Shown here piece after piece: positions 1-46,420 of a stretch of 46,420 nucleotides of DNA (the stretch's first letter is position 1; each line of letters opens with the position of its first letter). The notes under the pieces were generated by a model. That model saw nothing but the letters and a program-made list of their open reading frames with translations. It ran no database searches and was not told the DNA's origin. Position numbers and translations under genes: made by a program. The DNA is taken from the IMG/VR virus record IMGVR_UViG_3300034146_000006, positions 1 through 46,420 of that record. One strand, written 5' to 3'. This stretch comes from a virus.

Positions 1-127
1 ATCCTATTTATGTGTCCGATAAGCCCACACCGTAAACACTCAGCTTTAGGCGGTTTCCGTTCCACTCTCCGACCACTCCAAGGGCTGTCAGCACGTCGAT
101 CTGTTCCTCGAAGCCGAGCCGGTCGAT
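1..127. repeat. Terminal direct repeat, left copy (assembly overlap of a circular contig)
   Basis: Bases 1-127 are identical to 46294-46420. The 3' end of the integrase ORF lies inside it. Confidence 0.95.
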
Positions 128-1480
128 CGTACCCCGCCACTCGGCTAGGGTAGCCTTCAGGTCTTTCCTCGCTTTCGGTGGACGGCTGAGAGCTTCCCGC
201 TCCCGTATGATCCTGTCCAGTTCGTTCTGCTTGGTGCCTATCTCTTTCTTGAAGCGATCCCACAGCGAGTCCGGGGCGTCGGCAGACCGTGTGATGAGCT
301 TCCCGATCTCAGCGTTGAGCGTTTTGACTCGCCGGTCGATCGCGTCGATCATAGGTCGGTTGTCTTTGGTTCTCTCCACAGGCGCCATTAGAGTTTGCAG
401 GTACGTCTCGTCCTTTACGATCTTGAGTACCATCTGCCACACCGAGTCCTCGATCCTGTGCGCCGTAAGCGACTTCGTTCCGCAGTTGAGCGTGCCCTGT
501 CCCCGGCTCCAACACCTGTACGACCGATGATCTGCCTTGCCGCCAGTGTGAGGCACGAGAGAGCGTCCGCAGGTGCCACATCTGATCTTCCCACGGAGTA
601 GATACCGGGTGCGTGCCGGTCGCCGCTTCTCGGCTTTATTGCTTTGGATGCGAGCCTCTGCTTCGTTGAACGTATGCTCAGTTACGATGGCGGGGCTGAT
701 ACCCGGCAATTCGACCCACTTGTCGCGATCGTTGGCTGTGATGATCTGAGAGCGTCCCTTGCGACTGGTGGAGTACCTGAAGGCATACGTCTTACCGCTA
801 TACGTGACGTTGCGCAGAATCTTATTGATCGCGGACTTCCACCACTCCGTATTGCCTTTGGCTGTGGGTATCCCGCGCCGAGTCAGGTCGTTCGCAATGG
901 CACCCGTGCTTTCACCGTCCAGTGTGCGATCGAATATCTCCCGGACAATCGCCGCCTCTGCCTCGTTAATGATCCTGCGCCCGGTATGCGGTTCGAGATC
1001 GTAGCCGTAGAGCTTCCGCTTGAAAGACAGGGAACCGTTGGATGCTTTCGTCCGGCGACCGCGTGTTGTCCTCTCCCTGATCTTCTCGCGCTCGATCTCA
1101 GCGACGTAACCTTGGACTGATCGTAGAAGGGTGCCCTGCGGTGAGCGGTCGAAGTCCTCAGTGACGCAGTGCATTACCGCACCATATCGCTCGCATTCGT
1201 CCGCAAGGATGGACAGGTGGGCTACAGAGCGGGAGAGGCGGTCGATCGAGTAGAACACGAGCGCGTTACACATCCCCGACCGGATCGCTGACCTGACCTC
1301 ACCGAGCACATCCCGTTCGTGGAAGTAGGCACCTGAGTAGACCTCTCTCGTAGCGCGCACCACAGTCAGCCCCTTAGCGTCCGCGTACGTTAAGCAGGCG
1401 GCTTCCTGAGACTCTAAGCTTGACCCGGTTTCCTCTTGGCTGTCCGACGAAACACGGCAATAAATGAAAGCTCGATCCAC
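8..1480 (-). CDS. int: Large serine recombinase (phage integrase)
   Basis: 490 aa. N-terminal resolvase-type catalytic domain (FIYCRVSSDSQ, SIDRLSR), a recombinase domain, a Cys-rich zinc ribbon (CGTCGRS...YRCWSRGQGTLNCG) and a C-terminal coiled coil. GTG start at 1480. Confidence 0.95.
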   Translation of the reverse strand: MDRAFIYCRVSSDSQEETGSSLESQEAACLTYADAKGLTVVRATREVYSGAYFHERDVLGEVRSAIRSGMCNALVFYSIDRLSRSVAHLSILADECERYGAVMHCVTEDFDRSPQGTLLRSVQGYVAEIEREKIRERTTRGRRTKASNGSLSFKRKLYGYDLEPHTGRRIINEAEAAIVREIFDRTLDGESTGAIANDLTRRGIPTAKGNTEWWKSAINKILRNVTYSGKTYAFRYSTSRKGRSQIITANDRDKWVELPGISPAIVTEHTFNEAEARIQSNKAEKRRPARTRYLLRGKIRCGTCGRSLVPHTGGKADHRSYRCWSRGQGTLNCGTKSLTAHRIEDSVWQMVLKIVKDETYLQTLMAPVERTKDNRPMIDAIDRRVKTLNAEIGKLITRSADAPDSLWDRFKKEIGTKQNELDRIIREREALSRPPKARKDLKATLAEWRGTIDRLGFEEQIDVLTALGVVGEWNGNRLKLSVYGVGLSDT

Positions 1481-1498
1481 TGATACGTTGTATCACTT
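1481..1498 (+). promoter_or_regulatory. Copy of dispersed motif TGATACAnTGTATGCG; near-perfect palindrome abutting the integrase start codon
   Basis: TGATACgttGTATCA (6-bp arms, 3-bp spacer) at 1481-1495. On the minus strand it reads TG-A-TACAAC-GTATCA-GTG(start). Confidence 0.45.
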
Positions 1499-1519
1499 TT
1501 CGAGCTTTTCCGCAATGGT

Positions 1520-1957
1520 CTAGGGTTTGGGTTTGCAGGTGCGGATCGCGGCGTCGAAATCCCGTTGCAGGCGCTCGGCAACCTTCTCTGACTCGACCGT
1601 GATGGAGTGGGATGGCGCGTTCTTCACCACGCCGGGGTTACCGTATTTGCTGATCTCTTGGCTCTTGAAGTCGCCGAGCAAGACGACCTGCCATCGACCG
1701 TCATAAGCTACGTTCGGCTCGATGTCGGTGGCAGTGATGGTGTCGAGAGGCACTGACCACTTCACTTCAGTGACGGGTGCGCTGTAGCCGGTGAGCGTGA
1801 AGTTCTCGATCCACGATGCGCGGCACTCCGACCTGACCGAGTGGACGGTGACGGTCATCTGCTTCGAGAGTTGTAGCGTCCCGGCATCTTCTAGGTAGCT
1901 CAAAGACTGCGCTACCGTGCCGATCGAGAGCGTGAGGACTAAGAGGATGATCTTCAT
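1520..1957 (-). CDS. Secreted protein of unknown function (moron-like, adjacent to integrase)
   Basis: 145 aa. N-terminal signal peptide MKIILLVLTLSIGTVAQS and two Cys. Lies between an intrinsic terminator and int. Confidence 0.8.
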   Translation of the reverse strand: MKIILLVLTLSIGTVAQSLSYLEDAGTLQLSKQMTVTVHSVRSECRASWIENFTLTGYSAPVTEVKWSVPLDTITATDIEPNVAYDGRWQVVLLGDFKSQEISKYGNPGVVKNAPSHSITVESEKVAERLQRDFDAAIRTCKPKP

Positions 1958-1960
1958 AGG

Positions 1961-1989
1961 AAAAGGGCAGGCGTGTGATGCCTGCCCTT
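1961..1989 (-). terminator. Rho-independent terminator ending the long minus-strand early/replication operon
   Basis: Stem GGGCAGGC (1965-1972) / GCCTGCCC (1980-1987), extendable to 10 bp, with a 7-nt loop. Followed on the minus strand by TTTT. Confidence 0.6.
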
Positions 1990-2017
1990 ATAATACACTG
2001 CGAATGATCTCAGCGTT

Positions 2018-2125
2018 TTACTTTTCGACCTTGATGGTGATGCTCGGTCTGAGCACACCGCCGACGATGAGAGCGAACAGTGTGAACCCCAAGAGGTTTG
2101 TCCAGTCCGCGTAAAGCCACACCAT
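2018..2125 (-). CDS. Micro-ORF, 35-aa single-pass membrane peptide (below ORF-track cutoff)
   Basis: ATG at 2125, TAA at 2018. MVWLYADWTNLLGFTLFALIVGGVLRPSITIKVEK. Fills the gap between the gene ending at 2134 and the terminator. Confidence 0.4.
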   Translation of the reverse strand: MVWLYADWTNLLGFTLFALIVGGVLRPSITIKVEK

Positions 2126-2133
2126 AAATTCAA

Positions 2134-2316
2134 TCACGTGGTTTTCTCCAAGGCGATACGAACAGCACCCGTGGTGTAGTCGTGCTCGATGGTCGCGATG
2201 TGCGCGGGGTCGAAGTCCGTGTTGACGAACTGAATCGGTGTATCAGCATTGACGCCGAGTTCGACCAGTCGATTATAGAAGTTGTCGAGTGTTAATGTGT
2301 CTGTTGTTTTAGCCAT
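2134..2316 (-). CDS. Hypothetical protein (60 aa)
   Basis: ORF co-oriented and tightly packed in the operon. No recognisable motif. Confidence 0.55.
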   Translation of the reverse strand: MAKTTDTLTLDNFYNRLVELGVNADTPIQFVNTDFDPAHIATIEHDYTTGAVRIALEKTT

Positions 2317-2515
2317 TTTTGTAGTCCGTCTCGTGGAAGCCGCTACCTTTGAACTGTGGTCGAGCGGTTTGACTCACTATCGCCTGCGCGCGTTTCCCGC
2401 ACTTCGGACAGAGCACCGAGCGTCGGGACTGATCCTTTACGAAGCTGTCATAGGACGCGAAGCGGCGCTCGAATACGTGCTCAGAGTTGTCGTCACATCG
2501 GAACTCTTTAATCAT
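2309..2515 (-). CDS. Small zinc-ribbon-like protein (loosely FmdB-like)
   Basis: 68 aa with a CPKCG knuckle. Overlaps both neighbours by a few nt (coupled). Confidence 0.65.
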   Translation of the reverse strand: MIKEFRCDDNSEHVFERRFASYDSFVKDQSRRSVLCPKCGKRAQAIVSQTARPQFKGSGFHETDYKNG

Positions 2516-2751
2516 TCGCTTTCTCCATCGGAAGGGTCGGCTTCGTGACCGGAAGCGTCAACATCCGTGCGCCTCACGATGTCCGTGACCGCCGTATTCA
2601 GGTAGTTCTCGATCACCATCTTCTCGGTCTTGGCTACATAGTCTTTCGACACATAAACGGTAACCACCGCCGCCTGTCCGTCGCGACTCAGCGTGTCCGT
2701 CTCGACCCGCACCTTATCTTCTTCCTCAATAAATCTTCTGTTGTTACTCAT
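2512..2751 (-). CDS. Hypothetical acidic protein (79 aa)
   Basis: Strong SD GGGGGAG upstream of the ATG at 2751. ATGA-type overlap with the downstream gene. Confidence 0.7.
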   Translation of the reverse strand: MSNNRRFIEEEDKVRVETDTLSRDGQAAVVTVYVSKDYVAKTEKMVIENYLNTAVTDIVRRTDVDASGHEADPSDGESE

Positions 2752-2752
2752 T

Positions 2753-2872
2753 TTATTGCTCCCCCTTTCCGTCTACTAAAACCTGCCGTATTCGATCGCG
2801 CGCCCGTTGCTGTTCGAGCGACATTTCACTTTCCTCGATCGAATGAAATTCAAACTCGATCTCAATCTCCAT
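2753..2872 (-). CDS. Micro-ORF, 39-aa acidic peptide (below ORF-track cutoff)
   Basis: ATG at 2872 overlaps the primase 3' end. MEIEIEFEFHSIEESEMSLEQQRARDRIRQVLVDGKGEQ. Fills an otherwise empty 110-nt gap. Confidence 0.35.
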   Translation of the reverse strand: MEIEIEFEFHSIEESEMSLEQQRARDRIRQVLVDGKGEQ

Positions 2873-5534
2873 AGCTCACCTTGTCTGCCGGGATCACATA
2901 GCACTTGACCGCGTTCGCAGACTCCGCTAGTCGTTCCGTCTTGGTCGGGATGTCGTTCGCTTTGATCCACTGCCTGACGTAGTTGGCGTCCAGACCTTGC
3001 TCAAGCGCATAGGCGTTGAATAGGGTGATCGCGATACAAAGCTCGACCGGGGTAGCGCCTAACATCTTCCACTTGCCACGGGCTTCACCGCGCGGTTCCT
3101 TGTACCAACCGCGATTGCTTGCTTCGCGCTGACCGATGCTCTCTTGAAAACGGTTCGTATAGTCATCGAGCATCTGCCTGACCTTCGTGATCGGATCGAC
3201 GGTGCTCCGTGAGCGCTCTTGTAGACCTGCCAATGCGTTAGCGATCGCGTCCGATGTCTCGAACTGGATCAACCCAAGGCGGCTTGCGATCTCACCGATG
3301 ACGGCGTTGGCACCGATCTGCCATATACCGAACCTATAGGCGGGGTCGATGTTCTTCTGGATAAGCTCCACCTTCGCATCGACTAGCGCGACCACATCGT
3401 CCTTGAACCGCATCAGATACTCGATCAGCAGACGACCGGCGATACCGTAGTGCTTACGTGAGGCTTCGGCTAAGGCTTTACCTGTCGCGATGTCCATCTT
3501 GTTCTCGACGTTGAAGCTGAGTTCGAGCATTCGCTTGCGCTCTGCGTCGGCGATCACTGTGTCCGGGAGCGACATCAGGTGGACGTTCGATGTGAAGATG
3601 GTGAGCGTGCGCCAACCGCCCTTGTCGTTGATCCTCTGATCGCGGGTTGACGTGTCGCGCGCCTTACCGTTAGCGGCGGCGTAGATGATCTCGCCGAGGC
3701 GATCCTTGCGGATGGTAGCGGCTTCGTTGACGATGATCGGCAGGTTGTTGACCTGACGCCAGTGCTCGAAGAATGCGTTGACCGTGGAGTTCGGATCGAC
3801 TGTGAGCGCTTCCGGGTGACCGAAGGCAGATACACCGAAATTCGCGGCTGTGGTCTTACCACCGGATGACTCCCCGGCGAGCGACAGGACTGACCCCTGA
3901 TGCTCTGTAAGCGCGAACACCGGCGAGGCGAGGGCACCGAGCACTGTGAAGCGGTGCATCCAGAACTCGTCCCGGTCTAGCAGGCGACTTGCGCGCGTCC
4001 ACTCACTGAGCGTGCCCTGCGATCCGAGCTTCGTGACACGCTTGGGATCGAGACGTTGGCTAAGGCGCGCCGTGTCTTTGCCGGTTGCTGTGATTAGCTC
4101 CGTGCCGATCACGAACCCGCTATCGTGAATGCCGAACCGATCGAATACGATCGCCGAACCGCGCTGTTGTTTGAAGGCTGAGATAGCCATCCGCAGATAG
4201 AGGATGACGACCTTGATGTTGCCGTAGTCACTAATGTCCTGATCGAGCAACCACGTTGCGATGTTGGCGTCCACCGCCAAGAGTGACTGTTTGAACGAGG
4301 CGCGGCAGAGCTTCTTATTAGCGTCGTACCACGAGAGTTCGACTTCCGATCCACCGCCGATCTCACCCTTGGCGACCTGCGACACCCAAACCGGCTGAGT
4401 GAACACTATCTTCCGCTCTACGTCGCCCTCACCGTCGATGGAGTTGAGGTACACGCCTTCCTGACCGCAGAGGTAGCCCTTGGGTAGGATGATCTCGGTA
4501 TCGTCGCTCTCACGCGTCCTGCTAGGCTCAATGGCGAGGGTTTCCGGGGTAGGCTCTGTGATCTGAAGCGGGGTGACAGTCTCCCCCAACTGAATCGGCG
4601 ATGTGATCTTGCCGAGGAACGGGCACCCCTGACACCCGGCAGGATTTACTTCTCCGTATTTGGCGCAAGTGGTAGGCGCGAACTCGACCGCTCTTTCGTA
4701 TTTTGCGGCTGTGGCTTCTTCACTGTAATCTGGATGTCCACTAGACCACTCCTGAGCAAGTCGCTCACCATCAACGCAAAGGGCGAGGACTCCAAGACCT
4801 GCATACCATATAGGCTCACTGAGATTTCCCTTTGATCCTCGGAAACCGTCGAGCTGTTTACATTGATCTGCGATTCGCTCTGCATCCTTTGGAGTTGTTG
4901 GGAGATCGACACTAAAGACGGCATTTGATTGTTTTGCATTTTTCTTAACCTCTACTTTGAACGTGTAGGCGCCGACTGCTTCTTCGATCTGCTCAGGTGT
5001 GCATAGCACGACCTCGGTAAGAAGCTCGACCGGCTTTGGGTTCTTCGGGTCTTTATAGTTGTGCGTCCCCGGCACGCGCATTATCCGGGCACTGTCGATC
5101 GTGATGCCGTGATCCGCGAGAAGGTTCTGTTCGACACAGGCTTCACGCAGGGCGCTCGCGAGCGGTTGCCATTGTTCCGGGGTGAGGTAGCGATCGAGTA
5201 CCCACCACACGTGGATACCGTTACCTGAATTGACGACGGCAGGTTCCGGCAGACCGAGAACGTCTATGAAGTTACGAAGCGCCGTTACTGCTTCGATCTT
5301 GTCCGTGTATGTGTTGGGCTTGCCGCAGTCGATGTCGAGCCAGAAGGCTTTGATGATTTGAACGTGCTCTTTCTTCCGCTCGTCGGTGCAGAACAAGGCA
5401 GGCGCAAACCACACGTCTCGCTTCGGCGGGATAGCGATAGAGTTGTCACCGGCGAACGAGTGGCGCATCTTCCCCGACACGACACAGCGCACACCGTCTG
5501 ACTCACCCCAAACTGTATTAAGAAACGATGACAT
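2862..5534 (-). CDS. DNA primase-polymerase (AEP) fused to SF3-type helicase (DUF927-like)
   Basis: 890 aa. AEP motifs WLDIDCGK, GNGIHVWWVL and RVPGTHNYK. Walker A LAGESSGGKTT in the C-terminal half. Confidence 0.9.
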   Translation of the reverse strand: MSSFLNTVWGESDGVRCVVSGKMRHSFAGDNSIAIPPKRDVWFAPALFCTDERKKEHVQIIKAFWLDIDCGKPNTYTDKIEAVTALRNFIDVLGLPEPAVVNSGNGIHVWWVLDRYLTPEQWQPLASALREACVEQNLLADHGITIDSARIMRVPGTHNYKDPKNPKPVELLTEVVLCTPEQIEEAVGAYTFKVEVKKNAKQSNAVFSVDLPTTPKDAERIADQCKQLDGFRGSKGNLSEPIWYAGLGVLALCVDGERLAQEWSSGHPDYSEEATAAKYERAVEFAPTTCAKYGEVNPAGCQGCPFLGKITSPIQLGETVTPLQITEPTPETLAIEPSRTRESDDTEIILPKGYLCGQEGVYLNSIDGEGDVERKIVFTQPVWVSQVAKGEIGGGSEVELSWYDANKKLCRASFKQSLLAVDANIATWLLDQDISDYGNIKVVILYLRMAISAFKQQRGSAIVFDRFGIHDSGFVIGTELITATGKDTARLSQRLDPKRVTKLGSQGTLSEWTRASRLLDRDEFWMHRFTVLGALASPVFALTEHQGSVLSLAGESSGGKTTAANFGVSAFGHPEALTVDPNSTVNAFFEHWRQVNNLPIIVNEAATIRKDRLGEIIYAAANGKARDTSTRDQRINDKGGWRTLTIFTSNVHLMSLPDTVIADAERKRMLELSFNVENKMDIATGKALAEASRKHYGIAGRLLIEYLMRFKDDVVALVDAKVELIQKNIDPAYRFGIWQIGANAVIGEIASRLGLIQFETSDAIANALAGLQERSRSTVDPITKVRQMLDDYTNRFQESIGQREASNRGWYKEPRGEARGKWKMLGATPVELCIAITLFNAYALEQGLDANYVRQWIKANDIPTKTERLAESANAVKCYVIPADKVSYGD

Positions 5535-5953
5535 TATGAATGCTTCACCAAGTAGTCGATAGCCGACTGCAATATCTCAAGCGAGTCCTCAGCCGTTCCT
5601 AGCAGGCGGTTACAGCGCTCACACAGAAGCTCGCGAACCTTCTTGCGTGCGTGGCAGTGATCGACCACCAGTTTCTGACTCAGGTTCGAGCAAAGGGCGC
5701 ATCGGTTTCGCTGTCTCTCGACGCGCACGATGAAGTCCTCGATAGAGAGTCCGTAGCGCTGTTTAAGATTCTGTTTACGCTTCTCTAGGCTGTCGTGCAG
5801 AGTGTTGACGCGTCCCCGGTCGCGGGTGCATTCAACGCACGTAGCTCCCTTAGCCGTGCGCTCCGCAATGTGACCTTTCGGGCACGGCTTGCCTGAGAAG
5901 TACCGGGGTAGCCCCCTTTCGAGGGCTACCTTCCGGGTTATGGTTTTAGGCAT
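5534..5953 (-). CDS. Endonuclease VII-type junction-resolving nuclease
   Basis: 139 aa. CALC...VVDHCHARKKVRELLCERCNRLLG matches the T4 endonuclease VII signature. Extra N-terminal Cys pairs. Confidence 0.9.
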   Translation of the reverse strand: MPKTITRKVALERGLPRYFSGKPCPKGHIAERTAKGATCVECTRDRGRVNTLHDSLEKRKQNLKQRYGLSIEDFIVRVERQRNRCALCSNLSQKLVVDHCHARKKVRELLCERCNRLLGTAEDSLEILQSAIDYLVKHS

Positions 5954-6960
5954 TAACCTTTCAGCTTGCCGAGCAACTGATCGAGTGAGGTAATCTCACC
6001 GCCGTCCTCTGTTGCCGGTGCGGGAGTAGCAACGGACGCCGGGGCAGGTTCGGCTTTCTTCTTAGGGGCGGCTTTCTTCGCGGCTTTCGGCTTGGTGCCA
6101 AGAAGCTCGGCGAGTCCGGGCGCAGGTGCGGCTTCGGGTTCAGGTTCCGGTGTCGGATCAGGAACGGGCACTGGTGCAGGTGCGGGTGCGGGTGCGGGTG
6201 CCACTTCCGCGACGACCACCGGCTGTTGCGCAGTGTGGGTCGGCTCAGAGCTACGCGCCTGAATCTTGACCGCGTTCAGCACGTCGGACTCTTGCGCGAG
6301 GTTGGTGATCGTCTCGTAGTCCTCACGGGTGTCTACTGTCCCGGCAAACTCGAACTGTAGCGAAGGAAACTCCGTGTCGCCGAGGCTCACACGCGTCTTT
6401 GCGGCGTTGGCGGGTACGCCTGCGAGGTTGAGCTTCTGGATGTACGCGGCGAACGGCTTGAGCGATGCGGCAGGAATGCGCAGTGCAAACGCTTTGTCGG
6501 GAGCGGCGGTCAGCGCGAGCACGATGAGCTTATAGTCGTTGCAGGCTTTCGACTTCTTGCCGGTGACCTGACTGATCTTCGACCCCCACGCGTTGTTGGG
6601 GCAGACCTGACAGTTCGTGGCGACAGGGTTGTCCACGTTCCTATCTGGATGCTCGCCGTCGGCCGATGAGCAATCGGGTGCCTTGTTCTCGGCGCTTGGG
6701 TTGTACCCACCGGCGTAGAACGTCTTGGATATGTTCGGGCGCGACGTGACGAGGAACGCTTCTATGAAGGCATCCCTAAGCACGGTTTCTTCGCCGCCGA
6801 TCTTGAGACGGAAGCGGTTACCTCGGATCGAGATTTGAGGGATAAACTCGCCGCCTGAAATACCACCCGCGAACGGATCGTTGACGACTGCAAGTTCTTC
6901 CTTGCCGATGATACCTGCGAGCGCCGCAGGGTTAAATTTTTCAAGTGCGTTTTCTGACAT
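5953..6960 (-). CDS. Cys4 protein with Pro/Ala/Lys-rich tail; possible ssDNA-binding or recombination accessory protein (function not recognised)
   Basis: 335 aa counted from the ATG at 6960 (MSENALEKF), preferred over 6993 for its shorter overlap. Motifs PDCSSADG...CQVCPNNAWGSK...KACNDYK. C-terminal tail is PAPAPAPAPVPVP followed by KPKAAKKAAPKKKA. Confidence 0.8.
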   Translation of the reverse strand: MSENALEKFNPAALAGIIGKEELAVVNDPFAGGISGGEFIPQISIRGNRFRLKIGGEETVLRDAFIEAFLVTSRPNISKTFYAGGYNPSAENKAPDCSSADGEHPDRNVDNPVATNCQVCPNNAWGSKISQVTGKKSKACNDYKLIVLALTAAPDKAFALRIPAASLKPFAAYIQKLNLAGVPANAAKTRVSLGDTEFPSLQFEFAGTVDTREDYETITNLAQESDVLNAVKIQARSSEPTHTAQQPVVVAEVAPAPAPAPAPVPVPDPTPEPEPEAAPAPGLAELLGTKPKAAKKAAPKKKAEPAPASVATPAPATEDGGEITSLDQLLGKLKG

Positions 6961-7168
6961 TGTTTTCAGCTTTTCCTTTTCGGTATGCCTCACTGTTGGT
7001 AAGGTTCTTGTTAATGTGTTCCGAGAGAAGTTGGCGACTTACCTTCAAGCCCCGCGCGTTCTCCAATATGGTCTTGCCGGACGCTCCGAGCTTGAACAGC
7101 AGTTCCGGCGTGAACTCGATTCTTCGGCGCTTATCTACAGCTACGACCGCGCCGTTCCATCGCTTCAC
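6941..7168 (-). CDS. Small putative DNA-binding protein (HTH-like)
   Basis: 75 aa. GKTILENARGLKVSRQLLSEHI reads like a helix-turn-helix. Confidence 0.6.
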   Translation of the reverse strand: MKRWNGAVVAVDKRRRIEFTPELLFKLGASGKTILENARGLKVSRQLLSEHINKNLTNSEAYRKGKAENNVRKRT

Positions 7169-7605
7169 GCTCGCCTGATGCCGACCGTATTCGTGGTCAC
7201 GAGGTTGACGCCGGGCACGATCTCACCTGTCTCAGTGAGTCGGGCTTTGAGCGCGTCCTTCGCGACATCCTTCTTCAGCAGATCGTAAGCATCGTTCTTC
7301 TTGACGTACCCGATGAACACGTTCCAGTCGGCGATCTTCGCGGACGTAAACGGCTTCTGATACGCGGTGCCGTACTTGGTCTTTGCCGAGTCCTGACCGG
7401 ACTCCATTAGCAGTTCCAGTAGGCGCCCCTCGATACGGTTCATACAGGCGTCGGCGGGTGCCTGTCTCTCAGCCATTTCGCGCTTGATCTGTTCCTTCTG
7501 ATCGCGGAACTCAACATAGTGCTGAACGAGTTCGCCGTAGTCCTTGGACTCACCGATCGCATCGAGAATCGCCGTCAACTGCGCTTCGTCATTTATTTCT
7601 TGCAT
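7165..7605 (-). CDS. Coiled-coil protein, Mu Gam / gp157-like (tentative)
   Basis: 146 aa. N-terminal coiled coil, then KTKYGTAYQKP...VPGVNLVTTNTVGIRR, resembling Gam-type end-binding proteins. Confidence 0.75.
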   Translation of the reverse strand: MQEINDEAQLTAILDAIGESKDYGELVQHYVEFRDQKEQIKREMAERQAPADACMNRIEGRLLELLMESGQDSAKTKYGTAYQKPFTSAKIADWNVFIGYVKKNDAYDLLKKDVAKDALKARLTETGEIVPGVNLVTTNTVGIRRA

Positions 7606-7790
7606 CTTGTCCTCTTGATGTAAGCGAAGGCTTGTCGGACTACCTTCACGGATGTATTGAAATAGAGAGCGAGCTTTTCTTCCGACGCACCTGCGGCTAA
7701 CTCCCTATGTATGACTGCGGCTTCGTTCTCAGTCAGCCGCGCCGGTTTGGGTATGTCAGGGGTAACCCAATCGTCCCGCTCTTGTTTCAT
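7593..7790 (-). CDS. Small HTH-like protein (65 aa)
   Basis: Start moved to the ATG at 7790, which overlaps the helicase stop (TAATG). Sequence LTENEAAVIHRELAAGASEEKLALYFNTSVKVVRQAF. Confidence 0.6.
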   Translation of the reverse strand: MKQERDDWVTPDIPKPARLTENEAAVIHRELAAGASEEKLALYFNTSVKVVRQAFAYIKRTRCKK

Positions 7791-9181
7791 TAGCTTTCCT
7801 CTCTTTGTAGGTAGTCGAGAAGCGTTCCCTGAAGAACTGACTTCGACTCCAATTTCCGAAGCACGCGGCTCTCTAAGGCAGAACACGTTAGGTGGACGAA
7901 GTAGGTGTCCCGTGTCTGCCCCGGACGCACAACGCGCCCGTTAGCTTGCTCGTATATTTCGTGGCTGTAGATCGGACACCACCACACGACGACGTTTGAG
8001 TTCGTCAGGGTGATGCCGTGAGCCATTGCTTGTGGATGAGCGACGAGCACGCGCACCATCCCGGACTGTAGGGCGTCGAACGACCGTAGCCGTTCTGAGG
8101 TTGAAGTAGCACCAGTGACGGTGCAGTGGGGTACGGATTTGCGTGTCAGGTGGTCAGTGATCCGACCGATGACAGCAGTGAAGGGCGCGAATAAGATCAC
8201 CGGCTGAGTAGAGGCTTCGAGTATCCCGTCCAAGGCATCAAACTTTGCTTGGCAGTCTGTCTCGATGATGTCGGCTGTCCCGTCCTCTCTCGTGAACCGT
8301 ACGGCGCCGCTTGCGATCTGAAGGATTTTAGAGATCACTACCGCTTCGTTCGCGGCATTGATCGCTCCGTCCTCGACCATCGCTACAGCTTCCTTACGGA
8401 TGTGCCGGATGAGGTCTTTCTGTTGCTTGGTAGCATCGACCTCGATCTCTGCGTGGTGTGATGGTGGTAGGTCGATGCACTCGTCGCGCCGGAAGCGGAT
8501 GTGGAATCCCTTCAGAAGTAGCGCGATCGTTTCCTGTGCATCGGGTAGGGCAACCCACTTAAAGGTGTTGATCTTTCTCATCACGAGATCGCGGAACTGA
8601 CCGAACCATTTGCTGACTCGCTCAGGGCACACGATCTTCGCTGACGCCCAAATGTCGGTGGGCGCTTCAGGGCACGGGCTTCCGGTCATCATCACGATCC
8701 GCTTCTTGTCCTTGCAGACCGTGTTCAGAGCTTTCACCCGGCGAGACTTGGCATTGCGGAACATTGCGGACTCATCGACCAAGACCATATCGACATCCGT
8801 GATCTCGTCGGCGATGATGTGGATCGCATCGGGGTTGATGATCGACACCTTGTATGGTGATATGCCTTTGGCGCGGTGCAAGACAGCTTTCCGCTTTGCC
8901 GCCGTACCTTTCAGAATCTCGACACTGAGGATCGAGTTCAGGTGGAAGAAGGTGCGCTTCCAGACGATCTCAAGGGTGGAGAGAGGCGCGACAATGAGTA
9001 CGTGCTTGACCTCTCCGATTGAAGCTAGGTAGTCGATCGCCCACGCGCCGCTCCACGTCTTACCCGTGCCGATGTCGTTGAACACAAAGCACTTAGGCGT
9101 ATCGACAATGAACTGCGTCGTCTCGACCTGATGCGCGAATGGCTTGGGCACACCCTTGAAGTTGTAGTTATTTAGTGACAT
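7790..9181 (-). CDS. SNF2-family helicase
   Basis: 463 aa. Walker A IGTGKTW, DExx box LVDESAMFRN, and a C-terminal helicase lobe. Confidence 0.9.
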   Translation of the reverse strand: MSLNNYNFKGVPKPFAHQVETTQFIVDTPKCFVFNDIGTGKTWSGAWAIDYLASIGEVKHVLIVAPLSTLEIVWKRTFFHLNSILSVEILKGTAAKRKAVLHRAKGISPYKVSIINPDAIHIIADEITDVDMVLVDESAMFRNAKSRRVKALNTVCKDKKRIVMMTGSPCPEAPTDIWASAKIVCPERVSKWFGQFRDLVMRKINTFKWVALPDAQETIALLLKGFHIRFRRDECIDLPPSHHAEIEVDATKQQKDLIRHIRKEAVAMVEDGAINAANEAVVISKILQIASGAVRFTREDGTADIIETDCQAKFDALDGILEASTQPVILFAPFTAVIGRITDHLTRKSVPHCTVTGATSTSERLRSFDALQSGMVRVLVAHPQAMAHGITLTNSNVVVWWCPIYSHEIYEQANGRVVRPGQTRDTYFVHLTCSALESRVLRKLESKSVLQGTLLDYLQREES

Positions 9182-9326
9182 TGAAACTTGTGCGGCACCT
9201 GTAGCATCCGAATTGAGTAATAAGTGGCGCCCCTTCAGTCCAGACGCGTTCCCGGTGTGCGATCAGGTGCCACTTCATAAACCACGCGATACTAAGTAAC
9301 TGGCGAAGCTGTCTGAGTGTTCTCAT
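9168..9326 (-). CDS. Hypothetical protein (52 aa)
   Basis: The ATG at 9326 overlaps the upstream stop (ATGA coupling). Confidence 0.5.
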   Translation of the reverse strand: MRTLRQLRQLLSIAWFMKWHLIAHRERVWTEGAPLITQFGCYRCRTSFNVTK

Positions 9327-9586
9327 TGGTATTCCTTTCGTTCTCGGTCGATGATCTTGCTCGCGCATTCGCTACAGATATAGTTCGAGCGCCAACCGTC
9401 CCCTTCGAGCAAACACTTCTCACGTATCGCACGAGTTCCCGGTGCGATGTCGTGCCGCCCTTCCCCGAAGTCACCGCAACAAGATTGGAGCTTTCGAGTA
9501 GTTACGATCTTTCGCTCGTACGAACTCTCCCCCTCGCTGTCGGCGAAGTAAGGTGCGTCTAGTAACTCCTGATCGGTGTAGATCAT
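9323..9586 (-). CDS. Hypothetical Cys-containing protein (87 aa)
   Basis: The ATG at 9586 overlaps the VRR-NUC stop (ATGA). Contains CC...CSEC cysteine pairs. Confidence 0.6.
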   Translation of the reverse strand: MIYTDQELLDAPYFADSEGESSYERKIVTTRKLQSCCGDFGEGRHDIAPGTRAIREKCLLEGDGWRSNYICSECASKIIDRERKEYQ

Positions 9587-10029
9587 TTCTCTTGGTATTC
9601 CTCGCGCTGACCCTGAGCGAACCAAAGGGCTATCCCTTGCTTGCCGGTGAGTAAGTAGTCCACCGTCACCGCGACATCCAGAAGGTTGTACTGGTCGATG
9701 ATGAGCACCGGAACACCCGCTCGATCGAGAGCCGCTATGGTCTGAAGCTGACGGGCTGTTGGTTGTTTGTGATCCACCTTCGTCTCGATCCGCAGGCTGA
9801 ACCCGTTGATCGAGATAACGAAGTCGAGGTCGGGAGCGCCGAACCCGGTCTGCACCGGCATAAAGATATGAGCGTTTGGTGCAAGAGCCTCGATGATCGC
9901 CCTAACGCGCGCCTTAACGTCTTTTTCGATCGCGTTGGACTTTGTAGTAAATAGCCTCGTTACAGGTGTCGAGTGCCGGGCACCAACCGCAAAGCGGGCT
10001 AGTCCGAGCGGGGAAGTCTTGTCGTTCAT
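9583..10029 (-). CDS. VRR-NUC domain nuclease
   Basis: 148 aa. GAPDLDFVISINGFSLRIETKVDHKQPTARQLQTIAALDRAGVPVLII fits the VRR-NUC PD-(D/E)XK pattern. Confidence 0.8.
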   Translation of the reverse strand: MNDKTSPLGLARFAVGARHSTPVTRLFTTKSNAIEKDVKARVRAIIEALAPNAHIFMPVQTGFGAPDLDFVISINGFSLRIETKVDHKQPTARQLQTIAALDRAGVPVLIIDQYNLLDVAVTVDYLLTGKQGIALWFAQGQREEYQEK

Positions 10030-10600
10030 AGTGATCCTTCATCGTGGCGATGCGCCGAGTGATACCTTCCTTGACCTCAGCGACGTTCGAGTCATCGACC
10101 GTAACCTTGGTGCTGTCCTTGACCTTGAGCCAGATATAAGCGCTCTCGACCTTCCTTAGTCCGAGTACGGTGTGGAGAATCGCGCCGTACATCTCAAGCT
10201 GTGTCGGGTCGTCCTTCTTCTTACCCGTTTTCCAGTCCCACACGATCGCCTCATCACCCTTGATCCCGATGAGGTCAGCCTTGCCGCGCAACCACACGTC
10301 CTTCTCCCACCATCCGGTCGGCGTCCAGTCCTCTCGGATCGCGCACTCTAACTCTGCGTAGAGCGTGTAACCGAGTTGCTTCAGCCCGTCGATGATCGGT
10401 GCGATGTGCTCAAGGTGATCGGGAAGCTCGGTAGTGAAGCGCACGTAGTTCTCAAGCGCTTGGTGTACCTCGTTGCCGTAGGTGATCGCTTCGGTGACGG
10501 TGAACGGATACTTCTTCAATATCCGAACCTCGTGATAGCGCTTCGGACATCCCTCGAAGTCCAGTAACGACGAGGGGCTTACCGCAGGAAATGGCTTCAT
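9914..10600 (-). CDS. PD-(D/E)XK exonuclease, Cas4/RecB-like, with Fe-S cysteine cluster
   Basis: 228 aa. N-terminal Cys (FEGCPKRYH), GKADLI...VWDWKTGKK nuclease core, and C-terminal CGWCPALDTC. Confidence 0.85.
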   Translation of the reverse strand: MKPFPAVSPSSLLDFEGCPKRYHEVRILKKYPFTVTEAITYGNEVHQALENYVRFTTELPDHLEHIAPIIDGLKQLGYTLYAELECAIREDWTPTGWWEKDVWLRGKADLIGIKGDEAIVWDWKTGKKKDDPTQLEMYGAILHTVLGLRKVESAYIWLKVKDSTKVTVDDSNVAEVKEGITRRIATMKDHYERQDFPARTSPLCGWCPALDTCNEAIYYKVQRDRKRR

Positions 10601-11034
10601 TACTGAACCACCTGCATCCCGCGCTGTTGTGCGTATGCCGCGTAGATCGGGTTGTTGGTAGCGAGCCTGCCGTTCCTGTCGATGTGCGCCGGTTGGTTAG
10701 GCGGCGAGTTCTTCAGTTGGAACTTGGCAAAGATGCGAGCGGCTTTCGAGAGCGGCTTGCGTTTGGCGTGGAACTGCCCGTAGCCGGGGTAGTTCTTACC
10801 GTCAGCTTGGACGGCACCCTTACGTAGCTGTGCGTCGAGACAGCGACGGTCGTGGCGGTTGTTTCCGGCGTGTAGCCAAATGTGGCGGCTGAGATCAGTG
10901 ACGACCTGTACGGCTTCCTCTGCCGACATCCGTGCGACCGGGCTTGTTGCCTGTTGTTCTTCAGGCTGTGATTTATTCCACCGTGCGACCGTTTTCTTGG
11001 CGCGACCGAATAGGTCTGTGACCAGTTGTTTCAT
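10600..11034 (-). CDS. Hypothetical basic protein (144 aa)
   Basis: SD AAGGGAG upstream. TAATG-type coupling to the next gene. Confidence 0.75.
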   Translation of the reverse strand: MKQLVTDLFGRAKKTVARWNKSQPEEQQATSPVARMSAEEAVQVVTDLSRHIWLHAGNNRHDRRCLDAQLRKGAVQADGKNYPGYGQFHAKRKPLSKAARIFAKFQLKNSPPNQPAHIDRNGRLATNNPIYAAYAQQRGMQVVQ

Positions 11035-11104
11035 TACGACTCCCTTGTTGTTTTCAGCTAACGGTTATGAAGATTTGTGCGGCGCCCAAATGCCGCCTAG
11101 CGAA

Positions 11105-11236
11105 CTAGACCAAATCTTCTACATATCCATCGACGGCTTCTTTGATCCGTTCGAGCTTCGCGAGTGTTTCTTCTCGGTCGCCGCCGTCACGGTAAATCGT
11201 CTCAATGTCTGCTATCGCTTCTTCCACTGCGTCCAT
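11105..11236 (-). CDS. Micro-ORF, 43-aa acidic peptide (below ORF-track cutoff)
   Basis: Strong SD AGAGAGG 7 nt upstream of the ATG at 11236. MDAVEEAIADIETIYRDGGDREETLAKLERIKEAVDGYVEDLV. Confidence 0.5.
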   Translation of the reverse strand: MDAVEEAIADIETIYRDGGDREETLAKLERIKEAVDGYVEDLV

Positions 11237-11402
11237 TTTTCGTACCTCTCTTTTTTGTCTGTCTTACGAACCCAATCTGATTCTTTGCGGGGCGCGGTTT
11301 GTCGTCCCTCGGAACTGCGTGGAATAAGGTCACCGCACCGACGCCGAGAATGCACCCAAGCGACTCGTCCACATACTCATCGTTCTTTACTTTTCGTCGC
11401 AT
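11202..11402 (-). CDS. Possible small protein with hydrophobic segment (66 aa)
   Basis: The ATG at 11402 lies inside the end of the upstream gene. Overlaps the micro-ORF by 35 nt, so only one of the two may be real. Confidence 0.35.
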   Translation of the reverse strand: MRRKVKNDEYVDESLGCILGVGAVTLFHAVPRDDKPRPAKNQIGFVRQTKKRGTKNGRSGRSDSRH

Positions 11403-11617
11403 AAGCTGATCTCGTCTATTACCGTGTTAGGCACCGTGAGCGCCCAAAGTTTCATCGCGTGCCCTTTGATCTCGGAGAGCATATATTTCACCCCGTCGTG
11501 GATGAACCAACAGGCGAAGTGCGCATTCAGTCCGCAGGCTGTGGCTTCGACCGTGCCGTCGTTGATAAGCCTGTAGGCGTCCTTGATGGTCACGCGATTT
11601 CCTTCAACGATCCCCAC
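11387..11617 (-). CDS. Hypothetical protein (76 aa)
   Basis: Co-oriented ORF overlapping the polymerase 3' end. Confidence 0.7.
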   Translation of the reverse strand: MGIVEGNRVTIKDAYRLINDGTVEATACGLNAHFACWFIHDGVKYMLSEIKGHAMKLWALTVPNTVIDEISLCDEK

Positions 11618-13407
11618 GCATCGCCGTACTTAAGATCGACCGGCAGAGCTACGCGCGGCGTCCAACCGAACACTGCTTCGTAGGGAAGCGTCGAACATAT
11701 CTCCCGCATCCTGAGCGCGCAGTCCCAACCCTTCGACGTGTCAGGCACGAGCGAGAACATAGCGTCGTGCAAGTCGAGGATGTAGCGACCGCCTACCTCA
11801 CGGAGCGGATCGTCAATCATCGCGATCGCGAGGAACTTCATATCGGCGGCGGTGCCTTGAATCGGGAAGTTGATGGCGGTGGACTCGCTTGCCCAAGTGT
11901 TAGAACGCGACCAGTCCTCGATCATCACCCGGCGACCGCCTCTCGTCTCTGCGAACCCGTATTGCTTGGCTAGGAGGATAGCGTCGTCCCAATACTTCGG
12001 GATGCCTTTGTACGTGTCGCGGTAGAGTCCGTGTAGGTAGCGCGCTGTGATCTCATCAAAGATCACGTCGTACTGAGAGCGCCCTACGTCGATGAGCTTC
12101 TTCCATCCGGTGCGGTACTGACACGACAGGTTGACGACCTTGGCAAGATAGCGATCTTCCTTCGCCTGCGCGTCACCTGATGCCACACGATCAACCATAT
12201 TGTCGTACTCGATGTTCGCGATGATCGCCGCCATATAGGTATGGAAATCGAGCTTCTTTTCAAAGATGTCGGTCATTACCGGATCGCCTGACCAGTCACA
12301 GATGAGGCGCGATTCCTGCGTTGCGAAGTCAAGCTCTACTAACTTCATACCCTTCGGCGCGACGATGCAGTTACGGGCTTCCTTCAGCCGAGGGAACTGG
12401 TGGATCGCGATGCCGGTCTGGAACTTCTTGAGCGTCTTAGATGTGTACCCGAAGCGCCCGGTGTATGTGTTCCATAGGCGGCAGGACGGGTGTGTGCGGT
12501 CGGTGCCGGTGTAAGCGAGTGATGCGCGGACGGCTTTGATGTATGTCGTGATCGACTTGTTCTCTTTCTTCCAGTCCGCGATCGCCTTGATGAGCGGCAC
12601 GTGGTAGAGCTTCGAGAGTTCGACCTTATCTGTCTTGGCGACCTCGTACCCCTTGGCGTGTAGGAACTTCTTTAGCTGAACGTGTGAGGCGAGCATCTTC
12701 TTAGCCGCTTCAGCGTCCCAGTCCGGCAGACCTGACAGGCGCATCACTTCAGCGAATGCTTTGTCGCGATCGGCGAGTGCGCGTTTCTCCCAAACATCGA
12801 CGGCTTCAAGATCGACGTGGATACCTTCAACCCACGCTTTCGCGACCGGCACAATGGACTTGGAAATCAGGGCTGAGAGCGTAAGGCGCCGAGTTCCGGC
12901 GAGTTCGTCAATAAAGAGACGACCGAGTTTAGCTGTCAGCCCCGCGTCCAAGATGTTGTACTGCAAGAGCGCGTCATTTATCTCATTAAAATCACCCCCT
13001 ACTTCCTGCTCGTAGCCTGCGTACGAGGGCAGATACTTGGTTACGGTGGGTTTCAGACCGTACCGTTTATCGGTAGTGTCATTTTCTATGGCACGGCGTA
13101 GCACTTCACCGTCCAACCACCGGCAGGCGCGAACTTCTTTCTCAAGACCGCAAGCAATCAACCAAGCGCAGTCGAATACGACGTTCCATCCGATGAGGTA
13201 TGCGGTCGGTGTCGTTTTTGCGATCCACGCGAGCATTTCCCTGATGTCCTCGATCGACGGGTTCAAACCTGCCTTTAAGGTGTTGCCTGCCTCGGTGACG
13301 AACGCGAAAGATGTGATCCGCGCCTCGCCCTGCAATACCCTGTAAGGTTGCAAGCCGTACCCGTCACCGCTCCCGGCAGTCTCAATGTCGAATCCGATGA
13401 GGTTCAT
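11590..13407 (-). CDS. Family A DNA polymerase with 3'-5' exonuclease domain
   Basis: 605 aa. Exo I FDIET, motif A DFATQESRL, motif B RYLAKVVNLSCQYRTG, motif C ILDLHDAM. Confidence 0.95.
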   Translation of the reverse strand: MNLIGFDIETAGSGDGYGLQPYRVLQGEARITSFAFVTEAGNTLKAGLNPSIEDIREMLAWIAKTTPTAYLIGWNVVFDCAWLIACGLEKEVRACRWLDGEVLRRAIENDTTDKRYGLKPTVTKYLPSYAGYEQEVGGDFNEINDALLQYNILDAGLTAKLGRLFIDELAGTRRLTLSALISKSIVPVAKAWVEGIHVDLEAVDVWEKRALADRDKAFAEVMRLSGLPDWDAEAAKKMLASHVQLKKFLHAKGYEVAKTDKVELSKLYHVPLIKAIADWKKENKSITTYIKAVRASLAYTGTDRTHPSCRLWNTYTGRFGYTSKTLKKFQTGIAIHQFPRLKEARNCIVAPKGMKLVELDFATQESRLICDWSGDPVMTDIFEKKLDFHTYMAAIIANIEYDNMVDRVASGDAQAKEDRYLAKVVNLSCQYRTGWKKLIDVGRSQYDVIFDEITARYLHGLYRDTYKGIPKYWDDAILLAKQYGFAETRGGRRVMIEDWSRSNTWASESTAINFPIQGTAADMKFLAIAMIDDPLREVGGRYILDLHDAMFSLVPDTSKGWDCALRMREICSTLPYEAVFGWTPRVALPVDLKYGDAWGSLKEIA

Positions 13408-13721
13408 TAGAGGGCGGCCGCTCTCCGTTTCGCGTCCGGGATGATATTGCGATCGAAGTTCTCTAGTCCGACGAGGGTGAACTCCATCAAACTGCTAGCC
13501 GCGTCGATGACCTTTCGGAGTGTCAGACCGCGCTCGATAATCAGTGAGCGAATCTCCGATGGTGTTATGGCTTGTGACCCTCGGACAGCGAGTACCTTGA
13601 TCGGCTTTTCCTCGCGCGTGTTCGGACTGCTGTTGAGTGTCATTTCCCAACAACCTTCACAGGTTTCGAGCTTGCCGCCTGTCTCGTCCACTTCAATCTC
13701 GATGGTGTATCGTTTTTTCAT
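13407..13721 (-). CDS. Hypothetical protein (104 aa)
   Basis: Coupled to the polymerase start (TAATG). Confidence 0.75.
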   Translation of the reverse strand: MKKRYTIEIEVDETGGKLETCEGCWEMTLNSSPNTREEKPIKVLAVRGSQAITPSEIRSLIIERGLTLRKVIDAASSLMEFTLVGLENFDRNIIPDAKRRAAAL

Positions 13722-13725
13722 TTCG

Positions 13726-13830
13726 TTATTGGTAGGGCGACCAACCCCCGCATATCAGTAGAAACAGTGCGAAAATTAGTGAGATCAGATAAGGGACACC
13801 CCACTCTAGGAGCCGATCTAGGAGCTTCAT
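13726..13830 (-). CDS. Micro-ORF, 34-aa membrane peptide (below ORF-track cutoff)
   Basis: MKLLDRLLEWGVPYLISLIFALFLLICGGWSPYQ. No SD. Confidence 0.3.
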   Translation of the reverse strand: MKLLDRLLEWGVPYLISLIFALFLLICGGWSPYQ

Positions 13831-13966
13831 AAGTTGATGTTGGTGAGGCGCCCCGTCCTGCCGCTTATTCCTCACCGCACTCTCTGAATCAAGTGCTCCC
13901 GATGCCGCGAGTTGATAAGAACTCCGCTACCCTCTGCATTCCCTTATCCGTGCAGAGCCAGTCTTG

Positions 13967-14065
13967 TTAGTCCGCTAAGAGCACCTTGACCAAGTGGTAT
14001 GCGATGTACCCTGCGCCGGTGATGACGAGAGCGTAGACGGCGTATTCTGTTAGTCGGTGCTTCAT
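13967..14065 (-). CDS. Micro-ORF, 32-aa membrane peptide
   Basis: The ATG at 14065 overlaps the upstream stop (ATGA). MKHRLTEYAVYALVITGAGYIAYHLVKVLLAD. Confidence 0.45.
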   Translation of the reverse strand: MKHRLTEYAVYALVITGAGYIAYHLVKVLLAD

Positions 14066-14256
14066 ATCTGACCTCGGTTCGTGAGCACGAGGAGAACTGT
14101 CGTAAAGAGAGCGCCGTCCGTGCCGAAAAAGTAGTACCCGGCTGTGATCGCCAAGGGGTATGTGAGAACCCGCCACACACCCCACATCGCTTTGCTGACC
14201 GTGACCTGTAGGTTCTTCCCGGCGATGGTCAGGATCAGCTTCGGTTGCTGTTTCAT
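14062..14256 (-). CDS. Small membrane protein (64 aa, two hydrophobic segments)
   Basis: The ATG at 14256 overlaps the stop of the kinase-fusion gene (ATGA). Confidence 0.6.
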   Translation of the reverse strand: MKQQPKLILTIAGKNLQVTVSKAMWGVWRVLTYPLAITAGYYFFGTDGALFTTVLLVLTNRGQI

Positions 14257-15671
14257 AAGCGCTCAATCATCCAGTCAACCGTTCCGTAGAGGTCGGCGAT
14301 CGTCAGGTGGTTAGGGAGCACCCAATCGACACGGGTGAGCGGCTGTTCGGATGCGTGACCGTTGATTGCCTCTACCCCTTGACGTTTGACTTCACAAACT
14401 TCACCACCGAGCGCCTTGACGAACTCAGCCTCGTTGTCGAATCGAATGTCCGTGATGACGACCGGGTTGGGGTACGCCGCCGCGATCTTCTTCTTGGCGA
14501 TGTCGAGCCAGATGTGGTCGCCGTGAATAGCACGCCCGGCATCCGTACCGATCTTCTGAAGTGTGGTGCGAACGGCAGGGAACTTCTTGGCACGCTCCCA
14601 CCCGATGACGCTGACGAGAGTGCTAAGACGGGTGAAGAAGGTTAAGCCTTCCGCGCCCCACGCTCCCTGCAACCCGAAGAAGTCCCAAAGGGTTAATTCT
14701 TCTAAGAGGGCTTCCTGCGTGAGTCCGACAACGGGATCGAGGGCAAGTGCGGCGTCCCTAACCGCGTCTGCGAGTCCTATCCGGGTGAAGCCGTACGTCT
14801 CTACGAGGTAGGCGCCTACCGTGTCCTTGCCGCTCTGAGCCACACCGTTGAGTCCGATGATGATTTGCTCTCGACGCGGTTCCTCGTCCTGCGTACCTGT
14901 CTCGTCCGGTGCCGGGTAGACTGGAGCCTTGGGTGACTGACCGAAGCAGTCCTTACCTACGTGTATCTCGTGACACGCGCAGTCCTGACTTGAATCGCCG
15001 TCTGCCTGTGGGATCACCTCAAGCCTAGTGATGTCGGAAGGGAGAACGTACCATCCGTCCTCAGTCTCGTAGCGAAAGCCGTATTCCTGATGCACGCCCG
15101 CCCCGGTTATAGTCGTCACCTCACCGATTTCAAAACTGTGGCGATCGTCAGAGCCATTCGCGATCACTCGGACTCGATCTCCCGGCTGATACGTTGTATG
15201 CGTTTCCTGCTCAAATTTTTTGATGGGGGGCTTGCCGTTGCTTGGCGGGGAGTAGAAGTCACCGGCGCCGACGAAGGTATCCTTAATATTGAATACCCTT
15301 ACGTGCCCGTTCTCTCGGAGTTCGGGGTAAGAGAAGTACTTGACCGGCTTACCGCCTTGGAGTGCGTGGGCTACCTCAGCCTCGATCACAAGTGAGTCCT
15401 GCCAACCGTCCAGACAGAGAACCCAAAGCTCGTCGGAGCGGTCGATCATTGCCCTGTCGTAGTCCATCCACGGACTCATACCGTCCTCGGTATTGACCGC
15501 GCTGAATGATACGAGGTCTGTAATCGGGTGACTGTTAATGATCGGCGAGAAGATTAGGTATCCCTGTTCGATGAACTTCGCCGTCGCGTCTTGCACCTGT
15601 CTAACTCGGCGCTCTGTTATGTCTGGAAATTGGCTCGTGTACGGTGACGCGAGATAGATGAGTTTATCCAT
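14253..15671 (-). CDS. Three-domain fusion: nucleoside 2-deoxyribosyltransferase-like (DUF1937-type) + SH3-like middle + dNMP kinase
   Basis: 472 aa. N-terminus IYLASPYTS...FSPIINSHP...SDELWVLCLDGWQDSLVIEAEVAHA. C-terminus P-loop GLNGVAQSGKDTVG and ITDIRFDNEAEF...GHASEQPL. Confidence 0.9.
   Translation of the reverse strand: MDKLIYLASPYTSQFPDITERRVRQVQDATAKFIEQGYLIFSPIINSHPITDLVSFSAVNTEDGMSPWMDYDRAMIDRSDELWVLCLDGWQDSLVIEAEVAHALQGGKPVKYFSYPELRENGHVRVFNIKDTFVGAGDFYSPPSNGKPPIKKFEQETHTTYQPGDRVRVIANGSDDRHSFEIGEVTTITGAGVHQEYGFRYETEDGWYVLPSDITRLEVIPQADGDSSQDCACHEIHVGKDCFGQSPKAPVYPAPDETGTQDEEPRREQIIIGLNGVAQSGKDTVGAYLVETYGFTRIGLADAVRDAALALDPVVGLTQEALLEELTLWDFFGLQGAWGAEGLTFFTRLSTLVSVIGWERAKKFPAVRTTLQKIGTDAGRAIHGDHIWLDIAKKKIAAAYPNPVVITDIRFDNEAEFVKALGGEVCEVKRQGVEAINGHASEQPLTRVDWVLPNHLTIADLYGTVDWMIERL
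15187..15204 (+). repeat. Copy of dispersed motif (TGATACGTTGTATGCGTT), intragenic
   Basis: Shares the 14-mer CTGATACGTTGTAT with the copy at the integrase start. Confidence 0.5.
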
Positions 15672-15751
15672 ATTGATTACGACCCTGATTTATTTTTGCC
15701 CGGTTCCTGAGCCTCAGCGCTTCCCAAATCGCCTTGGCTCCCGGTATTTCC

Positions 15752-15967
15752 TTATCCTAATGCTACTAAGTTACTGAAAATGATCGCCGCGTCTGCTTGA
15801 ATGCTCGGACGGTCATCTGCCTTGATTGCTTCCTTAACCCTAGTGTATGCCCCGTCGAGAGCCTTGAGCCGATCTTCGACCTGTGTGTCCTTGGGTGTCC
15901 TTGCTGTGATGAATGCCGCCTTGTAAAGAATTACCGCCTTGGGTTTGATGAGAGCCGCGCCGTTCAT
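15752..15967 (-). CDS. Hypothetical protein (71 aa)
   Basis: SD GGAGAGG upstream of the ATG at 15967. Confidence 0.7.
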   Translation of the reverse strand: MNGAALIKPKAVILYKAAFITARTPKDTQVEDRLKALDGAYTRVKEAIKADDRPSIQADAAIIFSNLVALG

Positions 15968-16031
15968 TTCAATTACCTCTCCGTTTCGTGATTACTTTAG
16001 CTAACTCGATTCTTTGATGCCGAGCGAGTGA

Positions 16032-16061
16032 AGAATACTGCACGTTCGCCTTGCGTGTCAA
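16032..16061 (-). promoter_or_regulatory. Sigma70-like promoter candidate
   Basis: Minus strand: TTGACA (16061-16056), 18 nt, TATTCT (16037-16032). About 65 nt upstream of the ATG at 15967, within a 323-bp non-coding gap. Confidence 0.35.
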
Positions 16062-16266
16062 TCTTAATGTGCTGTCCCACAGATGAAACAGAGGGCACTA
16101 CTAGGAAAGACGGTCTTAAAACCGAAATTAAATTTTTCCCCTTGAGTGATTAAGAGTGGTTGTTTGTACGGAGAGAGTTTTTACGACCTCTGTTTGTGCC
16201 TCGATCTATCCGACTTCCCAAATTCGGTATTGCTTAGATCGTGCCCGTGCTTCCAACTGTATGCCA

Positions 16267-16284
16267 AGATACATTGTATGCGGT
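16267..16284 (+). promoter_or_regulatory. Copy of dispersed motif (AGATACATTGTATGCGGT), just downstream of the HNH stop
   Basis: Palindromic core ATACAtTGTAT, in an intergenic position. Confidence 0.45.
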
Positions 16285-16290
16285 CAGGTG

Positions 16291-16626
16291 TCAAGCGGTC
16301 TTGGAAGATTTTTTCTGCCGGGCGGCAAGGTGGGTAGGTTCGACGCAATCGTTTCGTTCGCAGGTGCGTAGGATGGTCTTGTTCTCAATGTCTCTCAGGT
16401 CGAGGTTGTGCGCGATGCACCACGCGACCCGGTGAGCATAAACTACGTCGGCGCCTACACTCATTTTGCCGTAGCCTCGCGGAGTGTCGGCGCCTTCCCA
16501 AATTAAATGTTCGCCGTCCTTTCGTACACGTGACCAAAAGAACTGCTGTCGCTCAAAGTCAATCGGCATAGTCAGGGGTACGCTATCGAAGCCTTGAGTT
16601 GTAATCAAGTCCGTTTCATTCATCAT
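16291..16626 (-). CDS. HNH homing-type endonuclease
   Basis: RGYGKMSV...YAHRVAWCIAHN...ILRTCERNDCVEPTHL is an HNH_3 signature. Start taken at the ATGATG at 16626, because the track start at 16680 is a GTG; this gives 111 aa. Confidence 0.85.
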   Translation of the reverse strand: MMNETDLITTQGFDSVPLTMPIDFERQQFFWSRVRKDGEHLIWEGADTPRGYGKMSVGADVVYAHRVAWCIAHNLDLRDIENKTILRTCERNDCVEPTHLAARQKKSSKTA

Positions 16627-16644
16627 AGATGCGTTGTATGTGGT
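16627..16644 (+). promoter_or_regulatory. Copy of dispersed motif (AGATGCGTTGTATGTGGT) abutting the HNH start codon
   Basis: On the minus strand it reads TACAAC-GCATCT-ATG. Confidence 0.4.
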
Positions 16645-16696
16645 CGAAAGCCTTGGCTGTGAGGGAAAACCTAGGCACACCCTAATCCCCGGTGAA

Positions 16697-16709
16697 GCTA
16701 CAATGTAGC
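16697..16709. promoter_or_regulatory. Perfect 13-bp palindrome GCTACAaTGTAGC (variant of the dispersed motif)
   Basis: Intergenic, between the genes at 16737-16982 and HNH. Confidence 0.4.
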
Positions 16710-16736
16710 AGAAGGAAATTTGACGGTCAATTCCTT

Positions 16737-16982
16737 TTACGGATGTTTTGTATGCTTTGGAGCTTCGATGATCGCCCCGATACTAAATCCCTTCTCGTAA
16801 AATTGCTCGTTTCGGCGTACACCGATAGCTTCGATGATCCGAACGAGGGTAGCGTGCTCATCGCCCGGTGGCATTGCGAAGCCTATCCGTTCTGTATCAG
16901 GTGTGGGGTCTTGGATCGTAACCCAATTCCCCTCGCGCGCATACTGGTAGGTGTCGCCGTCCACGGTGATTTCGCCTTTCAT
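16737..16982 (-). CDS. Hypothetical protein (81 aa)
   Basis: Co-oriented ORF with ATGA-type coupling upstream. Confidence 0.7.
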   Translation of the reverse strand: MKGEITVDGDTYQYAREGNWVTIQDPTPDTERIGFAMPPGDEHATLVRIIEAIGVRRNEQFYEKGFSIGAIIEAPKHTKHP

Positions 16983-17224
16983 AGTTTGAACCTCGCACGC
17001 CTTGGGTCGTTTTTCGCGTTCTCGATCCCGGCTTGCAGATCATACGGTCGGTCGCCGCCTCGGATTTCTTGTTGTTGATCCGCAATCATTTCGATGTACT
17101 TTCCCTTGACCTCTGTAAGCGCGTCGATGTGCCCAATCGTGCGTAGGTCGCCCGGATTCTTTTCGAGGTACGAGCGGTCGTGTCTGAGCCTTGCGTCAAT
17201 GTACTGAATGAATTCCACGGTCAT
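16979..17224 (-). CDS. Hypothetical protein (81 aa)
   Basis: Co-oriented ORF, tightly packed. Confidence 0.7.
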   Translation of the reverse strand: MTVEFIQYIDARLRHDRSYLEKNPGDLRTIGHIDALTEVKGKYIEMIADQQQEIRGGDRPYDLQAGIENAKNDPRRARFKL

Positions 17225-17227
17225 AAT

Positions 17228-17473
17228 TTATACCTCACTCGCCGCCTGAAGCATCAGACGTAGCTGTCGTTCCTTGTTCTCAATTTTAGCGCTGAAAGCC
17301 TTGGAGCCTAAGCGCCTCGCCTCGCGGGTGTACTTGGTTAGTAAGGTCGCATCCGGGTTGCATTCAATACAGTACGGGGATGCACGCCCGGTGTGCGATG
17401 TGTAAAAGGCTTTCGCGTCCTTAAACTCTTGGCAGTGCTGACACTTGTATTGCTTTTTTATGGTCTTACTCAT
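17228..17473 (-). CDS. Zinc-ribbon protein (81 aa)
   Basis: CQHC...CIEC cysteine pairs. Confidence 0.7.
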   Translation of the reverse strand: MSKTIKKQYKCQHCQEFKDAKAFYTSHTGRASPYCIECNPDATLLTKYTREARRLGSKAFSAKIENKERQLRLMLQAASEV

Positions 17474-17488
17474 CTTATGGTGTTATGT

Positions 17489-17519
17489 AAAGGGCGCCCG
17501 TCCTGAGCCTTGGACGCCC
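17489..17519 (-). terminator. Weak intrinsic-terminator-like hairpin
   Basis: Minus strand: GGGCGUCC / GGGCGCCC (8 bp with one G-U), 12-nt loop, then UUUACAU. Confidence 0.3.
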
Positions 17520-17529
17520 TACCTCGTGT

Positions 17530-17868
17530 TTAGTCCGCGTCGAATGGTGTAGGCATTACCGGGAGCTTGAACGGCTTGTCTGCCGACTTTTTTGCCGGTG
17601 CCTTCTTTGCAGGTGCCACGTCGGTCGCCTTCGGAGCCTTAGCCGCCTTCTTTGCAGGTGCCGCCTTCGGAGCCTTCGGAGCCTTGGGTGCCTTCTTCGC
17701 GGGTGCCTCGATGCCCTTAGCCTTATCGCGCTGTAGCTTCAGGTAACCACCGATCTTGCCGGTGATCCGTTCTGAGTCCTCAGCCTTGATCTTTGGGTTA
17801 GCTTCTTTGAGTGCCGTCGCGATGATCTGCGCGTCTCGTTTGTCGAATGAAATTCTATCTACCGCCAT
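17530..17868 (-). CDS. Histone H1-like / AKP-repeat DNA-binding protein
   Basis: 112 aa. C-terminal half is PAKKAPKAPKAPKAAPAKKAAKAPKA...PAKKAPAKK. Confidence 0.8.
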   Translation of the reverse strand: MAVDRISFDKRDAQIIATALKEANPKIKAEDSERITGKIGGYLKLQRDKAKGIEAPAKKAPKAPKAPKAAPAKKAAKAPKATDVAPAKKAPAKKSADKPFKLPVMPTPFDAD

Positions 17869-17881
17869 TGTGTATTGGTGT

Positions 17882-17912
17882 GCGGTTTATACGTTCCCCG
17901 CTAAACGTCTTA
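17882..17912 (-). promoter_or_regulatory. Conserved early-gene upstream element, copy C
   Basis: Minus strand: TAAGACGTTTAGCGGGGAACGTATAAACCGC, with 17 nt between TATAAA and the ATG at 17868. Confidence 0.4.
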
Positions 17913-18326
17913 TTACCTCTTAACTTGATTCTTCAGCCAGTCCCACCAAGTTGTAACCTTTGGTGCCTTCGGTGGTATCTCCCACATAAGGTCTAGGTCT
18001 GCCTTGGATATAACGCGGAGAGGTTGACCATTCAGCACGAGAAAATCGCCTTCCAGAATCTCCGTATTGCCTTCGTTGAGTTTGATCCGGGTTACGCCTT
18101 TCGATTGCTCGATCGCGAAGCCTGCCACGAGGAATGCCCCGATCTGTGCCGCGTGCTGTAACGTACCGTCAAACAAAATACCGTCTAATGTTTTCCCCTT
18201 GATCGTTGTGAGAATTTCGTGTGGCACCCTCGGCGCTGTCGCTATTCTTGGTGCCGGTGTTGTCGCCCTGAAGAACGCGTTTACTGCCGCCTCGGATGCT
18301 TTGCGGGTTAGAAGTCCTTGCCTCAT
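17913..18326 (-). CDS. Hypothetical protein (137 aa)
   Basis: Co-oriented ORF coupled to the upstream gene (ATGA). Confidence 0.75.
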   Translation of the reverse strand: MRQGLLTRKASEAAVNAFFRATTPAPRIATAPRVPHEILTTIKGKTLDGILFDGTLQHAAQIGAFLVAGFAIEQSKGVTRIKLNEGNTEILEGDFLVLNGQPLRVISKADLDLMWEIPPKAPKVTTWWDWLKNQVKR

Positions 18327-18532
18327 TCCACCACCTCGCCACCGTGTTGGATGACTACTTTAATAGGTAGCTTGTTCCGTAGCGCCTTGATCTTGTCGTC
18401 GCGGAATACCTTGTCTAGCGCGTCTGTTGCCGCCGTCCTGATGCTCGAACCCTCGCCGGTTTTGGTGATGTAGCGTTGATGCGCGGGTGTGATGTTTGGG
18501 CACTCAGCCGTGATGATGATTTGATATTTCAT
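18323..18532 (-). CDS. Hypothetical protein (69 aa)
   Basis: Start moved to the ATG at 18532 (MKYQIIIT), which has SD GGGGGAG 5 nt upstream and an ATGA overlap with the micro-ORF. Confidence 0.7.
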   Translation of the reverse strand: MKYQIIITAECPNITPAHQRYITKTGEGSSIRTAATDALDKVFRDDKIKALRNKLPIKVVIQHGGEVVE

Positions 18533-18621
18533 TTGCTCCCCCTCTGATCCATCCAAGCGCCGACCAGTAACGGAAGAATGATCCCGGCGATGAACGGTGT
18601 AACTTCTAATAATGTAGTCAT
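18529..18621 (-). CDS. Micro-ORF, 30-aa membrane peptide
   Basis: ATGA overlaps at both ends. MTTLLEVTPFIAGIILPLLVGAWMDQRGSK. Confidence 0.45.
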   Translation of the reverse strand: MTTLLEVTPFIAGIILPLLVGAWMDQRGSK

Positions 18622-18938
18622 ACGCTTTGTGCCTCGTATGCCTGCCGCGCCTGCGCCTCGGTGTCGAATATGCCTATAGGATCATCACCGTCGAACGCAT
18701 CAAACCTGCCGTCCTCACGACTCGCGACGTTGAAACTGTCAGGCGTTAATTCGTCCTCGATTTTGTCCACAGCATAGACAACGAAGTCAGCATAAAAGCG
18801 CGTGATGCTCTCAGCGTCGAGGGATAACCAAACCGCGTCCCGTACCGTGTCGCGATCCCTAACGAATTGCAGAACCTCGCGCATACTTCCTAATCCTGCC
18901 TCGGTGCAGATTGCGTTTAAGTGTTCGTTGACTGTCAT
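18618..18938 (-). CDS. Acidic hypothetical protein (106 aa)
   Basis: By hand count, about 23 D/E against 9 K/R. Confidence 0.75.
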   Translation of the reverse strand: MTVNEHLNAICTEAGLGSMREVLQFVRDRDTVRDAVWLSLDAESITRFYADFVVYAVDKIEDELTPDSFNVASREDGRFDAFDGDDPIGIFDTEAQARQAYEAQSV

Positions 18939-18948
18939 TGTTAGTGGT

Positions 18949-18977
18949 GCCGGGTTATACGATCCCGGCGAACGTCC
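18949..18977 (-). promoter_or_regulatory. Conserved early-gene upstream element, copy B
   Basis: Minus strand: GGACGTTCGCCGGGATCGTATAACCCGGC. 26 nt are identical to copy A. Confidence 0.4.
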
Positions 18978-18992
18978 TCGGATGCCTTGGTG

Positions 18993-19940
18993 TTAGAGTG
19001 CCGGGTGCTGTGGTGCCTCAGCCGGTGCCGGGATAGTGCCTGCCGCGTTCGCCTCGGATGTCCATCGCATCTGATCCGCGATGGCGTTAATTTCCCCGTG
19101 CGTTATGGTGTGGCATCCGATTTCGATGTGTGCGGGTGTCAGGTTCCGCACGGTGAAACTGTCGAGGATGCGGCTACCGATGATCTGCGAATAATCGCCG
19201 GTCGCTAACGCTTGCTGTATGCCTTGCCACAGAGCACGTGCCGCGCCTAGTCCTATCTGTACACCCTGTGAAGTTTCGATCCGTCTTTCAACGTTATTGA
19301 TGCGCAGGTGTGAAAGACCGTCTGCCGTGTACAGGTGGTCGACCTCGCGCGCCCGGAACTTTTCAAGCCGGTCGGCGTCCTCGATTGCTCTCCGTGCCGC
19401 TTCTTCGCGTTTCGCTTTGTCCTGCGCCTTACGTTCTTTGGCAAAGATCGCGGTAGCCTCGGTGCCGTCTTTGATGGAGAACAATTTAGCTAAAGGCTTT
19501 GGGATTTTGTTTCCGGTCGCCTCAGCGTATTTGCGCGCGTTTTCGGCTAGGTCGGCGAGTGTGTCCAAGTAAATTATCGGTTTACGTGCCTTAGCGAGTT
19601 TGTCCAGTACGGGCTTACACTCGCGCTCAAATGCGCTAAATACATCGTTCGCGAATGTGCTCAGGCTAGGCACGCGGATTTGTGTGTAATGTGAAAGCGC
19701 GTGCCGGGCTTTGGACTGGTGTTTTGATGTGGTGTTACTCCACGTGCCGGTGTGGATGAGTACCACCGTCGCACCTGCCTTTGTCTCCACGTATCGTGCT
19801 ATCGGTTCGGCGTATGAGTATAGGGCGCCGTTGCGAAACGATACGGACGCGCTTTGACCTGACGCGGAGAACTTGACCGCATCAAAAAAGTTTGCAAAGG
19901 CGTGCACGCACGCATCTACCGACCTGTAATTCTTAGACAT
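18993..19940 (-). CDS. Hypothetical protein (315 aa)
   Basis: Long co-oriented ORF. Central Lys/Glu/Arg-rich helix and a C-terminal IGCHTITHGEI motif. No family recognised. Confidence 0.85.
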   Translation of the reverse strand: MSKNYRSVDACVHAFANFFDAVKFSASGQSASVSFRNGALYSYAEPIARYVETKAGATVVLIHTGTWSNTTSKHQSKARHALSHYTQIRVPSLSTFANDVFSAFERECKPVLDKLAKARKPIIYLDTLADLAENARKYAEATGNKIPKPLAKLFSIKDGTEATAIFAKERKAQDKAKREEAARRAIEDADRLEKFRAREVDHLYTADGLSHLRINNVERRIETSQGVQIGLGAARALWQGIQQALATGDYSQIIGSRILDSFTVRNLTPAHIEIGCHTITHGEINAIADQMRWTSEANAAGTIPAPAEAPQHPAL

Positions 19941-19954
19941 AATGTTTTCAGCTA

Positions 19955-19985
19955 TGCGGGTTATACGATCCCGGCGAACGTCTTA
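19955..19985 (-). promoter_or_regulatory. Conserved early-gene upstream element, copy A
   Basis: Minus strand: TAAGACGTTCGCCGGGATCGTATAACCCGCA, with 19 nt between TATAAC and the ATG at 19940. Confidence 0.4.
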
Positions 19986-20011
19986 AGGTGATGCGCTCCC
20001 AAATGCGCAGA

Positions 20012-20602
20012 TTAGAACCGGGGTGAACTGCCATCCTCTAAAAACTCATATTCGTTTGCCTCTATGGTTTCCTTTATCGCTTCATCGGATGTCTGATACC
20101 CCAATTCCTGTGACCACAGAACCCCGTACTCGTGCCCGATGTCCTTAGCGAACTCGTTTTCTAATTCCTCAATCTCATCCTCTACTTGGCTCAGACGTAA
20201 CTCGTTCTGTCGGGCTGACTCTTTATCACCCGCGTTCCATTCCTCGATCTCGTTCAGGCGGTCTAGTTGTTCCTCGCAACTATCTTTGAGCGTGTTTAGC
20301 GCCTGCCACTGGTCTAGGAATGTCTTAGCGATCCCGTGCGTTTTGCAGATGTCACCGTGGTTTGTGAGGATCGCTTTTGCTGTAGTCTCAGCATCCACGA
20401 GGAATACCCCGGCGCCATCTATAGGGTTATCGTTCAGCGTTTCGATCTTGAAGGACGCGCTTTCGCTTGCATCCTCTTTCATCGAATCGAAATGGTGTTG
20501 TGTGTCCTCGTAGACAAATTGCCGATGATGGTCGAGCGCCTTTTCCTGCGCTTCAGGTGTCAATTCATCGAACGTGAAAACCTTTACTTCGTGGACTCTC
20601 AT
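20012..20602 (-). CDS. Strongly acidic early protein (196 aa), candidate DNA mimic / anti-restriction (inference only)
   Basis: By hand count, about 47 D/E against 17 K/R. SD AAGAGGTAA upstream. Second sizeable gene of the early operon. Confidence 0.85.
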   Translation of the reverse strand: MRVHEVKVFTFDELTPEAQEKALDHHRQFVYEDTQHHFDSMKEDASESASFKIETLNDNPIDGAGVFLVDAETTAKAILTNHGDICKTHGIAKTFLDQWQALNTLKDSCEEQLDRLNEIEEWNAGDKESARQNELRLSQVEDEIEELENEFAKDIGHEYGVLWSQELGYQTSDEAIKETIEANEYEFLEDGSSPRF

Positions 20603-20615
20603 CTGTGTTTACCTC

Positions 20616-20882
20616 TTATGCTGTCTGGACTGTGCGCCGTTCTTCGTTCTGGAATGCAACCTCAAATAGTTGGCGGGTGTTTTCTGTGTGCGACTCGCTC
20701 AGGCGATCCATTGCGTGCCGGTGTGCTGTCACTGCTATCACCACATCCGGGCTAACTAGGTTGTTAGCGTTCTTCATTACATAGAACGTCCTGCGCGCTT
20801 CCCTCTGTGTGGCATCCGTCGCAAATGGATACTTGGACTGGATAACGTTCTCTATGGTGTTGGGTGTGTGCGTGGTGCTCAT
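20616..20882 (-). CDS. Hypothetical protein (88 aa)
   Basis: Co-oriented ORF at the head of the early operon. Confidence 0.75.
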   Translation of the reverse strand: MSTTHTPNTIENVIQSKYPFATDATQREARRTFYVMKNANNLVSPDVVIAVTAHRHAMDRLSESHTENTRQLFEVAFQNEERRTVQTA

Positions 20883-20959
20883 ATAAGGAATGCGAACCCG
20901 AAACTCAGGACTAATCCCGTAAAGGTTGCGAGTGTTACTAATAGTGAATAGCGCTTCAT
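20879..20959 (-). CDS. Micro-ORF, 26-aa hydrophobic peptide
   Basis: ATGA overlap with the gene starting at 20882. MKRYSLLVTLATFTGLVLSFGFAFLI. Its ATG lies inside a dispersed-motif copy. Confidence 0.35.
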   Translation of the reverse strand: MKRYSLLVTLATFTGLVLSFGFAFLI

Positions 20960-20973
20960 ACAGTGTATGCGTT
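20956..20973 (+). promoter_or_regulatory. Copy of dispersed motif (TCATACAGTGTATGCGTT)
   Basis: Shares the 12-mer TGTATGCGTTCT with the copy at 21086. Confidence 0.45.
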
Positions 20974-21085
20974 CTGTGGACGTGTGCCGGGCTAGTGAGG
21001 TTTACGCTTCGCTTCTTAGGTCTAGGCTACTCAGAACTCCCGAGTGTTGGTTAGTGTCTTTGTTACTAACCTACTCTAATAAGAA

Positions 21086-21103
21086 ATACACAATGTATGC
21101 GTT
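21086..21103 (+). promoter_or_regulatory. Copy of dispersed motif (ATACACAATGTATGCGTT)
   Basis: Intergenic hub. A weaker third copy, TGACACACCGTATGCGCT, lies at 21152-21169. Confidence 0.45.
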
Positions 21104-21189
21104 CTTTCAGAAAAACTTTGCTAGTTGTTTTCTGACTAACTGTAGGTAGACTGACACACCGTATGCGCTCTGTCAAGTCCTTTATTTTG

Positions 21190-21480
21190 AGGGCGCCGGG
21201 GTATGCTCGGTGGCAGGTGTGTGCCGTCCTATACGGTACGAGGGCGCAGGCTAGGGGTGTGATGTAGGTGAGGGCTTGGAGTGTGGACTGTGTGCGATCT
21301 TGGGGCGCGTGTGATGGTGTTATCTATGGCGTGCTCTGTCGTACGGTAGCAGGTGAACGGGCTAGGGTGTACTGGTGTGAGGGTGTACTGGTGAACTGGT
21401 ATGAGGGTGTTATGTACGGGCACACCACAAAGGATTGTACCTTGTAAGCACGCACGCTCAGTGTAGCAGGACGACACCAC
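21190..21480. repeat. G/T-rich (minus strand C/A-rich) non-coding block with GAGGG-type iterons
   Basis: AGGGTGTACTGGTG occurs at 21364-21377 and 21380-21393, with AGGGTGTTATGTAC at 21404. GAGGGCGC occurs twice and TACGGTA twice. By hand count, about 45% G and 12% C over 21241-21420. Confidence 0.7.
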
Positions 21481-21506
21481 TACAGGTTGTGGTCTGTGCT
21501 CTTGAC

Positions 21507-21525
21507 TGTAACAAAGTCTGTTACA
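21507..21525. promoter_or_regulatory. Operator-like palindrome TGTAACA-aagtc-TGTTACA preceded by TTGAC
   Basis: 7-bp perfect arms with a 5-bp spacer. Confidence 0.4.
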
Positions 21526-21670
21526 AAACCCGAAAGGTACTCCCTAGGGGTCTACACAGGGGGTGTCGCGCGACCGCACTCGGAAGTTAGTTGGGGTATT
21601 TTCCCGACTCTCCACCATTCGGGTGGGCAGGGGTGAGGAAGCCGAGTGGGTGCCGGGCGGCTCGATTCGG

Positions 21671-21963
21671 CTTTGTGACCGGGATCAGGTGGTTTTGTGT
21701 GGCGCATCGGTCACGCCAGAAGTTGTTGTGGAATTAGGGGTTTAGATGGGTTTCAAACTTTGTGACCCGGATGCCGACATAAACTTATAATATTGTGACT
21801 TTCCATCCAACCGGACGGTCACAACATACGAGGCTTATATACAAAAATCGGGTTACAAAGTCACCAAGAGAGAGAGAGAGAGACTAACTTATTATTATTA
21901 TTGGGTTTACAGGCTCCGTTAGTTGTAACCCTGCTAACCGAAATAGGGTTACACGAGGGTCAC
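21671..21963. repeat. Array of short repeats (TTGTGAC/GTCACAA and GGGTTACA/TGTAACCC families)
   Basis: CTTTGTGACCgGGAT (21671-21685) and CTTTGTGACCcGGAT (21758-21772). TTGTGAC at 21793 and GTCACAA at 21818. GTCAC at 21710, 21860 and 21959. GGGTTACA at 21850 and 21946, and TGTAACCC at 21924. Confidence 0.7.
21867..21902. repeat. Adjacent microsatellites (AG)8 and (TTA)4
   Basis: AGAGAGAGAGAGAGAGA at 21867-21883 and TTATTATTATTATT at 21889-21902, flanked by GGGTTACA sites. Confidence 0.9.
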
Positions 21964-22003
21964 ACAACGTGGTTGAACACGTAAGTCCCTTTTAAAGCGT
22001 CAT

Positions 22004-22363
22004 TTACGGCGTGACCCGGTTTTCGATGACGAAGCATTTGACCGTTTCTGCCCCTTGGCTGATTCGGGCAGTCCGAGAGGTCAGGCCGTGCCGAGGTAGG
22101 TTGACCCCTGCTTGCTTCGCGAAGCTCCGTAGCGCCGCAACCGGGATGTACGTGCGTTGCACTACCGCGTCCTCGATGTCGTATCGACCTGTGGCTTTCT
22201 CAGGCGAGTCGATCCAGAAGTTGTTAAGTGAGTCCTTGAAGCTGTAGTTGGGATGGGCGACCTTATAACGCTTGGCGAGATCACGTAAGAGTGCGTCGGC
22301 GTCCACCGGCTGATCGAGAGAAGCCAACACTGCGAGAGCGTACATCGTAAAGAGTTTTTCCAT
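22004..22363 (-). CDS. Small protein resembling the C-terminal domain of the primase-helicase; candidate regulator or origin-binding protein
   Basis: 119 aa. ALRSFAKQAGVN...RISQGAETVKCFVIE compares with primase LFNAYALEQGLD...RLAESANAVKCYVIP. Divergent from the late operon. Confidence 0.8.
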   Translation of the reverse strand: MEKLFTMYALAVLASLDQPVDADALLRDLAKRYKVAHPNYSFKDSLNNFWIDSPEKATGRYDIEDAVVQRTYIPVAALRSFAKQAGVNLPRHGLTSRTARISQGAETVKCFVIENRVTP

Positions 22364-22369
22364 ACTCTG

Positions 22370-22387
22370 AAAGCATACAACGAATCA
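22370..22387 (-). promoter_or_regulatory. Copy of dispersed motif on the minus strand (TGATTCGTTGTATGCTTT)
   Basis: Ends 6 nt upstream of the ATG at 22363. Faces the copy at 22410 within a 61-bp divergent intergenic region. Confidence 0.45.
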
Positions 22388-22409
22388 TTAGCGATTTCCA
22401 CCTGTTTCG

Positions 22410-22427
22410 TGCTACAATGTATGCGTG
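22410..22427 (+). promoter_or_regulatory. Copy of dispersed motif (TGCTACAATGTATGCGTG); extended -10-like, candidate late promoter
   Basis: TG-C-TACAAT, then 6 nt, then the GTG (22425) that opens the first plus-strand ORF. Confidence 0.45.
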
Positions 22428-23135
22428 TCGAAAGTGGATGTCACAGTATCAGGTGACATCGCCGGTGTAGCGACACTCCCCAAGCAAATCCAGTTCTCGG
22501 CTTACCGTACGACTAACGATCTTCTCGATCGGTCGCAGACGAACATCATCGGTGCTCTGAAGCGCGGTCTACACATCCGAGGCAACTGGACAAACCCGCG
22601 CACGAAGTTCGGAGTCAACGTCGTATACGCAAAGCGCACGAGCCTCGAAGGTCAGGTGGGCACGGCGGCAGACTGGTTGCTTGAGGAAGAAGGCTACAAC
22701 GACGGTGTGAAGAAGGTAGAGCGCGGCAACCGTGGTTCAGGGACTCACCTTGCGATCCCGGATGTCGGAAATGCGCGCCCCTCGTTGATGTCTAAGATGC
22801 CCCCAAGCCAGAAGGCAGGGAAGCTCTTGGCGAACACGAAGCGCACAAAGGCATTCAAGGTCAGATCGAAGTCCGGGAAGATGCTCATCCTTCAGCGCGT
22901 CGGCGAGTCCAAGAGTGGAGAACTGCTTCGTGACTCCCGTGGCAATCTACGCATCGGTCGGAGATCGGAGCGCGCCAAGACCAAGGTAGTACTCAAGGCA
23001 GTCCTTCAGCGAACCGTCCGCGTACCTGAGAAACGAATCTTCACGAAAACCGGCGTAAAGACGATGAATGCCAACCATTACGCGGACAGACTCGGCAAGA
23101 ATCTCATCATCGCATTCAAAACCGCCAAAAAGTAA
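22425..23135 (+). CDS. Basic hypothetical protein, first gene of the late arm
   Basis: 236 aa. GTG start at 22425, with an alternative GTG at 22434. No family recognised with confidence. Confidence 0.85.
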   Translation: MSKVDVTVSGDIAGVATLPKQIQFSAYRTTNDLLDRSQTNIIGALKRGLHIRGNWTNPRTKFGVNVVYAKRTSLEGQVGTAADWLLEEEGYNDGVKKVERGNRGSGTHLAIPDVGNARPSLMSKMPPSQKAGKLLANTKRTKAFKVRSKSGKMLILQRVGESKSGELLRDSRGNLRIGRRSERAKTKVVLKAVLQRTVRVPEKRIFTKTGVKTMNANHYADRLGKNLIIAFKTAKK

Positions 23136-23141
23136 TCAACG

Positions 23142-23669
23142 ATGTCAGAGCGCAAAATAGAGTGGGTGAACCAAGAAACCCTCGCGAAGATCACAGGCAA
23201 AGATCGTAGAACGGTCAAAGGGCGCCTAGCAGGAATGCACTTCAAGCAGGAAGGGCGCCAGAAACTCTACGACAAGATGATTGCGGTACAGGCGATCGTC
23301 ACGAAGTCGGCTGATCCTGAGTCCGACGCGAAAAATCGCAGGGCAGTAGCGGACGCTGAAAAGGCTGAGATCATCGTTGCCCGGTTGAGAGGCGAGTTGG
23401 TGCCGGTCGCAGATATGAAAACGGCGGCGGCAGAGCTTATCAAAACTCTGTACGCGCGAATCGTCAGGGTAACACCAAGCATTCTTGCTCCGACCCTACT
23501 CGGCAAGACCGACCCGTTAGAGATTGAGGCAGTGCTACGCACGGCGCTCGCTGATGCGTTCGATGAACTGAAGTCGATGCCTGAGCATTTCCTATCCATC
23601 GACCCCACGGACGACATCGAAGAAATACTCGACCTTCCCGCCGACACCGAGGAAACAGATGGAGATTGA
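23142..23669 (+). CDS. terS: Terminase small subunit (Nu1-like N-terminal HTH)
   Basis: 175 aa. VNQETLAKITGKDRRTVKGRL HTH. Lies immediately upstream of terL. Confidence 0.8.
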   Translation: MSERKIEWVNQETLAKITGKDRRTVKGRLAGMHFKQEGRQKLYDKMIAVQAIVTKSADPESDAKNRRAVADAEKAEIIVARLRGELVPVADMKTAAAELIKTLYARIVRVTPSILAPTLLGKTDPLEIEAVLRTALADAFDELKSMPEHFLSIDPTDDIEEILDLPADTEETDGD

Positions 23670-23856
23670 TTTCACTTCACGGCATAAGTGGTCGCGCGTA
23701 CCTGAGATAGCGCCAGACGCCTATATCGTGGTGTGCCCGAAATGCAAACAGAAAGGCGCTAAACGGTATCCGGTGTTCTCTACCACCAGTCAACCAGTGA
23801 TCCACCGTATCGAGCAATTTAGGAACTTCAACGTAGAACTCTCGAAGTGTCAGTAA
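23659..23856 (+). CDS. Small Cys-containing protein between terS and terL (65 aa)
   Basis: Contains CPKCKQKG. Overlaps both neighbours. Confidence 0.5.
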   Translation: MEIDFTSRHKWSRVPEIAPDAYIVVCPKCKQKGAKRYPVFSTTSQPVIHRIEQFRNFNVELSKCQ

Positions 23857-25874
23857 CCAAACAAGCATTCGACATATTCGCTTCGGCGGCTGATGCGGCG
23901 ATCCCCCAAGGCGGCGTGACCGTTTCCGATTGGGCAGATATGCACCGCATCCTGTCCCCTGAAGCGTCGGCTGAACCCGGACGATGGCGCACGTCTCGTG
24001 TACCGTACGCTCGTGCGTGGATGGATGTCATCACCGAGCCGACCGTTCACACTGTAGTCCTCAAGACATCATCGCAGGTTGGTAAGTCCGAAGTGCTCAA
24101 CAACGCCTGCGGCTACTTCATCCACCACGACCCGTGTCCGATCCTACTCATTCAACCCACCGTGGATCGAATGAAGGACTACTCGAAGAAGCGCATACAG
24201 CCGATGCTTCGAGACACCCCGGTACTCGCGGCTGTGATGTCGGATGACAAGTCACGAGACAGCGACAATACGATGCTGTCTAAGGCGTTCGTCGGCGGTC
24301 ATTTACTTATGGCAGGCGCTAACGCGGCATCAGGACTCGCATCGAACCCGATCCGTGTGGTACTCGCCGATGAGGTCGATCGCTACCCGCGCGACGTTGA
24401 CAACGAAGGTGATCCGCTCACACTCGCCATCCGACGCGCCACTACATTCTCAAACCGTAAGATCGTCCCCACTTCGACCCCGACCATTAAAGGGGAGTCG
24501 AGGATCGAGGAACTGTTTAATACGAGCCACGGCTTCAAGTATCACGTCCCTTGTCCACATTGCGGCACGTTCCAAGTCCTCAGATGGCGTGACGTGATCG
24601 AGAGGGTGAACGACAAGGGTGAGGTAGAGGTCGAGCACGGGGACTACCGCGTCCAGTGGGAGCTAGACGAGGACGGGAACATCAAGGAATGTTACTACGT
24701 CTGCGAGCAAGGCTGTCTGATCGAGCCGCATCACAAGCTGTGGATGATCTCAGCAGAATCAGGCGCAGAGTGGCGTGACGCGGAAGGCGAATCACTGGAT
24801 GCCGTTCTCACAGCAGGGAACCACAAAGGCTCAATCGGCTTCGCTATCAACGCGCTCAATTCACCTTGGTTCCACTGGCACGAGATCATCGCCGAGTTTC
24901 TTGTAGCGATCAAGGCGGCGAAGGAAGGGAAGCCCGAATTACTGAAGGTGTTCGTCAACACGTTGCTAGGCGAGACGTGGGACACGAATCAGGAAGGCTC
25001 CGACATCAAGGGACTCGAACAGCGCGAGGAAGAATACAGCGCCGAAATCCCGCTCGGAGTGCTTTGCCTGACAGCCGGGGTCGATACCCAACCGGATCGC
25101 CTCGAATGCGAAATCGTAGGGTGGGGCATAGGCGAGGAATCGTGGTCGATCAACTACTACGTCATCCGAGGCGACACGAATCAGCCGCAGGTGTGGCAAC
25201 AACTATTCGAGGTCTTGAGCAAGAGCTACGAGTGCGAGCGCGAGGACTCTACAGGGACGCGGCTGACCCGGACGATCGACGCGTGCTGTATCGACTCAGG
25301 TGGTCACAATACGCAGGCGGTGTATGCGTTCACGAAGGCGCATAGCGGACGTAAGTGGCTTGCGATCAAAGGTAGCTCGACCGCCGCGAAGGAAACGATC
25401 TCGATGCGTCCGACTAAGCTGAAAGGTGGAGCGCTACTGTACATCGTCGGCACCAATCTCGTGAAGGACAAGTTGTTCGGCTACCTGAAAGTCACGGAAC
25501 CCGGCGCCGCATACTGTCATTTCCCGGCAGGGTACGATGACGAGTATTACAAACAGCTTACGGCAGAGAAGCGCGTCAAGAAGATCAAGAAGTTCGACAA
25601 GAACGATCCCCACGGCTACAGCCAGTGGATGTACAAGAAAATCCGATCACGTAACGAAGCGCTCGACTGCCGTGTTTACGCGATGGCGGCACTCTACCAC
25701 TTGAACTTCAACTTCCCGCGAGCACTTGAACAAGAGAACTTGCATTGTGCCGCCAAAACTGATACACTGTATGTGTCTGAAAATGCAGTAAAAGACAACA
25801 ATGAGAGTTTCGTGCGTAGGTTTGGGCAGACGCAAGGATTCGTTTCTAAGTTCACACGGCAGGGTCGTACCTAG
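23847..25874 (+). CDS. terL: Terminase large subunit, lambda gpA family
   Basis: 675 aa. VSDWADMHRILSPEASAEPGRWRTSRVPYARAWMD aligns with the lambda gpA N-terminus. Walker-like SSQVGKSE. GTG start. Confidence 0.95.
   Translation: MSVTKQAFDIFASAADAAIPQGGVTVSDWADMHRILSPEASAEPGRWRTSRVPYARAWMDVITEPTVHTVVLKTSSQVGKSEVLNNACGYFIHHDPCPILLIQPTVDRMKDYSKKRIQPMLRDTPVLAAVMSDDKSRDSDNTMLSKAFVGGHLLMAGANAASGLASNPIRVVLADEVDRYPRDVDNEGDPLTLAIRRATTFSNRKIVPTSTPTIKGESRIEELFNTSHGFKYHVPCPHCGTFQVLRWRDVIERVNDKGEVEVEHGDYRVQWELDEDGNIKECYYVCEQGCLIEPHHKLWMISAESGAEWRDAEGESLDAVLTAGNHKGSIGFAINALNSPWFHWHEIIAEFLVAIKAAKEGKPELLKVFVNTLLGETWDTNQEGSDIKGLEQREEEYSAEIPLGVLCLTAGVDTQPDRLECEIVGWGIGEESWSINYYVIRGDTNQPQVWQQLFEVLSKSYECEREDSTGTRLTRTIDACCIDSGGHNTQAVYAFTKAHSGRKWLAIKGSSTAAKETISMRPTKLKGGALLYIVGTNLVKDKLFGYLKVTEPGAAYCHFPAGYDDEYYKQLTAEKRVKKIKKFDKNDPHGYSQWMYKKIRSRNEALDCRVYAMAALYHLNFNFPRALEQENLHCAAKTDTLYVSENAVKDNNESFVRRFGQTQGFVSKFTRQGRT
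25760..25777 (+). repeat. Copy of dispersed motif (TGATACACTGTATGTGTC) inside the terL 3' end
   Basis: TG-A-TACACT extended -10-like sequence, about 100 nt upstream of the next gene. Confidence 0.4.
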
Positions 25875-26419
25875 TGGTTCCAACAGAAATTCGCGCCAAT
25901 TTTAACCTGACCTTTGAGGTCGAGGACGTAGCTTCGGATGTGCCTAACGGGTACACCCCCAAGTTCGTCTTGGGCGGCGCCACATCACTCACCAAGGACG
26001 GCGAGGTAGACGGCGACAACATCGTCTTTGAACTCGTACCCACCGACACGACTAACTTCACGACCGGGCAGTACTGGTATCACATCGTCGCCGAGAACGG
26101 AGCAGGCGGTCGCGTATTCATCGCCGAGGGAACGGTTTGGCTTGTAGGTAAGATCACAGGCACAGGCGCCTATGACGGTCGATCCGTCGCGGAGAAAGTT
26201 CTTGAAGCGATCGACGCTACGATGCTAGGCAAGGCGACGAAGGATCAGCAGTCCTACACGATTCAGTCCGGCTCAGGGTCGAGAAGCCTATCGCGACTCA
26301 GCATCGCAGAACTCACCGAGGCACGGAAAATGTACGCCGCAATCGTCGCCGCCGAGCGCCGGTCAAACAACAGCGAGCCTCTATTTAGACGACACAGATT
26401 CGGCTTCGTAGCCGACTGA
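25874..26419 (+). CDS. Head-tail joining protein with gpW-like C-terminal segment and N-terminal extension (tentative)
   Basis: 181 aa. SYTIQSGSGSRSLSRLSIAELTEARKMY resembles the lambda gpW core, and the gene holds the lambda W position. GTG start overlapping the terL stop. Confidence 0.8.
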   Translation: MVPTEIRANFNLTFEVEDVASDVPNGYTPKFVLGGATSLTKDGEVDGDNIVFELVPTDTTNFTTGQYWYHIVAENGAGGRVFIAEGTVWLVGKITGTGAYDGRSVAEKVLEAIDATMLGKATKDQQSYTIQSGSGSRSLSRLSIAELTEARKMYAAIVAAERRSNNSEPLFRRHRFGFVAD

Positions 26420-26487
26420 GGGGCGTAGGATTTACTCCGTTCGCGCCGGTTGGTGGTGTTCCGCGCCGGTAATCGCCCCATTTTTAT

Positions 26488-28017
26488 ATGAGTTTATTTG
26501 ATCGCATAGCAGAGAAGGCTTTCCGCGCCGTTGGTGCTGTCGAAATGGAACGGCAGTATGCGGCAGGCAAGAACAACCGTCTCGTCGGCGATCGGAACAA
26601 TTTCAACTACTCGGCGAATCAGGATGTACGTGGTTCGATCCGACAGCTTCGCGCGAACGGTCGTGCCTTAGCTCGCGACAACGACTACTTCATCGGCTTC
26701 CTGAAGAAGCTCGACGCTAACGTGATCGGCACGTACGGGATGAAGCCGCAGGTAGACGCGAAGAAGGCTGACAACACGAAGAAAGAGGACTTGAACCGCA
26801 AGGTCGAGAACGAGTGGAAGCAGTGGTGTCGGAAACAACATTGCGACGTGACAGGGCAGTCGTCACTTCGGAACCTCGCGTCTCTCGCGCTCAGGACGAT
26901 GGCGACTGACGGTGAGTTCCTGATTCGACTTATCTTCGACGGCGACAGCCCTTACGGGTTGAAGCTACAGATGCTCGATGCCGACTGGTTGGACGAGGAC
27001 TACAACGCCGACATCCGCGAAAGCGGCAACCGTGTCGTGATGTCGGTCGAGTACGACAAGTACGACAAGCCGGTAGCGTACTGGTTCACCGACCCCAAGT
27101 GGTCAACGACATCGGTTCCCGGACTGAAGGTTGTCCCCAACACCGTTCAGCGCTTACGCGTCCCGGCAGAGCTTATCATCCACCGCTTCATTAAGGATCG
27201 CGTAGGACAAGGGCGCGGCATTACGTGGGCACACGGCGCAGTGCTGACGATGAACCAACTCGACGGCTTCGATGAGGCTGAGTTGGTGGGTGCCCGGATC
27301 AACGCGTCGAATATGGCGTTCGTTTCTCCCCCGGCTCCACTCGATCCCGGCGAGGCGACAAGCGGCACGATCAACACCGAGGTAGCGCCCGGACAGATTC
27401 TTGAGATTCCCGCAGGCTACACCGTTCACGAGTTTTCGCCGAACAAGCCGCAGGATCAGTCTTTCAGTACCCGGATGCTCCGCAAGATCGCGTCGAGCTT
27501 GGGTGTCAGTTACAGCACGCTTACGTCGGACTTAACGGAAGTCAATTTCTCGTCCATCCGCGCCGGTACGATCGAGGAACGCGAAGTGTGGCGAATGCTA
27601 CAGCAGTGGCTCGCCGAGAATCTATATCAGGACGTTTACGAGAAGTGGCTGATGTTCAATGCAAGCCGGTTGATCCCCGTCAGCGCACTCGATCAGGTGA
27701 TGTTTCCAATCTGGCGCGGCAGAGGCTTCGAGTGGGTTGATCCGCTCAAGGACGTGAACGCAGACATCGCCGCGATCAATCGAGGTTTGAAAACCATTAC
27801 CGAAGTCTTAGCCGAGCGCGGTCACGACTTCGAGGAAGTGATGGAGCAACACAAGTACGAGCAGGACTTCATTAACAATCTCGACTTGCAGTTTGCGTCC
27901 CCCGACCTTCAGGCGAAGCTCGCGGCAGAAGCCGCCGATGCCAATAAGGAAGATGGTGCAGACGAAAAAGCTGACACCAAGGGCGCCAAGGATAAGGACA
28001 AGGGGAAGAAAACTTAA
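26488..28017 (+). CDS. Portal protein, lambda family
   Basis: 509 aa. Position after terL/W, with typical lambda-type portal length and an acidic/lysine-rich C-terminus. Confidence 0.9.
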   Translation: MSLFDRIAEKAFRAVGAVEMERQYAAGKNNRLVGDRNNFNYSANQDVRGSIRQLRANGRALARDNDYFIGFLKKLDANVIGTYGMKPQVDAKKADNTKKEDLNRKVENEWKQWCRKQHCDVTGQSSLRNLASLALRTMATDGEFLIRLIFDGDSPYGLKLQMLDADWLDEDYNADIRESGNRVVMSVEYDKYDKPVAYWFTDPKWSTTSVPGLKVVPNTVQRLRVPAELIIHRFIKDRVGQGRGITWAHGAVLTMNQLDGFDEAELVGARINASNMAFVSPPAPLDPGEATSGTINTEVAPGQILEIPAGYTVHEFSPNKPQDQSFSTRMLRKIASSLGVSYSTLTSDLTEVNFSSIRAGTIEEREVWRMLQQWLAENLYQDVYEKWLMFNASRLIPVSALDQVMFPIWRGRGFEWVDPLKDVNADIAAINRGLKTITEVLAERGHDFEEVMEQHKYEQDFINNLDLQFASPDLQAKLAAEAADANKEDGADEKADTKGAKDKDKGKKT

Positions 28018-28043
28018 AAAATTTTAGCAAGGTAATCGCATAA

Positions 28044-29939
28044 ATGAATCAAGAAATCACAGATGAAACCGAGGTTCGCGATCAGCGAATGCTGACTGAA
28101 CGGTTCGATCGAGGCGCCAAGGTGTCAGTCGTTGCATACGACAAAGACCTTCGCACGGTCGAGCTTTCATTCGCTAGTGAGATTGAGGTCGAGCGGTGGT
28201 ACGGCTTAGAGGTCTTAGAAATGTCCCCCAAAGCCGCAGAACTTAACCGGCTCAATAACGGCGGCGCGTTGCTTTCGGATCACAACACCCGACAGCAGAT
28301 CGGCAGGGTCGATAAGGCGTGGATCGGCGACGACAAACGCGCGCACGCCGTAGTCAAGTTCTCACGCAAGGCGGTCGCGGAAGATGAATTTCAGGACGTT
28401 ATCGACGGCATCCGTACGAACGTCAGTTTTGGTTATCGCGTCTTGGATTACAAGACCGAGGTAGGAAAGGGGAACACCCCTGATAAGCGTACGGTGACCC
28501 GTTGGGAAGCCTACGAGATTTCGCTTGTTGCTGTCCCGGCTGATCCTTCGGTTGGCGTCGGACGTGCTCACGAAGATTTGGGTAATCCTGAGCCAACCAA
28601 ACAAGCGGAAACAACCGAGAGTCGCGGCGCGGAAACAGCGACAGCAGAAAACACTAATTCGAGGTCGAAAGAAACAATGAACAATCCAGAAAATCAGGTG
28701 GATCAGCCTGCGGCGACGGTAACCTTCGCACGCGAAGATTCAATTATGGAGTTCGGACGCAAGTTCGGCGCTCCCGAAGCAATGGTCAAGCGCATCGCGC
28801 TCGATCCTAACGGCACCGTGGACACGCTCCGCACGGAATTGGGCAAGCAGTACGCCGCCGTACCTGTAACCCTAGCAACTCCCGACGAGGGCACCCCCGC
28901 ATCCAGACTGGATATGACGGACAAGGAAGTTCGTCAGTATTCGTTCAGCCGCGCGATTCTGGCTCAGGCAGACGGCGACTGGTCGAAGGCAGGCTTTGAG
29001 CGTGAATGTCACGAGGCGATCGAGCAGAAGATGAGCGCGAGCGGTATGACCCGACAGGGCGCCGGATTCCTCGTGCCGATCGACGTTCAGAACGTCCGCG
29101 ATATGTCCGCAACGGGCGGCGGTGCTTCGGGCGGCTTTCTCGTCTCGACGGATCATATGCCGCAGTCGTTCATCGAGCTTCTTCGCTCGAAGATGCTGAT
29201 GCTTAAGGCAGGCGTCCGTGTTATGTCCGATCTCGTCGGCAACCCCTCGATCCCGCGTCAGGACGGCTCTACGACTGGCTATTGGGTCACGGAAGGCGTT
29301 GCACCGGGCAAGTCGGATGTCACTCTCGGACAGCTCACGATGTCGCCAAAGACTTGCGGCGCGCGTACCGAGTTTACGCGTCAGCTTCTTGTTCAGTCGG
29401 CACCGTCGATTGACCAACTCGTCAAGAGCGACATCGCTGAAGTGCTCGCACGCACGGTGGACGCCGCGATCATCAACGGCTCAGGTACGGACGGTCAGCC
29501 GACCGGCTTCCTGAACACGACCGGCGTATCCTCGATCGCAAAGGCAGGCGCGGACTTCGCGTGGGCAGACGCGGTGGCGTTCAACACCGCTTTCCGTAAC
29601 TCTAACGCGCCGGGCACCCCCAGTTGGCTCGCTTCGCCCACGGTTCTCGGAACGCTCGAAACCCGACCTAAGATCGGTACGACCTACCCGGTCTACTTGC
29701 TAGAGAACGGCAAGCTGAACGGCTACGGTATTGACCACTCAACGGCGTTCCCGGCTAGCACGATCTCATTTGGTGACTACTCGACCATCGTGCTCGGTGA
29801 GTGGGGCATCCTTGAGATTGAGGCGAACAAGTATGGCTCGACGTTCGGTGCCGGTGGTATCGAAGTGCGCGGTCTGCATATGGTAGACGTTGCCGTTCGC
29901 TACCCGCAGGCGCTCAAGAAGATGACCGACTTCTCGTAA
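28044..29939 (+). CDS. Prohead protease (HK97 gp4 / S78-like) fused in frame to an HK97-fold major capsid protein
   Basis: 631 aa. N-terminus GALLSDHN...SFGY...EISLVAVPADPSVGV (protease). C-terminus GGFLVSTDHMPQSFIELLRSKMLMLKAGVRV (Phage_capsid-like). Confidence 0.9.
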   Translation: MNQEITDETEVRDQRMLTERFDRGAKVSVVAYDKDLRTVELSFASEIEVERWYGLEVLEMSPKAAELNRLNNGGALLSDHNTRQQIGRVDKAWIGDDKRAHAVVKFSRKAVAEDEFQDVIDGIRTNVSFGYRVLDYKTEVGKGNTPDKRTVTRWEAYEISLVAVPADPSVGVGRAHEDLGNPEPTKQAETTESRGAETATAENTNSRSKETMNNPENQVDQPAATVTFAREDSIMEFGRKFGAPEAMVKRIALDPNGTVDTLRTELGKQYAAVPVTLATPDEGTPASRLDMTDKEVRQYSFSRAILAQADGDWSKAGFERECHEAIEQKMSASGMTRQGAGFLVPIDVQNVRDMSATGGGASGGFLVSTDHMPQSFIELLRSKMLMLKAGVRVMSDLVGNPSIPRQDGSTTGYWVTEGVAPGKSDVTLGQLTMSPKTCGARTEFTRQLLVQSAPSIDQLVKSDIAEVLARTVDAAIINGSGTDGQPTGFLNTTGVSSIAKAGADFAWADAVAFNTAFRNSNAPGTPSWLASPTVLGTLETRPKIGTTYPVYLLENGKLNGYGIDHSTAFPASTISFGDYSTIVLGEWGILEIEANKYGSTFGAGGIEVRGLHMVDVAVRYPQALKKMTDFS

Positions 29940-29956
29940 CAGATGCGGTTCGTCAA

Positions 29957-29984
29957 GGGGGAGTCGGTACTCCCCCCGCTTTTA
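29957..29984 (+). terminator. Intrinsic terminator/attenuator after the capsid gene
   Basis: GGGGGAGT-cggt-ACTCCCCC (8-bp stem, 4-nt loop), then CGCTTTTAA. Confidence 0.6.
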
Positions 29985-30001
29985 ACAAGGAAAAATCAAA
30001 G

Positions 30002-30391
30002 ATGCTTAATACAGAAAATGCAAGTGCGCTCGTCAACGGTGGCGAGGTAAACGCAGGGCAGACCCGTAAGGTGAAGATGCTCATCGGCACGTTCGTCAAG
30101 AGCGTGGGCAAGGACGTTAAGGAAGGCGCCGTCATCCAGATCAGCGATGTTGATTACCGCTTCCTGAAGCCGTACGGTTACTGCGAGGACTACAAGGCAG
30201 AGCAGGAACCGGCAGTTGTTCCACCGGCAGTTGTTCCACCGGCAGTTGTTCCACCGGCAGTTGTTCCACCGGCAGTTGTTCCACCGGCAGTTGTTCCACC
30301 GGCAGTTGTTCCACCGGCACAGGGCAACGATCCGAAGCCGCAGGACAACGGTACGAAACCGACGGTCGAAGGCAAGCGCGCAAATAGGTAG
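30002..30391 (+). CDS. Protein with (PAVVP)x7 repeat; possible head decoration or accessory protein
   Basis: 129 aa: a 65-aa N-terminal domain, then the repeat, then a basic tail. Confidence 0.8.
   Translation: MLNTENASALVNGGEVNAGQTRKVKMLIGTFVKSVGKDVKEGAVIQISDVDYRFLKPYGYCEDYKAEQEPAVVPPAVVPPAVVPPAVVPPAVVPPAVVPPAVVPPAQGNDPKPQDNGTKPTVEGKRANR
30209..30319 (+). repeat. Perfect 15-bp tandem repeat CCGGCAGTTGTTCCA x7.4
   Basis: Seven identical units plus a 6-nt partial unit. In frame, encoding PAVVP. Confidence 0.95.
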
Positions 30392-30396
30392 TCAAA

Positions 30397-30726
30397 ATGT
30401 TTGTCGAGGACTTAGGGGCATTCTTAGAGGATTTTGGGATCGAGGTCGTATTCACGCGCGCAGGTGATGAGATTGCGACCTCGACCCTGATCCACGACGC
30501 CCCGATGTCCGAGATCAACGTGTATGACCGATCGTTCTACGACGAGAAGTTCTACGAAGCGCGAGTTCAGGGATCAGCCGTCAACCTGCTTGGTGTGGCG
30601 GCAAGCCTGTCGGAAGTACAGGTCGGTGACGTGGCGACGGTAAACGCGGTCGATTGGTATGTCATTACGAAAGAGCCAGACGGCACCGGGTTTGTGACGC
30701 TCCGATTATCAGCAAATTCAATCTAA
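30397..30726 (+). CDS. Head-tail adaptor / head-closure protein (by position, size and C-terminal pattern)
   Basis: 109 aa. Contains VDWYVITKEPDGTGFVTLRL. Confidence 0.75.
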   Translation: MFVEDLGAFLEDFGIEVVFTRAGDEIATSTLIHDAPMSEINVYDRSFYDEKFYEARVQGSAVNLLGVAASLSEVQVGDVATVNAVDWYVITKEPDGTGFVTLRLSANSI

Positions 30727-30739
30727 GAGAGGAAAAGAT

Positions 30740-30967
30740 ATGTCAGTACAGTCAGATAAAAACGGCAACGTGACGACGGACGGCGCTTCAGGTAGCTATG
30801 TCCAAGTCGGTGCGGTTCGCCACTACGGTTTCAACACGGCAATAACGGAGAACGTCACCGTGACGAGCGCTCCCGCAGGAAGCCGCGCTACCACCACTCA
30901 CGCCACCGGCAGGACGAAATCATTCTACTCGGACGGCGCTAAATGGCAACTCGAACTCGACGCCTAA
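30740..30967 (+). CDS. Hypothetical virion-module protein (75 aa)
   Basis: SD GAGAGGAAAAG upstream. Confidence 0.7.
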   Translation: MSVQSDKNGNVTTDGASGSYVQVGAVRHYGFNTAITENVTVTSAPAGSRATTTHATGRTKSFYSDGAKWQLELDA

Positions 30968-30976
30968 ACCTGAGCA

Positions 30977-31453
30977 ATGATCGTACGCCAAGAAATCTTT
31001 GAACGCGTTGTTGCACAGCTTCGGCGCATCAAGACTACGAACACCTACACCCTGTACGGCGGTACGCTTCCGTATCTAACCAACCTCGGTAACACGGTGT
31101 TCCCTTGGCGTGCGGCTCCCTTTCAACCCGGCGAGAGCGGGATCATCGTAAGGGACTTGGACGAGCCGGTTATGGAATCGGCGCCCCGCTCAGAGCGCGT
31201 CATCCGTCAACTTCATATTCAGGTCGAGGTCGTGCTTGCCGCCGACGATCCTGTCACAAGACTTTGGCAAGCCTACGCGGACATCGAAGCCGCAATCGGG
31301 GAAGGGCGTGACTCTGTTTGGGCAGACATCACGAGCAACACCCGACCAAGGTTGTCTCGATCCTTGGTCGAACAGGAATCGGCGAAGATCGCCGGTGGAA
31401 TCGTTGAGTGCTTCATAGACTACCCGACGTTAGCGTTCAGGTCTGTAGCTTAG
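30977..31453 (+). CDS. Tail completion / terminator-like connector protein (by position)
   Basis: 158 aa, directly upstream of the tail tube gene. Confidence 0.75.
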   Translation: MIVRQEIFERVVAQLRRIKTTNTYTLYGGTLPYLTNLGNTVFPWRAAPFQPGESGIIVRDLDEPVMESAPRSERVIRQLHIQVEVVLAADDPVTRLWQAYADIEAAIGEGRDSVWADITSNTRPRLSRSLVEQESAKIAGGIVECFIDYPTLAFRSVA

Positions 31454-31482
31454 AAAAACATCACAAGAGGTCGTAAAACGAA

Positions 31483-32238
31483 ATGAATGATTATCTTTTT
31501 GGAAAGGGCAAGGTAAGTCTTGCCGAGCGGGACGACAACGGCGCGGTCAGTAAGATTCTGTACCTCGGCAACTGTCCTGAGTTGAAAATTTCGGGTAGCG
31601 CGGATCGCATCGACCACTTCGAGTCCGAAAGCGGAACGAACGTCCGCGACCGCTCGCTCGTGAAAACGTCGTCACTGGAAATGAGCCTTACGCTTGAATC
31701 TATGAGTGCCGACAATCTTGCCCTGCTTATGTGGGGTAGCAAAACGGCGATCGCAGAGGCGGCGGCGCAGTCGCACTTCTTCCCGGAAGGGATCGCCGAT
31801 GACGACATCCATATCATCCCGAACGGCTTCAACCTCAGCGTGCCCGTCCTTAAGGACTCGGCACCTGTCGTGGTCACCACGAGCAAGTACAGTCTGGACG
31901 AGGACTTCGGCACCATTCAGTTCTTGGATGTCGCGGGATACACTCAGCCATTCGAGCTTGAATACACCCGTGGTGCCGCAGAGAGCGTTCCGTTTATGAC
32001 CGCTCAGGCACCGACGCGCTTCCTGCGTTTCGAGGGTCTGAACCTTGCCAACCCCGGCACGGCGCTCTCGCAGAAGTTCATCGTTGAACTCTACATTGTC
32101 CAGTTCGATCCCGTCAGCGATCTCTCGCTCATCGGTGACGACTTCGGCAAGTTCGAGTTGAAGGGTGCGCTACAGCAGGACGACACGCGAGTCGGCAACA
32201 GTGGACTCGGCGGGTTCGGTCGCATCATCAAACTCTAA
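31483..32238 (+). CDS. Major tail tube protein
   Basis: 251 aa. Position upstream of the chaperone pair and tape measure. SD AGAGG upstream. Confidence 0.8.
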   Translation: MNDYLFGKGKVSLAERDDNGAVSKILYLGNCPELKISGSADRIDHFESESGTNVRDRSLVKTSSLEMSLTLESMSADNLALLMWGSKTAIAEAAAQSHFFPEGIADDDIHIIPNGFNLSVPVLKDSAPVVVTTSKYSLDEDFGTIQFLDVAGYTQPFELEYTRGAAESVPFMTAQAPTRFLRFEGLNLANPGTALSQKFIVELYIVQFDPVSDLSLIGDDFGKFELKGALQQDDTRVGNSGLGGFGRIIKL

Positions 32239-32334
32239 TCCTTCGGGAACAGTTTTGCGGGGTGTACTGTGTGCTCAACACCCCGCGCCTCTCCCACACC
32301 CCTCTTTCTCTCCCCGACCTACCTATCTACGAAT

Positions 32335-32823
32335 ATGAGTACACAAAACAAAGAACTAGAACTGATGCAGGGAAGTATCGAGCGGACTATCACGGTCGAT
32401 GTGATGACCCGCAAGGTGGCTACTGCCGAGAACGGTGCAAAGACCGAAGTGGGCGTACCTAAGAAGGTGTTCGTTCGACCGTTACCGATGCGCCGGTGGG
32501 TACAAGCCCTGAGCTATATGACCGCAGTGTTAGGCAACCTGCCGAGCACGAGCCTCGACCTCAGTGATCCGATGAAGATGTCGATCTGGATCATTCACGT
32601 CCTCGGCAAAATCCCGGATGAGATTTTCGGATTGCTCGAACTCGCCACAGACGAACCGGCAGAATTCTTCGACACGATCGACTTGGATGACGGAGTGAAT
32701 GTCGTGATGGCGGTGGTCAAGGTCAACAAGGATTTTTTCGTCCAGAAGGTGTTGCCAATGCTCTCGGAAGTAGCACCGAGTCTAAAGGAAACAGTGGAGA
32801 GCACACTTGGTCAGACGCAATAA
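32335..32823 (+). CDS. Tail assembly chaperone (G-like, zero-frame product)
   Basis: 162 aa from the ATG at 32335; the track start at 32269 is a GTG inside a hairpin. Acidic, and lies upstream of the tape measure. Confidence 0.8.
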   Translation: MSTQNKELELMQGSIERTITVDVMTRKVATAENGAKTEVGVPKKVFVRPLPMRRWVQALSYMTAVLGNLPSTSLDLSDPMKMSIWIIHVLGKIPDEIFGLLELATDEPAEFFDTIDLDDGVNVVMAVVKVNKDFFVQKVLPMLSEVAPSLKETVESTLGQTQ

Positions 32824-33026
32824 CCCTGCTACTCAGCGTCGGGCATCGGTGGGCTGATATTCAGGATTACACCATCGGACAGTTTCAGGTCTTTACCTCG
32901 GCGGCAATCAGACTCAGGACACAGGAACAAGCGGCACTTATAAGTAGCGTATTTGTCGGCGCGCAAGGGTCACAGAAAAACGTCCAAGAGACGGTGAAGA
33001 AGGTCAATAAGGAAGCGAATGGCTAA
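32335..33026 (+). CDS. Tail assembly chaperone frameshift product (GT-like; join 32335..32739, 32739..33026)
   Basis: The -1 extension encodes ...HTWSDAITLLLSVGHRWADIQDYTIGQFQVFTSAAIRL... and ends overlapping the tape-measure ATG at 33019. Confidence 0.6.
32733..32739 (+). promoter_or_regulatory. -1 programmed frameshift slippery heptamer T_TTT_TTC
   Basis: The zero frame reads GAT TTT TTC. The -1 frame is open from 32691 to the TAA at 33024-33026 with no ATG, GTG or TTG of its own. Confidence 0.65.
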
Positions 33027-36000
33027 GGTTGAACAAGAAGTAGTCGTCAAAATTAAGACTATCATTGATGGTCTTAACGAGGTCAAAGCGTACGCCGACA
33101 CGGTGAAAAACATCGGACGGGGAAGCGCTAAATCTCTGACGAGTGACTTCCTGAAAGGGGGAGCGGCGGCAGGTGTCGCTAACGCCGCAGTCAACCGGCT
33201 ATTGAACGGACTGGAACGACTCGGAAGCGTTGGGGTGGATGCCATTACCTCATTTGTTGCGGAAGGTATTCGCTTCAACGCTACGATCGAGTCCGCGCGA
33301 ATCGGTATAGCAACGCTCGTCGCGAACACTTACGATGTCCGAGACGCGCAGGGAACCTTACTTCAACCCGTCGATGCCTTCAACGCTTCGTTGGAGAAGT
33401 CCGAAGAACTTGAGCGCGCGATCCAGAAGGCGGCGATCTTAACGAAGTTCGAGTTCCAAGACGTACTCGCGTTCTTCAACTCGACGGTCATCGCATCGGC
33501 CGGGCTTAACACGAACCTAGAACAGTTGGTGCGTCTGACGCAGGACTTCGCTCTTGCCGCAGGCGCCGCTAACGTCCCGGTCGAGCAGGTCAATACGGGT
33601 ATCAAGCAAATCCTCACGGGCTACACGACCGTTAGGAACCCGTTGGCTCGTGTGCTTTTCCCCGGTGAAGGGACGCGCGCGATCAACGATCAGATCAAGA
33701 AGTACAAGGAAGCCGGGACGCTCGTAGACTTCCTTGAGAAGAAGTTGGCGGTGTTCCGGCTCTCAGCCGATCAGGTGGGGCAGTCGTTCGAGGCTGTTAG
33801 CTCCAACGCTACGGACGCGCTCAAAGTGTTCGAGGCGATCGCGACACTCCCACTATTCAATAAGATCAAGGAAGCGCTCGGCTTCATCATCCGTCAGGTA
33901 GTTGACCTTAACGGCGATGCGGTCAAGCTGACACCGACGTTCCAGAAGATCGCAGACATCACCGCGACGATTCTTGGCTTTCTCGGTGATCGAATGCTTG
34001 AGGCGGTCAGAGCGATCTTCGGCGGCATCGCAGAGTGGGCAGACTACCTCTATCAGAATCGGGACGCGATGTTCCAGATTCTCGCGAACGTGTACGCGAT
34101 AGCCGAACAAATCGCGCTCATCGCTGTTGACCTTATCTCGATCGTAGGCGATGCCGGGACTGCCGGGGTGCGCACGACGAGTTGGGCTGACGCCACAGGC
34201 AAGGTAGCCATCTTCGTCGGTTTCATACGTGACCTGCTTAACGTCATCATCGGCTCGATCGAAGTGATCGTCGCCGTTGGGTTGGTGGGTGTAGGAACAG
34301 GGATGAGCCTGATCGGGAATACCCTTCAGAGCATCATCGACAAGACCGGGGCGTGGCTGAATATGCTCATCCCCGGCGCACAGCTCATCGCATCTGTCCT
34401 ATCGACCGTGGGTAGTGGAATGACGGCGGCAGGCGGCTCGTTTGCAGGCACCGGACTCGACCGCTTCACATCAGGTTGGGACGGCTCGGCGACCGGCGAT
34501 GCATTAAACAGAATGGCGCAAGCCACGAACGCGATGGCTAATCGAGCGACGAAGCCTTATTCCTTCAGTGCCCGTCCTAGCAGTGGGTCGGGAGCCGGTG
34601 GTAAGGGTGACGGCGGCAAGGCAGGACGTAAGCGCGCAGAGGACGATCGCAGACGGGATGCACAGCGTCTCTTTGATGAGATCGAGAAGTATCAGATCGC
34701 GAGCGCGGAGAGAACCCTTCAGATCGCCACCGAGTCGAACAAGGCTCTATTGGAGATCGAGCAACAGCGCTACGAGAAGGGCATCCTTTCTGCCGAGGAC
34801 TACTACAGGCGCAAAGCAGAGATCGAGAACACCGACCTCGACAATCAGGTTTTCAACCTTAAGAGGCAGAGCGAGTTTGCGGAACAGGCTCTTAACCGCG
34901 ACCTCGGAGCGATTGCCGGTCAGTTCCGTATCACGAACGAGGAAGTTTCCGAGATCATCGAGAAGATCAAGGGACTGACCGAGACGCCCGGCGCTCTTGA
35001 GGGTGCCGACAAGACAACCCTGAAGCAGGCGATCGAGTACACCAAGTACCTCGAACAGACCGCCGCTATCACGCAAAAGCTGACGCTCATCGAGCAGAAG
35101 CGTAAGAACATCCAAGCGGACACCACCTTCGCGACGGAGAAGCAGGCGCGCGCTAACAAGACCTTGTTCGACGGGCTTGCCGCAGAGTTTGGTGACGCGT
35201 CCGGCAGTAGCGGCCTTGGCGAGCTTCACAACCTGCAAAAGCGCGTAGCTGACGAGTTCCCGCGCATCCTGACTGAGACAAACAAGACTCTACCCGGCAT
35301 CAAGGAATTTGCGAACGAGGTGTACGACGCCGCGCACGTAGACGCTTCGAGGCTACCTGAGCTTTTGAAAGAGTCCGGTATCGAGTTCGACTTGCTGTCC
35401 GACGAGGCACGGCTATTCGTCAAGCTTATGGAGAGGCTTCAGAACCTCGCCCGGATCAAGACGGTGGGTGCGTCCGTAGACAGGGCGAACTCGGCGCTTA
35501 AGTTCGCGACGGACGGCACGGAAACCGACTTCGACAACGGGAAGATCAACCTCGCGACCGCTTTGACGCAGACTACAAGTGCGAAGGTTACGGCGGTCAA
35601 GGCTCTCACGGCGGCGTACAACGAGCAGAAGATCATCCTGACCGACCTTCAGGCGAAGGGGATCGCAACCCCGGAAGATATTCAGAGCGTCGAGGCTTTA
35701 CAGCGTGCTATCAACGCTCTAAACAGCGACCTCGATAAGTTAGCGCTCATCACAACTCAGGGAGATCGTGACGGCAGTAGGTTCTCGTCGGCAGTAACAG
35801 AAGTCGATCTTCGCCGGGAGTCAGGCGAACTTTCTTCGAGGCGCGCGAAAGAGCAGACTCTTGCACTTCAACTTCAGCAGATCGCGGCACTACAGGAAGA
35901 ACTCGCGGCGCTTCTCAGACTCGATCAGACGAACACGCAGGTTCAGCAAAAGGTCGCCGAAACGCGGATCAGACTTGGAGAACTGCGCAACGAAACGAAC

Positions 36001-36609
36001 GCCGACTTCATCAGCTTCGCGCAGGGCGTGAACGGCACGATCGGTAGCGCGTTCTCTACTTTCGTGGACTCGATTCAGGACGGCACACAGAGCATCGGCG
36101 AGTCGTTCAAAGGGTTGTTGTCGGGTCTGTTGCTCGGTATCGCAAAGGCGATCGCGCAGGCACTACTTCTCAAGTTCGTGCTTGCACCGCTCGGACTCAC
36201 TGGTGGGGACTCAGGCGGCATCGGCGGCTTGCTGAGTGGACTTATAACCGGCAAGAAGGCTGACGGCGGCATCATCAGTGGCGGCGGTACAGGCGTCTCG
36301 GACTCCGCAGGTCTGTTCGCACTCTCTCACGGTGAAGGTGTGATCCCCGCTCGACGCGTCCGGCAGTACGGCTTAGGCTTCGTCAACTCGATCATTAACG
36401 GATCGTTCCTTCCCCGTGTATCGTCCGGCAACTTCGCGAACGGCGGCTTCCCGTCAGGCGTGGTAGAAGGCGGTCGAGGCGGCGGCACGCGGATCATCAA
36501 CACACTCGATCCAAATCTAGTCTCTGACTTTATGTCGAGCGCACAGGGCGAGGAAATCATCGTCAACGTCATCGGTAAGAATCAGGGCTTGTTGCAGAGG
36601 TTAGCTTAA
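33019..36609 (+). CDS. Tape measure protein
   Basis: 1196 aa, helical/coiled-coil, with hydrophobic central segments and a Gly-rich C-terminus. Confidence 0.95.
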   Translation: MAKVEQEVVVKIKTIIDGLNEVKAYADTVKNIGRGSAKSLTSDFLKGGAAAGVANAAVNRLLNGLERLGSVGVDAITSFVAEGIRFNATIESARIGIATLVANTYDVRDAQGTLLQPVDAFNASLEKSEELERAIQKAAILTKFEFQDVLAFFNSTVIASAGLNTNLEQLVRLTQDFALAAGAANVPVEQVNTGIKQILTGYTTVRNPLARVLFPGEGTRAINDQIKKYKEAGTLVDFLEKKLAVFRLSADQVGQSFEAVSSNATDALKVFEAIATLPLFNKIKEALGFIIRQVVDLNGDAVKLTPTFQKIADITATILGFLGDRMLEAVRAIFGGIAEWADYLYQNRDAMFQILANVYAIAEQIALIAVDLISIVGDAGTAGVRTTSWADATGKVAIFVGFIRDLLNVIIGSIEVIVAVGLVGVGTGMSLIGNTLQSIIDKTGAWLNMLIPGAQLIASVLSTVGSGMTAAGGSFAGTGLDRFTSGWDGSATGDALNRMAQATNAMANRATKPYSFSARPSSGSGAGGKGDGGKAGRKRAEDDRRRDAQRLFDEIEKYQIASAERTLQIATESNKALLEIEQQRYEKGILSAEDYYRRKAEIENTDLDNQVFNLKRQSEFAEQALNRDLGAIAGQFRITNEEVSEIIEKIKGLTETPGALEGADKTTLKQAIEYTKYLEQTAAITQKLTLIEQKRKNIQADTTFATEKQARANKTLFDGLAAEFGDASGSSGLGELHNLQKRVADEFPRILTETNKTLPGIKEFANEVYDAAHVDASRLPELLKESGIEFDLLSDEARLFVKLMERLQNLARIKTVGASVDRANSALKFATDGTETDFDNGKINLATALTQTTSAKVTAVKALTAAYNEQKIILTDLQAKGIATPEDIQSVEALQRAINALNSDLDKLALITTQGDRDGSRFSSAVTEVDLRRESGELSSRRAKEQTLALQLQQIAALQEELAALLRLDQTNTQVQQKVAETRIRLGELRNETNADFISFAQGVNGTIGSAFSTFVDSIQDGTQSIGESFKGLLSGLLLGIAKAIAQALLLKFVLAPLGLTGGDSGGIGGLLSGLITGKKADGGIISGGGTGVSDSAGLFALSHGEGVIPARRVRQYGLGFVNSIINGSFLPRVSSGNFANGGFPSGVVEGGRGGGTRIINTLDPNLVSDFMSSAQGEEIIVNVIGKNQGLLQRLA

Positions 36610-36611
36610 CT

Positions 36612-37526
36612 ATGGCAGTCGAAATTTCTAACGGGACTACAGTACCCCACGCGACGGGACACGCAGACTTGCTCGACAAACTCAAAATCTTCGCGCTCGC
36701 TAACGCGTGGACGGCGCTTGAGGATACGAGCGACAAGCTCGTCCTTCAGGGTGAGGGATCGGGTACAGACGAGATCATCGTCGCTATTCAGAAATACGCG
36801 AACGTAGGCGCGGATAGTTACGGGTGGAAGCTTAACGGCTACACCGGCTATCAGAGCGGACTTACGTTCTACAATCAGCCGGGCGCATTCTCGACCACAC
36901 AGATCGGCGGTGCAGGCGCAATCGCGTTACCTCTGTGGGACGGCGAGATACCGTACTGGTTCGTCGTCAGTGGGCGCAGGATCATCATCATCGCAAAGGT
37001 GTCCACCACGTATCAGGCTTGCTACCTCGGCTTCTACCTACCGTATGCTTCGCCGAACCAGTACCCCTACCCGCTAGCGATTGGCGGCGCATACGTCGGG
37101 AACGCTTCGCAGACAACTCCACGATGGTCGAATACAGGCGGCACGGCGAGCAACTTCTGGACGTGGCTTAACGGTGCCGGGGTAAGTTCGATGATGGTGC
37201 GTCTGCCCGGTGGATCGTGGTATAGCGATGTCAACAACATCACGAGCTTCAGCACAGGCATCTTTCCTTATAACCAAGCGGATGCGGGGTTGATGCGGCA
37301 GGCGCTTGACGACTCACCAATCCTAACCAAGACCGAGATTCAGCAGTACACGGGCACACCGAGCGTCTACCACAACAGGCTCGGAGAGATCGACGGCGTG
37401 CTCCACGTCTCAGGCTTCGGGCAGTCCGCAGAGGACGTGGTGACCGTGGATGGCGACGACTACCTCATTGTCCCCAACGTGTACCGATCGGGAGTTACAG
37501 ATTACGCGGCTATCAAATTGGACTAA
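36612..37526 (+). CDS. Tail-tip associated protein, paralog A
   Basis: 304 aa. Shares DLLxKLxxF...WTA, IPxY.F.S...LGF and LGE..GV motifs with the next gene. Confidence 0.85.
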   Translation: MAVEISNGTTVPHATGHADLLDKLKIFALANAWTALEDTSDKLVLQGEGSGTDEIIVAIQKYANVGADSYGWKLNGYTGYQSGLTFYNQPGAFSTTQIGGAGAIALPLWDGEIPYWFVVSGRRIIIIAKVSTTYQACYLGFYLPYASPNQYPYPLAIGGAYVGNASQTTPRWSNTGGTASNFWTWLNGAGVSSMMVRLPGGSWYSDVNNITSFSTGIFPYNQADAGLMRQALDDSPILTKTEIQQYTGTPSVYHNRLGEIDGVLHVSGFGQSAEDVVTVDGDDYLIVPNVYRSGVTDYAAIKLD

Positions 37527-37531
37527 GACTT

Positions 37532-38524
37532 ATGTACGAGACAGGTTCAGCATCGGGGGTCGTTGACCTTCTAACGAAACTTCAAGAGTTCTTGGTGGAC
37601 GCGGGGTGGACAGCGAGCGCCCCATCCGCAGAGGGAGCAGGCGCACGTCTACACGCGGCATTGGGCGGCGTCCACTTTAACGCGCGCGCGTATGTAGCGG
37701 AGACGCCTAGCGCCGCGATCCGGGGAGCGAGCGGAAGCAGTACCGCCCTCGCGTTCAACCTGAGCACGGCAAGCACGGGCGGGGCGGCTTGGTTCGATAA
37801 AACCGGCACACCCGTAGACGGCTCAGGCTTGTACCACACAGCCGGGATGAACGGTATAACGGGAGCGATCCCCACCTATCATTTCTTCTCTCAAAATGCA
37901 GGCGCGTCAATCCTTGTGGTTGTCGAGTACGCATCGGGGTACTTCCAGATGCTCGGCTTCGGTACGCTGAACAAGTACGGCGCATACACGGGGGGCACCT
38001 ACTTCTTCGGATCGCGAACCGGCGTGGATAACCTCGCATCCTCTAACGCAGGGTGGATTCCGGCTGTCGGCTTCTTCTCGCATCATTCCACATCCGGGCA
38101 GAACTCAGCCCCGTCGTTCGTGTCCCTCACCGTGGATGCCGAGACAGGGTGGCACTGGTCAGGTTCTTACGATGCCGGGCGCGATACAACCAAGCGCTAC
38201 GTCCGTTGCAACCTCGAACGATATCGCACTACGCTCCCGAATCAGCCGAACTCTCTGAACGACCTCACGGTACTAATGCCGGTCATCCCCACCGTTGAAC
38301 GAGAGATCATCGCGGGTCACACCGCAGAGCGCTTGTCCCCGATCGGGGAGTTGCCGGGCGTTTACTACCTGCGCCTAAAGAACCTCGTGCCCGGACAGCA
38401 GGTTGTGTTGGGTAGTGACGAGTATCGCGTTTTCCCGTTCTTCAGAAAGACGGACGGCGTGAGCGAACCGTCATCCGCAGGCGTCGGTCACTCAGCCGAT
38501 TGGGGCTTTGCCGTAAAGGAATAA
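37532..38524 (+). CDS. Tail-tip associated protein, paralog B
   Basis: 330 aa. See paralog A. Confidence 0.85.
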   Translation: MYETGSASGVVDLLTKLQEFLVDAGWTASAPSAEGAGARLHAALGGVHFNARAYVAETPSAAIRGASGSSTALAFNLSTASTGGAAWFDKTGTPVDGSGLYHTAGMNGITGAIPTYHFFSQNAGASILVVVEYASGYFQMLGFGTLNKYGAYTGGTYFFGSRTGVDNLASSNAGWIPAVGFFSHHSTSGQNSAPSFVSLTVDAETGWHWSGSYDAGRDTTKRYVRCNLERYRTTLPNQPNSLNDLTVLMPVIPTVEREIIAGHTAERLSPIGELPGVYYLRLKNLVPGQQVVLGSDEYRVFPFFRKTDGVSEPSSAGVGHSADWGFAVKE

Positions 38525-38527
38525 ACT

Positions 38528-40207
38528 ATGCCTGTCGTCTCGTCCGCATTCCAACACACCCTTGGTGGAATAGGCGGCTCAACAAATCTCGATGATTACG
38601 CAGTAGATCACGACTACGTGTTTGTGGTTGGAGATGATCCGTTCACAGGCACTGTCGCTTCTGCGGAGCCGGTTGAGATCGCATCGGACGTGGACGACGG
38701 TATTCTCGGCACGTGGTTCTCAGACCTCTACTACCACCGCATCTGGCTCATCGAGAAGCACACCGACCTCGGCAACCTTCTAGCGGATCAGGAACGCACG
38801 ATCGAGGTATGGAACGCGCACTTCACCGACAAGACGATCAGCCAGTTCGACGTGACGGGCGACATTGAGGTTGACGGCTTGGCGTCGGTAACGCTTAACC
38901 CGCTTGAGTCCACCTTATACACGGTGTCGATTCCGCTTGTCGGCGCACCCACGCTTGAGGCGACGATCGTATGGACGTTCGCCGATGCGGAGAAAGCCAC
39001 GTTCACGGCGACGATCGTAGGTACACGCGTTATCCCGTTCGCGCTTCGTCATAATTGGGCGTCCCCTGTCTTAGAGCAGATCAGTTTCAAGACGGACGTG
39101 CTCGGTGCGATCTCAGGTAAAGAACAGCGCATCGGTTTAATGTCCGACCCAAGACGCCGCGTGGAAATGACGTACCTGACACTCACTGCGCTAGACCGGG
39201 CGTACCTTGAGAATGTGCTGTACGGGTGGCAAGGCAGGTCGTACGCACTACCTTTGTGGTCGGACGTGACCCGCATCCGCGCGGCGACAACGGAAGGTGC
39301 AACGGTATTCGACGTGGACACCACGACGCGTGACTTCGACATCGGTGGGTTGCTGTTCGTCACCAATGGCGTTCACCACGACACGCTAGAGATAATCGAC
39401 CTAGACGAAGATTCGGTCACGACCAAGACCGGGGCGCTGAATACATACAACGAAGGCGCCAAAATCGCCCCCGCACGTCTCGCAGTTCTTGAGAGCAAGT
39501 TTGACCTGTCCCGGCTGACGAATCAGATCGAGGATGTGCGACTCGCGTGGGCGCTACTGGCAGATCAGGTGAGCACGAATCGCCGCGTGAGCTACACCCC
39601 GGTTACGTATCGCGACGTTGAGGTCTACAACGTCAGCAACGACTACTCCGAAGCGATTGGCATCACGCAGACTATCGCTGAAGAAATGAGCGACAACGGT
39701 ACGGGTATCTTCCGCAAGCTCTCAATCGGCGATCAGTACCCACGGCGCACATATCCGTTCCGTGAGTTAAAGAGCCGGGATCAGTTAGGGCAGTTCATCG
39801 AATGGGTATATCGACGTAAGGGCAAGCTGAACCCGTTTTGGTTTGTCGAACGCGTCCCATCCTTCTTCCTACACGCGGACGCTACGGATACGGACACCAC
39901 CTTCGTCGTCAAGACCGGCGGCTACACTCAGTTCTCGTTCCCTTCACAGGCTCGCCGCGACATCGCGATTCTTACGAGCGCGGGTTGGCGGTACAGACGG
40001 ATCACCGGGTCTGCACTGAATGGCGACGGTACCGAAACGATCACGTTAGACACGAGCCTCGGCGTCGATCTAATTGCGAGCGATAACCCGATGATGTCGT
40101 TCCTAAAGTTCGTGCGTCTTGAGCAGGACTTGATCGAGCTTTCGTACGAGAGCGCCGGGGTCATCAAAACAGCCACATCATTCATCGACCTGCTAACGAA
40201 TAACTAA
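38528..40207 (+). CDS. Distal tail / tail-tip protein (GTA g12-like core, tentative)
   Basis: 559 aa. Contains ISGKEQRIGLMSDPRRRVEMTYL...WQGRSYALPLWSD. Confidence 0.85.
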   Translation: MPVVSSAFQHTLGGIGGSTNLDDYAVDHDYVFVVGDDPFTGTVASAEPVEIASDVDDGILGTWFSDLYYHRIWLIEKHTDLGNLLADQERTIEVWNAHFTDKTISQFDVTGDIEVDGLASVTLNPLESTLYTVSIPLVGAPTLEATIVWTFADAEKATFTATIVGTRVIPFALRHNWASPVLEQISFKTDVLGAISGKEQRIGLMSDPRRRVEMTYLTLTALDRAYLENVLYGWQGRSYALPLWSDVTRIRAATTEGATVFDVDTTTRDFDIGGLLFVTNGVHHDTLEIIDLDEDSVTTKTGALNTYNEGAKIAPARLAVLESKFDLSRLTNQIEDVRLAWALLADQVSTNRRVSYTPVTYRDVEVYNVSNDYSEAIGITQTIAEEMSDNGTGIFRKLSIGDQYPRRTYPFRELKSRDQLGQFIEWVYRRKGKLNPFWFVERVPSFFLHADATDTDTTFVVKTGGYTQFSFPSQARRDIAILTSAGWRYRRITGSALNGDGTETITLDTSLGVDLIASDNPMMSFLKFVRLEQDLIELSYESAGVIKTATSFIDLLTNN

Positions 40208-41005
40208 ATGTCCTTTGAATCAATCGAGACAAGTGAGTACGACAACGAGCCACGCGAACTGTACTGGTTTATGCGCGGGTCGCAGTCGTGGACATACACA
40301 TCCGGTCAGCACCGCGTGAACTTCGAGGGGCAGACCTTCGCACCTGTAGACGGGTTAAGCCGTAGTAGCGTGCGGGATAGTAAAGAGCGCTCCCGCAGTC
40401 AGATGACAGTTTCGATGCCGCGAGATATAGAGGTCGCTCAGATGTTCGTCGGCATCCCGGACACGCAAGCAATGTGGCTGTACCTATACCGCATCCACGA
40501 TGGAGAGACAGAGTACCGTTTATCGTGGCAAGGTCGCGTCCGCTACAACGAGTTCCAAGGCACCGGCGCAAAGCTTACCCTCGACAACATCTTGACCTCG
40601 ACCAAGAAGTCCGCGCTGAGACATCTATTTCAGAATCAGTGCAACCACTTCACCTTCGACGCAAACTGCGGACTCAGCGAAGCGACGTACTCGACAGATG
40701 ACGTAGCGATCACCGACATCGACGGGAACTTCCTCGAAGTCGCGGACTCGCAGGCGGCAGGGTACTACAGGGCGGGTCAGGTAAAGCGCGCTAACGGCGA
40801 TCGCCGCTTCATTGTCGCTAACACGAAGGCGTCCGGCGTCCATACGTTTGAATTACTAACCCCGTTTGAGGACTTGGAAATCGGTGAGGAAGTCACCATC
40901 ATAGGCGGCGCGTGCCTTCATACTTTCGCGACCTGCCCGATTCAAGTGAACTACGGCGGGTTCCCCAAGGTTCCCCGAAAAAACCCGTTCAAGTCGTTCC
41001 ATTAA
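40208..41005 (+). CDS. Tail-tip protein, DUF2163-like with BR0599-type C-terminal motif
   Basis: 265 aa. N-terminus EPRELYWFMRGSQSWTYTSG. C-terminus GGACLHTFATCPIQVNYGGFPKVPRKNPF. Confidence 0.9.
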   Translation: MSFESIETSEYDNEPRELYWFMRGSQSWTYTSGQHRVNFEGQTFAPVDGLSRSSVRDSKERSRSQMTVSMPRDIEVAQMFVGIPDTQAMWLYLYRIHDGETEYRLSWQGRVRYNEFQGTGAKLTLDNILTSTKKSALRHLFQNQCNHFTFDANCGLSEATYSTDDVAITDIDGNFLEVADSQAAGYYRAGQVKRANGDRRFIVANTKASGVHTFELLTPFEDLEIGEEVTIIGGACLHTFATCPIQVNYGGFPKVPRKNPFKSFH

Positions 41006-41113
41006 GAGAGGTAACTAGCCATCGCATTCCCTTGGATTTCATTAGCAATTTCGATTGGGTTCACTTATCTCGGTCAGCTTCTCACAAAGCGCCCGAAGCA
41101 GAAGGACTCAGGC

Positions 41114-43084
41114 TTGGAAGGATTTCAGGTTCCGACTGCCACGGAAGATCGACCGAAGCCGATGTGGGTAGGCACGGTTCGTCACCGCTCGCCTAACTGT
41201 ATTTGGTACGGCGACTACTCCGCGAAGCCGATCAAGAACAAGGTCAGCGTCATCGGTGCGATCGCCTCGTTCGGCGCGGCACTGTTGAACAAGCAAATCA
41301 TCGGCTACAAGTACCACCTAGGCATTCAACTCGATCTCGGTTGGGGACAGGTGGACGAGATCACGCGCATCATCCTGAATGACAAGGAAGCGTGGACAGG
41401 CTCAGTCGCGTCGGGCACCATCACGATCGACAAGCCGAATCTCTTTGGTGGTGAGAATGAAGCGCAGGGGAACGGCGGCTTTCAAGCGGCTGTGGTGGTC
41501 TACCCCGGCAACGGTTCGCAATCCGCAGACTCATACGTAACAGCGAAATCAGGCGCAACACCCGCGTACAGGAACGACGTGCTGATGGTGTTCAAAGGAC
41601 TGACGAGCGGCGGCGCTTACGTCGGCAACTCGGCGTCGTTCCCGGAAATTACGGTCGATGCTCGGCGGTGCCCCAACACTCTCGGAGTTACGGGCGGTAA
41701 GCACGTCATCGACACCTACGACGCTAACCCGGTCTGCGCTCTGTATGAGTTTATGACTCGCGCGGACAATGAGTTCGGCGGCGGCTTCAGCGCGGTACAG
41801 TTTAACGTCGCCAACTGGAAGGCGGCGGCTGAGACAGTACACGGCGAGGGACTTGGCATCTCTCGGATGTTCGATCAGTCCGGCGAGGTCGAGGGGATCA
41901 TTGACGAGTACCTTCAACTGATCGACGCGGTTATCAATATCAATATGACTACGGGCAAGTTTGAGCTTGTCCTATGCAGGGACGACTACGATCCCGATAC
42001 GATCCCTACGCTCGGTGACGACGACATCATCGAGGTGACAAGTTACAAGCGCGGCTCATTCATCGAGACTTTCAACGAGGTCAAGATGTCCTACGTCGAT
42101 CGCACGCAGAACTTCGAGTCCATTCCGATCGCGGCACAAGACGGCGCCAACTCATCCGGTCAACAGGAAGTACGATCGACCACAAGCAAGATCGAGGGGC
42201 TATCGAACCCGACGACCGCGAACAAGTGTCTATGGCGAGAGTTGAAGCTAGTGTCTACACCGCTCGCGTCGATCGGGCTTAAGGTCAATCGTAGGGCGTT
42301 CACGTTGGCAGGCGGGGCGGTGTTCAAGTGGATCGGCACGAGCTACGGTGTCGCAGGGATGATCTTCAGGGTGACCGAGGTTGACCCCGGCACGCTGAAC
42401 TCTAACGTCATCGAGATCAGGGCGGTGCAAGATATCTTCGCGCTAGGGTCTACAGCGTATCTCCCCCCGGCAGATAGCACTTGGGTAAAACCGGAACTGG
42501 ATGCTGAGAGCATTACAGTTCAGCGCGCGATGGAGCAACCGTACCGCTTCCACGAGACGGACAGCACGCGTGTCTTTGCAGTGGCGTCCCCGGCGAATGG
42601 TGCGCAACTCGGCTATAACCCTCACACGCACGAAGCGACCGATCCGTATACACAGAAGCTCTCGAACATCCCCTTCACGCCGAACGGTGTGCTCGATGCG
42701 GACTACACATCGACAGCGTTTGAGACGACAGGCGCATTGGTGGTCACACCGACTTGGGGGATGGAAGATTTACCTGCGACGGTGCTTCCGATGGAGATCG
42801 TCTCGGCATCGCGCGGACTGCTTCTCATCAACGACGAAATTCTAGCGTACGAGAGTTACACGATTGACGGTGACGGGAACTTCGTGTTCGACAACGTGTG
42901 GGGTGGACTACTCGACACGGTGCTCGGCTCGCACGAGGAAGGCGACCGTGTGTGGTTCTTCTCAGAGGGGCTTGCGCTTGATCCGACTGAGTACACGCCG
43001 GGAGCGACCGTTAAGGCAAAGCTCGCTTCAATCGGTAACGAGGGCGCGGTAGCGCTCGGTTCTTGCACGGAGCTAACAGTATGA
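41114..43084 (+). CDS. Central tail fibre / host-specificity protein (lambda J / GTA g15-like)
   Basis: 656 aa from the TTG at 41114 (SD GAAGGA 7 nt upstream). The frame is open back to 41015, so the true start is uncertain. Confidence 0.85.
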   Translation: MEGFQVPTATEDRPKPMWVGTVRHRSPNCIWYGDYSAKPIKNKVSVIGAIASFGAALLNKQIIGYKYHLGIQLDLGWGQVDEITRIILNDKEAWTGSVASGTITIDKPNLFGGENEAQGNGGFQAAVVVYPGNGSQSADSYVTAKSGATPAYRNDVLMVFKGLTSGGAYVGNSASFPEITVDARRCPNTLGVTGGKHVIDTYDANPVCALYEFMTRADNEFGGGFSAVQFNVANWKAAAETVHGEGLGISRMFDQSGEVEGIIDEYLQLIDAVININMTTGKFELVLCRDDYDPDTIPTLGDDDIIEVTSYKRGSFIETFNEVKMSYVDRTQNFESIPIAAQDGANSSGQQEVRSTTSKIEGLSNPTTANKCLWRELKLVSTPLASIGLKVNRRAFTLAGGAVFKWIGTSYGVAGMIFRVTEVDPGTLNSNVIEIRAVQDIFALGSTAYLPPADSTWVKPELDAESITVQRAMEQPYRFHETDSTRVFAVASPANGAQLGYNPHTHEATDPYTQKLSNIPFTPNGVLDADYTSTAFETTGALVVTPTWGMEDLPATVLPMEIVSASRGLLLINDEILAYESYTIDGDGNFVFDNVWGGLLDTVLGSHEEGDRVWFFSEGLALDPTEYTPGATVKAKLASIGNEGAVALGSCTELTV

Positions 43085-43971
43085 CATCCAACCGATCTCT
43101 AAAACCTTACCCGACAGCGAACGTGGAGCTTGAAGATACGAGCGTGATCGGCATCGGCAGTGGGCTTACCTACCTACCTATAACGTGGCTCGGCAAGACG
43201 AACGTAACCGAGGGGTCGAACAGTTCGATCACTAAGACAAGCGGAGCCGTTGATGTATGGGACGCCGGGGCATATAGCGCTGAGTCCATTGCGTCCGGTG
43301 ACGCCGGTGTGAGAATGACCATCCCTTCCGGGATGTCTATGGCTGTGATGATGATCGGACTCAACAACGCGACGGACGCGCCTGTTGACAATAACTTCGC
43401 ATCACTCGACTACGCGATCTTCGCCTTCCAAGGCATCTTAGAGGTGTCGGAGAGCGGCACAGTTACGAATCTGTTCATCCCTTACACCACCGGGGATGTG
43501 CTTGAAGTACGCGTCGTGTCCGGGCAGGTGGAGTACACCCAAAACGGAACCGTAATACGGACTGTAGCGTCACCGACCCTCAACTACCCGCTCGTCGCGG
43601 ATTGCTCGATCTGTAGGATCGGGAATACTCTCGGCACGCCTGAGTTTATGGCGACGCCTGCCGCAGTATCAGGCGGCGTAGAGGTGACGTGGAATACCCG
43701 CAACCGCCTGACCAGTGGTGTGAAGAAGCAGACGGATGCGTCGGACGCGCCGGAAGAAGGGCAGACGACCACCATCGAAATCTACGGTGAGGACGGCACG
43801 ACCTTGCTGAGAACCGAGGACGGGATCACCGGCGACTCATACGACTACACTGCCGAGAACGAGATTGCCGATACAGGGGTTTCCGTGTTGCAGACGAGCT
43901 TAACCTTCAAGATCAAGTCTATTAGAGACGGCTACGAGTCCGCAGAGATCGTTGTCGTGGTCGAACGGTAA
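43081..43971 (+). CDS. Tail fibre / receptor-binding accessory protein
   Basis: 296 aa from the ATG at 43081 (ATGA overlap). Lectin-like N-terminal half and an FN3-like C-terminal half (VEVTWNTRNR). Confidence 0.8.
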   Translation: MTSNRSLKPYPTANVELEDTSVIGIGSGLTYLPITWLGKTNVTEGSNSSITKTSGAVDVWDAGAYSAESIASGDAGVRMTIPSGMSMAVMMIGLNNATDAPVDNNFASLDYAIFAFQGILEVSESGTVTNLFIPYTTGDVLEVRVVSGQVEYTQNGTVIRTVASPTLNYPLVADCSICRIGNTLGTPEFMATPAAVSGGVEVTWNTRNRLTSGVKKQTDASDAPEEGQTTTIEIYGEDGTTLLRTEDGITGDSYDYTAENEIADTGVSVLQTSLTFKIKSIRDGYESAEIVVVVER

Positions 43972-43993
43972 CCTTGATTAAGAATGGCTAAAA

Positions 43994-44011
43994 TGATACA
44001 ATGTATGTGCG
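43994..44011 (+). promoter_or_regulatory. Copy of dispersed motif (TGATACAATGTATGTGCG); candidate lysis-cassette promoter or operator
   Basis: TG-A-TACAAT extended -10-like sequence, intergenic. Confidence 0.45.
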
Positions 44012-44038
44012 TTAAAATTTGGGAAGTTTAACGCACAT
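44005..44038. promoter_or_regulatory. Perfect 12-bp inverted repeat ATGTGCGTTAAA / TTTAACGCACAT (10-nt spacer)
   Basis: Overlaps the motif copy, 25 nt upstream of the endolysin ATG. No U-tract follows. Confidence 0.5.
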
Positions 44039-44062
44039 CCCCACCTTAAAGGCTGAAAACTA

Positions 44063-45085
44063 ATGATTACGAACTCGCTTTTCGAGCGATGCTTTCCTAC
44101 CAAGGGGCTGACCTCGGCGCGCCACCTGCGCAAGTACAACCTCATACGACAACGCGACGAACTCATTCGCGCGCTCAACATTTTCTTACCGAAGTACAAG
44201 ATCAACACGGGTGCTCGCGTTCGGGCGTTCCTGTCGTGCTGTGGTGTAGAGACTGATTACTTCAAGACGACTGCCGAGTACGCTTCCGGTGCCGACTACG
44301 AAGGACGCAAAGGTCTTGGCAATACGCATAAGGGCGACGGTAGGAAGTTCAAGGGCAGTGGGATCATCCAGACGACCGGGCGCTATAACTTTTCCCGCGT
44401 GATGATTCGCTTCGTCAAGAAGCTGACAGGCGTGGACTACACCACTAAACCAGTGATGCTCACGCGAGAGGCTACCCGGCTCGGCGTCAACTTTCTCGAT
44501 CATCCTGAAATGCTTCGCGACGATATCAAGATCGCGGTCGAAGCGGCGTGTATCTTTTGGGAAGAACAGAATCTCAACACCTACGCAGACGCGCTTCGGA
44601 TCAAAGAGCTTAATGCTCTAGTGAACCGTGGCGACAAAAACAAGACACCGCTCCATTGGGAGAAGCGCCGCGATCTCTACAACACGCTATGCACGATCAT
44701 CCCTAACAGCTTCAGCTTCGCCGAGGACGAAAACGGTGACGGGGAGTTCCCCGCTCTCGTCGAGGAACCGGCACCGGCACCTGCCCCGCAGGATGAGGTC
44801 AAGCCTATTGATCTGGACAAGGCTCAGGTGGGCTTAAGCAAAGCGCAGGCGACGTTACAGGCACCCGCCATCCAGACGATAGCGAAACGGGCAGGCGGTC
44901 GATTGGCACTAGGGCTTGGCTCAGTGTGGTCTACGACCGGGGGCAAGGTCGCCACTGTGCTCACAGGTATCCTCATCCTTGCCGTTGCCGCAGGCATTAT
45001 CTACTCGTACCGCAAACAGCTTCAGCTAGGGGTTCAGGTCGCGAAGGCGACGTTCAAGAAAGCAGTCGGGGGGCTATTCGCATAA
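44063..45085 (+). CDS. GH19 (chitinase-like) endolysin with C-terminal transmembrane helix
   Basis: 340 aa. INTGARVRAFLSCCGVETDYFKTTAEY and GDGRKFKGSGIIQTTGRYNF. PAPAPAP linker, then VATVLTGILILAVAAGIIYSY. Confidence 0.9.
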   Translation: MITNSLFERCFPTKGLTSARHLRKYNLIRQRDELIRALNIFLPKYKINTGARVRAFLSCCGVETDYFKTTAEYASGADYEGRKGLGNTHKGDGRKFKGSGIIQTTGRYNFSRVMIRFVKKLTGVDYTTKPVMLTREATRLGVNFLDHPEMLRDDIKIAVEAACIFWEEQNLNTYADALRIKELNALVNRGDKNKTPLHWEKRRDLYNTLCTIIPNSFSFAEDENGDGEFPALVEEPAPAPAPQDEVKPIDLDKAQVGLSKAQATLQAPAIQTIAKRAGGRLALGLGSVWSTTGGKVATVLTGILILAVAAGIIYSYRKQLQLGVQVAKATFKKAVGGLFA

Positions 45086-45429
45086 TGGACACCACGATCA
45101 GCCCCTTTGTCGGGGTCGTTCTCACGATCATTGGACTCATCATCACTGTCTCGATCCCCGTGGTCGGGTTCTCGTTCAAGCAACTCTATGGTCGCATCAA
45201 TGAGGTCAAGGAAGATGCCAAAGAGATCACCCGCCTCTCGACCGACGACTACAAAGAGCGCGTGGCTGAGGCGAAACGCGAGGCGAAACAACTCGTGATG
45301 GAAGAAGAACGCAGGCGCAACGATGCGATCGGCGGGGTGATGACCCAAGTAAATTCACACTACGCCGACCTCAAAAACGAAATGCACAACATCAGGTCAG
45401 ACATCAAGGACTTACGCGATGATAAGTAA
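45085..45429 (+). CDS. Holin-like protein (single N-terminal TMD + coiled coil)
   Basis: 114 aa from the ATG at 45085 (TAATG overlap). TMD FVGVVLTIIGLIITVSIPVVGF. Confidence 0.75.
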   Translation: MDTTISPFVGVVLTIIGLIITVSIPVVGFSFKQLYGRINEVKEDAKEITRLSTDDYKERVAEAKREAKQLVMEEERRRNDAIGGVMTQVNSHYADLKNEMHNIRSDIKDLRDDK

Positions 45430-45805
45430 ATTCTACGCCGAGCATAAGGCGGCAGTGTGGGGAACCGGGATCATCGTAGCGGTGATCTCGGCTTGGCTAA
45501 TCGTGGCGTGGTTCTCCGCGTCATCAGAGATCACTGTACCCAAGGCAGAACGACACGAGGCTAACGCGAACATCGCGGCACAGCAGTCTACCGTCGCCGA
45601 GGTACAGGCTAACGCGATCCGGGATCAACGTCTGGATGCGCACGAGGCAACTACTCGATCGAGGGGCACCCTCAAGGAAAGGAAATCTAATTATGAACAG
45701 GTACGGAAAACCGCTAATGCTAACGGCGTCGATGGCGCTAATCTTGATTCTCGCGAACGTAACCTTCAGTCAGACCTCGACCGGCTCTACCCCGCCAACC
45801 GATAG
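45419..45805 (+). CDS. i-spanin-like type II membrane protein
   Basis: 128 aa. TMD AVWGTGIIVAVISAWLIVAWF, then a polar/helical domain. Confidence 0.75.
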   Translation: MISKFYAEHKAAVWGTGIIVAVISAWLIVAWFSASSEITVPKAERHEANANIAAQQSTVAEVQANAIRDQRLDAHEATTRSRGTLKERKSNYEQVRKTANANGVDGANLDSRERNLQSDLDRLYPANR

Positions 45806-46115
45806 GGCAAAGCTCGTCTCCCTGTGTGAGAAGGCGAAGGATGAGGTCATCGCTTCCCGGACTCTGATAGCGTCCTATGAGGACACGATCACCAAGCAGG
45901 AAGCCGAACAGACCCTAACCGACGCGGAGCTTCTGAAGGTCAGGGAAGCCCTCGGTCACGAGAAGAAGGCACTCGAACACTCACAGTTGGCGATCGCCGA
46001 ATACAAGAAGGCTCTCGCGAAAGAGGTCAAGAAGAAGAACTTCTATAAGGCGATGGTAAAGGGGTTGGTGCTTACGACCGGGGTATTGGCGGCTTTCGTG
46101 GTGCTTCGGAACTAA
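45693..46115 (+). CDS. Protein in the o-spanin position: signal-like N-terminus, coiled coil and C-terminal TMD, no lipobox
   Basis: 140 aa from the ATG at 45693 (SD AAGGAAAGGA). Overlaps the previous gene out of frame by 113 nt. Confidence 0.7.
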   Translation: MNRYGKPLMLTASMALILILANVTFSQTSTGSTPPTDRAKLVSLCEKAKDEVIASRTLIASYEDTITKQEAEQTLTDAELLKVREALGHEKKALEHSQLAIAEYKKALAKEVKKKNFYKAMVKGLVLTTGVLAAFVVLRN

Positions 46116-46187
46116 GGGATTATCCCTAGTCAAATCAGGGAAAACCCCGCATTGACTCTCAGACGGTGAATCGCTTATTCTCATAGA

Positions 46188-46260
46188 GTCATTCAGATTA
46201 CGACCCTGATTGATGTTTTCAGCTTAGACCCCGGTTGCCCAAACAGCCGGGGTTTTCCTT
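46188..46260 (+). ncRNA. Candidate small RNA / functional 3' UTR of the late transcript (antisense seeds to five phage translation-initiation regions)
   Basis: TTGACT (46152-46157), 18 nt, TATTCT (46176-46181) upstream, an intrinsic terminator downstream, and no ORF. Carries GATTACGACCCTGATT and GTTTTCAGC. Confidence 0.3.
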
Positions 46261-46261
46261 T
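46229..46261 (+). terminator. Rho-independent terminator of the late/lysis operon
   Basis: CCCCGGTTG / CAGCCGGGG (9 bp with one G-U), 6-nt loop, then TTTTCCTTT. Confidence 0.75.
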
Positions 46262-46293
46262 GTCTCGGCATAGTTCGGTTTATTGACTACATC

Positions 46294-46420
46294 ATCCTAT
46301 TTATGTGTCCGATAAGCCCACACCGTAAACACTCAGCTTTAGGCGGTTTCCGTTCCACTCTCCGACCACTCCAAGGGCTGTCAGCACGTCGATCTGTTCC
46401 TCGAAGCCGAGCCGGTCGAT
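46294..46420. repeat. Terminal direct repeat, right copy (assembly overlap)
   Basis: Identical to 1-127. Confidence 0.95.

Follow-up and report, generated by a model that had tools for sequence, protein, structure and literature searches.

An inverted repeat set into predicted promoters of an uncultured integrase-carrying phage, a probable operator for a dimeric repressor

An uncultured integrase-carrying phage has a 15-16 bp inverted repeat with the core TACAnTGTA at about twelve promoters, and sites at the same positions are kept in related metagenomic phages. The window analysed here is the whole 46,420-nucleotide stretch of IMG/VR record IMGVR_UViG_3300034146_000006. We propose from the sequence, with a probability of roughly 0.6, that the repeat is the operator of a dimeric sequence-specific repressor, probably phage-encoded, built into the cores of sigma-70-type promoters. 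From these patterns we infer that a protein binds the sites and represses transcription there, that this protein is of phage origin, and that the arrangement serves lysogeny. Most likely this is a phage repressor-operator regulon, an element of known type whose reach is unusually wide. It offers a regulatory map of about 12 promoter/operator sites in an uncultured phage lineage whose regulator cannot be recognised by homology, and it shows one short dyad fused to promoters in two different registers.

The consensus TGATACAnTGTATGCG has 11 matches in the window at up to three mismatches, where dinucleotide shuffles give 0.69 +/- 0.83 and at most 3, so that the enrichment over shuffled sequence proposed as a check in the sequence-only reading is borne out. 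The unbiased core ATACAnTGTAT occurs eight times with up to one mismatch (0.43 expected) and exact TACAnTGTA six times (0.23 expected). For the 10-mer TGTATGCGTT we count four copies against 0.08 expected, close to the earlier figure of about 0.1; the fourth copy, at 25321, is an isolated half-site within the large terminase gene, outside the listed sites. Nine of the 11 sites are non-coding, as against 8.4% of the window (binomial P = 1e-8), in agreement with the mostly intergenic placement first described. The core had also been called a dyad, and the symmetry of TACAnTGTA is seen across the tabulated sites. Over 39 sites from the window and its relatives (designated by L numbers), four to eight of the eight mirrored positions are paired per site, with two marginal L068 sites as the only exceptions, and 1481, L054 2693, L060 7068 and L066 8351 are perfect palindromes. 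As a side observation, the consensus match at 3898, one of the 11, is probably due to chance.

All copies listed in the sequence-only reading are present to within 1-2 nt: 1481, 15187, 16267, 16627 (weak), 16697 (variant GCTACAATGTAGC), 20956, 21086, 21152, 22372-22387 (minus), 22410, 25760 and 43994. Their placement at the integrase start, the HNH flanks, the head of the early genes, the 61-bp gap and the lysis cassette was likewise correct. The sites and the predicted promoters around them are as follows.

1481..1495, minus strand: perfect dyad of the integrase promoter, TGATACGTTGTATCA, minus-strand reading TGATACAACGTATCA
15187..15202, plus strand: intragenic copy, within the variable interdomain linker of the DUF1937-dNMP kinase gene, encoding ..THTTYQ..
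16266..16294, minus strand: predicted replication-operon promoter, TTGACA (16294-16289), 17 bp, TATCTT (16271-16266), 10/12 match
16627..16642, minus strand: weak copy CACATACAACGCATCT, adjoining the ATG (16626) of the HNH endonuclease gene
16697..16730, minus strand: predicted promoter upstream of HNH, TTGACC, 17 bp, TGcTACATT
20956..20971, plus strand: first early copy, above the first leftward gene (ATG 20882)
21086..21101, plus strand: second early copy, above the early genes, left half degenerate
21152..21177, minus strand: third early copy, dyad 21152-21167, above the early genes
22372..22387, minus strand: copy TGATTCGTTGTATGCT, 8 nt before the start codon (ATG, 22363) of the 119-aa orphan gene
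22410..22444, both strands: dyad TGCTACAATGTATGCG at 22410-22425, with overlapping -10 hexamers on both strands
25740..25775, plus strand: predicted promoter in the 3' end of the large terminase gene, TTGCAT (25740-25745), 17 bp, TGaTACACT, dyad 25760-25775
43974..44009, plus strand: predicted lysis-cassette promoter, TTGATT (43974-43979), 17 bp, TGaTACAAT, dyad 43994-44009

The dyad sits in predicted sigma-70-type promoters in two registers, centred at about -8 or about -15. In the first register, seen at the promoters of the integrase, the virion genes and the endolysin, it shares bases with an extended -10 (TGnTACAnT), and it covers TGn plus the -10 hexamer of the predicted promoters at 1481, 16697, 22410, 25760 and 43994. 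At 25760, 43994, 1481 (minus) and 16697 (minus), exactly 17 bp separate TGnTACAnT from a TTG-type -35 upstream. TG at -15/-14 followed by TAnnnT is present at 1481 (minus), 15187, 16697 (minus), 22410, 25760 and 43994, and absent at 16267, 20956, 21086, 21152 and 22372. The distance from -10 to start codon is 6 nt for the integrase and the first virion gene, 7 nt in L058 and L066, and 8 nt in L060 (twice). As the start codon coincides with the predicted transcription start and lacks a Shine-Dalgarno sequence, this would be a leaderless-type layout, and the repeated combination of extended -10 and immediate start codon hints at host tolerance of leaderless mRNAs. In the second register, at the head of the replication operon, the dyad fills the spacer and -10 of a TTGACA-N17 promoter. 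Here its upstream half is neither a -35 nor a -10 hexamer, yet it is conserved, and its TG is displaced by one base from the place it would have in an extended -10.

These features could also be read as a promoter class only, a preferred extended -10 with its discriminator/start region used by host RNA polymerase and no dedicated repressor, where the palindromy would come from TACAnT being read on both strands (bidirectional promoters) or from constraint upstream of a leaderless start. Such a reading is consistent with the 17-bp spacing between TGnTACAnT and -35 hexamers, with start codons 6-8 nt past the -10 hexamer in six lineages, with the plausible promoters on both strands at 22410, and with L065 and the L062 and L068 integrase promoters, where the extended -10 persists, with little or no leader, in the absence of the dyad's right half. 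We nevertheless consider it unlikely. The dyad is also centred at about -15 in TTGACA-N17 promoters, with its upstream half out of extended -10 register; 21152 (plus reading CACACC) and 22372 (TTCGTT) have no -10 in matching orientation; the most strongly conserved bases, GTATGCG, lie downstream of the -10 and are conserved more strongly than the -10 itself; and at positions 5-7 the two arms change in concert, something that recognition by a sigma factor would not call for. The two-sided half-site changes and the two registers therefore argue for the operator of a dimeric protein over a bare promoter motif. Where the sequence-only reading had offered an operator set or an extended -10 promoter class, each is partly borne out, the element being most likely a dyad operator inside sigma-70-type promoters.

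In the left arm, the predicted integrase promoter consists of -35 TTGCGG (1515-1510), 17 bp, TGaTACAAC (-10 at 1492-1487), 6 nt and GTG 1480. The gene starting there is a serine integrase by Pfam, and translation from 1480 gives VDRAFIYCRVSSDSQ, a typical serine-recombinase N-terminus. The replication-operon dyad, CGCATACAATGTATCT, occupies 16282-16267 within the spacer and -10. Because a second, dyad-free TTGACA promoter (16061-16032) lies downstream of the dyad-bearing one, repression of this operon may be incomplete. The HNH gene, identified by PHROG, has sites at both flanks, and the -10 of the promoter at 16697 lies inside the variant dyad GCTACAnTGTAGC (16697-16709). Several left-arm copies have no recognisable promoter, and a search of both strands at 20956 gave no convincing -35. 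The copy at 21152 is preceded on the minus strand, at a distance of 3 bp, by a perfect TTGACA (21177-21172); it is possibly an early promoter with the dyad in its spacer, read with a weak -10 (CAGTCT). The intragenic copy at 15187 is kept in the close relatives L054, L063 and L064, flipped in one of them, and is missing from L062, L067 and L068; selection may act on the DNA or on the peptide.

The 61-bp gap at 22364-22424 holds a pair of sites. In the right half of the 22372 copy, TATGCT is a possible -10, by analogy with the TATGCT -10 of L054 and L063. The 22410 dyad has predicted promoters in both directions: rightward TGcTACAAT, 6 nt and the GTG (22425) of the first virion gene, and leftward GTGACA (22444-22439), 17 bp and TACATT (22421-22416), toward the 119-aa gene. 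It had been suggested that the 119-aa product (22004-22363) may be the partner of the motif, in which case the divergent pair 22372/22410 would form a CI/Cro-like lysogeny switch. The gene is indeed flanked by two copies and divergent from the virion operon, and its predicted leftward promoter overlaps the 22410 dyad. Against this, the protein is an orphan among 5.8 billion proteins, has no DNA-binding family match and has no tblastn match in 13 relative loci, all motif-keeping ones included. The gene calls of five relative lineages (L056, L058, L060, L065 and L066) show no gene upstream of the 236-aa homologue, and the gene opposite encodes a virion protein of HK97 gp10-like fold, not a Cro. 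As it has no homologue in databases or in motif-carrying relative loci, the 119-aa protein is an unlikely partner, and we regard the switch built on it as highly improbable.

Searches with Pfam, PHROGs or NCBIfam for CI, Cro, LexA/S24 and other repressor families gave no match among about 20 small or unassigned ORFs, in keeping with the earlier remark that no CI/Cro-type repressor is recognisable. The small helix-turn-helix-like ORFs at 6941-7168 and 7593-7790 are candidate binders, and the comparative support for them is mixed. Among the conserved small candidates, the putative recognition helices of the 65-aa helix-turn-helix-like ORF are non-basic in L063 and L064, the 75-aa ORF is found in just three of six left arms, and a 69-aa model had no match in the PDB.

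The right-arm sites recur in the relatives, as the sequence-only reading had proposed to check: phages whose 236-aa homologue is 38-75% identical to that of the window have syntenic sites ahead of the first virion gene and at the 3' end of the terminase gene. The 22410 site and its adjoining start codon are kept in L051, L055, L056, L060, L066 and L058. The terminase unit (25740..25775), upstream of the head-tail joining gene (25874), is kept whole in L051, L055, L056 and L065; its dyad is TGGTACAATGTACCA in L058 and TCTTACACTGTATGAC in L066, and in L060 the unit is shifted to directly past the terminase stop codon. The lysis-cassette site lies 54 nt upstream of the endolysin ATG at 44063 (PHROG 181, E = 4e-29). 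In the left arm, the replication-operon architecture, with the dyad in the TTGACA spacer/-10, is shared by L064, L054, L063 and L062, and the L062 and L068 integrases are preceded by TGaTA(C/T)AGT-N6/8-ATG.

The half-sites are lineage-specific and altered on both arms: TGATACA/TGTATCA, TGGTACA/TGTACCA, GTCTTAC/GTAAGAC and CGCATACA/TGTATGCG (GCATAC/GTATGC). Between lineages the arm pairs co-vary as A:T, G:C or T:A at position 5, G:C or C:G at position 6, and T:A or G:C at position 7. Metagenome 3300072490 contains distinct dyad types in related phages (L056 and L063 vs L058), which would be the expected look of different immunity types. The four co-varying operator specificities provide a natural series for finding the cognate protein and for studying immunity divergence.

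These changes also bear on whether the sites are operators of a host global repressor, for example of LexA-type SOS control, recruited by the phage so that induction would follow host DNA damage directly. This would explain the absence of a recognisable phage repressor gene, and none was found. Short palindromes are among the LexA boxes reported, for example TTAC-N3-GTAA in Bdellovibrio (PMC8565304); this motif is identical to the core of GTCTTAC-N3-GTAAGAC, the L066/L068 variant, and shares its geometry with the ATAC-N3-GTAT of the window. However, LexA motifs are very stable across broad host groups (PMC8565304), whereas at least four dyad specificities occur among phages with DNA polymerases 60-76% identical to that of the window, two of them in one metagenome. 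No prophage copy was found among 185,579 species genomes. A host repressor thus seems to us an improbable reader of these sites.

The asymmetric form of the motif is plus-oriented at nine of the ten orientable window sites whatever the gene direction, even though the left arm is transcribed leftward, and L064 shows the same strand relation. A simple dimer model does not require this uniformity. It could point to a strand-polar DNA signal apart from transcription initiation, such as a packaging, replication-priming or recombination signal or a DNA hairpin. We give this very little credence, since relatives carry the asymmetric form in reversed orientation at an unchanged dyad position (L054 and L063 at the corresponding replication-operon promoter, L063 also at the intragenic site), many of the relatives' sites are perfect palindromes and hence without polarity, the sites follow promoters and start codons rather than replication or packaging landmarks, and a hairpin stem would be only 5-7 bp.

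We propose that the dyad works as an operator for a dimeric repressor in the following way. On either strand the invariant core TACAnTGTA contains a -10-like hexamer (TACAnT), so one dimer could gate divergent genes at once, and the outer bases (TGA.. / ..GCG) would carry specificity. The dyad would span the extended -10 TG to about -1 in the promoters of the integrase, the virion genes, the head-tail gene and the endolysin, where a bound dimer would shut out RNA polymerase; transcription would begin at or beside the start codon and yield mRNAs with no leader or almost none. In the promoter of the replication operon it would act from between the consensus TTGACA and the -10, and the other copies (those above the early genes, at the start of HNH and inside a gene) would serve as extra operators or roadblocks. 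A single protein could in this way keep most transcription units off together, for example in a lysogen. More tentatively, the dyad could be read by a new family of phage immunity repressors that current profiles miss, silencing promoters of every class, from integrase, early and replication to virion and lysis, by way of single operators joined to the -10 of leaderless-transcript promoters, in a lineage without CI/Cro.

Among known systems, the lambdoid CI/Cro operators (OR/OL) and the P22 Arc/Mnt operators are dimer-bound dyads of 14-21 bp that overlap sigma-70 -35/-10 elements, and half-site differences among lambdoid and P22 relatives define immunity groups. Lambdoid operators are clustered at two or three early promoters beside the repressor gene, and late genes are under antitermination. 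Here, by contrast, the promoters of the integrase, replication, virion and lysis genes have single sites, homologues of CI, Cro or Arc are not detected, and the divergent pair joins the 119-aa orphan and a virion-protein gene, unlike a CI/Cro-type bistable switch. The Streptomyces phage phiC31 carries a serine integrase, and its repressor binds conserved inverted repeats scattered over many sites, most of them between genes; they cluster in the early region, apart from the phage's special early promoters. Our phage is likewise a serine-integrase phage with a dispersed, mostly intergenic inverted repeat, although it has no sequence or protein similarity to phiC31.

Extended -10 (TGn) promoters can drive leaderless mRNAs, as for lambda cI from PRM. 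The layout described here is alike, with TGnTAnnnT, a start codon about 7 nt downstream and no Shine-Dalgarno sequence (integrase, first virion gene, six related lineages), and differs in being reused for several genes, at predicted starts, and fused to a dyad operator. The Bacillus phage GIL01 is a temperate phage under direct host LexA control. As in LexA-controlled temperate phages, no classical repressor is recognisable here and palindromic boxes lie in promoters; unlike in those phages, close relatives differ in the specificity of the box. In geometry (xTAC-N3-GTAx) the core resembles a LexA box reported earlier (PMC8565304).

In mycobacteriophage L5 and cluster A, the repressor gp71 has more than 20 short sites genome-wide, in promoters and short intergenic spaces, and silences both early and late regions; as related phages diverge in site specificity, new immunity types arise (PMC9283540, PMC6550527). 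The L5 sites are 13 bp, asymmetric and monomer-bound, with an orientation that follows transcription (PMC9283540). The sites described here differ in being dyads rather than asymmetric monomer-type sites, in numbering about 12, mostly in promoter cores, and in an orientation that is plus in both the leftward and rightward arms and flips between relatives, and no gp71-like protein is encoded. What our phage shares with L5 and cluster A is a set of many dispersed short sites whose specificity diverges among related phages.

The dyads of the window phage, core TACAnTGTA and full form TGATACAATGTATGCG, are strongly enriched. With up to three mismatches, the consensus TGATACAnTGTATGCG gave 11 matches against 0.69 expected from dinucleotide shuffles of the window, and 11 was reached in no shuffle; the symmetric core ATACAnTGTAT with up to one mismatch occurs 8 times in the window (0.43 expected), exact TACAnTGTA 6 times (0.23 expected) and TGTATGCGTT 4 times (0.08 expected). 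A weight-matrix scan of the window bore out the sites listed by the sequence-only reading, named here by start coordinate (1481, 15187, 16267, 16627 (weak), 20956, 21086, 21152, 22372 on the minus strand, 22410, 25760 and 43994), and found no further site above the score gap; site 16697 has a variant palindrome, GCTACAATGTAGC. Non-coding DNA makes up 8.4% of the window and holds nine of the 11 sites (P = 1e-8), so that both the enrichment and the positional bias put forward in that reading were found. The fourth copy of TGTATGCGTT belongs to a lone half-site within the large terminase gene, GGTGTATGCGTT(C/T)A (window 25313-25330); it is kept in close relatives (loci L051 3308, L055 2950 and L056 3186), probably through coding constraint. 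The ATG within GTATGCG was considered as a start codon and rejected on reading the sequence, the downstream frames being short and inconsistent.

The window is an uncultured tailed-phage genome, whose sequence is also present as ENA contig k141_822691 and as a JGI contig. It is arranged as follows.

8-20882, transcribed leftward: left arm, encoding a large serine integrase, DUF927 primase-helicase, endonuclease VII, SNF2 helicase, Cas4-like nuclease, family A DNA polymerase, DUF1937-dNMP kinase fusion, HNH endonuclease and many small ORFs
20883-22003: gene-free region of 1.1 kb, repeat-rich and GT-rich on the plus strand, with tandem GGTGTACTGGTG units (21366-21410), two copies each of CTTTGTGACCSGGAT and AAATMGGGTTACA, a (GA)9 run and a (TTA)5 run
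22004-22363, minus strand: 119-aa orphan ORF
22425 onward, rightward: right arm, encoding in order a 236-aa protein, a DUF1441 protein (taken as the small terminase), GpA-type large terminase, head-tail joining protein, portal, protease-capsid fusion, tail genes and endolysin (at 44063)

The contigs of seven relatives all terminate 250-660 bp upstream of the 236-aa homologue; the physical genome ends, cohesive ends for a phage with a GpA-type terminase, therefore probably lie within 20883-22003, and the window is probably circularly permuted. Near-identical DNA was sought in isolate phages and none was found; the closest isolates, at 30-34% protein identity, are Roseobacter CRP phages, Synechococcus S-CBS phages, Xanthomonas Xp15 and Acinetobacter phages. 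A prophage search of 185,579 species genomes with the first virion protein as query gave no match, a DNA polymerase profile run against 185,579 species genomes retrieved only cellular polymerase I (24-33% identity), and tRNA and Rfam searches of the window found nothing. Overlooked antisense genes were also considered; among the matches inspected, all were shadows of conserved opposite-strand genes. The ORF adjoining the integrase gene (1520-1957) specifies a product of 145 aa that has an N-terminal signal peptide and may act in lysogenic conversion or exclusion; the protein of one early ORF (17530-17868) carries KAPKA-type repeats like those of histone H1.

The dyads overlap predicted promoters in two registers. 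In the first, register a, the dyad spans the extended -10 from its TG to about position -1, and four window sites have a TTG-type -35 exactly 17 bp from a TGnTACAnT.

25760: -35 TTGCAT, 17-bp spacer, extended -10 TGaTACACT
43994: -35 TTGATT, 17-bp spacer, extended -10 TGaTACAAT
1481, minus strand: -35 TTGCGG, 17-bp spacer, extended -10 TGaTACAAC
16697, minus strand: -35 TTGACC, 17-bp spacer, extended -10 TGcTACATT

At site 22410 one hexamer block reads on both strands, as TGcTACAAT rightward and GTGACA-17-TACATT leftward. The terminase-gene promoter, TTGCAT-17-TGaTACACT (25740-25775), lies within the large terminase codons ENLHCAAKTDTLYV (ENLHCA.K.DTLYV), where five lineages keep both the DNA and the peptide; its place in L060 (3816-3853) has shifted to just past the stop codon, in front of an inserted 225-aa gene. 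Start codons follow closely on the -10 elements in the window and in related loci.

Integrase gene, window: TACAAC-GTATCA-GTG
236-aa gene, window: TACAAT-GTATGC-GTG, with identical -10/start spacing in L051, L055 and L056
L060: TGATACAATGTATCA-GT-ATG and TGATACAGTGTATCA-AT-ATG
L066: TGgTACACT-GTAAGAC-GTG
L058: TGgTATAAT-GCACCAC-GTG
L062 integrase: TGaTACAGT-N6-ATG
L068 integrase: TGaTATAGT-N8-ATG

Translation from the integrase GTG gives VDRAFIYCRVSSDSQ, a typical serine-recombinase N-terminus. We infer from these layouts that a start codon placed right after the extended -10 would be the signature of leaderless or near-leaderless mRNAs. At the endolysin gene, which none of the recovered relative loci spans, a 10-bp inverted repeat (GTGCGTTAAA/TTTAACGCAC, 44007-44036) overlaps the last dyad bases and starts at the predicted transcript 5' end; the predicted 63-nt 5' leader, which includes this repeat, folds at -14.8 kcal/mol (z = -2.0).

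In register b, found at the head of the replication operon, the dyad CGCATACAATGTATCT occupies the spacer and -10 of a promoter detected by promoter scan on the minus strand, TTGACA-17-TATCTT (16294-16266, 10/12 match). The homologous promoters are TTGACA-17-TAGTAT in L064, TTGACA-17-TATGCT in L054, TTGACA-18-TATGCT in L063 and TTGACA-17-TAATAG in L062, and in all four the distance from dyad to -35 is constant. GCATAC, the stronger half-site, forms the upstream half in the window and L064 but the downstream half in L054 and L063; the dyad thus keeps its position and not its polarity. The upstream half is neither a -35 nor a -10 hexamer in this register, and its TG misses the extended -10 register by one base; its conservation requires another reader and points to a DNA-binding protein. 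Between the zinc-ribbon gene and the replication-operon promoter stands the HNH endonuclease gene (16291-16626), which has a promoter and dyad of its own; an apparent degraded remnant of it at the same position in L054 (about 1900-2060) suggests a mobile insertion into the regulatory gap.

The relatives, whose contigs include Ga0642623_04585, Ga0642623_04758, Ga0502744_000132, SRR29078297_8282 and SRR30224762_21822, were retrieved with the 236-aa protein and the DNA polymerase as queries. Their sites are syntenic with those of the window, upstream of the first virion gene and within the large terminase gene at its 3' end; in L060, L065 and L066 a site lies directly upstream of the capsid gene. 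An exact-pattern scan of IMG/VR returned 50 matches with one exact site each, among which only one contig was truly related and four unrelated loci (L005/L010 and L024/L028) had a weaker second weight-matrix match. De novo repeat searches in L058, L067 and L068 yielded other repeats and few dyads. Among the lineages the TACAnTGTA core is constant, and mirrored positions 5-7 vary by lineage, in both arms together.

Window clade: CGCATACA / TGTATGCG, perfect in L054 (2693), near-perfect in L064 (6349)
L060, L062, L065: TGATACA / TGTATCA (full form, L060-type, TGATACAnTGTATCA)
L058: TGGTACA / TGTACCA
L066, L068: GTCTTAC / GTAAGAC (full form, L066-type, GTCTTACnnnGTAAGAC)

One metagenome contains two dyad types. 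The right-arm sites of the window clade are hybrids, TGATAC...GTATGCG, likely because their upstream half must also provide the extended -10 TG. The DUF1937 gene (14253-15671 in the window, 2168-3313 in L054, 1906-3066 in L064) varies in its C-terminal fusion partner. In the window, L062, L063, L067 and L068 it is joined to a dNMP kinase, in L054 and L064 to an unrelated domain; a variable linker forms the junction and bears the intragenic dyad in the window clade.

A promoter motif read by RNA polymerase without a dedicated repressor leaves unexplained the second register, the copies without a -10 and the two-sided covariation, and we consider it unlikely. In the window the GCG end points toward higher coordinates in 9 of 10 orientable copies, whatever the gene direction, as in a strand-polar DNA signal, but relatives hold flipped and perfectly symmetric sites; such a signal is thus highly improbable, and the shared orientation within the window is unexplained. 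A host repressor such as LexA could bind the dyads, whose geometry xTAC-N3-GTAx equals the reported LexA box TTAC-N3-GTAA (PMC8565304); against this, specificity changes rapidly among close relatives, which argues for a phage-encoded partner and makes a host protein quite unlikely.

We classify the dyads as probable operators overlapping sigma-70 promoters, that is, as a phage repressor-operator regulon of an already known kind. In register a a bound dimer would cover the -10, and in register b the spacer together with the -10; either way it would keep RNA polymerase out, and a dimer over the promoter core is the classical geometry of repression. The late and lysis promoters, with a TTG-type -35 at optimal spacing and an extended -10, should need no activator, so that negative control is plausible. 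As integrase, early, replication, virion and lysis units all have sites, the regulon is most simply read as that of a single global repressor, such as a prophage immunity repressor, and it may serve lysogeny.

Among the ORFs scanned, no CI, Cro, S24, Arc or other regulator families were detected, in agreement with the sequence-only reading, which had seen no CI/Cro-type repressor. Its proposal of the 119-aa protein as partner or switch found no support: the protein has no homologue anywhere, is the sole member of its own cluster among 5.8 billion proteins, and went unmatched in all recovered relative loci with the dyad. Gene calls obtained for five relatives place no gene ahead of the 236-aa homologue, and the 119-aa ORF looks like a recent insertion beside the genome end. 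Nor are the first early genes (88 aa and 196 aa) conserved. The 236-aa protein (22425-23135) is conserved and basic, with a confident AlphaFold2 model (pLDDT 89), and was ruled out as an autoregulator by the absence of a PDB match and by the model's viral matches, which are only unnamed proteins and weaker HK97 gp10-like tail components; judged from the model, it is most likely structural. Its gene lies upstream of the small terminase gene, an unusual place for a gp10-like gene. Four conserved left-arm proteins were also weighed.

7593-7790: 65-aa helix-turn-helix-like ORF, in 6/6 left arms
17228-17473: 81-aa zinc-ribbon ORF, in 6/6 left arms
6941-7168: 75-aa helix-turn-helix-like ORF, detected in 3/6 left arms
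18323-18532: 69-aa ORF, only alongside ATACA-type dyads

The case for any of these as the binder is not decisive. The 65-aa and 75-aa ORFs show partial conservation, but putative recognition helix and dyad type do not go together in them. The occurrence of the 69-aa ORF fits a ribbon-helix-helix repressor, but its model has the topology strand-strand-helix-helix-strand-strand, and neither model nor sequence has a significant PDB, Pfam or PDB-sequence match.

Two other elements recur upstream of genes. Copies of a conserved element of about 30 nt, AGACGTTCGCCGGGATCGTATAACCCGCA, lie on the minus strand at 17881-17910, 18949-18978 and 19955-19984, 12-17 nt upstream of the early-gene ATGs at 17868, 18938 and 19940. 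Enrichment of its 15-nt core is not significant (3 versus 1.04) and its small hairpin does not outdo shuffles; the element may represent another class of promoter or a signal in the RNA. The short motifs AGCTGAAAACA and (A)GGTCGTAA occur just upstream of the starts at 19940, 11034 and 44063, and also at 15671, 25874 and 31483, where a classical Shine-Dalgarno is often missing; each is repeated 6-7 times in L067, and they may be a lineage-specific translation-initiation signal.

The finding is of value as a testable regulatory map and as a natural set of four operator specificities. In function it comes closest to the repressor regulon that spans the genome in cluster A mycobacteriophages. The cluster A sites are asymmetric, monomer-bound and orientation-dependent (PMC9283540), unlike the dyads here, which thus fall outside the stoperator definition. 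Mechanistically, the window sites resemble lambdoid and Arc-type dyad operators; they differ from these in being dispersed, one per promoter, in a genome with no recognisable repressor gene.

Follow-up and report, generated by a model that had tools for sequence, protein, structure and literature searches.

To our knowledge, phage-encoded small RNAs (sRNAs) acting as regulators of genes of the phage itself have been described for very few model phages. The kissing-loop antisense RNAs of plasmids, CopA/CopT and RNAI/RNAII, are cis-encoded and fully complementary to a single target, and pMV158 RNAII is said to be of the same kind. The type I 3'-UTR-derived sRNAs, which carry an internal promoter and include DapZ and MicL, were reportedly described by Chao et al. 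2012 and Guo et al. 2014. Among phage RNAs, c4 RNA is cut from the same transcript as its single target, and P4 CI acts through premature termination inside its own operon.

The c4 RNA of P1/P7 is an immunity RNA acting on the icd-ant mRNA, in which short complementary segments displayed in loops pair around the ribosome-binding site (RBS) and block translation; in addition, the lambda OOP, P22 sar and P4 CI RNAs, of about 70-80 nt and running from promoter to terminator, tune lysis-lysogeny by pairing (PMC12197685). SdsR, RseX and ArrS act on fepA via their terminator loops: the 5' part of the sRNA pairs with the initiation region, and a distant stem-loop further up the 5' UTR is the partner of the terminator loop, in an effect judged likely to operate without base pairing (PMC11979758).

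The locus described here lies in a window of 46,420 nt that comprises the circular genome (46.3 kb) of an uncultivated temperate phage, the first 127 nt being equal to the last 127 nt. Because the contig is circular, the locus corresponds to the gap in which the lysis operon and the integrase gene converge, the last lysis gene (plus strand) lying on one side and the 3' end of the serine integrase gene (minus strand) on the other. The phage belongs to an uncultivated temperate clade with DNA polymerases 60-76% identical and contigs of 40-49 kb; among cultured phages, BLAST disclosed no relative of the sRNA locus, the best terminase match being 44%. A first-pass annotation had proposed a trans-acting antisense RNA directed at translation initiation regions, and this proposal is supported by the promoter, the covariation of the terminator, the invariant seeds predicted to be unpaired and the covariation between seeds and targets. 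On sequence comparison we consider it likely that the plus strand encodes a small non-coding RNA that pairs with, and holds down, the starts of phage genes; a base-pairing regulator of phage translation is the most likely reading because promoter and terminator are kept and the exposed segments change together with the gene starts.

Setting and promoter of the proposed small RNA gene

The locus comprises the following features:

46114..46128, no strand assigned: palindrome AAGGGATTATCCCTA, ahead of the sRNA promoter and sharing nucleotides with the stop codon of the last lysis gene
46152..46181, plus strand: sigma-70-type promoter of the small RNA, -35 TTGACT at 46152-46157, 18-nt spacer, -10 TATTCT at 46176-46181
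46188..46214, plus strand: 5' stem-loop, stem UCAUUCAG/CUGAUUGA with a U.U mismatch, loop AUUACGACC at 46197-46205 showing seed 1
46215..46225, plus strand: single-stranded linker GUUUUCAGCUU, equal to seed 2, complementary to the GCUGAAAAC motif beside start codons
46226..46262, plus strand: intrinsic terminator that ends both the lysis operon and the small RNA, with a stem of 12 bp, the loop CCCAAA at 46238-46243 and a U-rich tail

The TTGACT-18-TATTCT promoter reported by the first-pass annotation is present at 46152-46181, with transcription predicted to start at approximately 46187-46189, and between promoter and terminator, where no open reading frame (ORF) had been seen, there are only ORFs of four codons. 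The predicted RNA measures about 75 nt here and 75-105 nt in the relatives. Neither strand of the element has an ORF that is conserved among the relatives compared, and the mini-ORF products (minus-strand MTL-stop, plus-strand MFSA-stop) were dropped, neither being conserved. No credible gene lies opposite 46152-46262, which sets the locus apart from the cis-antisense type of OOP and sar; a 67-aa ORF at 45981-46184, within the spanin-like gene on the other strand, is not conserved.

Within the window alone the promoter pattern is found twice against 1.5 expected from shuffled sequence, not above background, and the significance of the hexamers therefore derives entirely from their conservation in relatives. 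The pattern TTGAC(A/T)-17/18-TAnnnT stands at the same place in ten lineages (the window, L081, L153, L154, L155, L161, L168, L109, L167 and L164), among which the spacers are unrelated. The -10 versions (TATTCT, TAATCT, TACTAT, TATCCT, TACGGT and TAGTGT) agree only in TAnnnT and score 3-4 of 6, and for the L129 copy, which is found in a Chloracidobacterium MAG, the promoter is unclear. The -35 lies 8-70 nt past the stop codon of the upstream gene, except in the L081 type, where the two overlap.

With a promoter at the 3' end of the upstream gene and a terminator in common with it, the locus has the organisation of a type I 3'-UTR-derived sRNA, and because the terminator is common to both, the lysis mRNA also has the element sequence at its 3' end. 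The element could be taken for a 3' UTR acting solely in cis, which stabilises the lysis mRNA or folds onto its own 5' leader, the promoter-like hexamers being silent and the other matches by-products of common descent. The lysis operon does end at this terminator, the endolysin leader is the most conserved complementary partner, and the element is physically 3' UTR in the L081 type, given the overlap there of -35 and stop codon. This account appears quite unlikely, however, since it leaves aside the hexamers kept in ten lineages with diverged spacers, the L109 and L129 copies, in which the gene upstream of the element is not a lysis gene, and the covarying unlinked targets 7-16 kb distant. 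Moreover, in L109 the upstream gene has its own terminator ahead of the sRNA promoter, so that the promoter-to-terminator unit stands alone there and terminator sharing is not universal.

The palindrome upstream of the promoter has counterparts of the form [T/A]AGGG-N4-7-CCCT[A/T] at the same position in L153, L154 (twice), L155 and L161, where they bracket the -35 and are nearly absent from the rest of the genome; AAGGGATTATCCCTA is a candidate operator or small RNA hairpin.

Conservation and predicted structure of the element

Nine diverged versions of the element were recovered from relatives, with covariance-model scores of 42-93 bits (E <= 1e-8), spanning four genomic contexts and kept with or without an integrase after them. 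The contigs of the set come from samples JGI 3300072490, SRR22868762, SRR5676477 and ERZ724509. The element lies 3' of the last lysis gene in every lineage recovered via that gene but one, and one relative retains 85% identity in it, against 67-73% in the coding DNA on its flanks. A covariance-model search of 71 loci of distant relatives gave no further copies, and integrase, endolysin and NDT/dNMP-kinase queries in viral contigs gave no useful relatives. An exact 16-mer scan of viral contigs returned 23 loci, which look like chance because none matched the window by BLAST; scans for the two-seed pattern returned mostly chance or an unrelated coding repeat (L086-L090, L095 and L133), the real matches being only L091, L101, L109 and L129. 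An obligate link with a His-Me/HNH endonuclease gene was discarded: that gene adjoins the element only in L129, in an orientation that differs from the cassette at 16222 of the window.

The strong intrinsic terminator of the first-pass annotation was recovered as a 12-bp hairpin (46226-46255) followed by a T-tail, with the G+C-rich stem and the U tract on the transcribed strand that define this class. Across the nine variants both sides of the stem have changed at 11 of 11 pairs and 98% of the cells remain paired, a level of covariation that none of 500 shuffles reached. The strand is also resolved: nine G.U/U.G cells on the plus strand become A.C mismatches on the minus strand, at most one cell favours the minus strand, and in the relatives T-rich tails 3' of the hairpin occur on the plus strand only. 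The loop CCCAAA is invariant except for CCCAAU in L155, and this fixed loop, together with the fixed closing pair, exceeds the needs of a terminator.

The predicted folds of all nine variants share one architecture in which the seeds are unpaired. A stem-loop around UUACGAC is predicted in nine of nine variants with differing stem sequences, TTACGAC itself being near-invariant; the first four variants had suggested that the 5' stem-loop was conserved as sequence only, a notion dropped on account of the differing stems in the nine-variant set. The linker, of general form (G)UUUU(U)CAGC, is predicted to be unpaired in nine of nine, with TTTTCAGC invariant, and the count of U residues in it (four or five) is the same as that of the residues separating GCUG from C in the cognate targets. 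The window has no match above threshold to any Rfam family, and the weak matches below threshold are to unrelated sRNAs. Taken together, the element has the attributes of a trans-encoded base-pairing sRNA, with (i) its own promoter and Rho-independent terminator in a stretch predicted to be non-coding and (ii) accessible conserved seeds against the RBS, UUACGAC and UUUUCAGC being invariant and predicted to be unpaired in the nine variants.

The first-pass annotation had offered, as an alternative, a ghost 5' UTR, that is, a decaying remnant of a gene start left functionless by module exchange. Read on the minus strand, the locus does look like a leader followed by a start codon and three codons, and it sits at a mosaic boundary. 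As an explanation of retention this proposal fails: the element is more conserved than the adjoining coding DNA and persists, with compensatory changes in the stem, across four contexts and nine diverged lineages, whereas the start codon and mini-ORF are not conserved, which leaves a functionless scar extremely improbable. The origin of the RNA gene is still well accounted for by the copying of a leader cassette in inverted orientation, and this is how it probably came about. L081 and L101 diverge directly past the hairpin, at a mosaic boundary where the integrase module may be present or absent.

The position of the element invites comparison with the sib/tI retroregulator of lambda, in which the RNA or hairpin would act on read-through integrase transcripts as an RNase III substrate. 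In seven lineages (the window, L109, L153, L154, L155, L161 and L168) 5-45 nt separate the hairpin from the integrase stop codon, and integrase read-through is plausible because the hairpin has no T-tail on the minus strand. On the other side, the integrase-less L081-type genomes (L081, L101 and L156-160) keep the element unchanged, unlike an int-dependent hairpin, and neither the invariant seeds nor the covariation with distant initiation regions would be explained; retroregulation is thus very unlikely. Read-through from the integrase gene could overlap the element, an overlap absent in the integrase-less relatives.

Two further interpretations of the hairpins were rejected. They are not N4-like hairpin promoters, since a virion RNA polymerase is lacking, the hairpins are located after stop codons and the G.U pairs point to RNA. 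A serine-integrase attP site disagrees with the variable arms and fixed centre, with the presence of the element in genomes without integrase and with the occurrence of the loop motif in five other hairpins.

Complementarity to gene starts and its covariation

The sites in the window that match the exposed segments, with their neighbouring features, are as follows:

43974..44002, plus strand: lysis operon promoter, TTGATT-17-TACAAT, extended -10 TGATACAAT
44005..44038, plus strand: 5'-terminal hairpin of the lysis mRNA, loop AUUUGGGAAG, with UUUGGG at 44018-44023 complementary to the terminator loop
44052..44065, plus strand: endolysin initiation region, GCUGAAAAC, UA, AUG (44063), target of seed 2
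15669..15690, minus strand: initiation region of the NDT-like/dNMP-kinase gene, AAUCAGGGUCGUAAUC, 3 nt, AUG (15671), a 16-nt perfect complement of seed 1
15709..15740, minus strand: hairpin with loop AUUUGGGAA, upstream of the dNMP-kinase initiation region
11032..11059, minus strand: initiation region of a 144-aa gene, AGCUGAAAACA (11059-11049), then GGGAGUCGUA-AUG, start 11034
11079..11097, minus strand: hairpin GGCGGC-AUUUGGGC-GCCGC, preceding the initiation region of the 144-aa gene and kept in L152 and L169
6958..6972, minus strand: initiation region of a 335-aa gene, AAGCUGAAAACA-AUG (start 6960), a 12-nt complement of seed 2
19938..19953, minus strand: initiation region of a 315-aa gene, AGCUGAAAACAU-U-AUG (start 19940), a 12-nt complement of seed 2
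19992..20009, minus strand: hairpin UGCGC-AUUUGGGA-GCGCA, upstream of the 19940 initiation region
31467..31485, plus strand: initiation region of the major tail protein, GAGGUCGUAAAACGAA-AUG, a possible weaker target of seed 1

Seed 1, the 16-mer GATTACGACCCTGATT, occurs only at 46196-46211, where the 5' stem-loop displays it, and at 15675-15690, against a chance expectation of 0.01. As the first-pass annotation had it, 3 nt separate the second copy from the ATG of the NDT-like (DUF1937)/dNMP-kinase gene, and the flanks extend the duplex, with UCAU opposite AUGG and a U-run opposite the A-run. Seed 2, GTTTTCAGC, has five copies against 0.47 expected, a count reached by none of 100 shuffles, and the four copies away from the locus lie on the sense strand, 1-15 nt upstream of the starts at 6960, 11034, 19940 and 44063, the last being the plus-strand gene assigned in this analysis as the endolysin. 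The longer matches claimed earlier also hold: four complementary stretches of at least 11 nt (16, 12, 12 and 11) compare with a shuffle mean of 0.32 and were reached by 1 of 1000 shuffles, and across the window and L154 genomes as many such matches appeared in at most 2 of 1000 shuffles. In the two genomes gone through in full, the longest complementary stretches fall at start codons on the sense strand in four of four cases in the window and in three or four of four in L154. In the terms of whole-genome duplex energies the targets reach -29 to -33 kcal/mol, a range that does not allow them to be ranked because the background reaches -35, and in the L081-type relative the top matches lie away from start regions.

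The endolysin leader is the best-conserved complementary target, with GCUGAAAAC kept in the L081-type relative, L153 and L164, TGATACAAT and the upstream TTG kept in L153-L156 and L164, and a 5' hairpin of the lysis mRNA whose stem covaries around a conserved loop. The 11034 initiation region contains the complements of seed 2 and of the seed 1 core, and its homologue in the L081-type relative reads ACUGAAAAC; the homologue of 6960 reads GCUGAAAACA in L153, and GAGGTCGTAA is conserved at the major tail protein homologue in a relative. UUUGGG, complementary to CCCAAA, is present in the loops of hairpins upstream of the targets, and this loop motif occurs in five hairpins besides that of the element. 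With respect to the co-conservation of seeds and targets, which the first-pass annotation had put forward as a test, several targets covary with the RNA and some are lineage-specific, the 19940 gene being found only in this phage and the closest, L081-type relative having neither the 16-nt NDT/dNMP-kinase match nor the 6960 match. The pattern named there as adverse, targets kept with the element gone, is seen at this locus in one lineage, L164-166, in which the endolysin hairpin and AGCUGAAAACA are kept and a different sequence follows the conserved promoter (7-13 kb seen).

Covariation in trans was found in three cases, which amount to few independent events, the change from four to five residues occurring in two possibly sister lineages and the loop change in one. 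Firstly, the RNAs of the window, the L081-type relative and L153 carry GUUUUCAGC and their targets carry GCUGAAAAC, whereas the RNAs of L154 and L155 carry GUUUUUCAGCUA, with five U residues, and GCUGA(A/G)AAAC stands at the endolysin, 6960-homologue and 11034-homologue start regions, so that 4U/4A is exchanged for 5U/5(A/G) at three targets. The endolysin target is UAGCUGAAAAACU in L155 (13 nt perfect) and UUAGCUGAGAAAC in L154 (13 bp including one G.U); in L154 the 6960 homologue reads AGCUGAAAAAC and the 11034 homologue UUAGCUGAAAAACUU, a 15-nt perfect complement of that genome's small RNA. Cognate duplexes have energies of -15 to -21 kcal/mol, compared with -11 to -13 across the 4U and 5U groups. 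Secondly, L155 combines the terminator loop CCCAAU with AUUGGG in the 5' hairpin of the endolysin mRNA, an A to U change in the loop accompanied by U to A in the target, whereas all others combine CCCAAA with UUUGGG. Thirdly, the flanks of seed 1 follow the NDT/dNMP-kinase start, GAUUACGACCCUGAUU pairing with AAUCAGGGUCGUAAUC in the window and GGUUUACGACCCUU with AAGGGUCGUAAACC in L154. The endolysin leader and the small RNA are 2 kb apart and may travel as a single module; the unlinked targets, 7-16 kb off, covary as well. The comparison of relatives thereby establishes, at the level of sequence, the conservation of the transcription signals, the predicted RNA structure, its strand and selection on complementarity.

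Agreement of motifs within a genome would also fit the concerted evolution of same-sense motifs read by one factor. In such a scheme the functional strand is the minus strand, which holds one more copy of the hairpin(UUUGGG)-GCUGAAAAC-Shine-Dalgarno (SD) cassette, for instance in the 3' UTR of the integrase mRNA, and all copies co-evolve with a sequence-specific RNA-binding protein or ribosome-associated feature. The three modules do follow, on the minus strand, the order found in real leaders, the agreement of 4A versus 5A and of UUUGGG versus AUUGGG within genomes is likewise expected, and the L164 lineage has leader motifs without an element at the locus, which indicates that the motifs have some role of their own. 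We still hold this scheme to be unlikely, as the plus-strand promoter and T-tails remain unexplained, and on the minus strand nine G.U pairs of the hairpin turn into A.C mismatches and the start codon, spacing and mini-ORF vary (MTL-stop, MTPLE-stop, TTG starts or none); furthermore, a single factor predicts a common consensus, whereas genome-specific identity of 14-16 nt with one initiation region is seen.

At the DNA level, GCTGAAAAC, GGTCGTAA and TTTGGG might be sites for a phage regulator that binds double-stranded DNA irrespective of orientation, and the motifs indeed recur in both orientations and change together in each genome. However, the exact off-locus copies in the window, L170 and the L081-type relative lie on the sense strand, 1-23 nt before start codons, within operons and not at promoters, the sole exception being one copy inside the endolysin gene of the L081-type relative; stem covariation with G.U pairs is an RNA signature, and long pairwise identities are found instead of a consensus. 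DNA sites of this sort are therefore highly improbable.

Proposed mechanism and comparison with known systems

As a trans-acting antisense RNA, the element would be transcribed by host RNA polymerase from the sigma-70-type promoter, at or just past the stop codon of the last lysis gene, and would end at the intrinsic terminator common to the lysis operon. The RNA would expose three elements: (i) UUACGAC(CCU) in the 5' loop, whose complement is the SD-proximal (A/G)GGGUCGUAA of the targets; (ii) (G)UUUUCAGC(U) in the linker, whose complement is the GCUGAAAAC motif, 1-15 nt upstream of the AUG; and (iii) CCCAAA in the terminator loop, whose complement is the UUUGGG loop of the upstream hairpin. 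Binding would be nucleated by a loop-loop kissing contact, and pairing would then spread across the initiation region to block 30S binding, with the endolysin operon and several replication/nucleotide-metabolism genes held down or delayed, in the lysogen or during lytic growth. Expression of the RNA, the direction of regulation and its timing are what we infer from these features. Since the lysis mRNA ends at the same terminator, an intramolecular 5'-3' contact between its 3' end and the endolysin leader, already put forward in the first-pass annotation, is possible. The contact between the terminator loop and the target hairpin loops, as well as the 5' stem-loop displaying seed 1, had been missed there.

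A more ambitious version, which we put forward tentatively and regard as rather doubtful, is that of a master riboregulator of a modular regulon with cassette-borne targets, three-point recognition and self-coupling of lysis. Genes would join the regulon by gaining a portable leader cassette composed of GGGUCGUAA, of GCUGAAAAC placed between SD and AUG, and of a 5' hairpin whose loop is UUUGGG; the RNA would be an inverted duplicate of that cassette, in the way that inverted target copies give rise to microRNA genes in plants; one of the three recognition points would be a kissing contact by its own terminator loop; and the shared terminator would couple the 3' end of the lysis mRNA to its own 5' leader. 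If so, the phage would possess a built-in lysis timer or, in lysogens, an anti-lysis safeguard.

If the trans-acting RNA is real, it represents a new sRNA family in an uncultivated temperate phage clade, through which the endolysin operon and several replication/nucleotide-metabolism genes would be controlled by one common motif, and translation start regions of phages may bear portable regulatory cassettes. The natural variants (4U versus 5U, CCCAAA versus CCCAAU) already constitute a compensatory-mutation experiment, so that the model is directly testable with reporters in a surrogate host. A real kissing contact would provide a clear base-pairing example of the terminator-loop regulation lately reported for E. 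coli sRNAs.

Compared to the RNAs described at the outset, the element resembles c4 in being a small phage RNA acting on phage genes through two or more separate contact segments; it differs in its dedicated promoter at the far end of the genome, in at least four unlinked targets and in the use of the terminator loop as one contact, and it has no sequence or structure relationship with the P1/P7 c4 family, matching no Rfam family and lying in a synteny unlike icd-ant. Like OOP, sar and P4 CI, it is a short, here predicted, promoter-to-terminator phage RNA; in contrast to theirs, its proposed targets are initiation regions spread across the genome, and whereas OOP and sar each run antisense to the gene that they target, the element has no annotated gene overlapping it. 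Recognition by a hairpin loop followed by pairing over the RBS, as proposed here, is shared with CopA/CopT, RNAI/RNAII and pMV158 RNAII, from which the trans-encoded location and the short seeds common to many targets set it apart. With DapZ and MicL it has in common a promoter at or inside the upstream coding end, a terminator common with the upstream mRNA and a seed kept amid drift, but it is phage-encoded, aimed at phage mRNAs, and counts among its targets the 5' leader of the operon that ends in it. Finally, the proposed dual action on the initiation region and through the terminator loop parallels that of SdsR, RseX and ArrS, with the difference that the loop is here complementary to the target loops at all 6 nt and has undergone one compensatory change.

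Genomic setting and complementarity

The window begins and ends with the same 127 nt (1-127 = 46294-46420); it is therefore a circular assembly with 46,293 unique nt, in which the 3' end of integrase is seen at both extremities. It is a temperate phage with no close relative among cultured phages, where the best terminase match is 44% and a nucleotide-level match is absent. The gene layout therefore places the element, a predicted plus-strand small-RNA unit running from promoter to terminator, where the lysis operon and the integrase gene converge, in the gap that separates their 3' ends.

Features of the window
Left arm, minus strand: serine integrase (8..1480; stop codon 8-10 = 46301-46303), DUF927 primase-helicase, SNF2 helicase, family A DNA polymerase, DUF1937/dNMP-kinase fusion
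Right arm, plus strand: GpA-type terminase, head and tail genes, endolysin (44063..45085), more lysis genes to 46115
6960, 11034, 15671 (NDT/dNMP-kinase) and 19940, minus strand; 44063 (endolysin), plus strand: start codons of the predicted targets
46152-46262, plus strand: the element
46196-46211, plus strand: seed 1, in the 5' stem-loop
46215-46225, plus strand: seed 2, the linker
46238-46243, plus strand: terminator loop
44018 (plus strand); 20003, 16222, 15728 and 11090 (minus strand): hairpins with the gene-sense loop (A)UUUGGG(AAG)

The promoter and terminator proposed in the first-pass annotation are both present, as TTGACT-18-TATTCT at 46152-46181, a match that taken alone is not significant within the window, and as a 12-bp stem at 46226-46255. 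The repeats that it described also hold: the seed 1 16-mer occurs at two places only in the window, 46196 and 15675 (0.01 expected by chance), and the seed 2 motif GTTTTCAGC has five copies against 0.47 expected, the other four all lying on the sense strand, 1-15 nt upstream of start codons 6960, 11034, 19940 and 44063. Once the element is masked, the window still has four stretches of 11 nt or more that are complementary to it (16, 12, 12 and 11), as compared with a shuffle mean of 0.32, and one in 1000 shuffles attains four.

Conservation, strand and architecture of the predicted RNA

Nine distinct versions of the element are found. The viral contig IMGVR_UViG_3300033069_000502, pieced together from L024, L081 and L152 (the L081-type relative) and ~70-75% identical to the window in coding DNA, is devoid of the integrase module and keeps the element at 85% identity directly after the last lysis gene. 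Because relatives without an integrase retain it, the element is neither attP nor a sib-like site, and both candidates are rejected. A two-seed pattern scan disclosed (i) L101, a near-twin of that contig; (ii) L109, a distant copy with the synteny of the window, element-integrase-primase; and (iii) L129, a distant copy in a Chloracidobacterium MAG. A further set, L153, L154, L155, L156-160, L161 and L168, came from homologues of the last lysis protein, and in all of them the element lies immediately downstream of that protein's gene. Scored with a covariance model made from four of the copies, those downstream of the last lysis gene reach 42-93 bits, and no Rfam family matches the element. The nearly identical L081 (15660) and L101 (7995) part directly 3' of the terminator hairpin, which makes this edge of the element a mosaic recombination boundary.

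Two side observations concern these contigs. L129 displays at 2232-2660 a lone His-Me/HNH endonuclease gene, its product 67% identical to that of window 16291..16680, and a copy of the small-RNA unit, both between host HAD-hydrolase and FAD-oxidase genes; the arrangement could represent the remnant of a prophage or a mobile unit, or point to the host. In L152, short tandem repeats lie at 1-190 and 690-780, close to the contig end of that relative, and consist of units of the GACAGCCCG/CCGACCGG type and of a GGCTTCCAAGGCTCGAAGG unit that recurs.

Ten lineages show a promoter at the same position, TTGAC(A/T), a 17-18-nt spacer and TAnnnT, the spacers being devoid of sequence similarity.

Promoters by lineage
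Window: TTGACT-18-TATTCT
L081: TTGACA-18-TATTCT
L153: TTGACA-18-TATTCT
L154: TTGACA-18-TAATCT
L155: TTGACA-17-TATTCT
L161: TTGACT-17-TAATCT
L168: TTGACA-17-TACTAT
L109: TTGACA-17-TATCCT
L167: TTGACA-18-TACGGT (contig ends)
L164: TTGACA-17-TAGTGT

The unit is autonomous in L109, because the upstream gene's own terminator precedes the promoter there. In the terminator stem, all 11 pairs are changed on both sides among the nine versions and 98% of cells are paired, a value that none of 500 shuffles and no slid register comes near. G.U or U.G pairs occupy nine cells when the plus strand is read, and these would be A.C mismatches on the minus strand, against at most one cell in the opposite case, and a T-rich tail follows the hairpin on the plus strand only. 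Neither the minus-strand start codon and mini-ORF (MTL*, MTPLE*, TTG starts, or nothing) nor the plus-strand mini-ORF is conserved across versions. Taken together, promoter, terminator covariation, G.U asymmetry, T-tails and the lack of a conserved ORF point to a plus-strand non-coding RNA, and these comparisons argue that the element is a real, conserved small-RNA gene.

All nine versions are predicted to fold alike, comprising (i) a 5' stem-loop with lineage-specific stems (UCAUUCAG/CUGAUUGA; CAGUUCGG/CCUGAACUG; ACACU/AGUGU; CUAAUUG/CGAUUAG; UAAGG/CCUUA; CUAAUCA/UGAUUAG; CAAUC/GAUUG) that always expose UUACGAC in the loop (GAUUCGAC in L168); (ii) a predicted single-stranded linker, (G)UUUU(U)CAGC; and (iii) a terminator hairpin with loop CCCAAA (CCCAAU in L155), closed by G-C in all but one of the nine variants and followed by a U-rich tail.

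Just upstream of the promoter, a palindrome, [T/A]AGGG-N4-7-CCCT[A/T], overlaps the last lysis gene's stop codon (window 46114-46128; L153 10295, 10316; L154 10400, 10419; L155 10361; L161 485). It surrounds the -35 in L161, is nearly unique to the locus within each genome, and could serve as an operator or form a small hairpin in RNA.

Target leaders and their covariation with the seeds

The target leaders are modular on the gene-sense strand: a hairpin with loop (A)UUUGGG(AAG), complementary to the terminator loop, is followed by AGCUGAAAACA, the SD-proximal (A/G)GGGUCGUAA and the start codon. These hairpins, with variable and covarying stems, are conserved in relatives and sit directly 3' of the preceding gene's stop codon or, in the case of the lysis mRNA, at its 5' end. 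The minus strand of the element carries the same three modules in the same order; thus, the antisense relation is that of an inverted copy of the leader cassette. The first-pass annotation had offered such a leader-like element as its alternative, a ghost 5' UTR on the minus strand left by recombination, so that the comparison turns on which strand functions and on whether selection maintains the complementarity.

Covariation in trans between seeds and targets is the central result. In the window, the L081-type relative and L153, seed 2 contains four U and the targets read GCUGAAAAC; in L154 and L155 it contains five (GUUUUUCAGCUA), and the targets there have five residues. The endolysin leader of L155, UAGCUGAAAAACU, is a perfect complement over 13 nt, that of L154, UUAGCUGAGAAAC, pairs over 13 bp with one G.U, and the L154 homologues of the 6960 and 11034 targets read AGCUGAAAAAC and UUAGCUGAAAAACUU (15 nt, perfect). 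Cognate linker-leader duplexes reach -15 to -21 kcal/mol, against -11 to -13 across the two groups. For seed 1, GAUUACGACCCUGAUU in the window has its match, AAUCAGGGUCGUAAUC, at the start of the NDT/dNMP-kinase gene, and GGUUUACGACCCUU of L154 matches AAGGGUCGUAAACC, 3 nt upstream of an ATG opening MSKPLIY; the N-terminus of the NDT-like protein is MDKLIYLASPYT in the window and MKKLIYLASPYT in the L081-type relative. In L155, the endolysin hairpin loop is AAUUGGGAAG and the terminator loop CCCAAU, changing U-A to A-U in a predicted six-base kissing helix. The four longest complementary stretches of the L154 genome (15, 14, 11 and 11) are sense-strand, three or four of them at start codons, a number of stretches equalled by two of 1000 shuffles. 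Few events underlie the covariation. A common sense-strand factor could also make the motif copies change together, but would leave the promoter, the G.U asymmetry and the long pairwise matches unexplained. The main reading of the first-pass annotation, a plus-strand RNA pairing with initiation regions, is supported at the sequence level and extended, and the complementarity is under selection.

A separate promoter, TTGnnn-17-TGATACAAT (window 43974-44002), host-type with an extended -10 and conserved in six lineages, precedes the lysis operon, whose transcript should begin at the hairpin with loop AUUUGGGAAG. Such a constitutive-looking promoter before the lysis genes of a temperate phage suggests a need for post-transcriptional control. 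The RNA would repress its targets, judging from the pairing position next to the AUG.

The target set changes among genomes. In the L081-type relative the NDT leader is replaced and the 6960 motif lost, whereas the endolysin leader is retained, as is ACUGAAAAC in front of the 11034-homologue; the 19940 gene is found in this phage only, and the more distant L170 has GCUGAAAAC before three other genes. In the L164-166 lineage the endolysin hairpin and AGCUGAAAACA persist, and the promoter has the same position after the last lysis gene (L164 4338-4493; also L165 and L166), but an unrelated body of ~130 nt comes next; either the leader motifs have a role independent of the RNA, or the RNA is encoded at another place in the genome. 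The unrelated body holds a possible 20-codon ORF, MTDALSEERLIRGTPDLLSS.

Often, GCUGAAAAC separates a distant SD-like AAGGAAA from the AUG, with 12-14-nt spacing (window 6958-6985; L170 6460-6495, 9575-9597, 14550-14590), and the cassette AAGGAAA(A)GCUGAAAACAAUG occurs upstream of different genes in different genomes, as if portable. Window 16150-16250 (minus strand), with a UUUGGG-loop hairpin and AGAGGUCGUAAAAAC after the HNH endonuclease gene and ~180 nt beyond it without an obvious gene start, is a further leader-like cassette without a clear gene.

Likeness to known regulators

The element belongs to no described family and represents a new one within a known class of regulators. It resembles (i) the c4 RNA of P1/P7 in proposed mechanism, where loop-displayed segments pair around the ribosome binding site; (ii) 3'-UTR-derived sRNAs with an internal promoter in gene organisation; and (iii) SdsR on fepA in the proposed use of the terminator loop and an upstream 5' UTR stem-loop.
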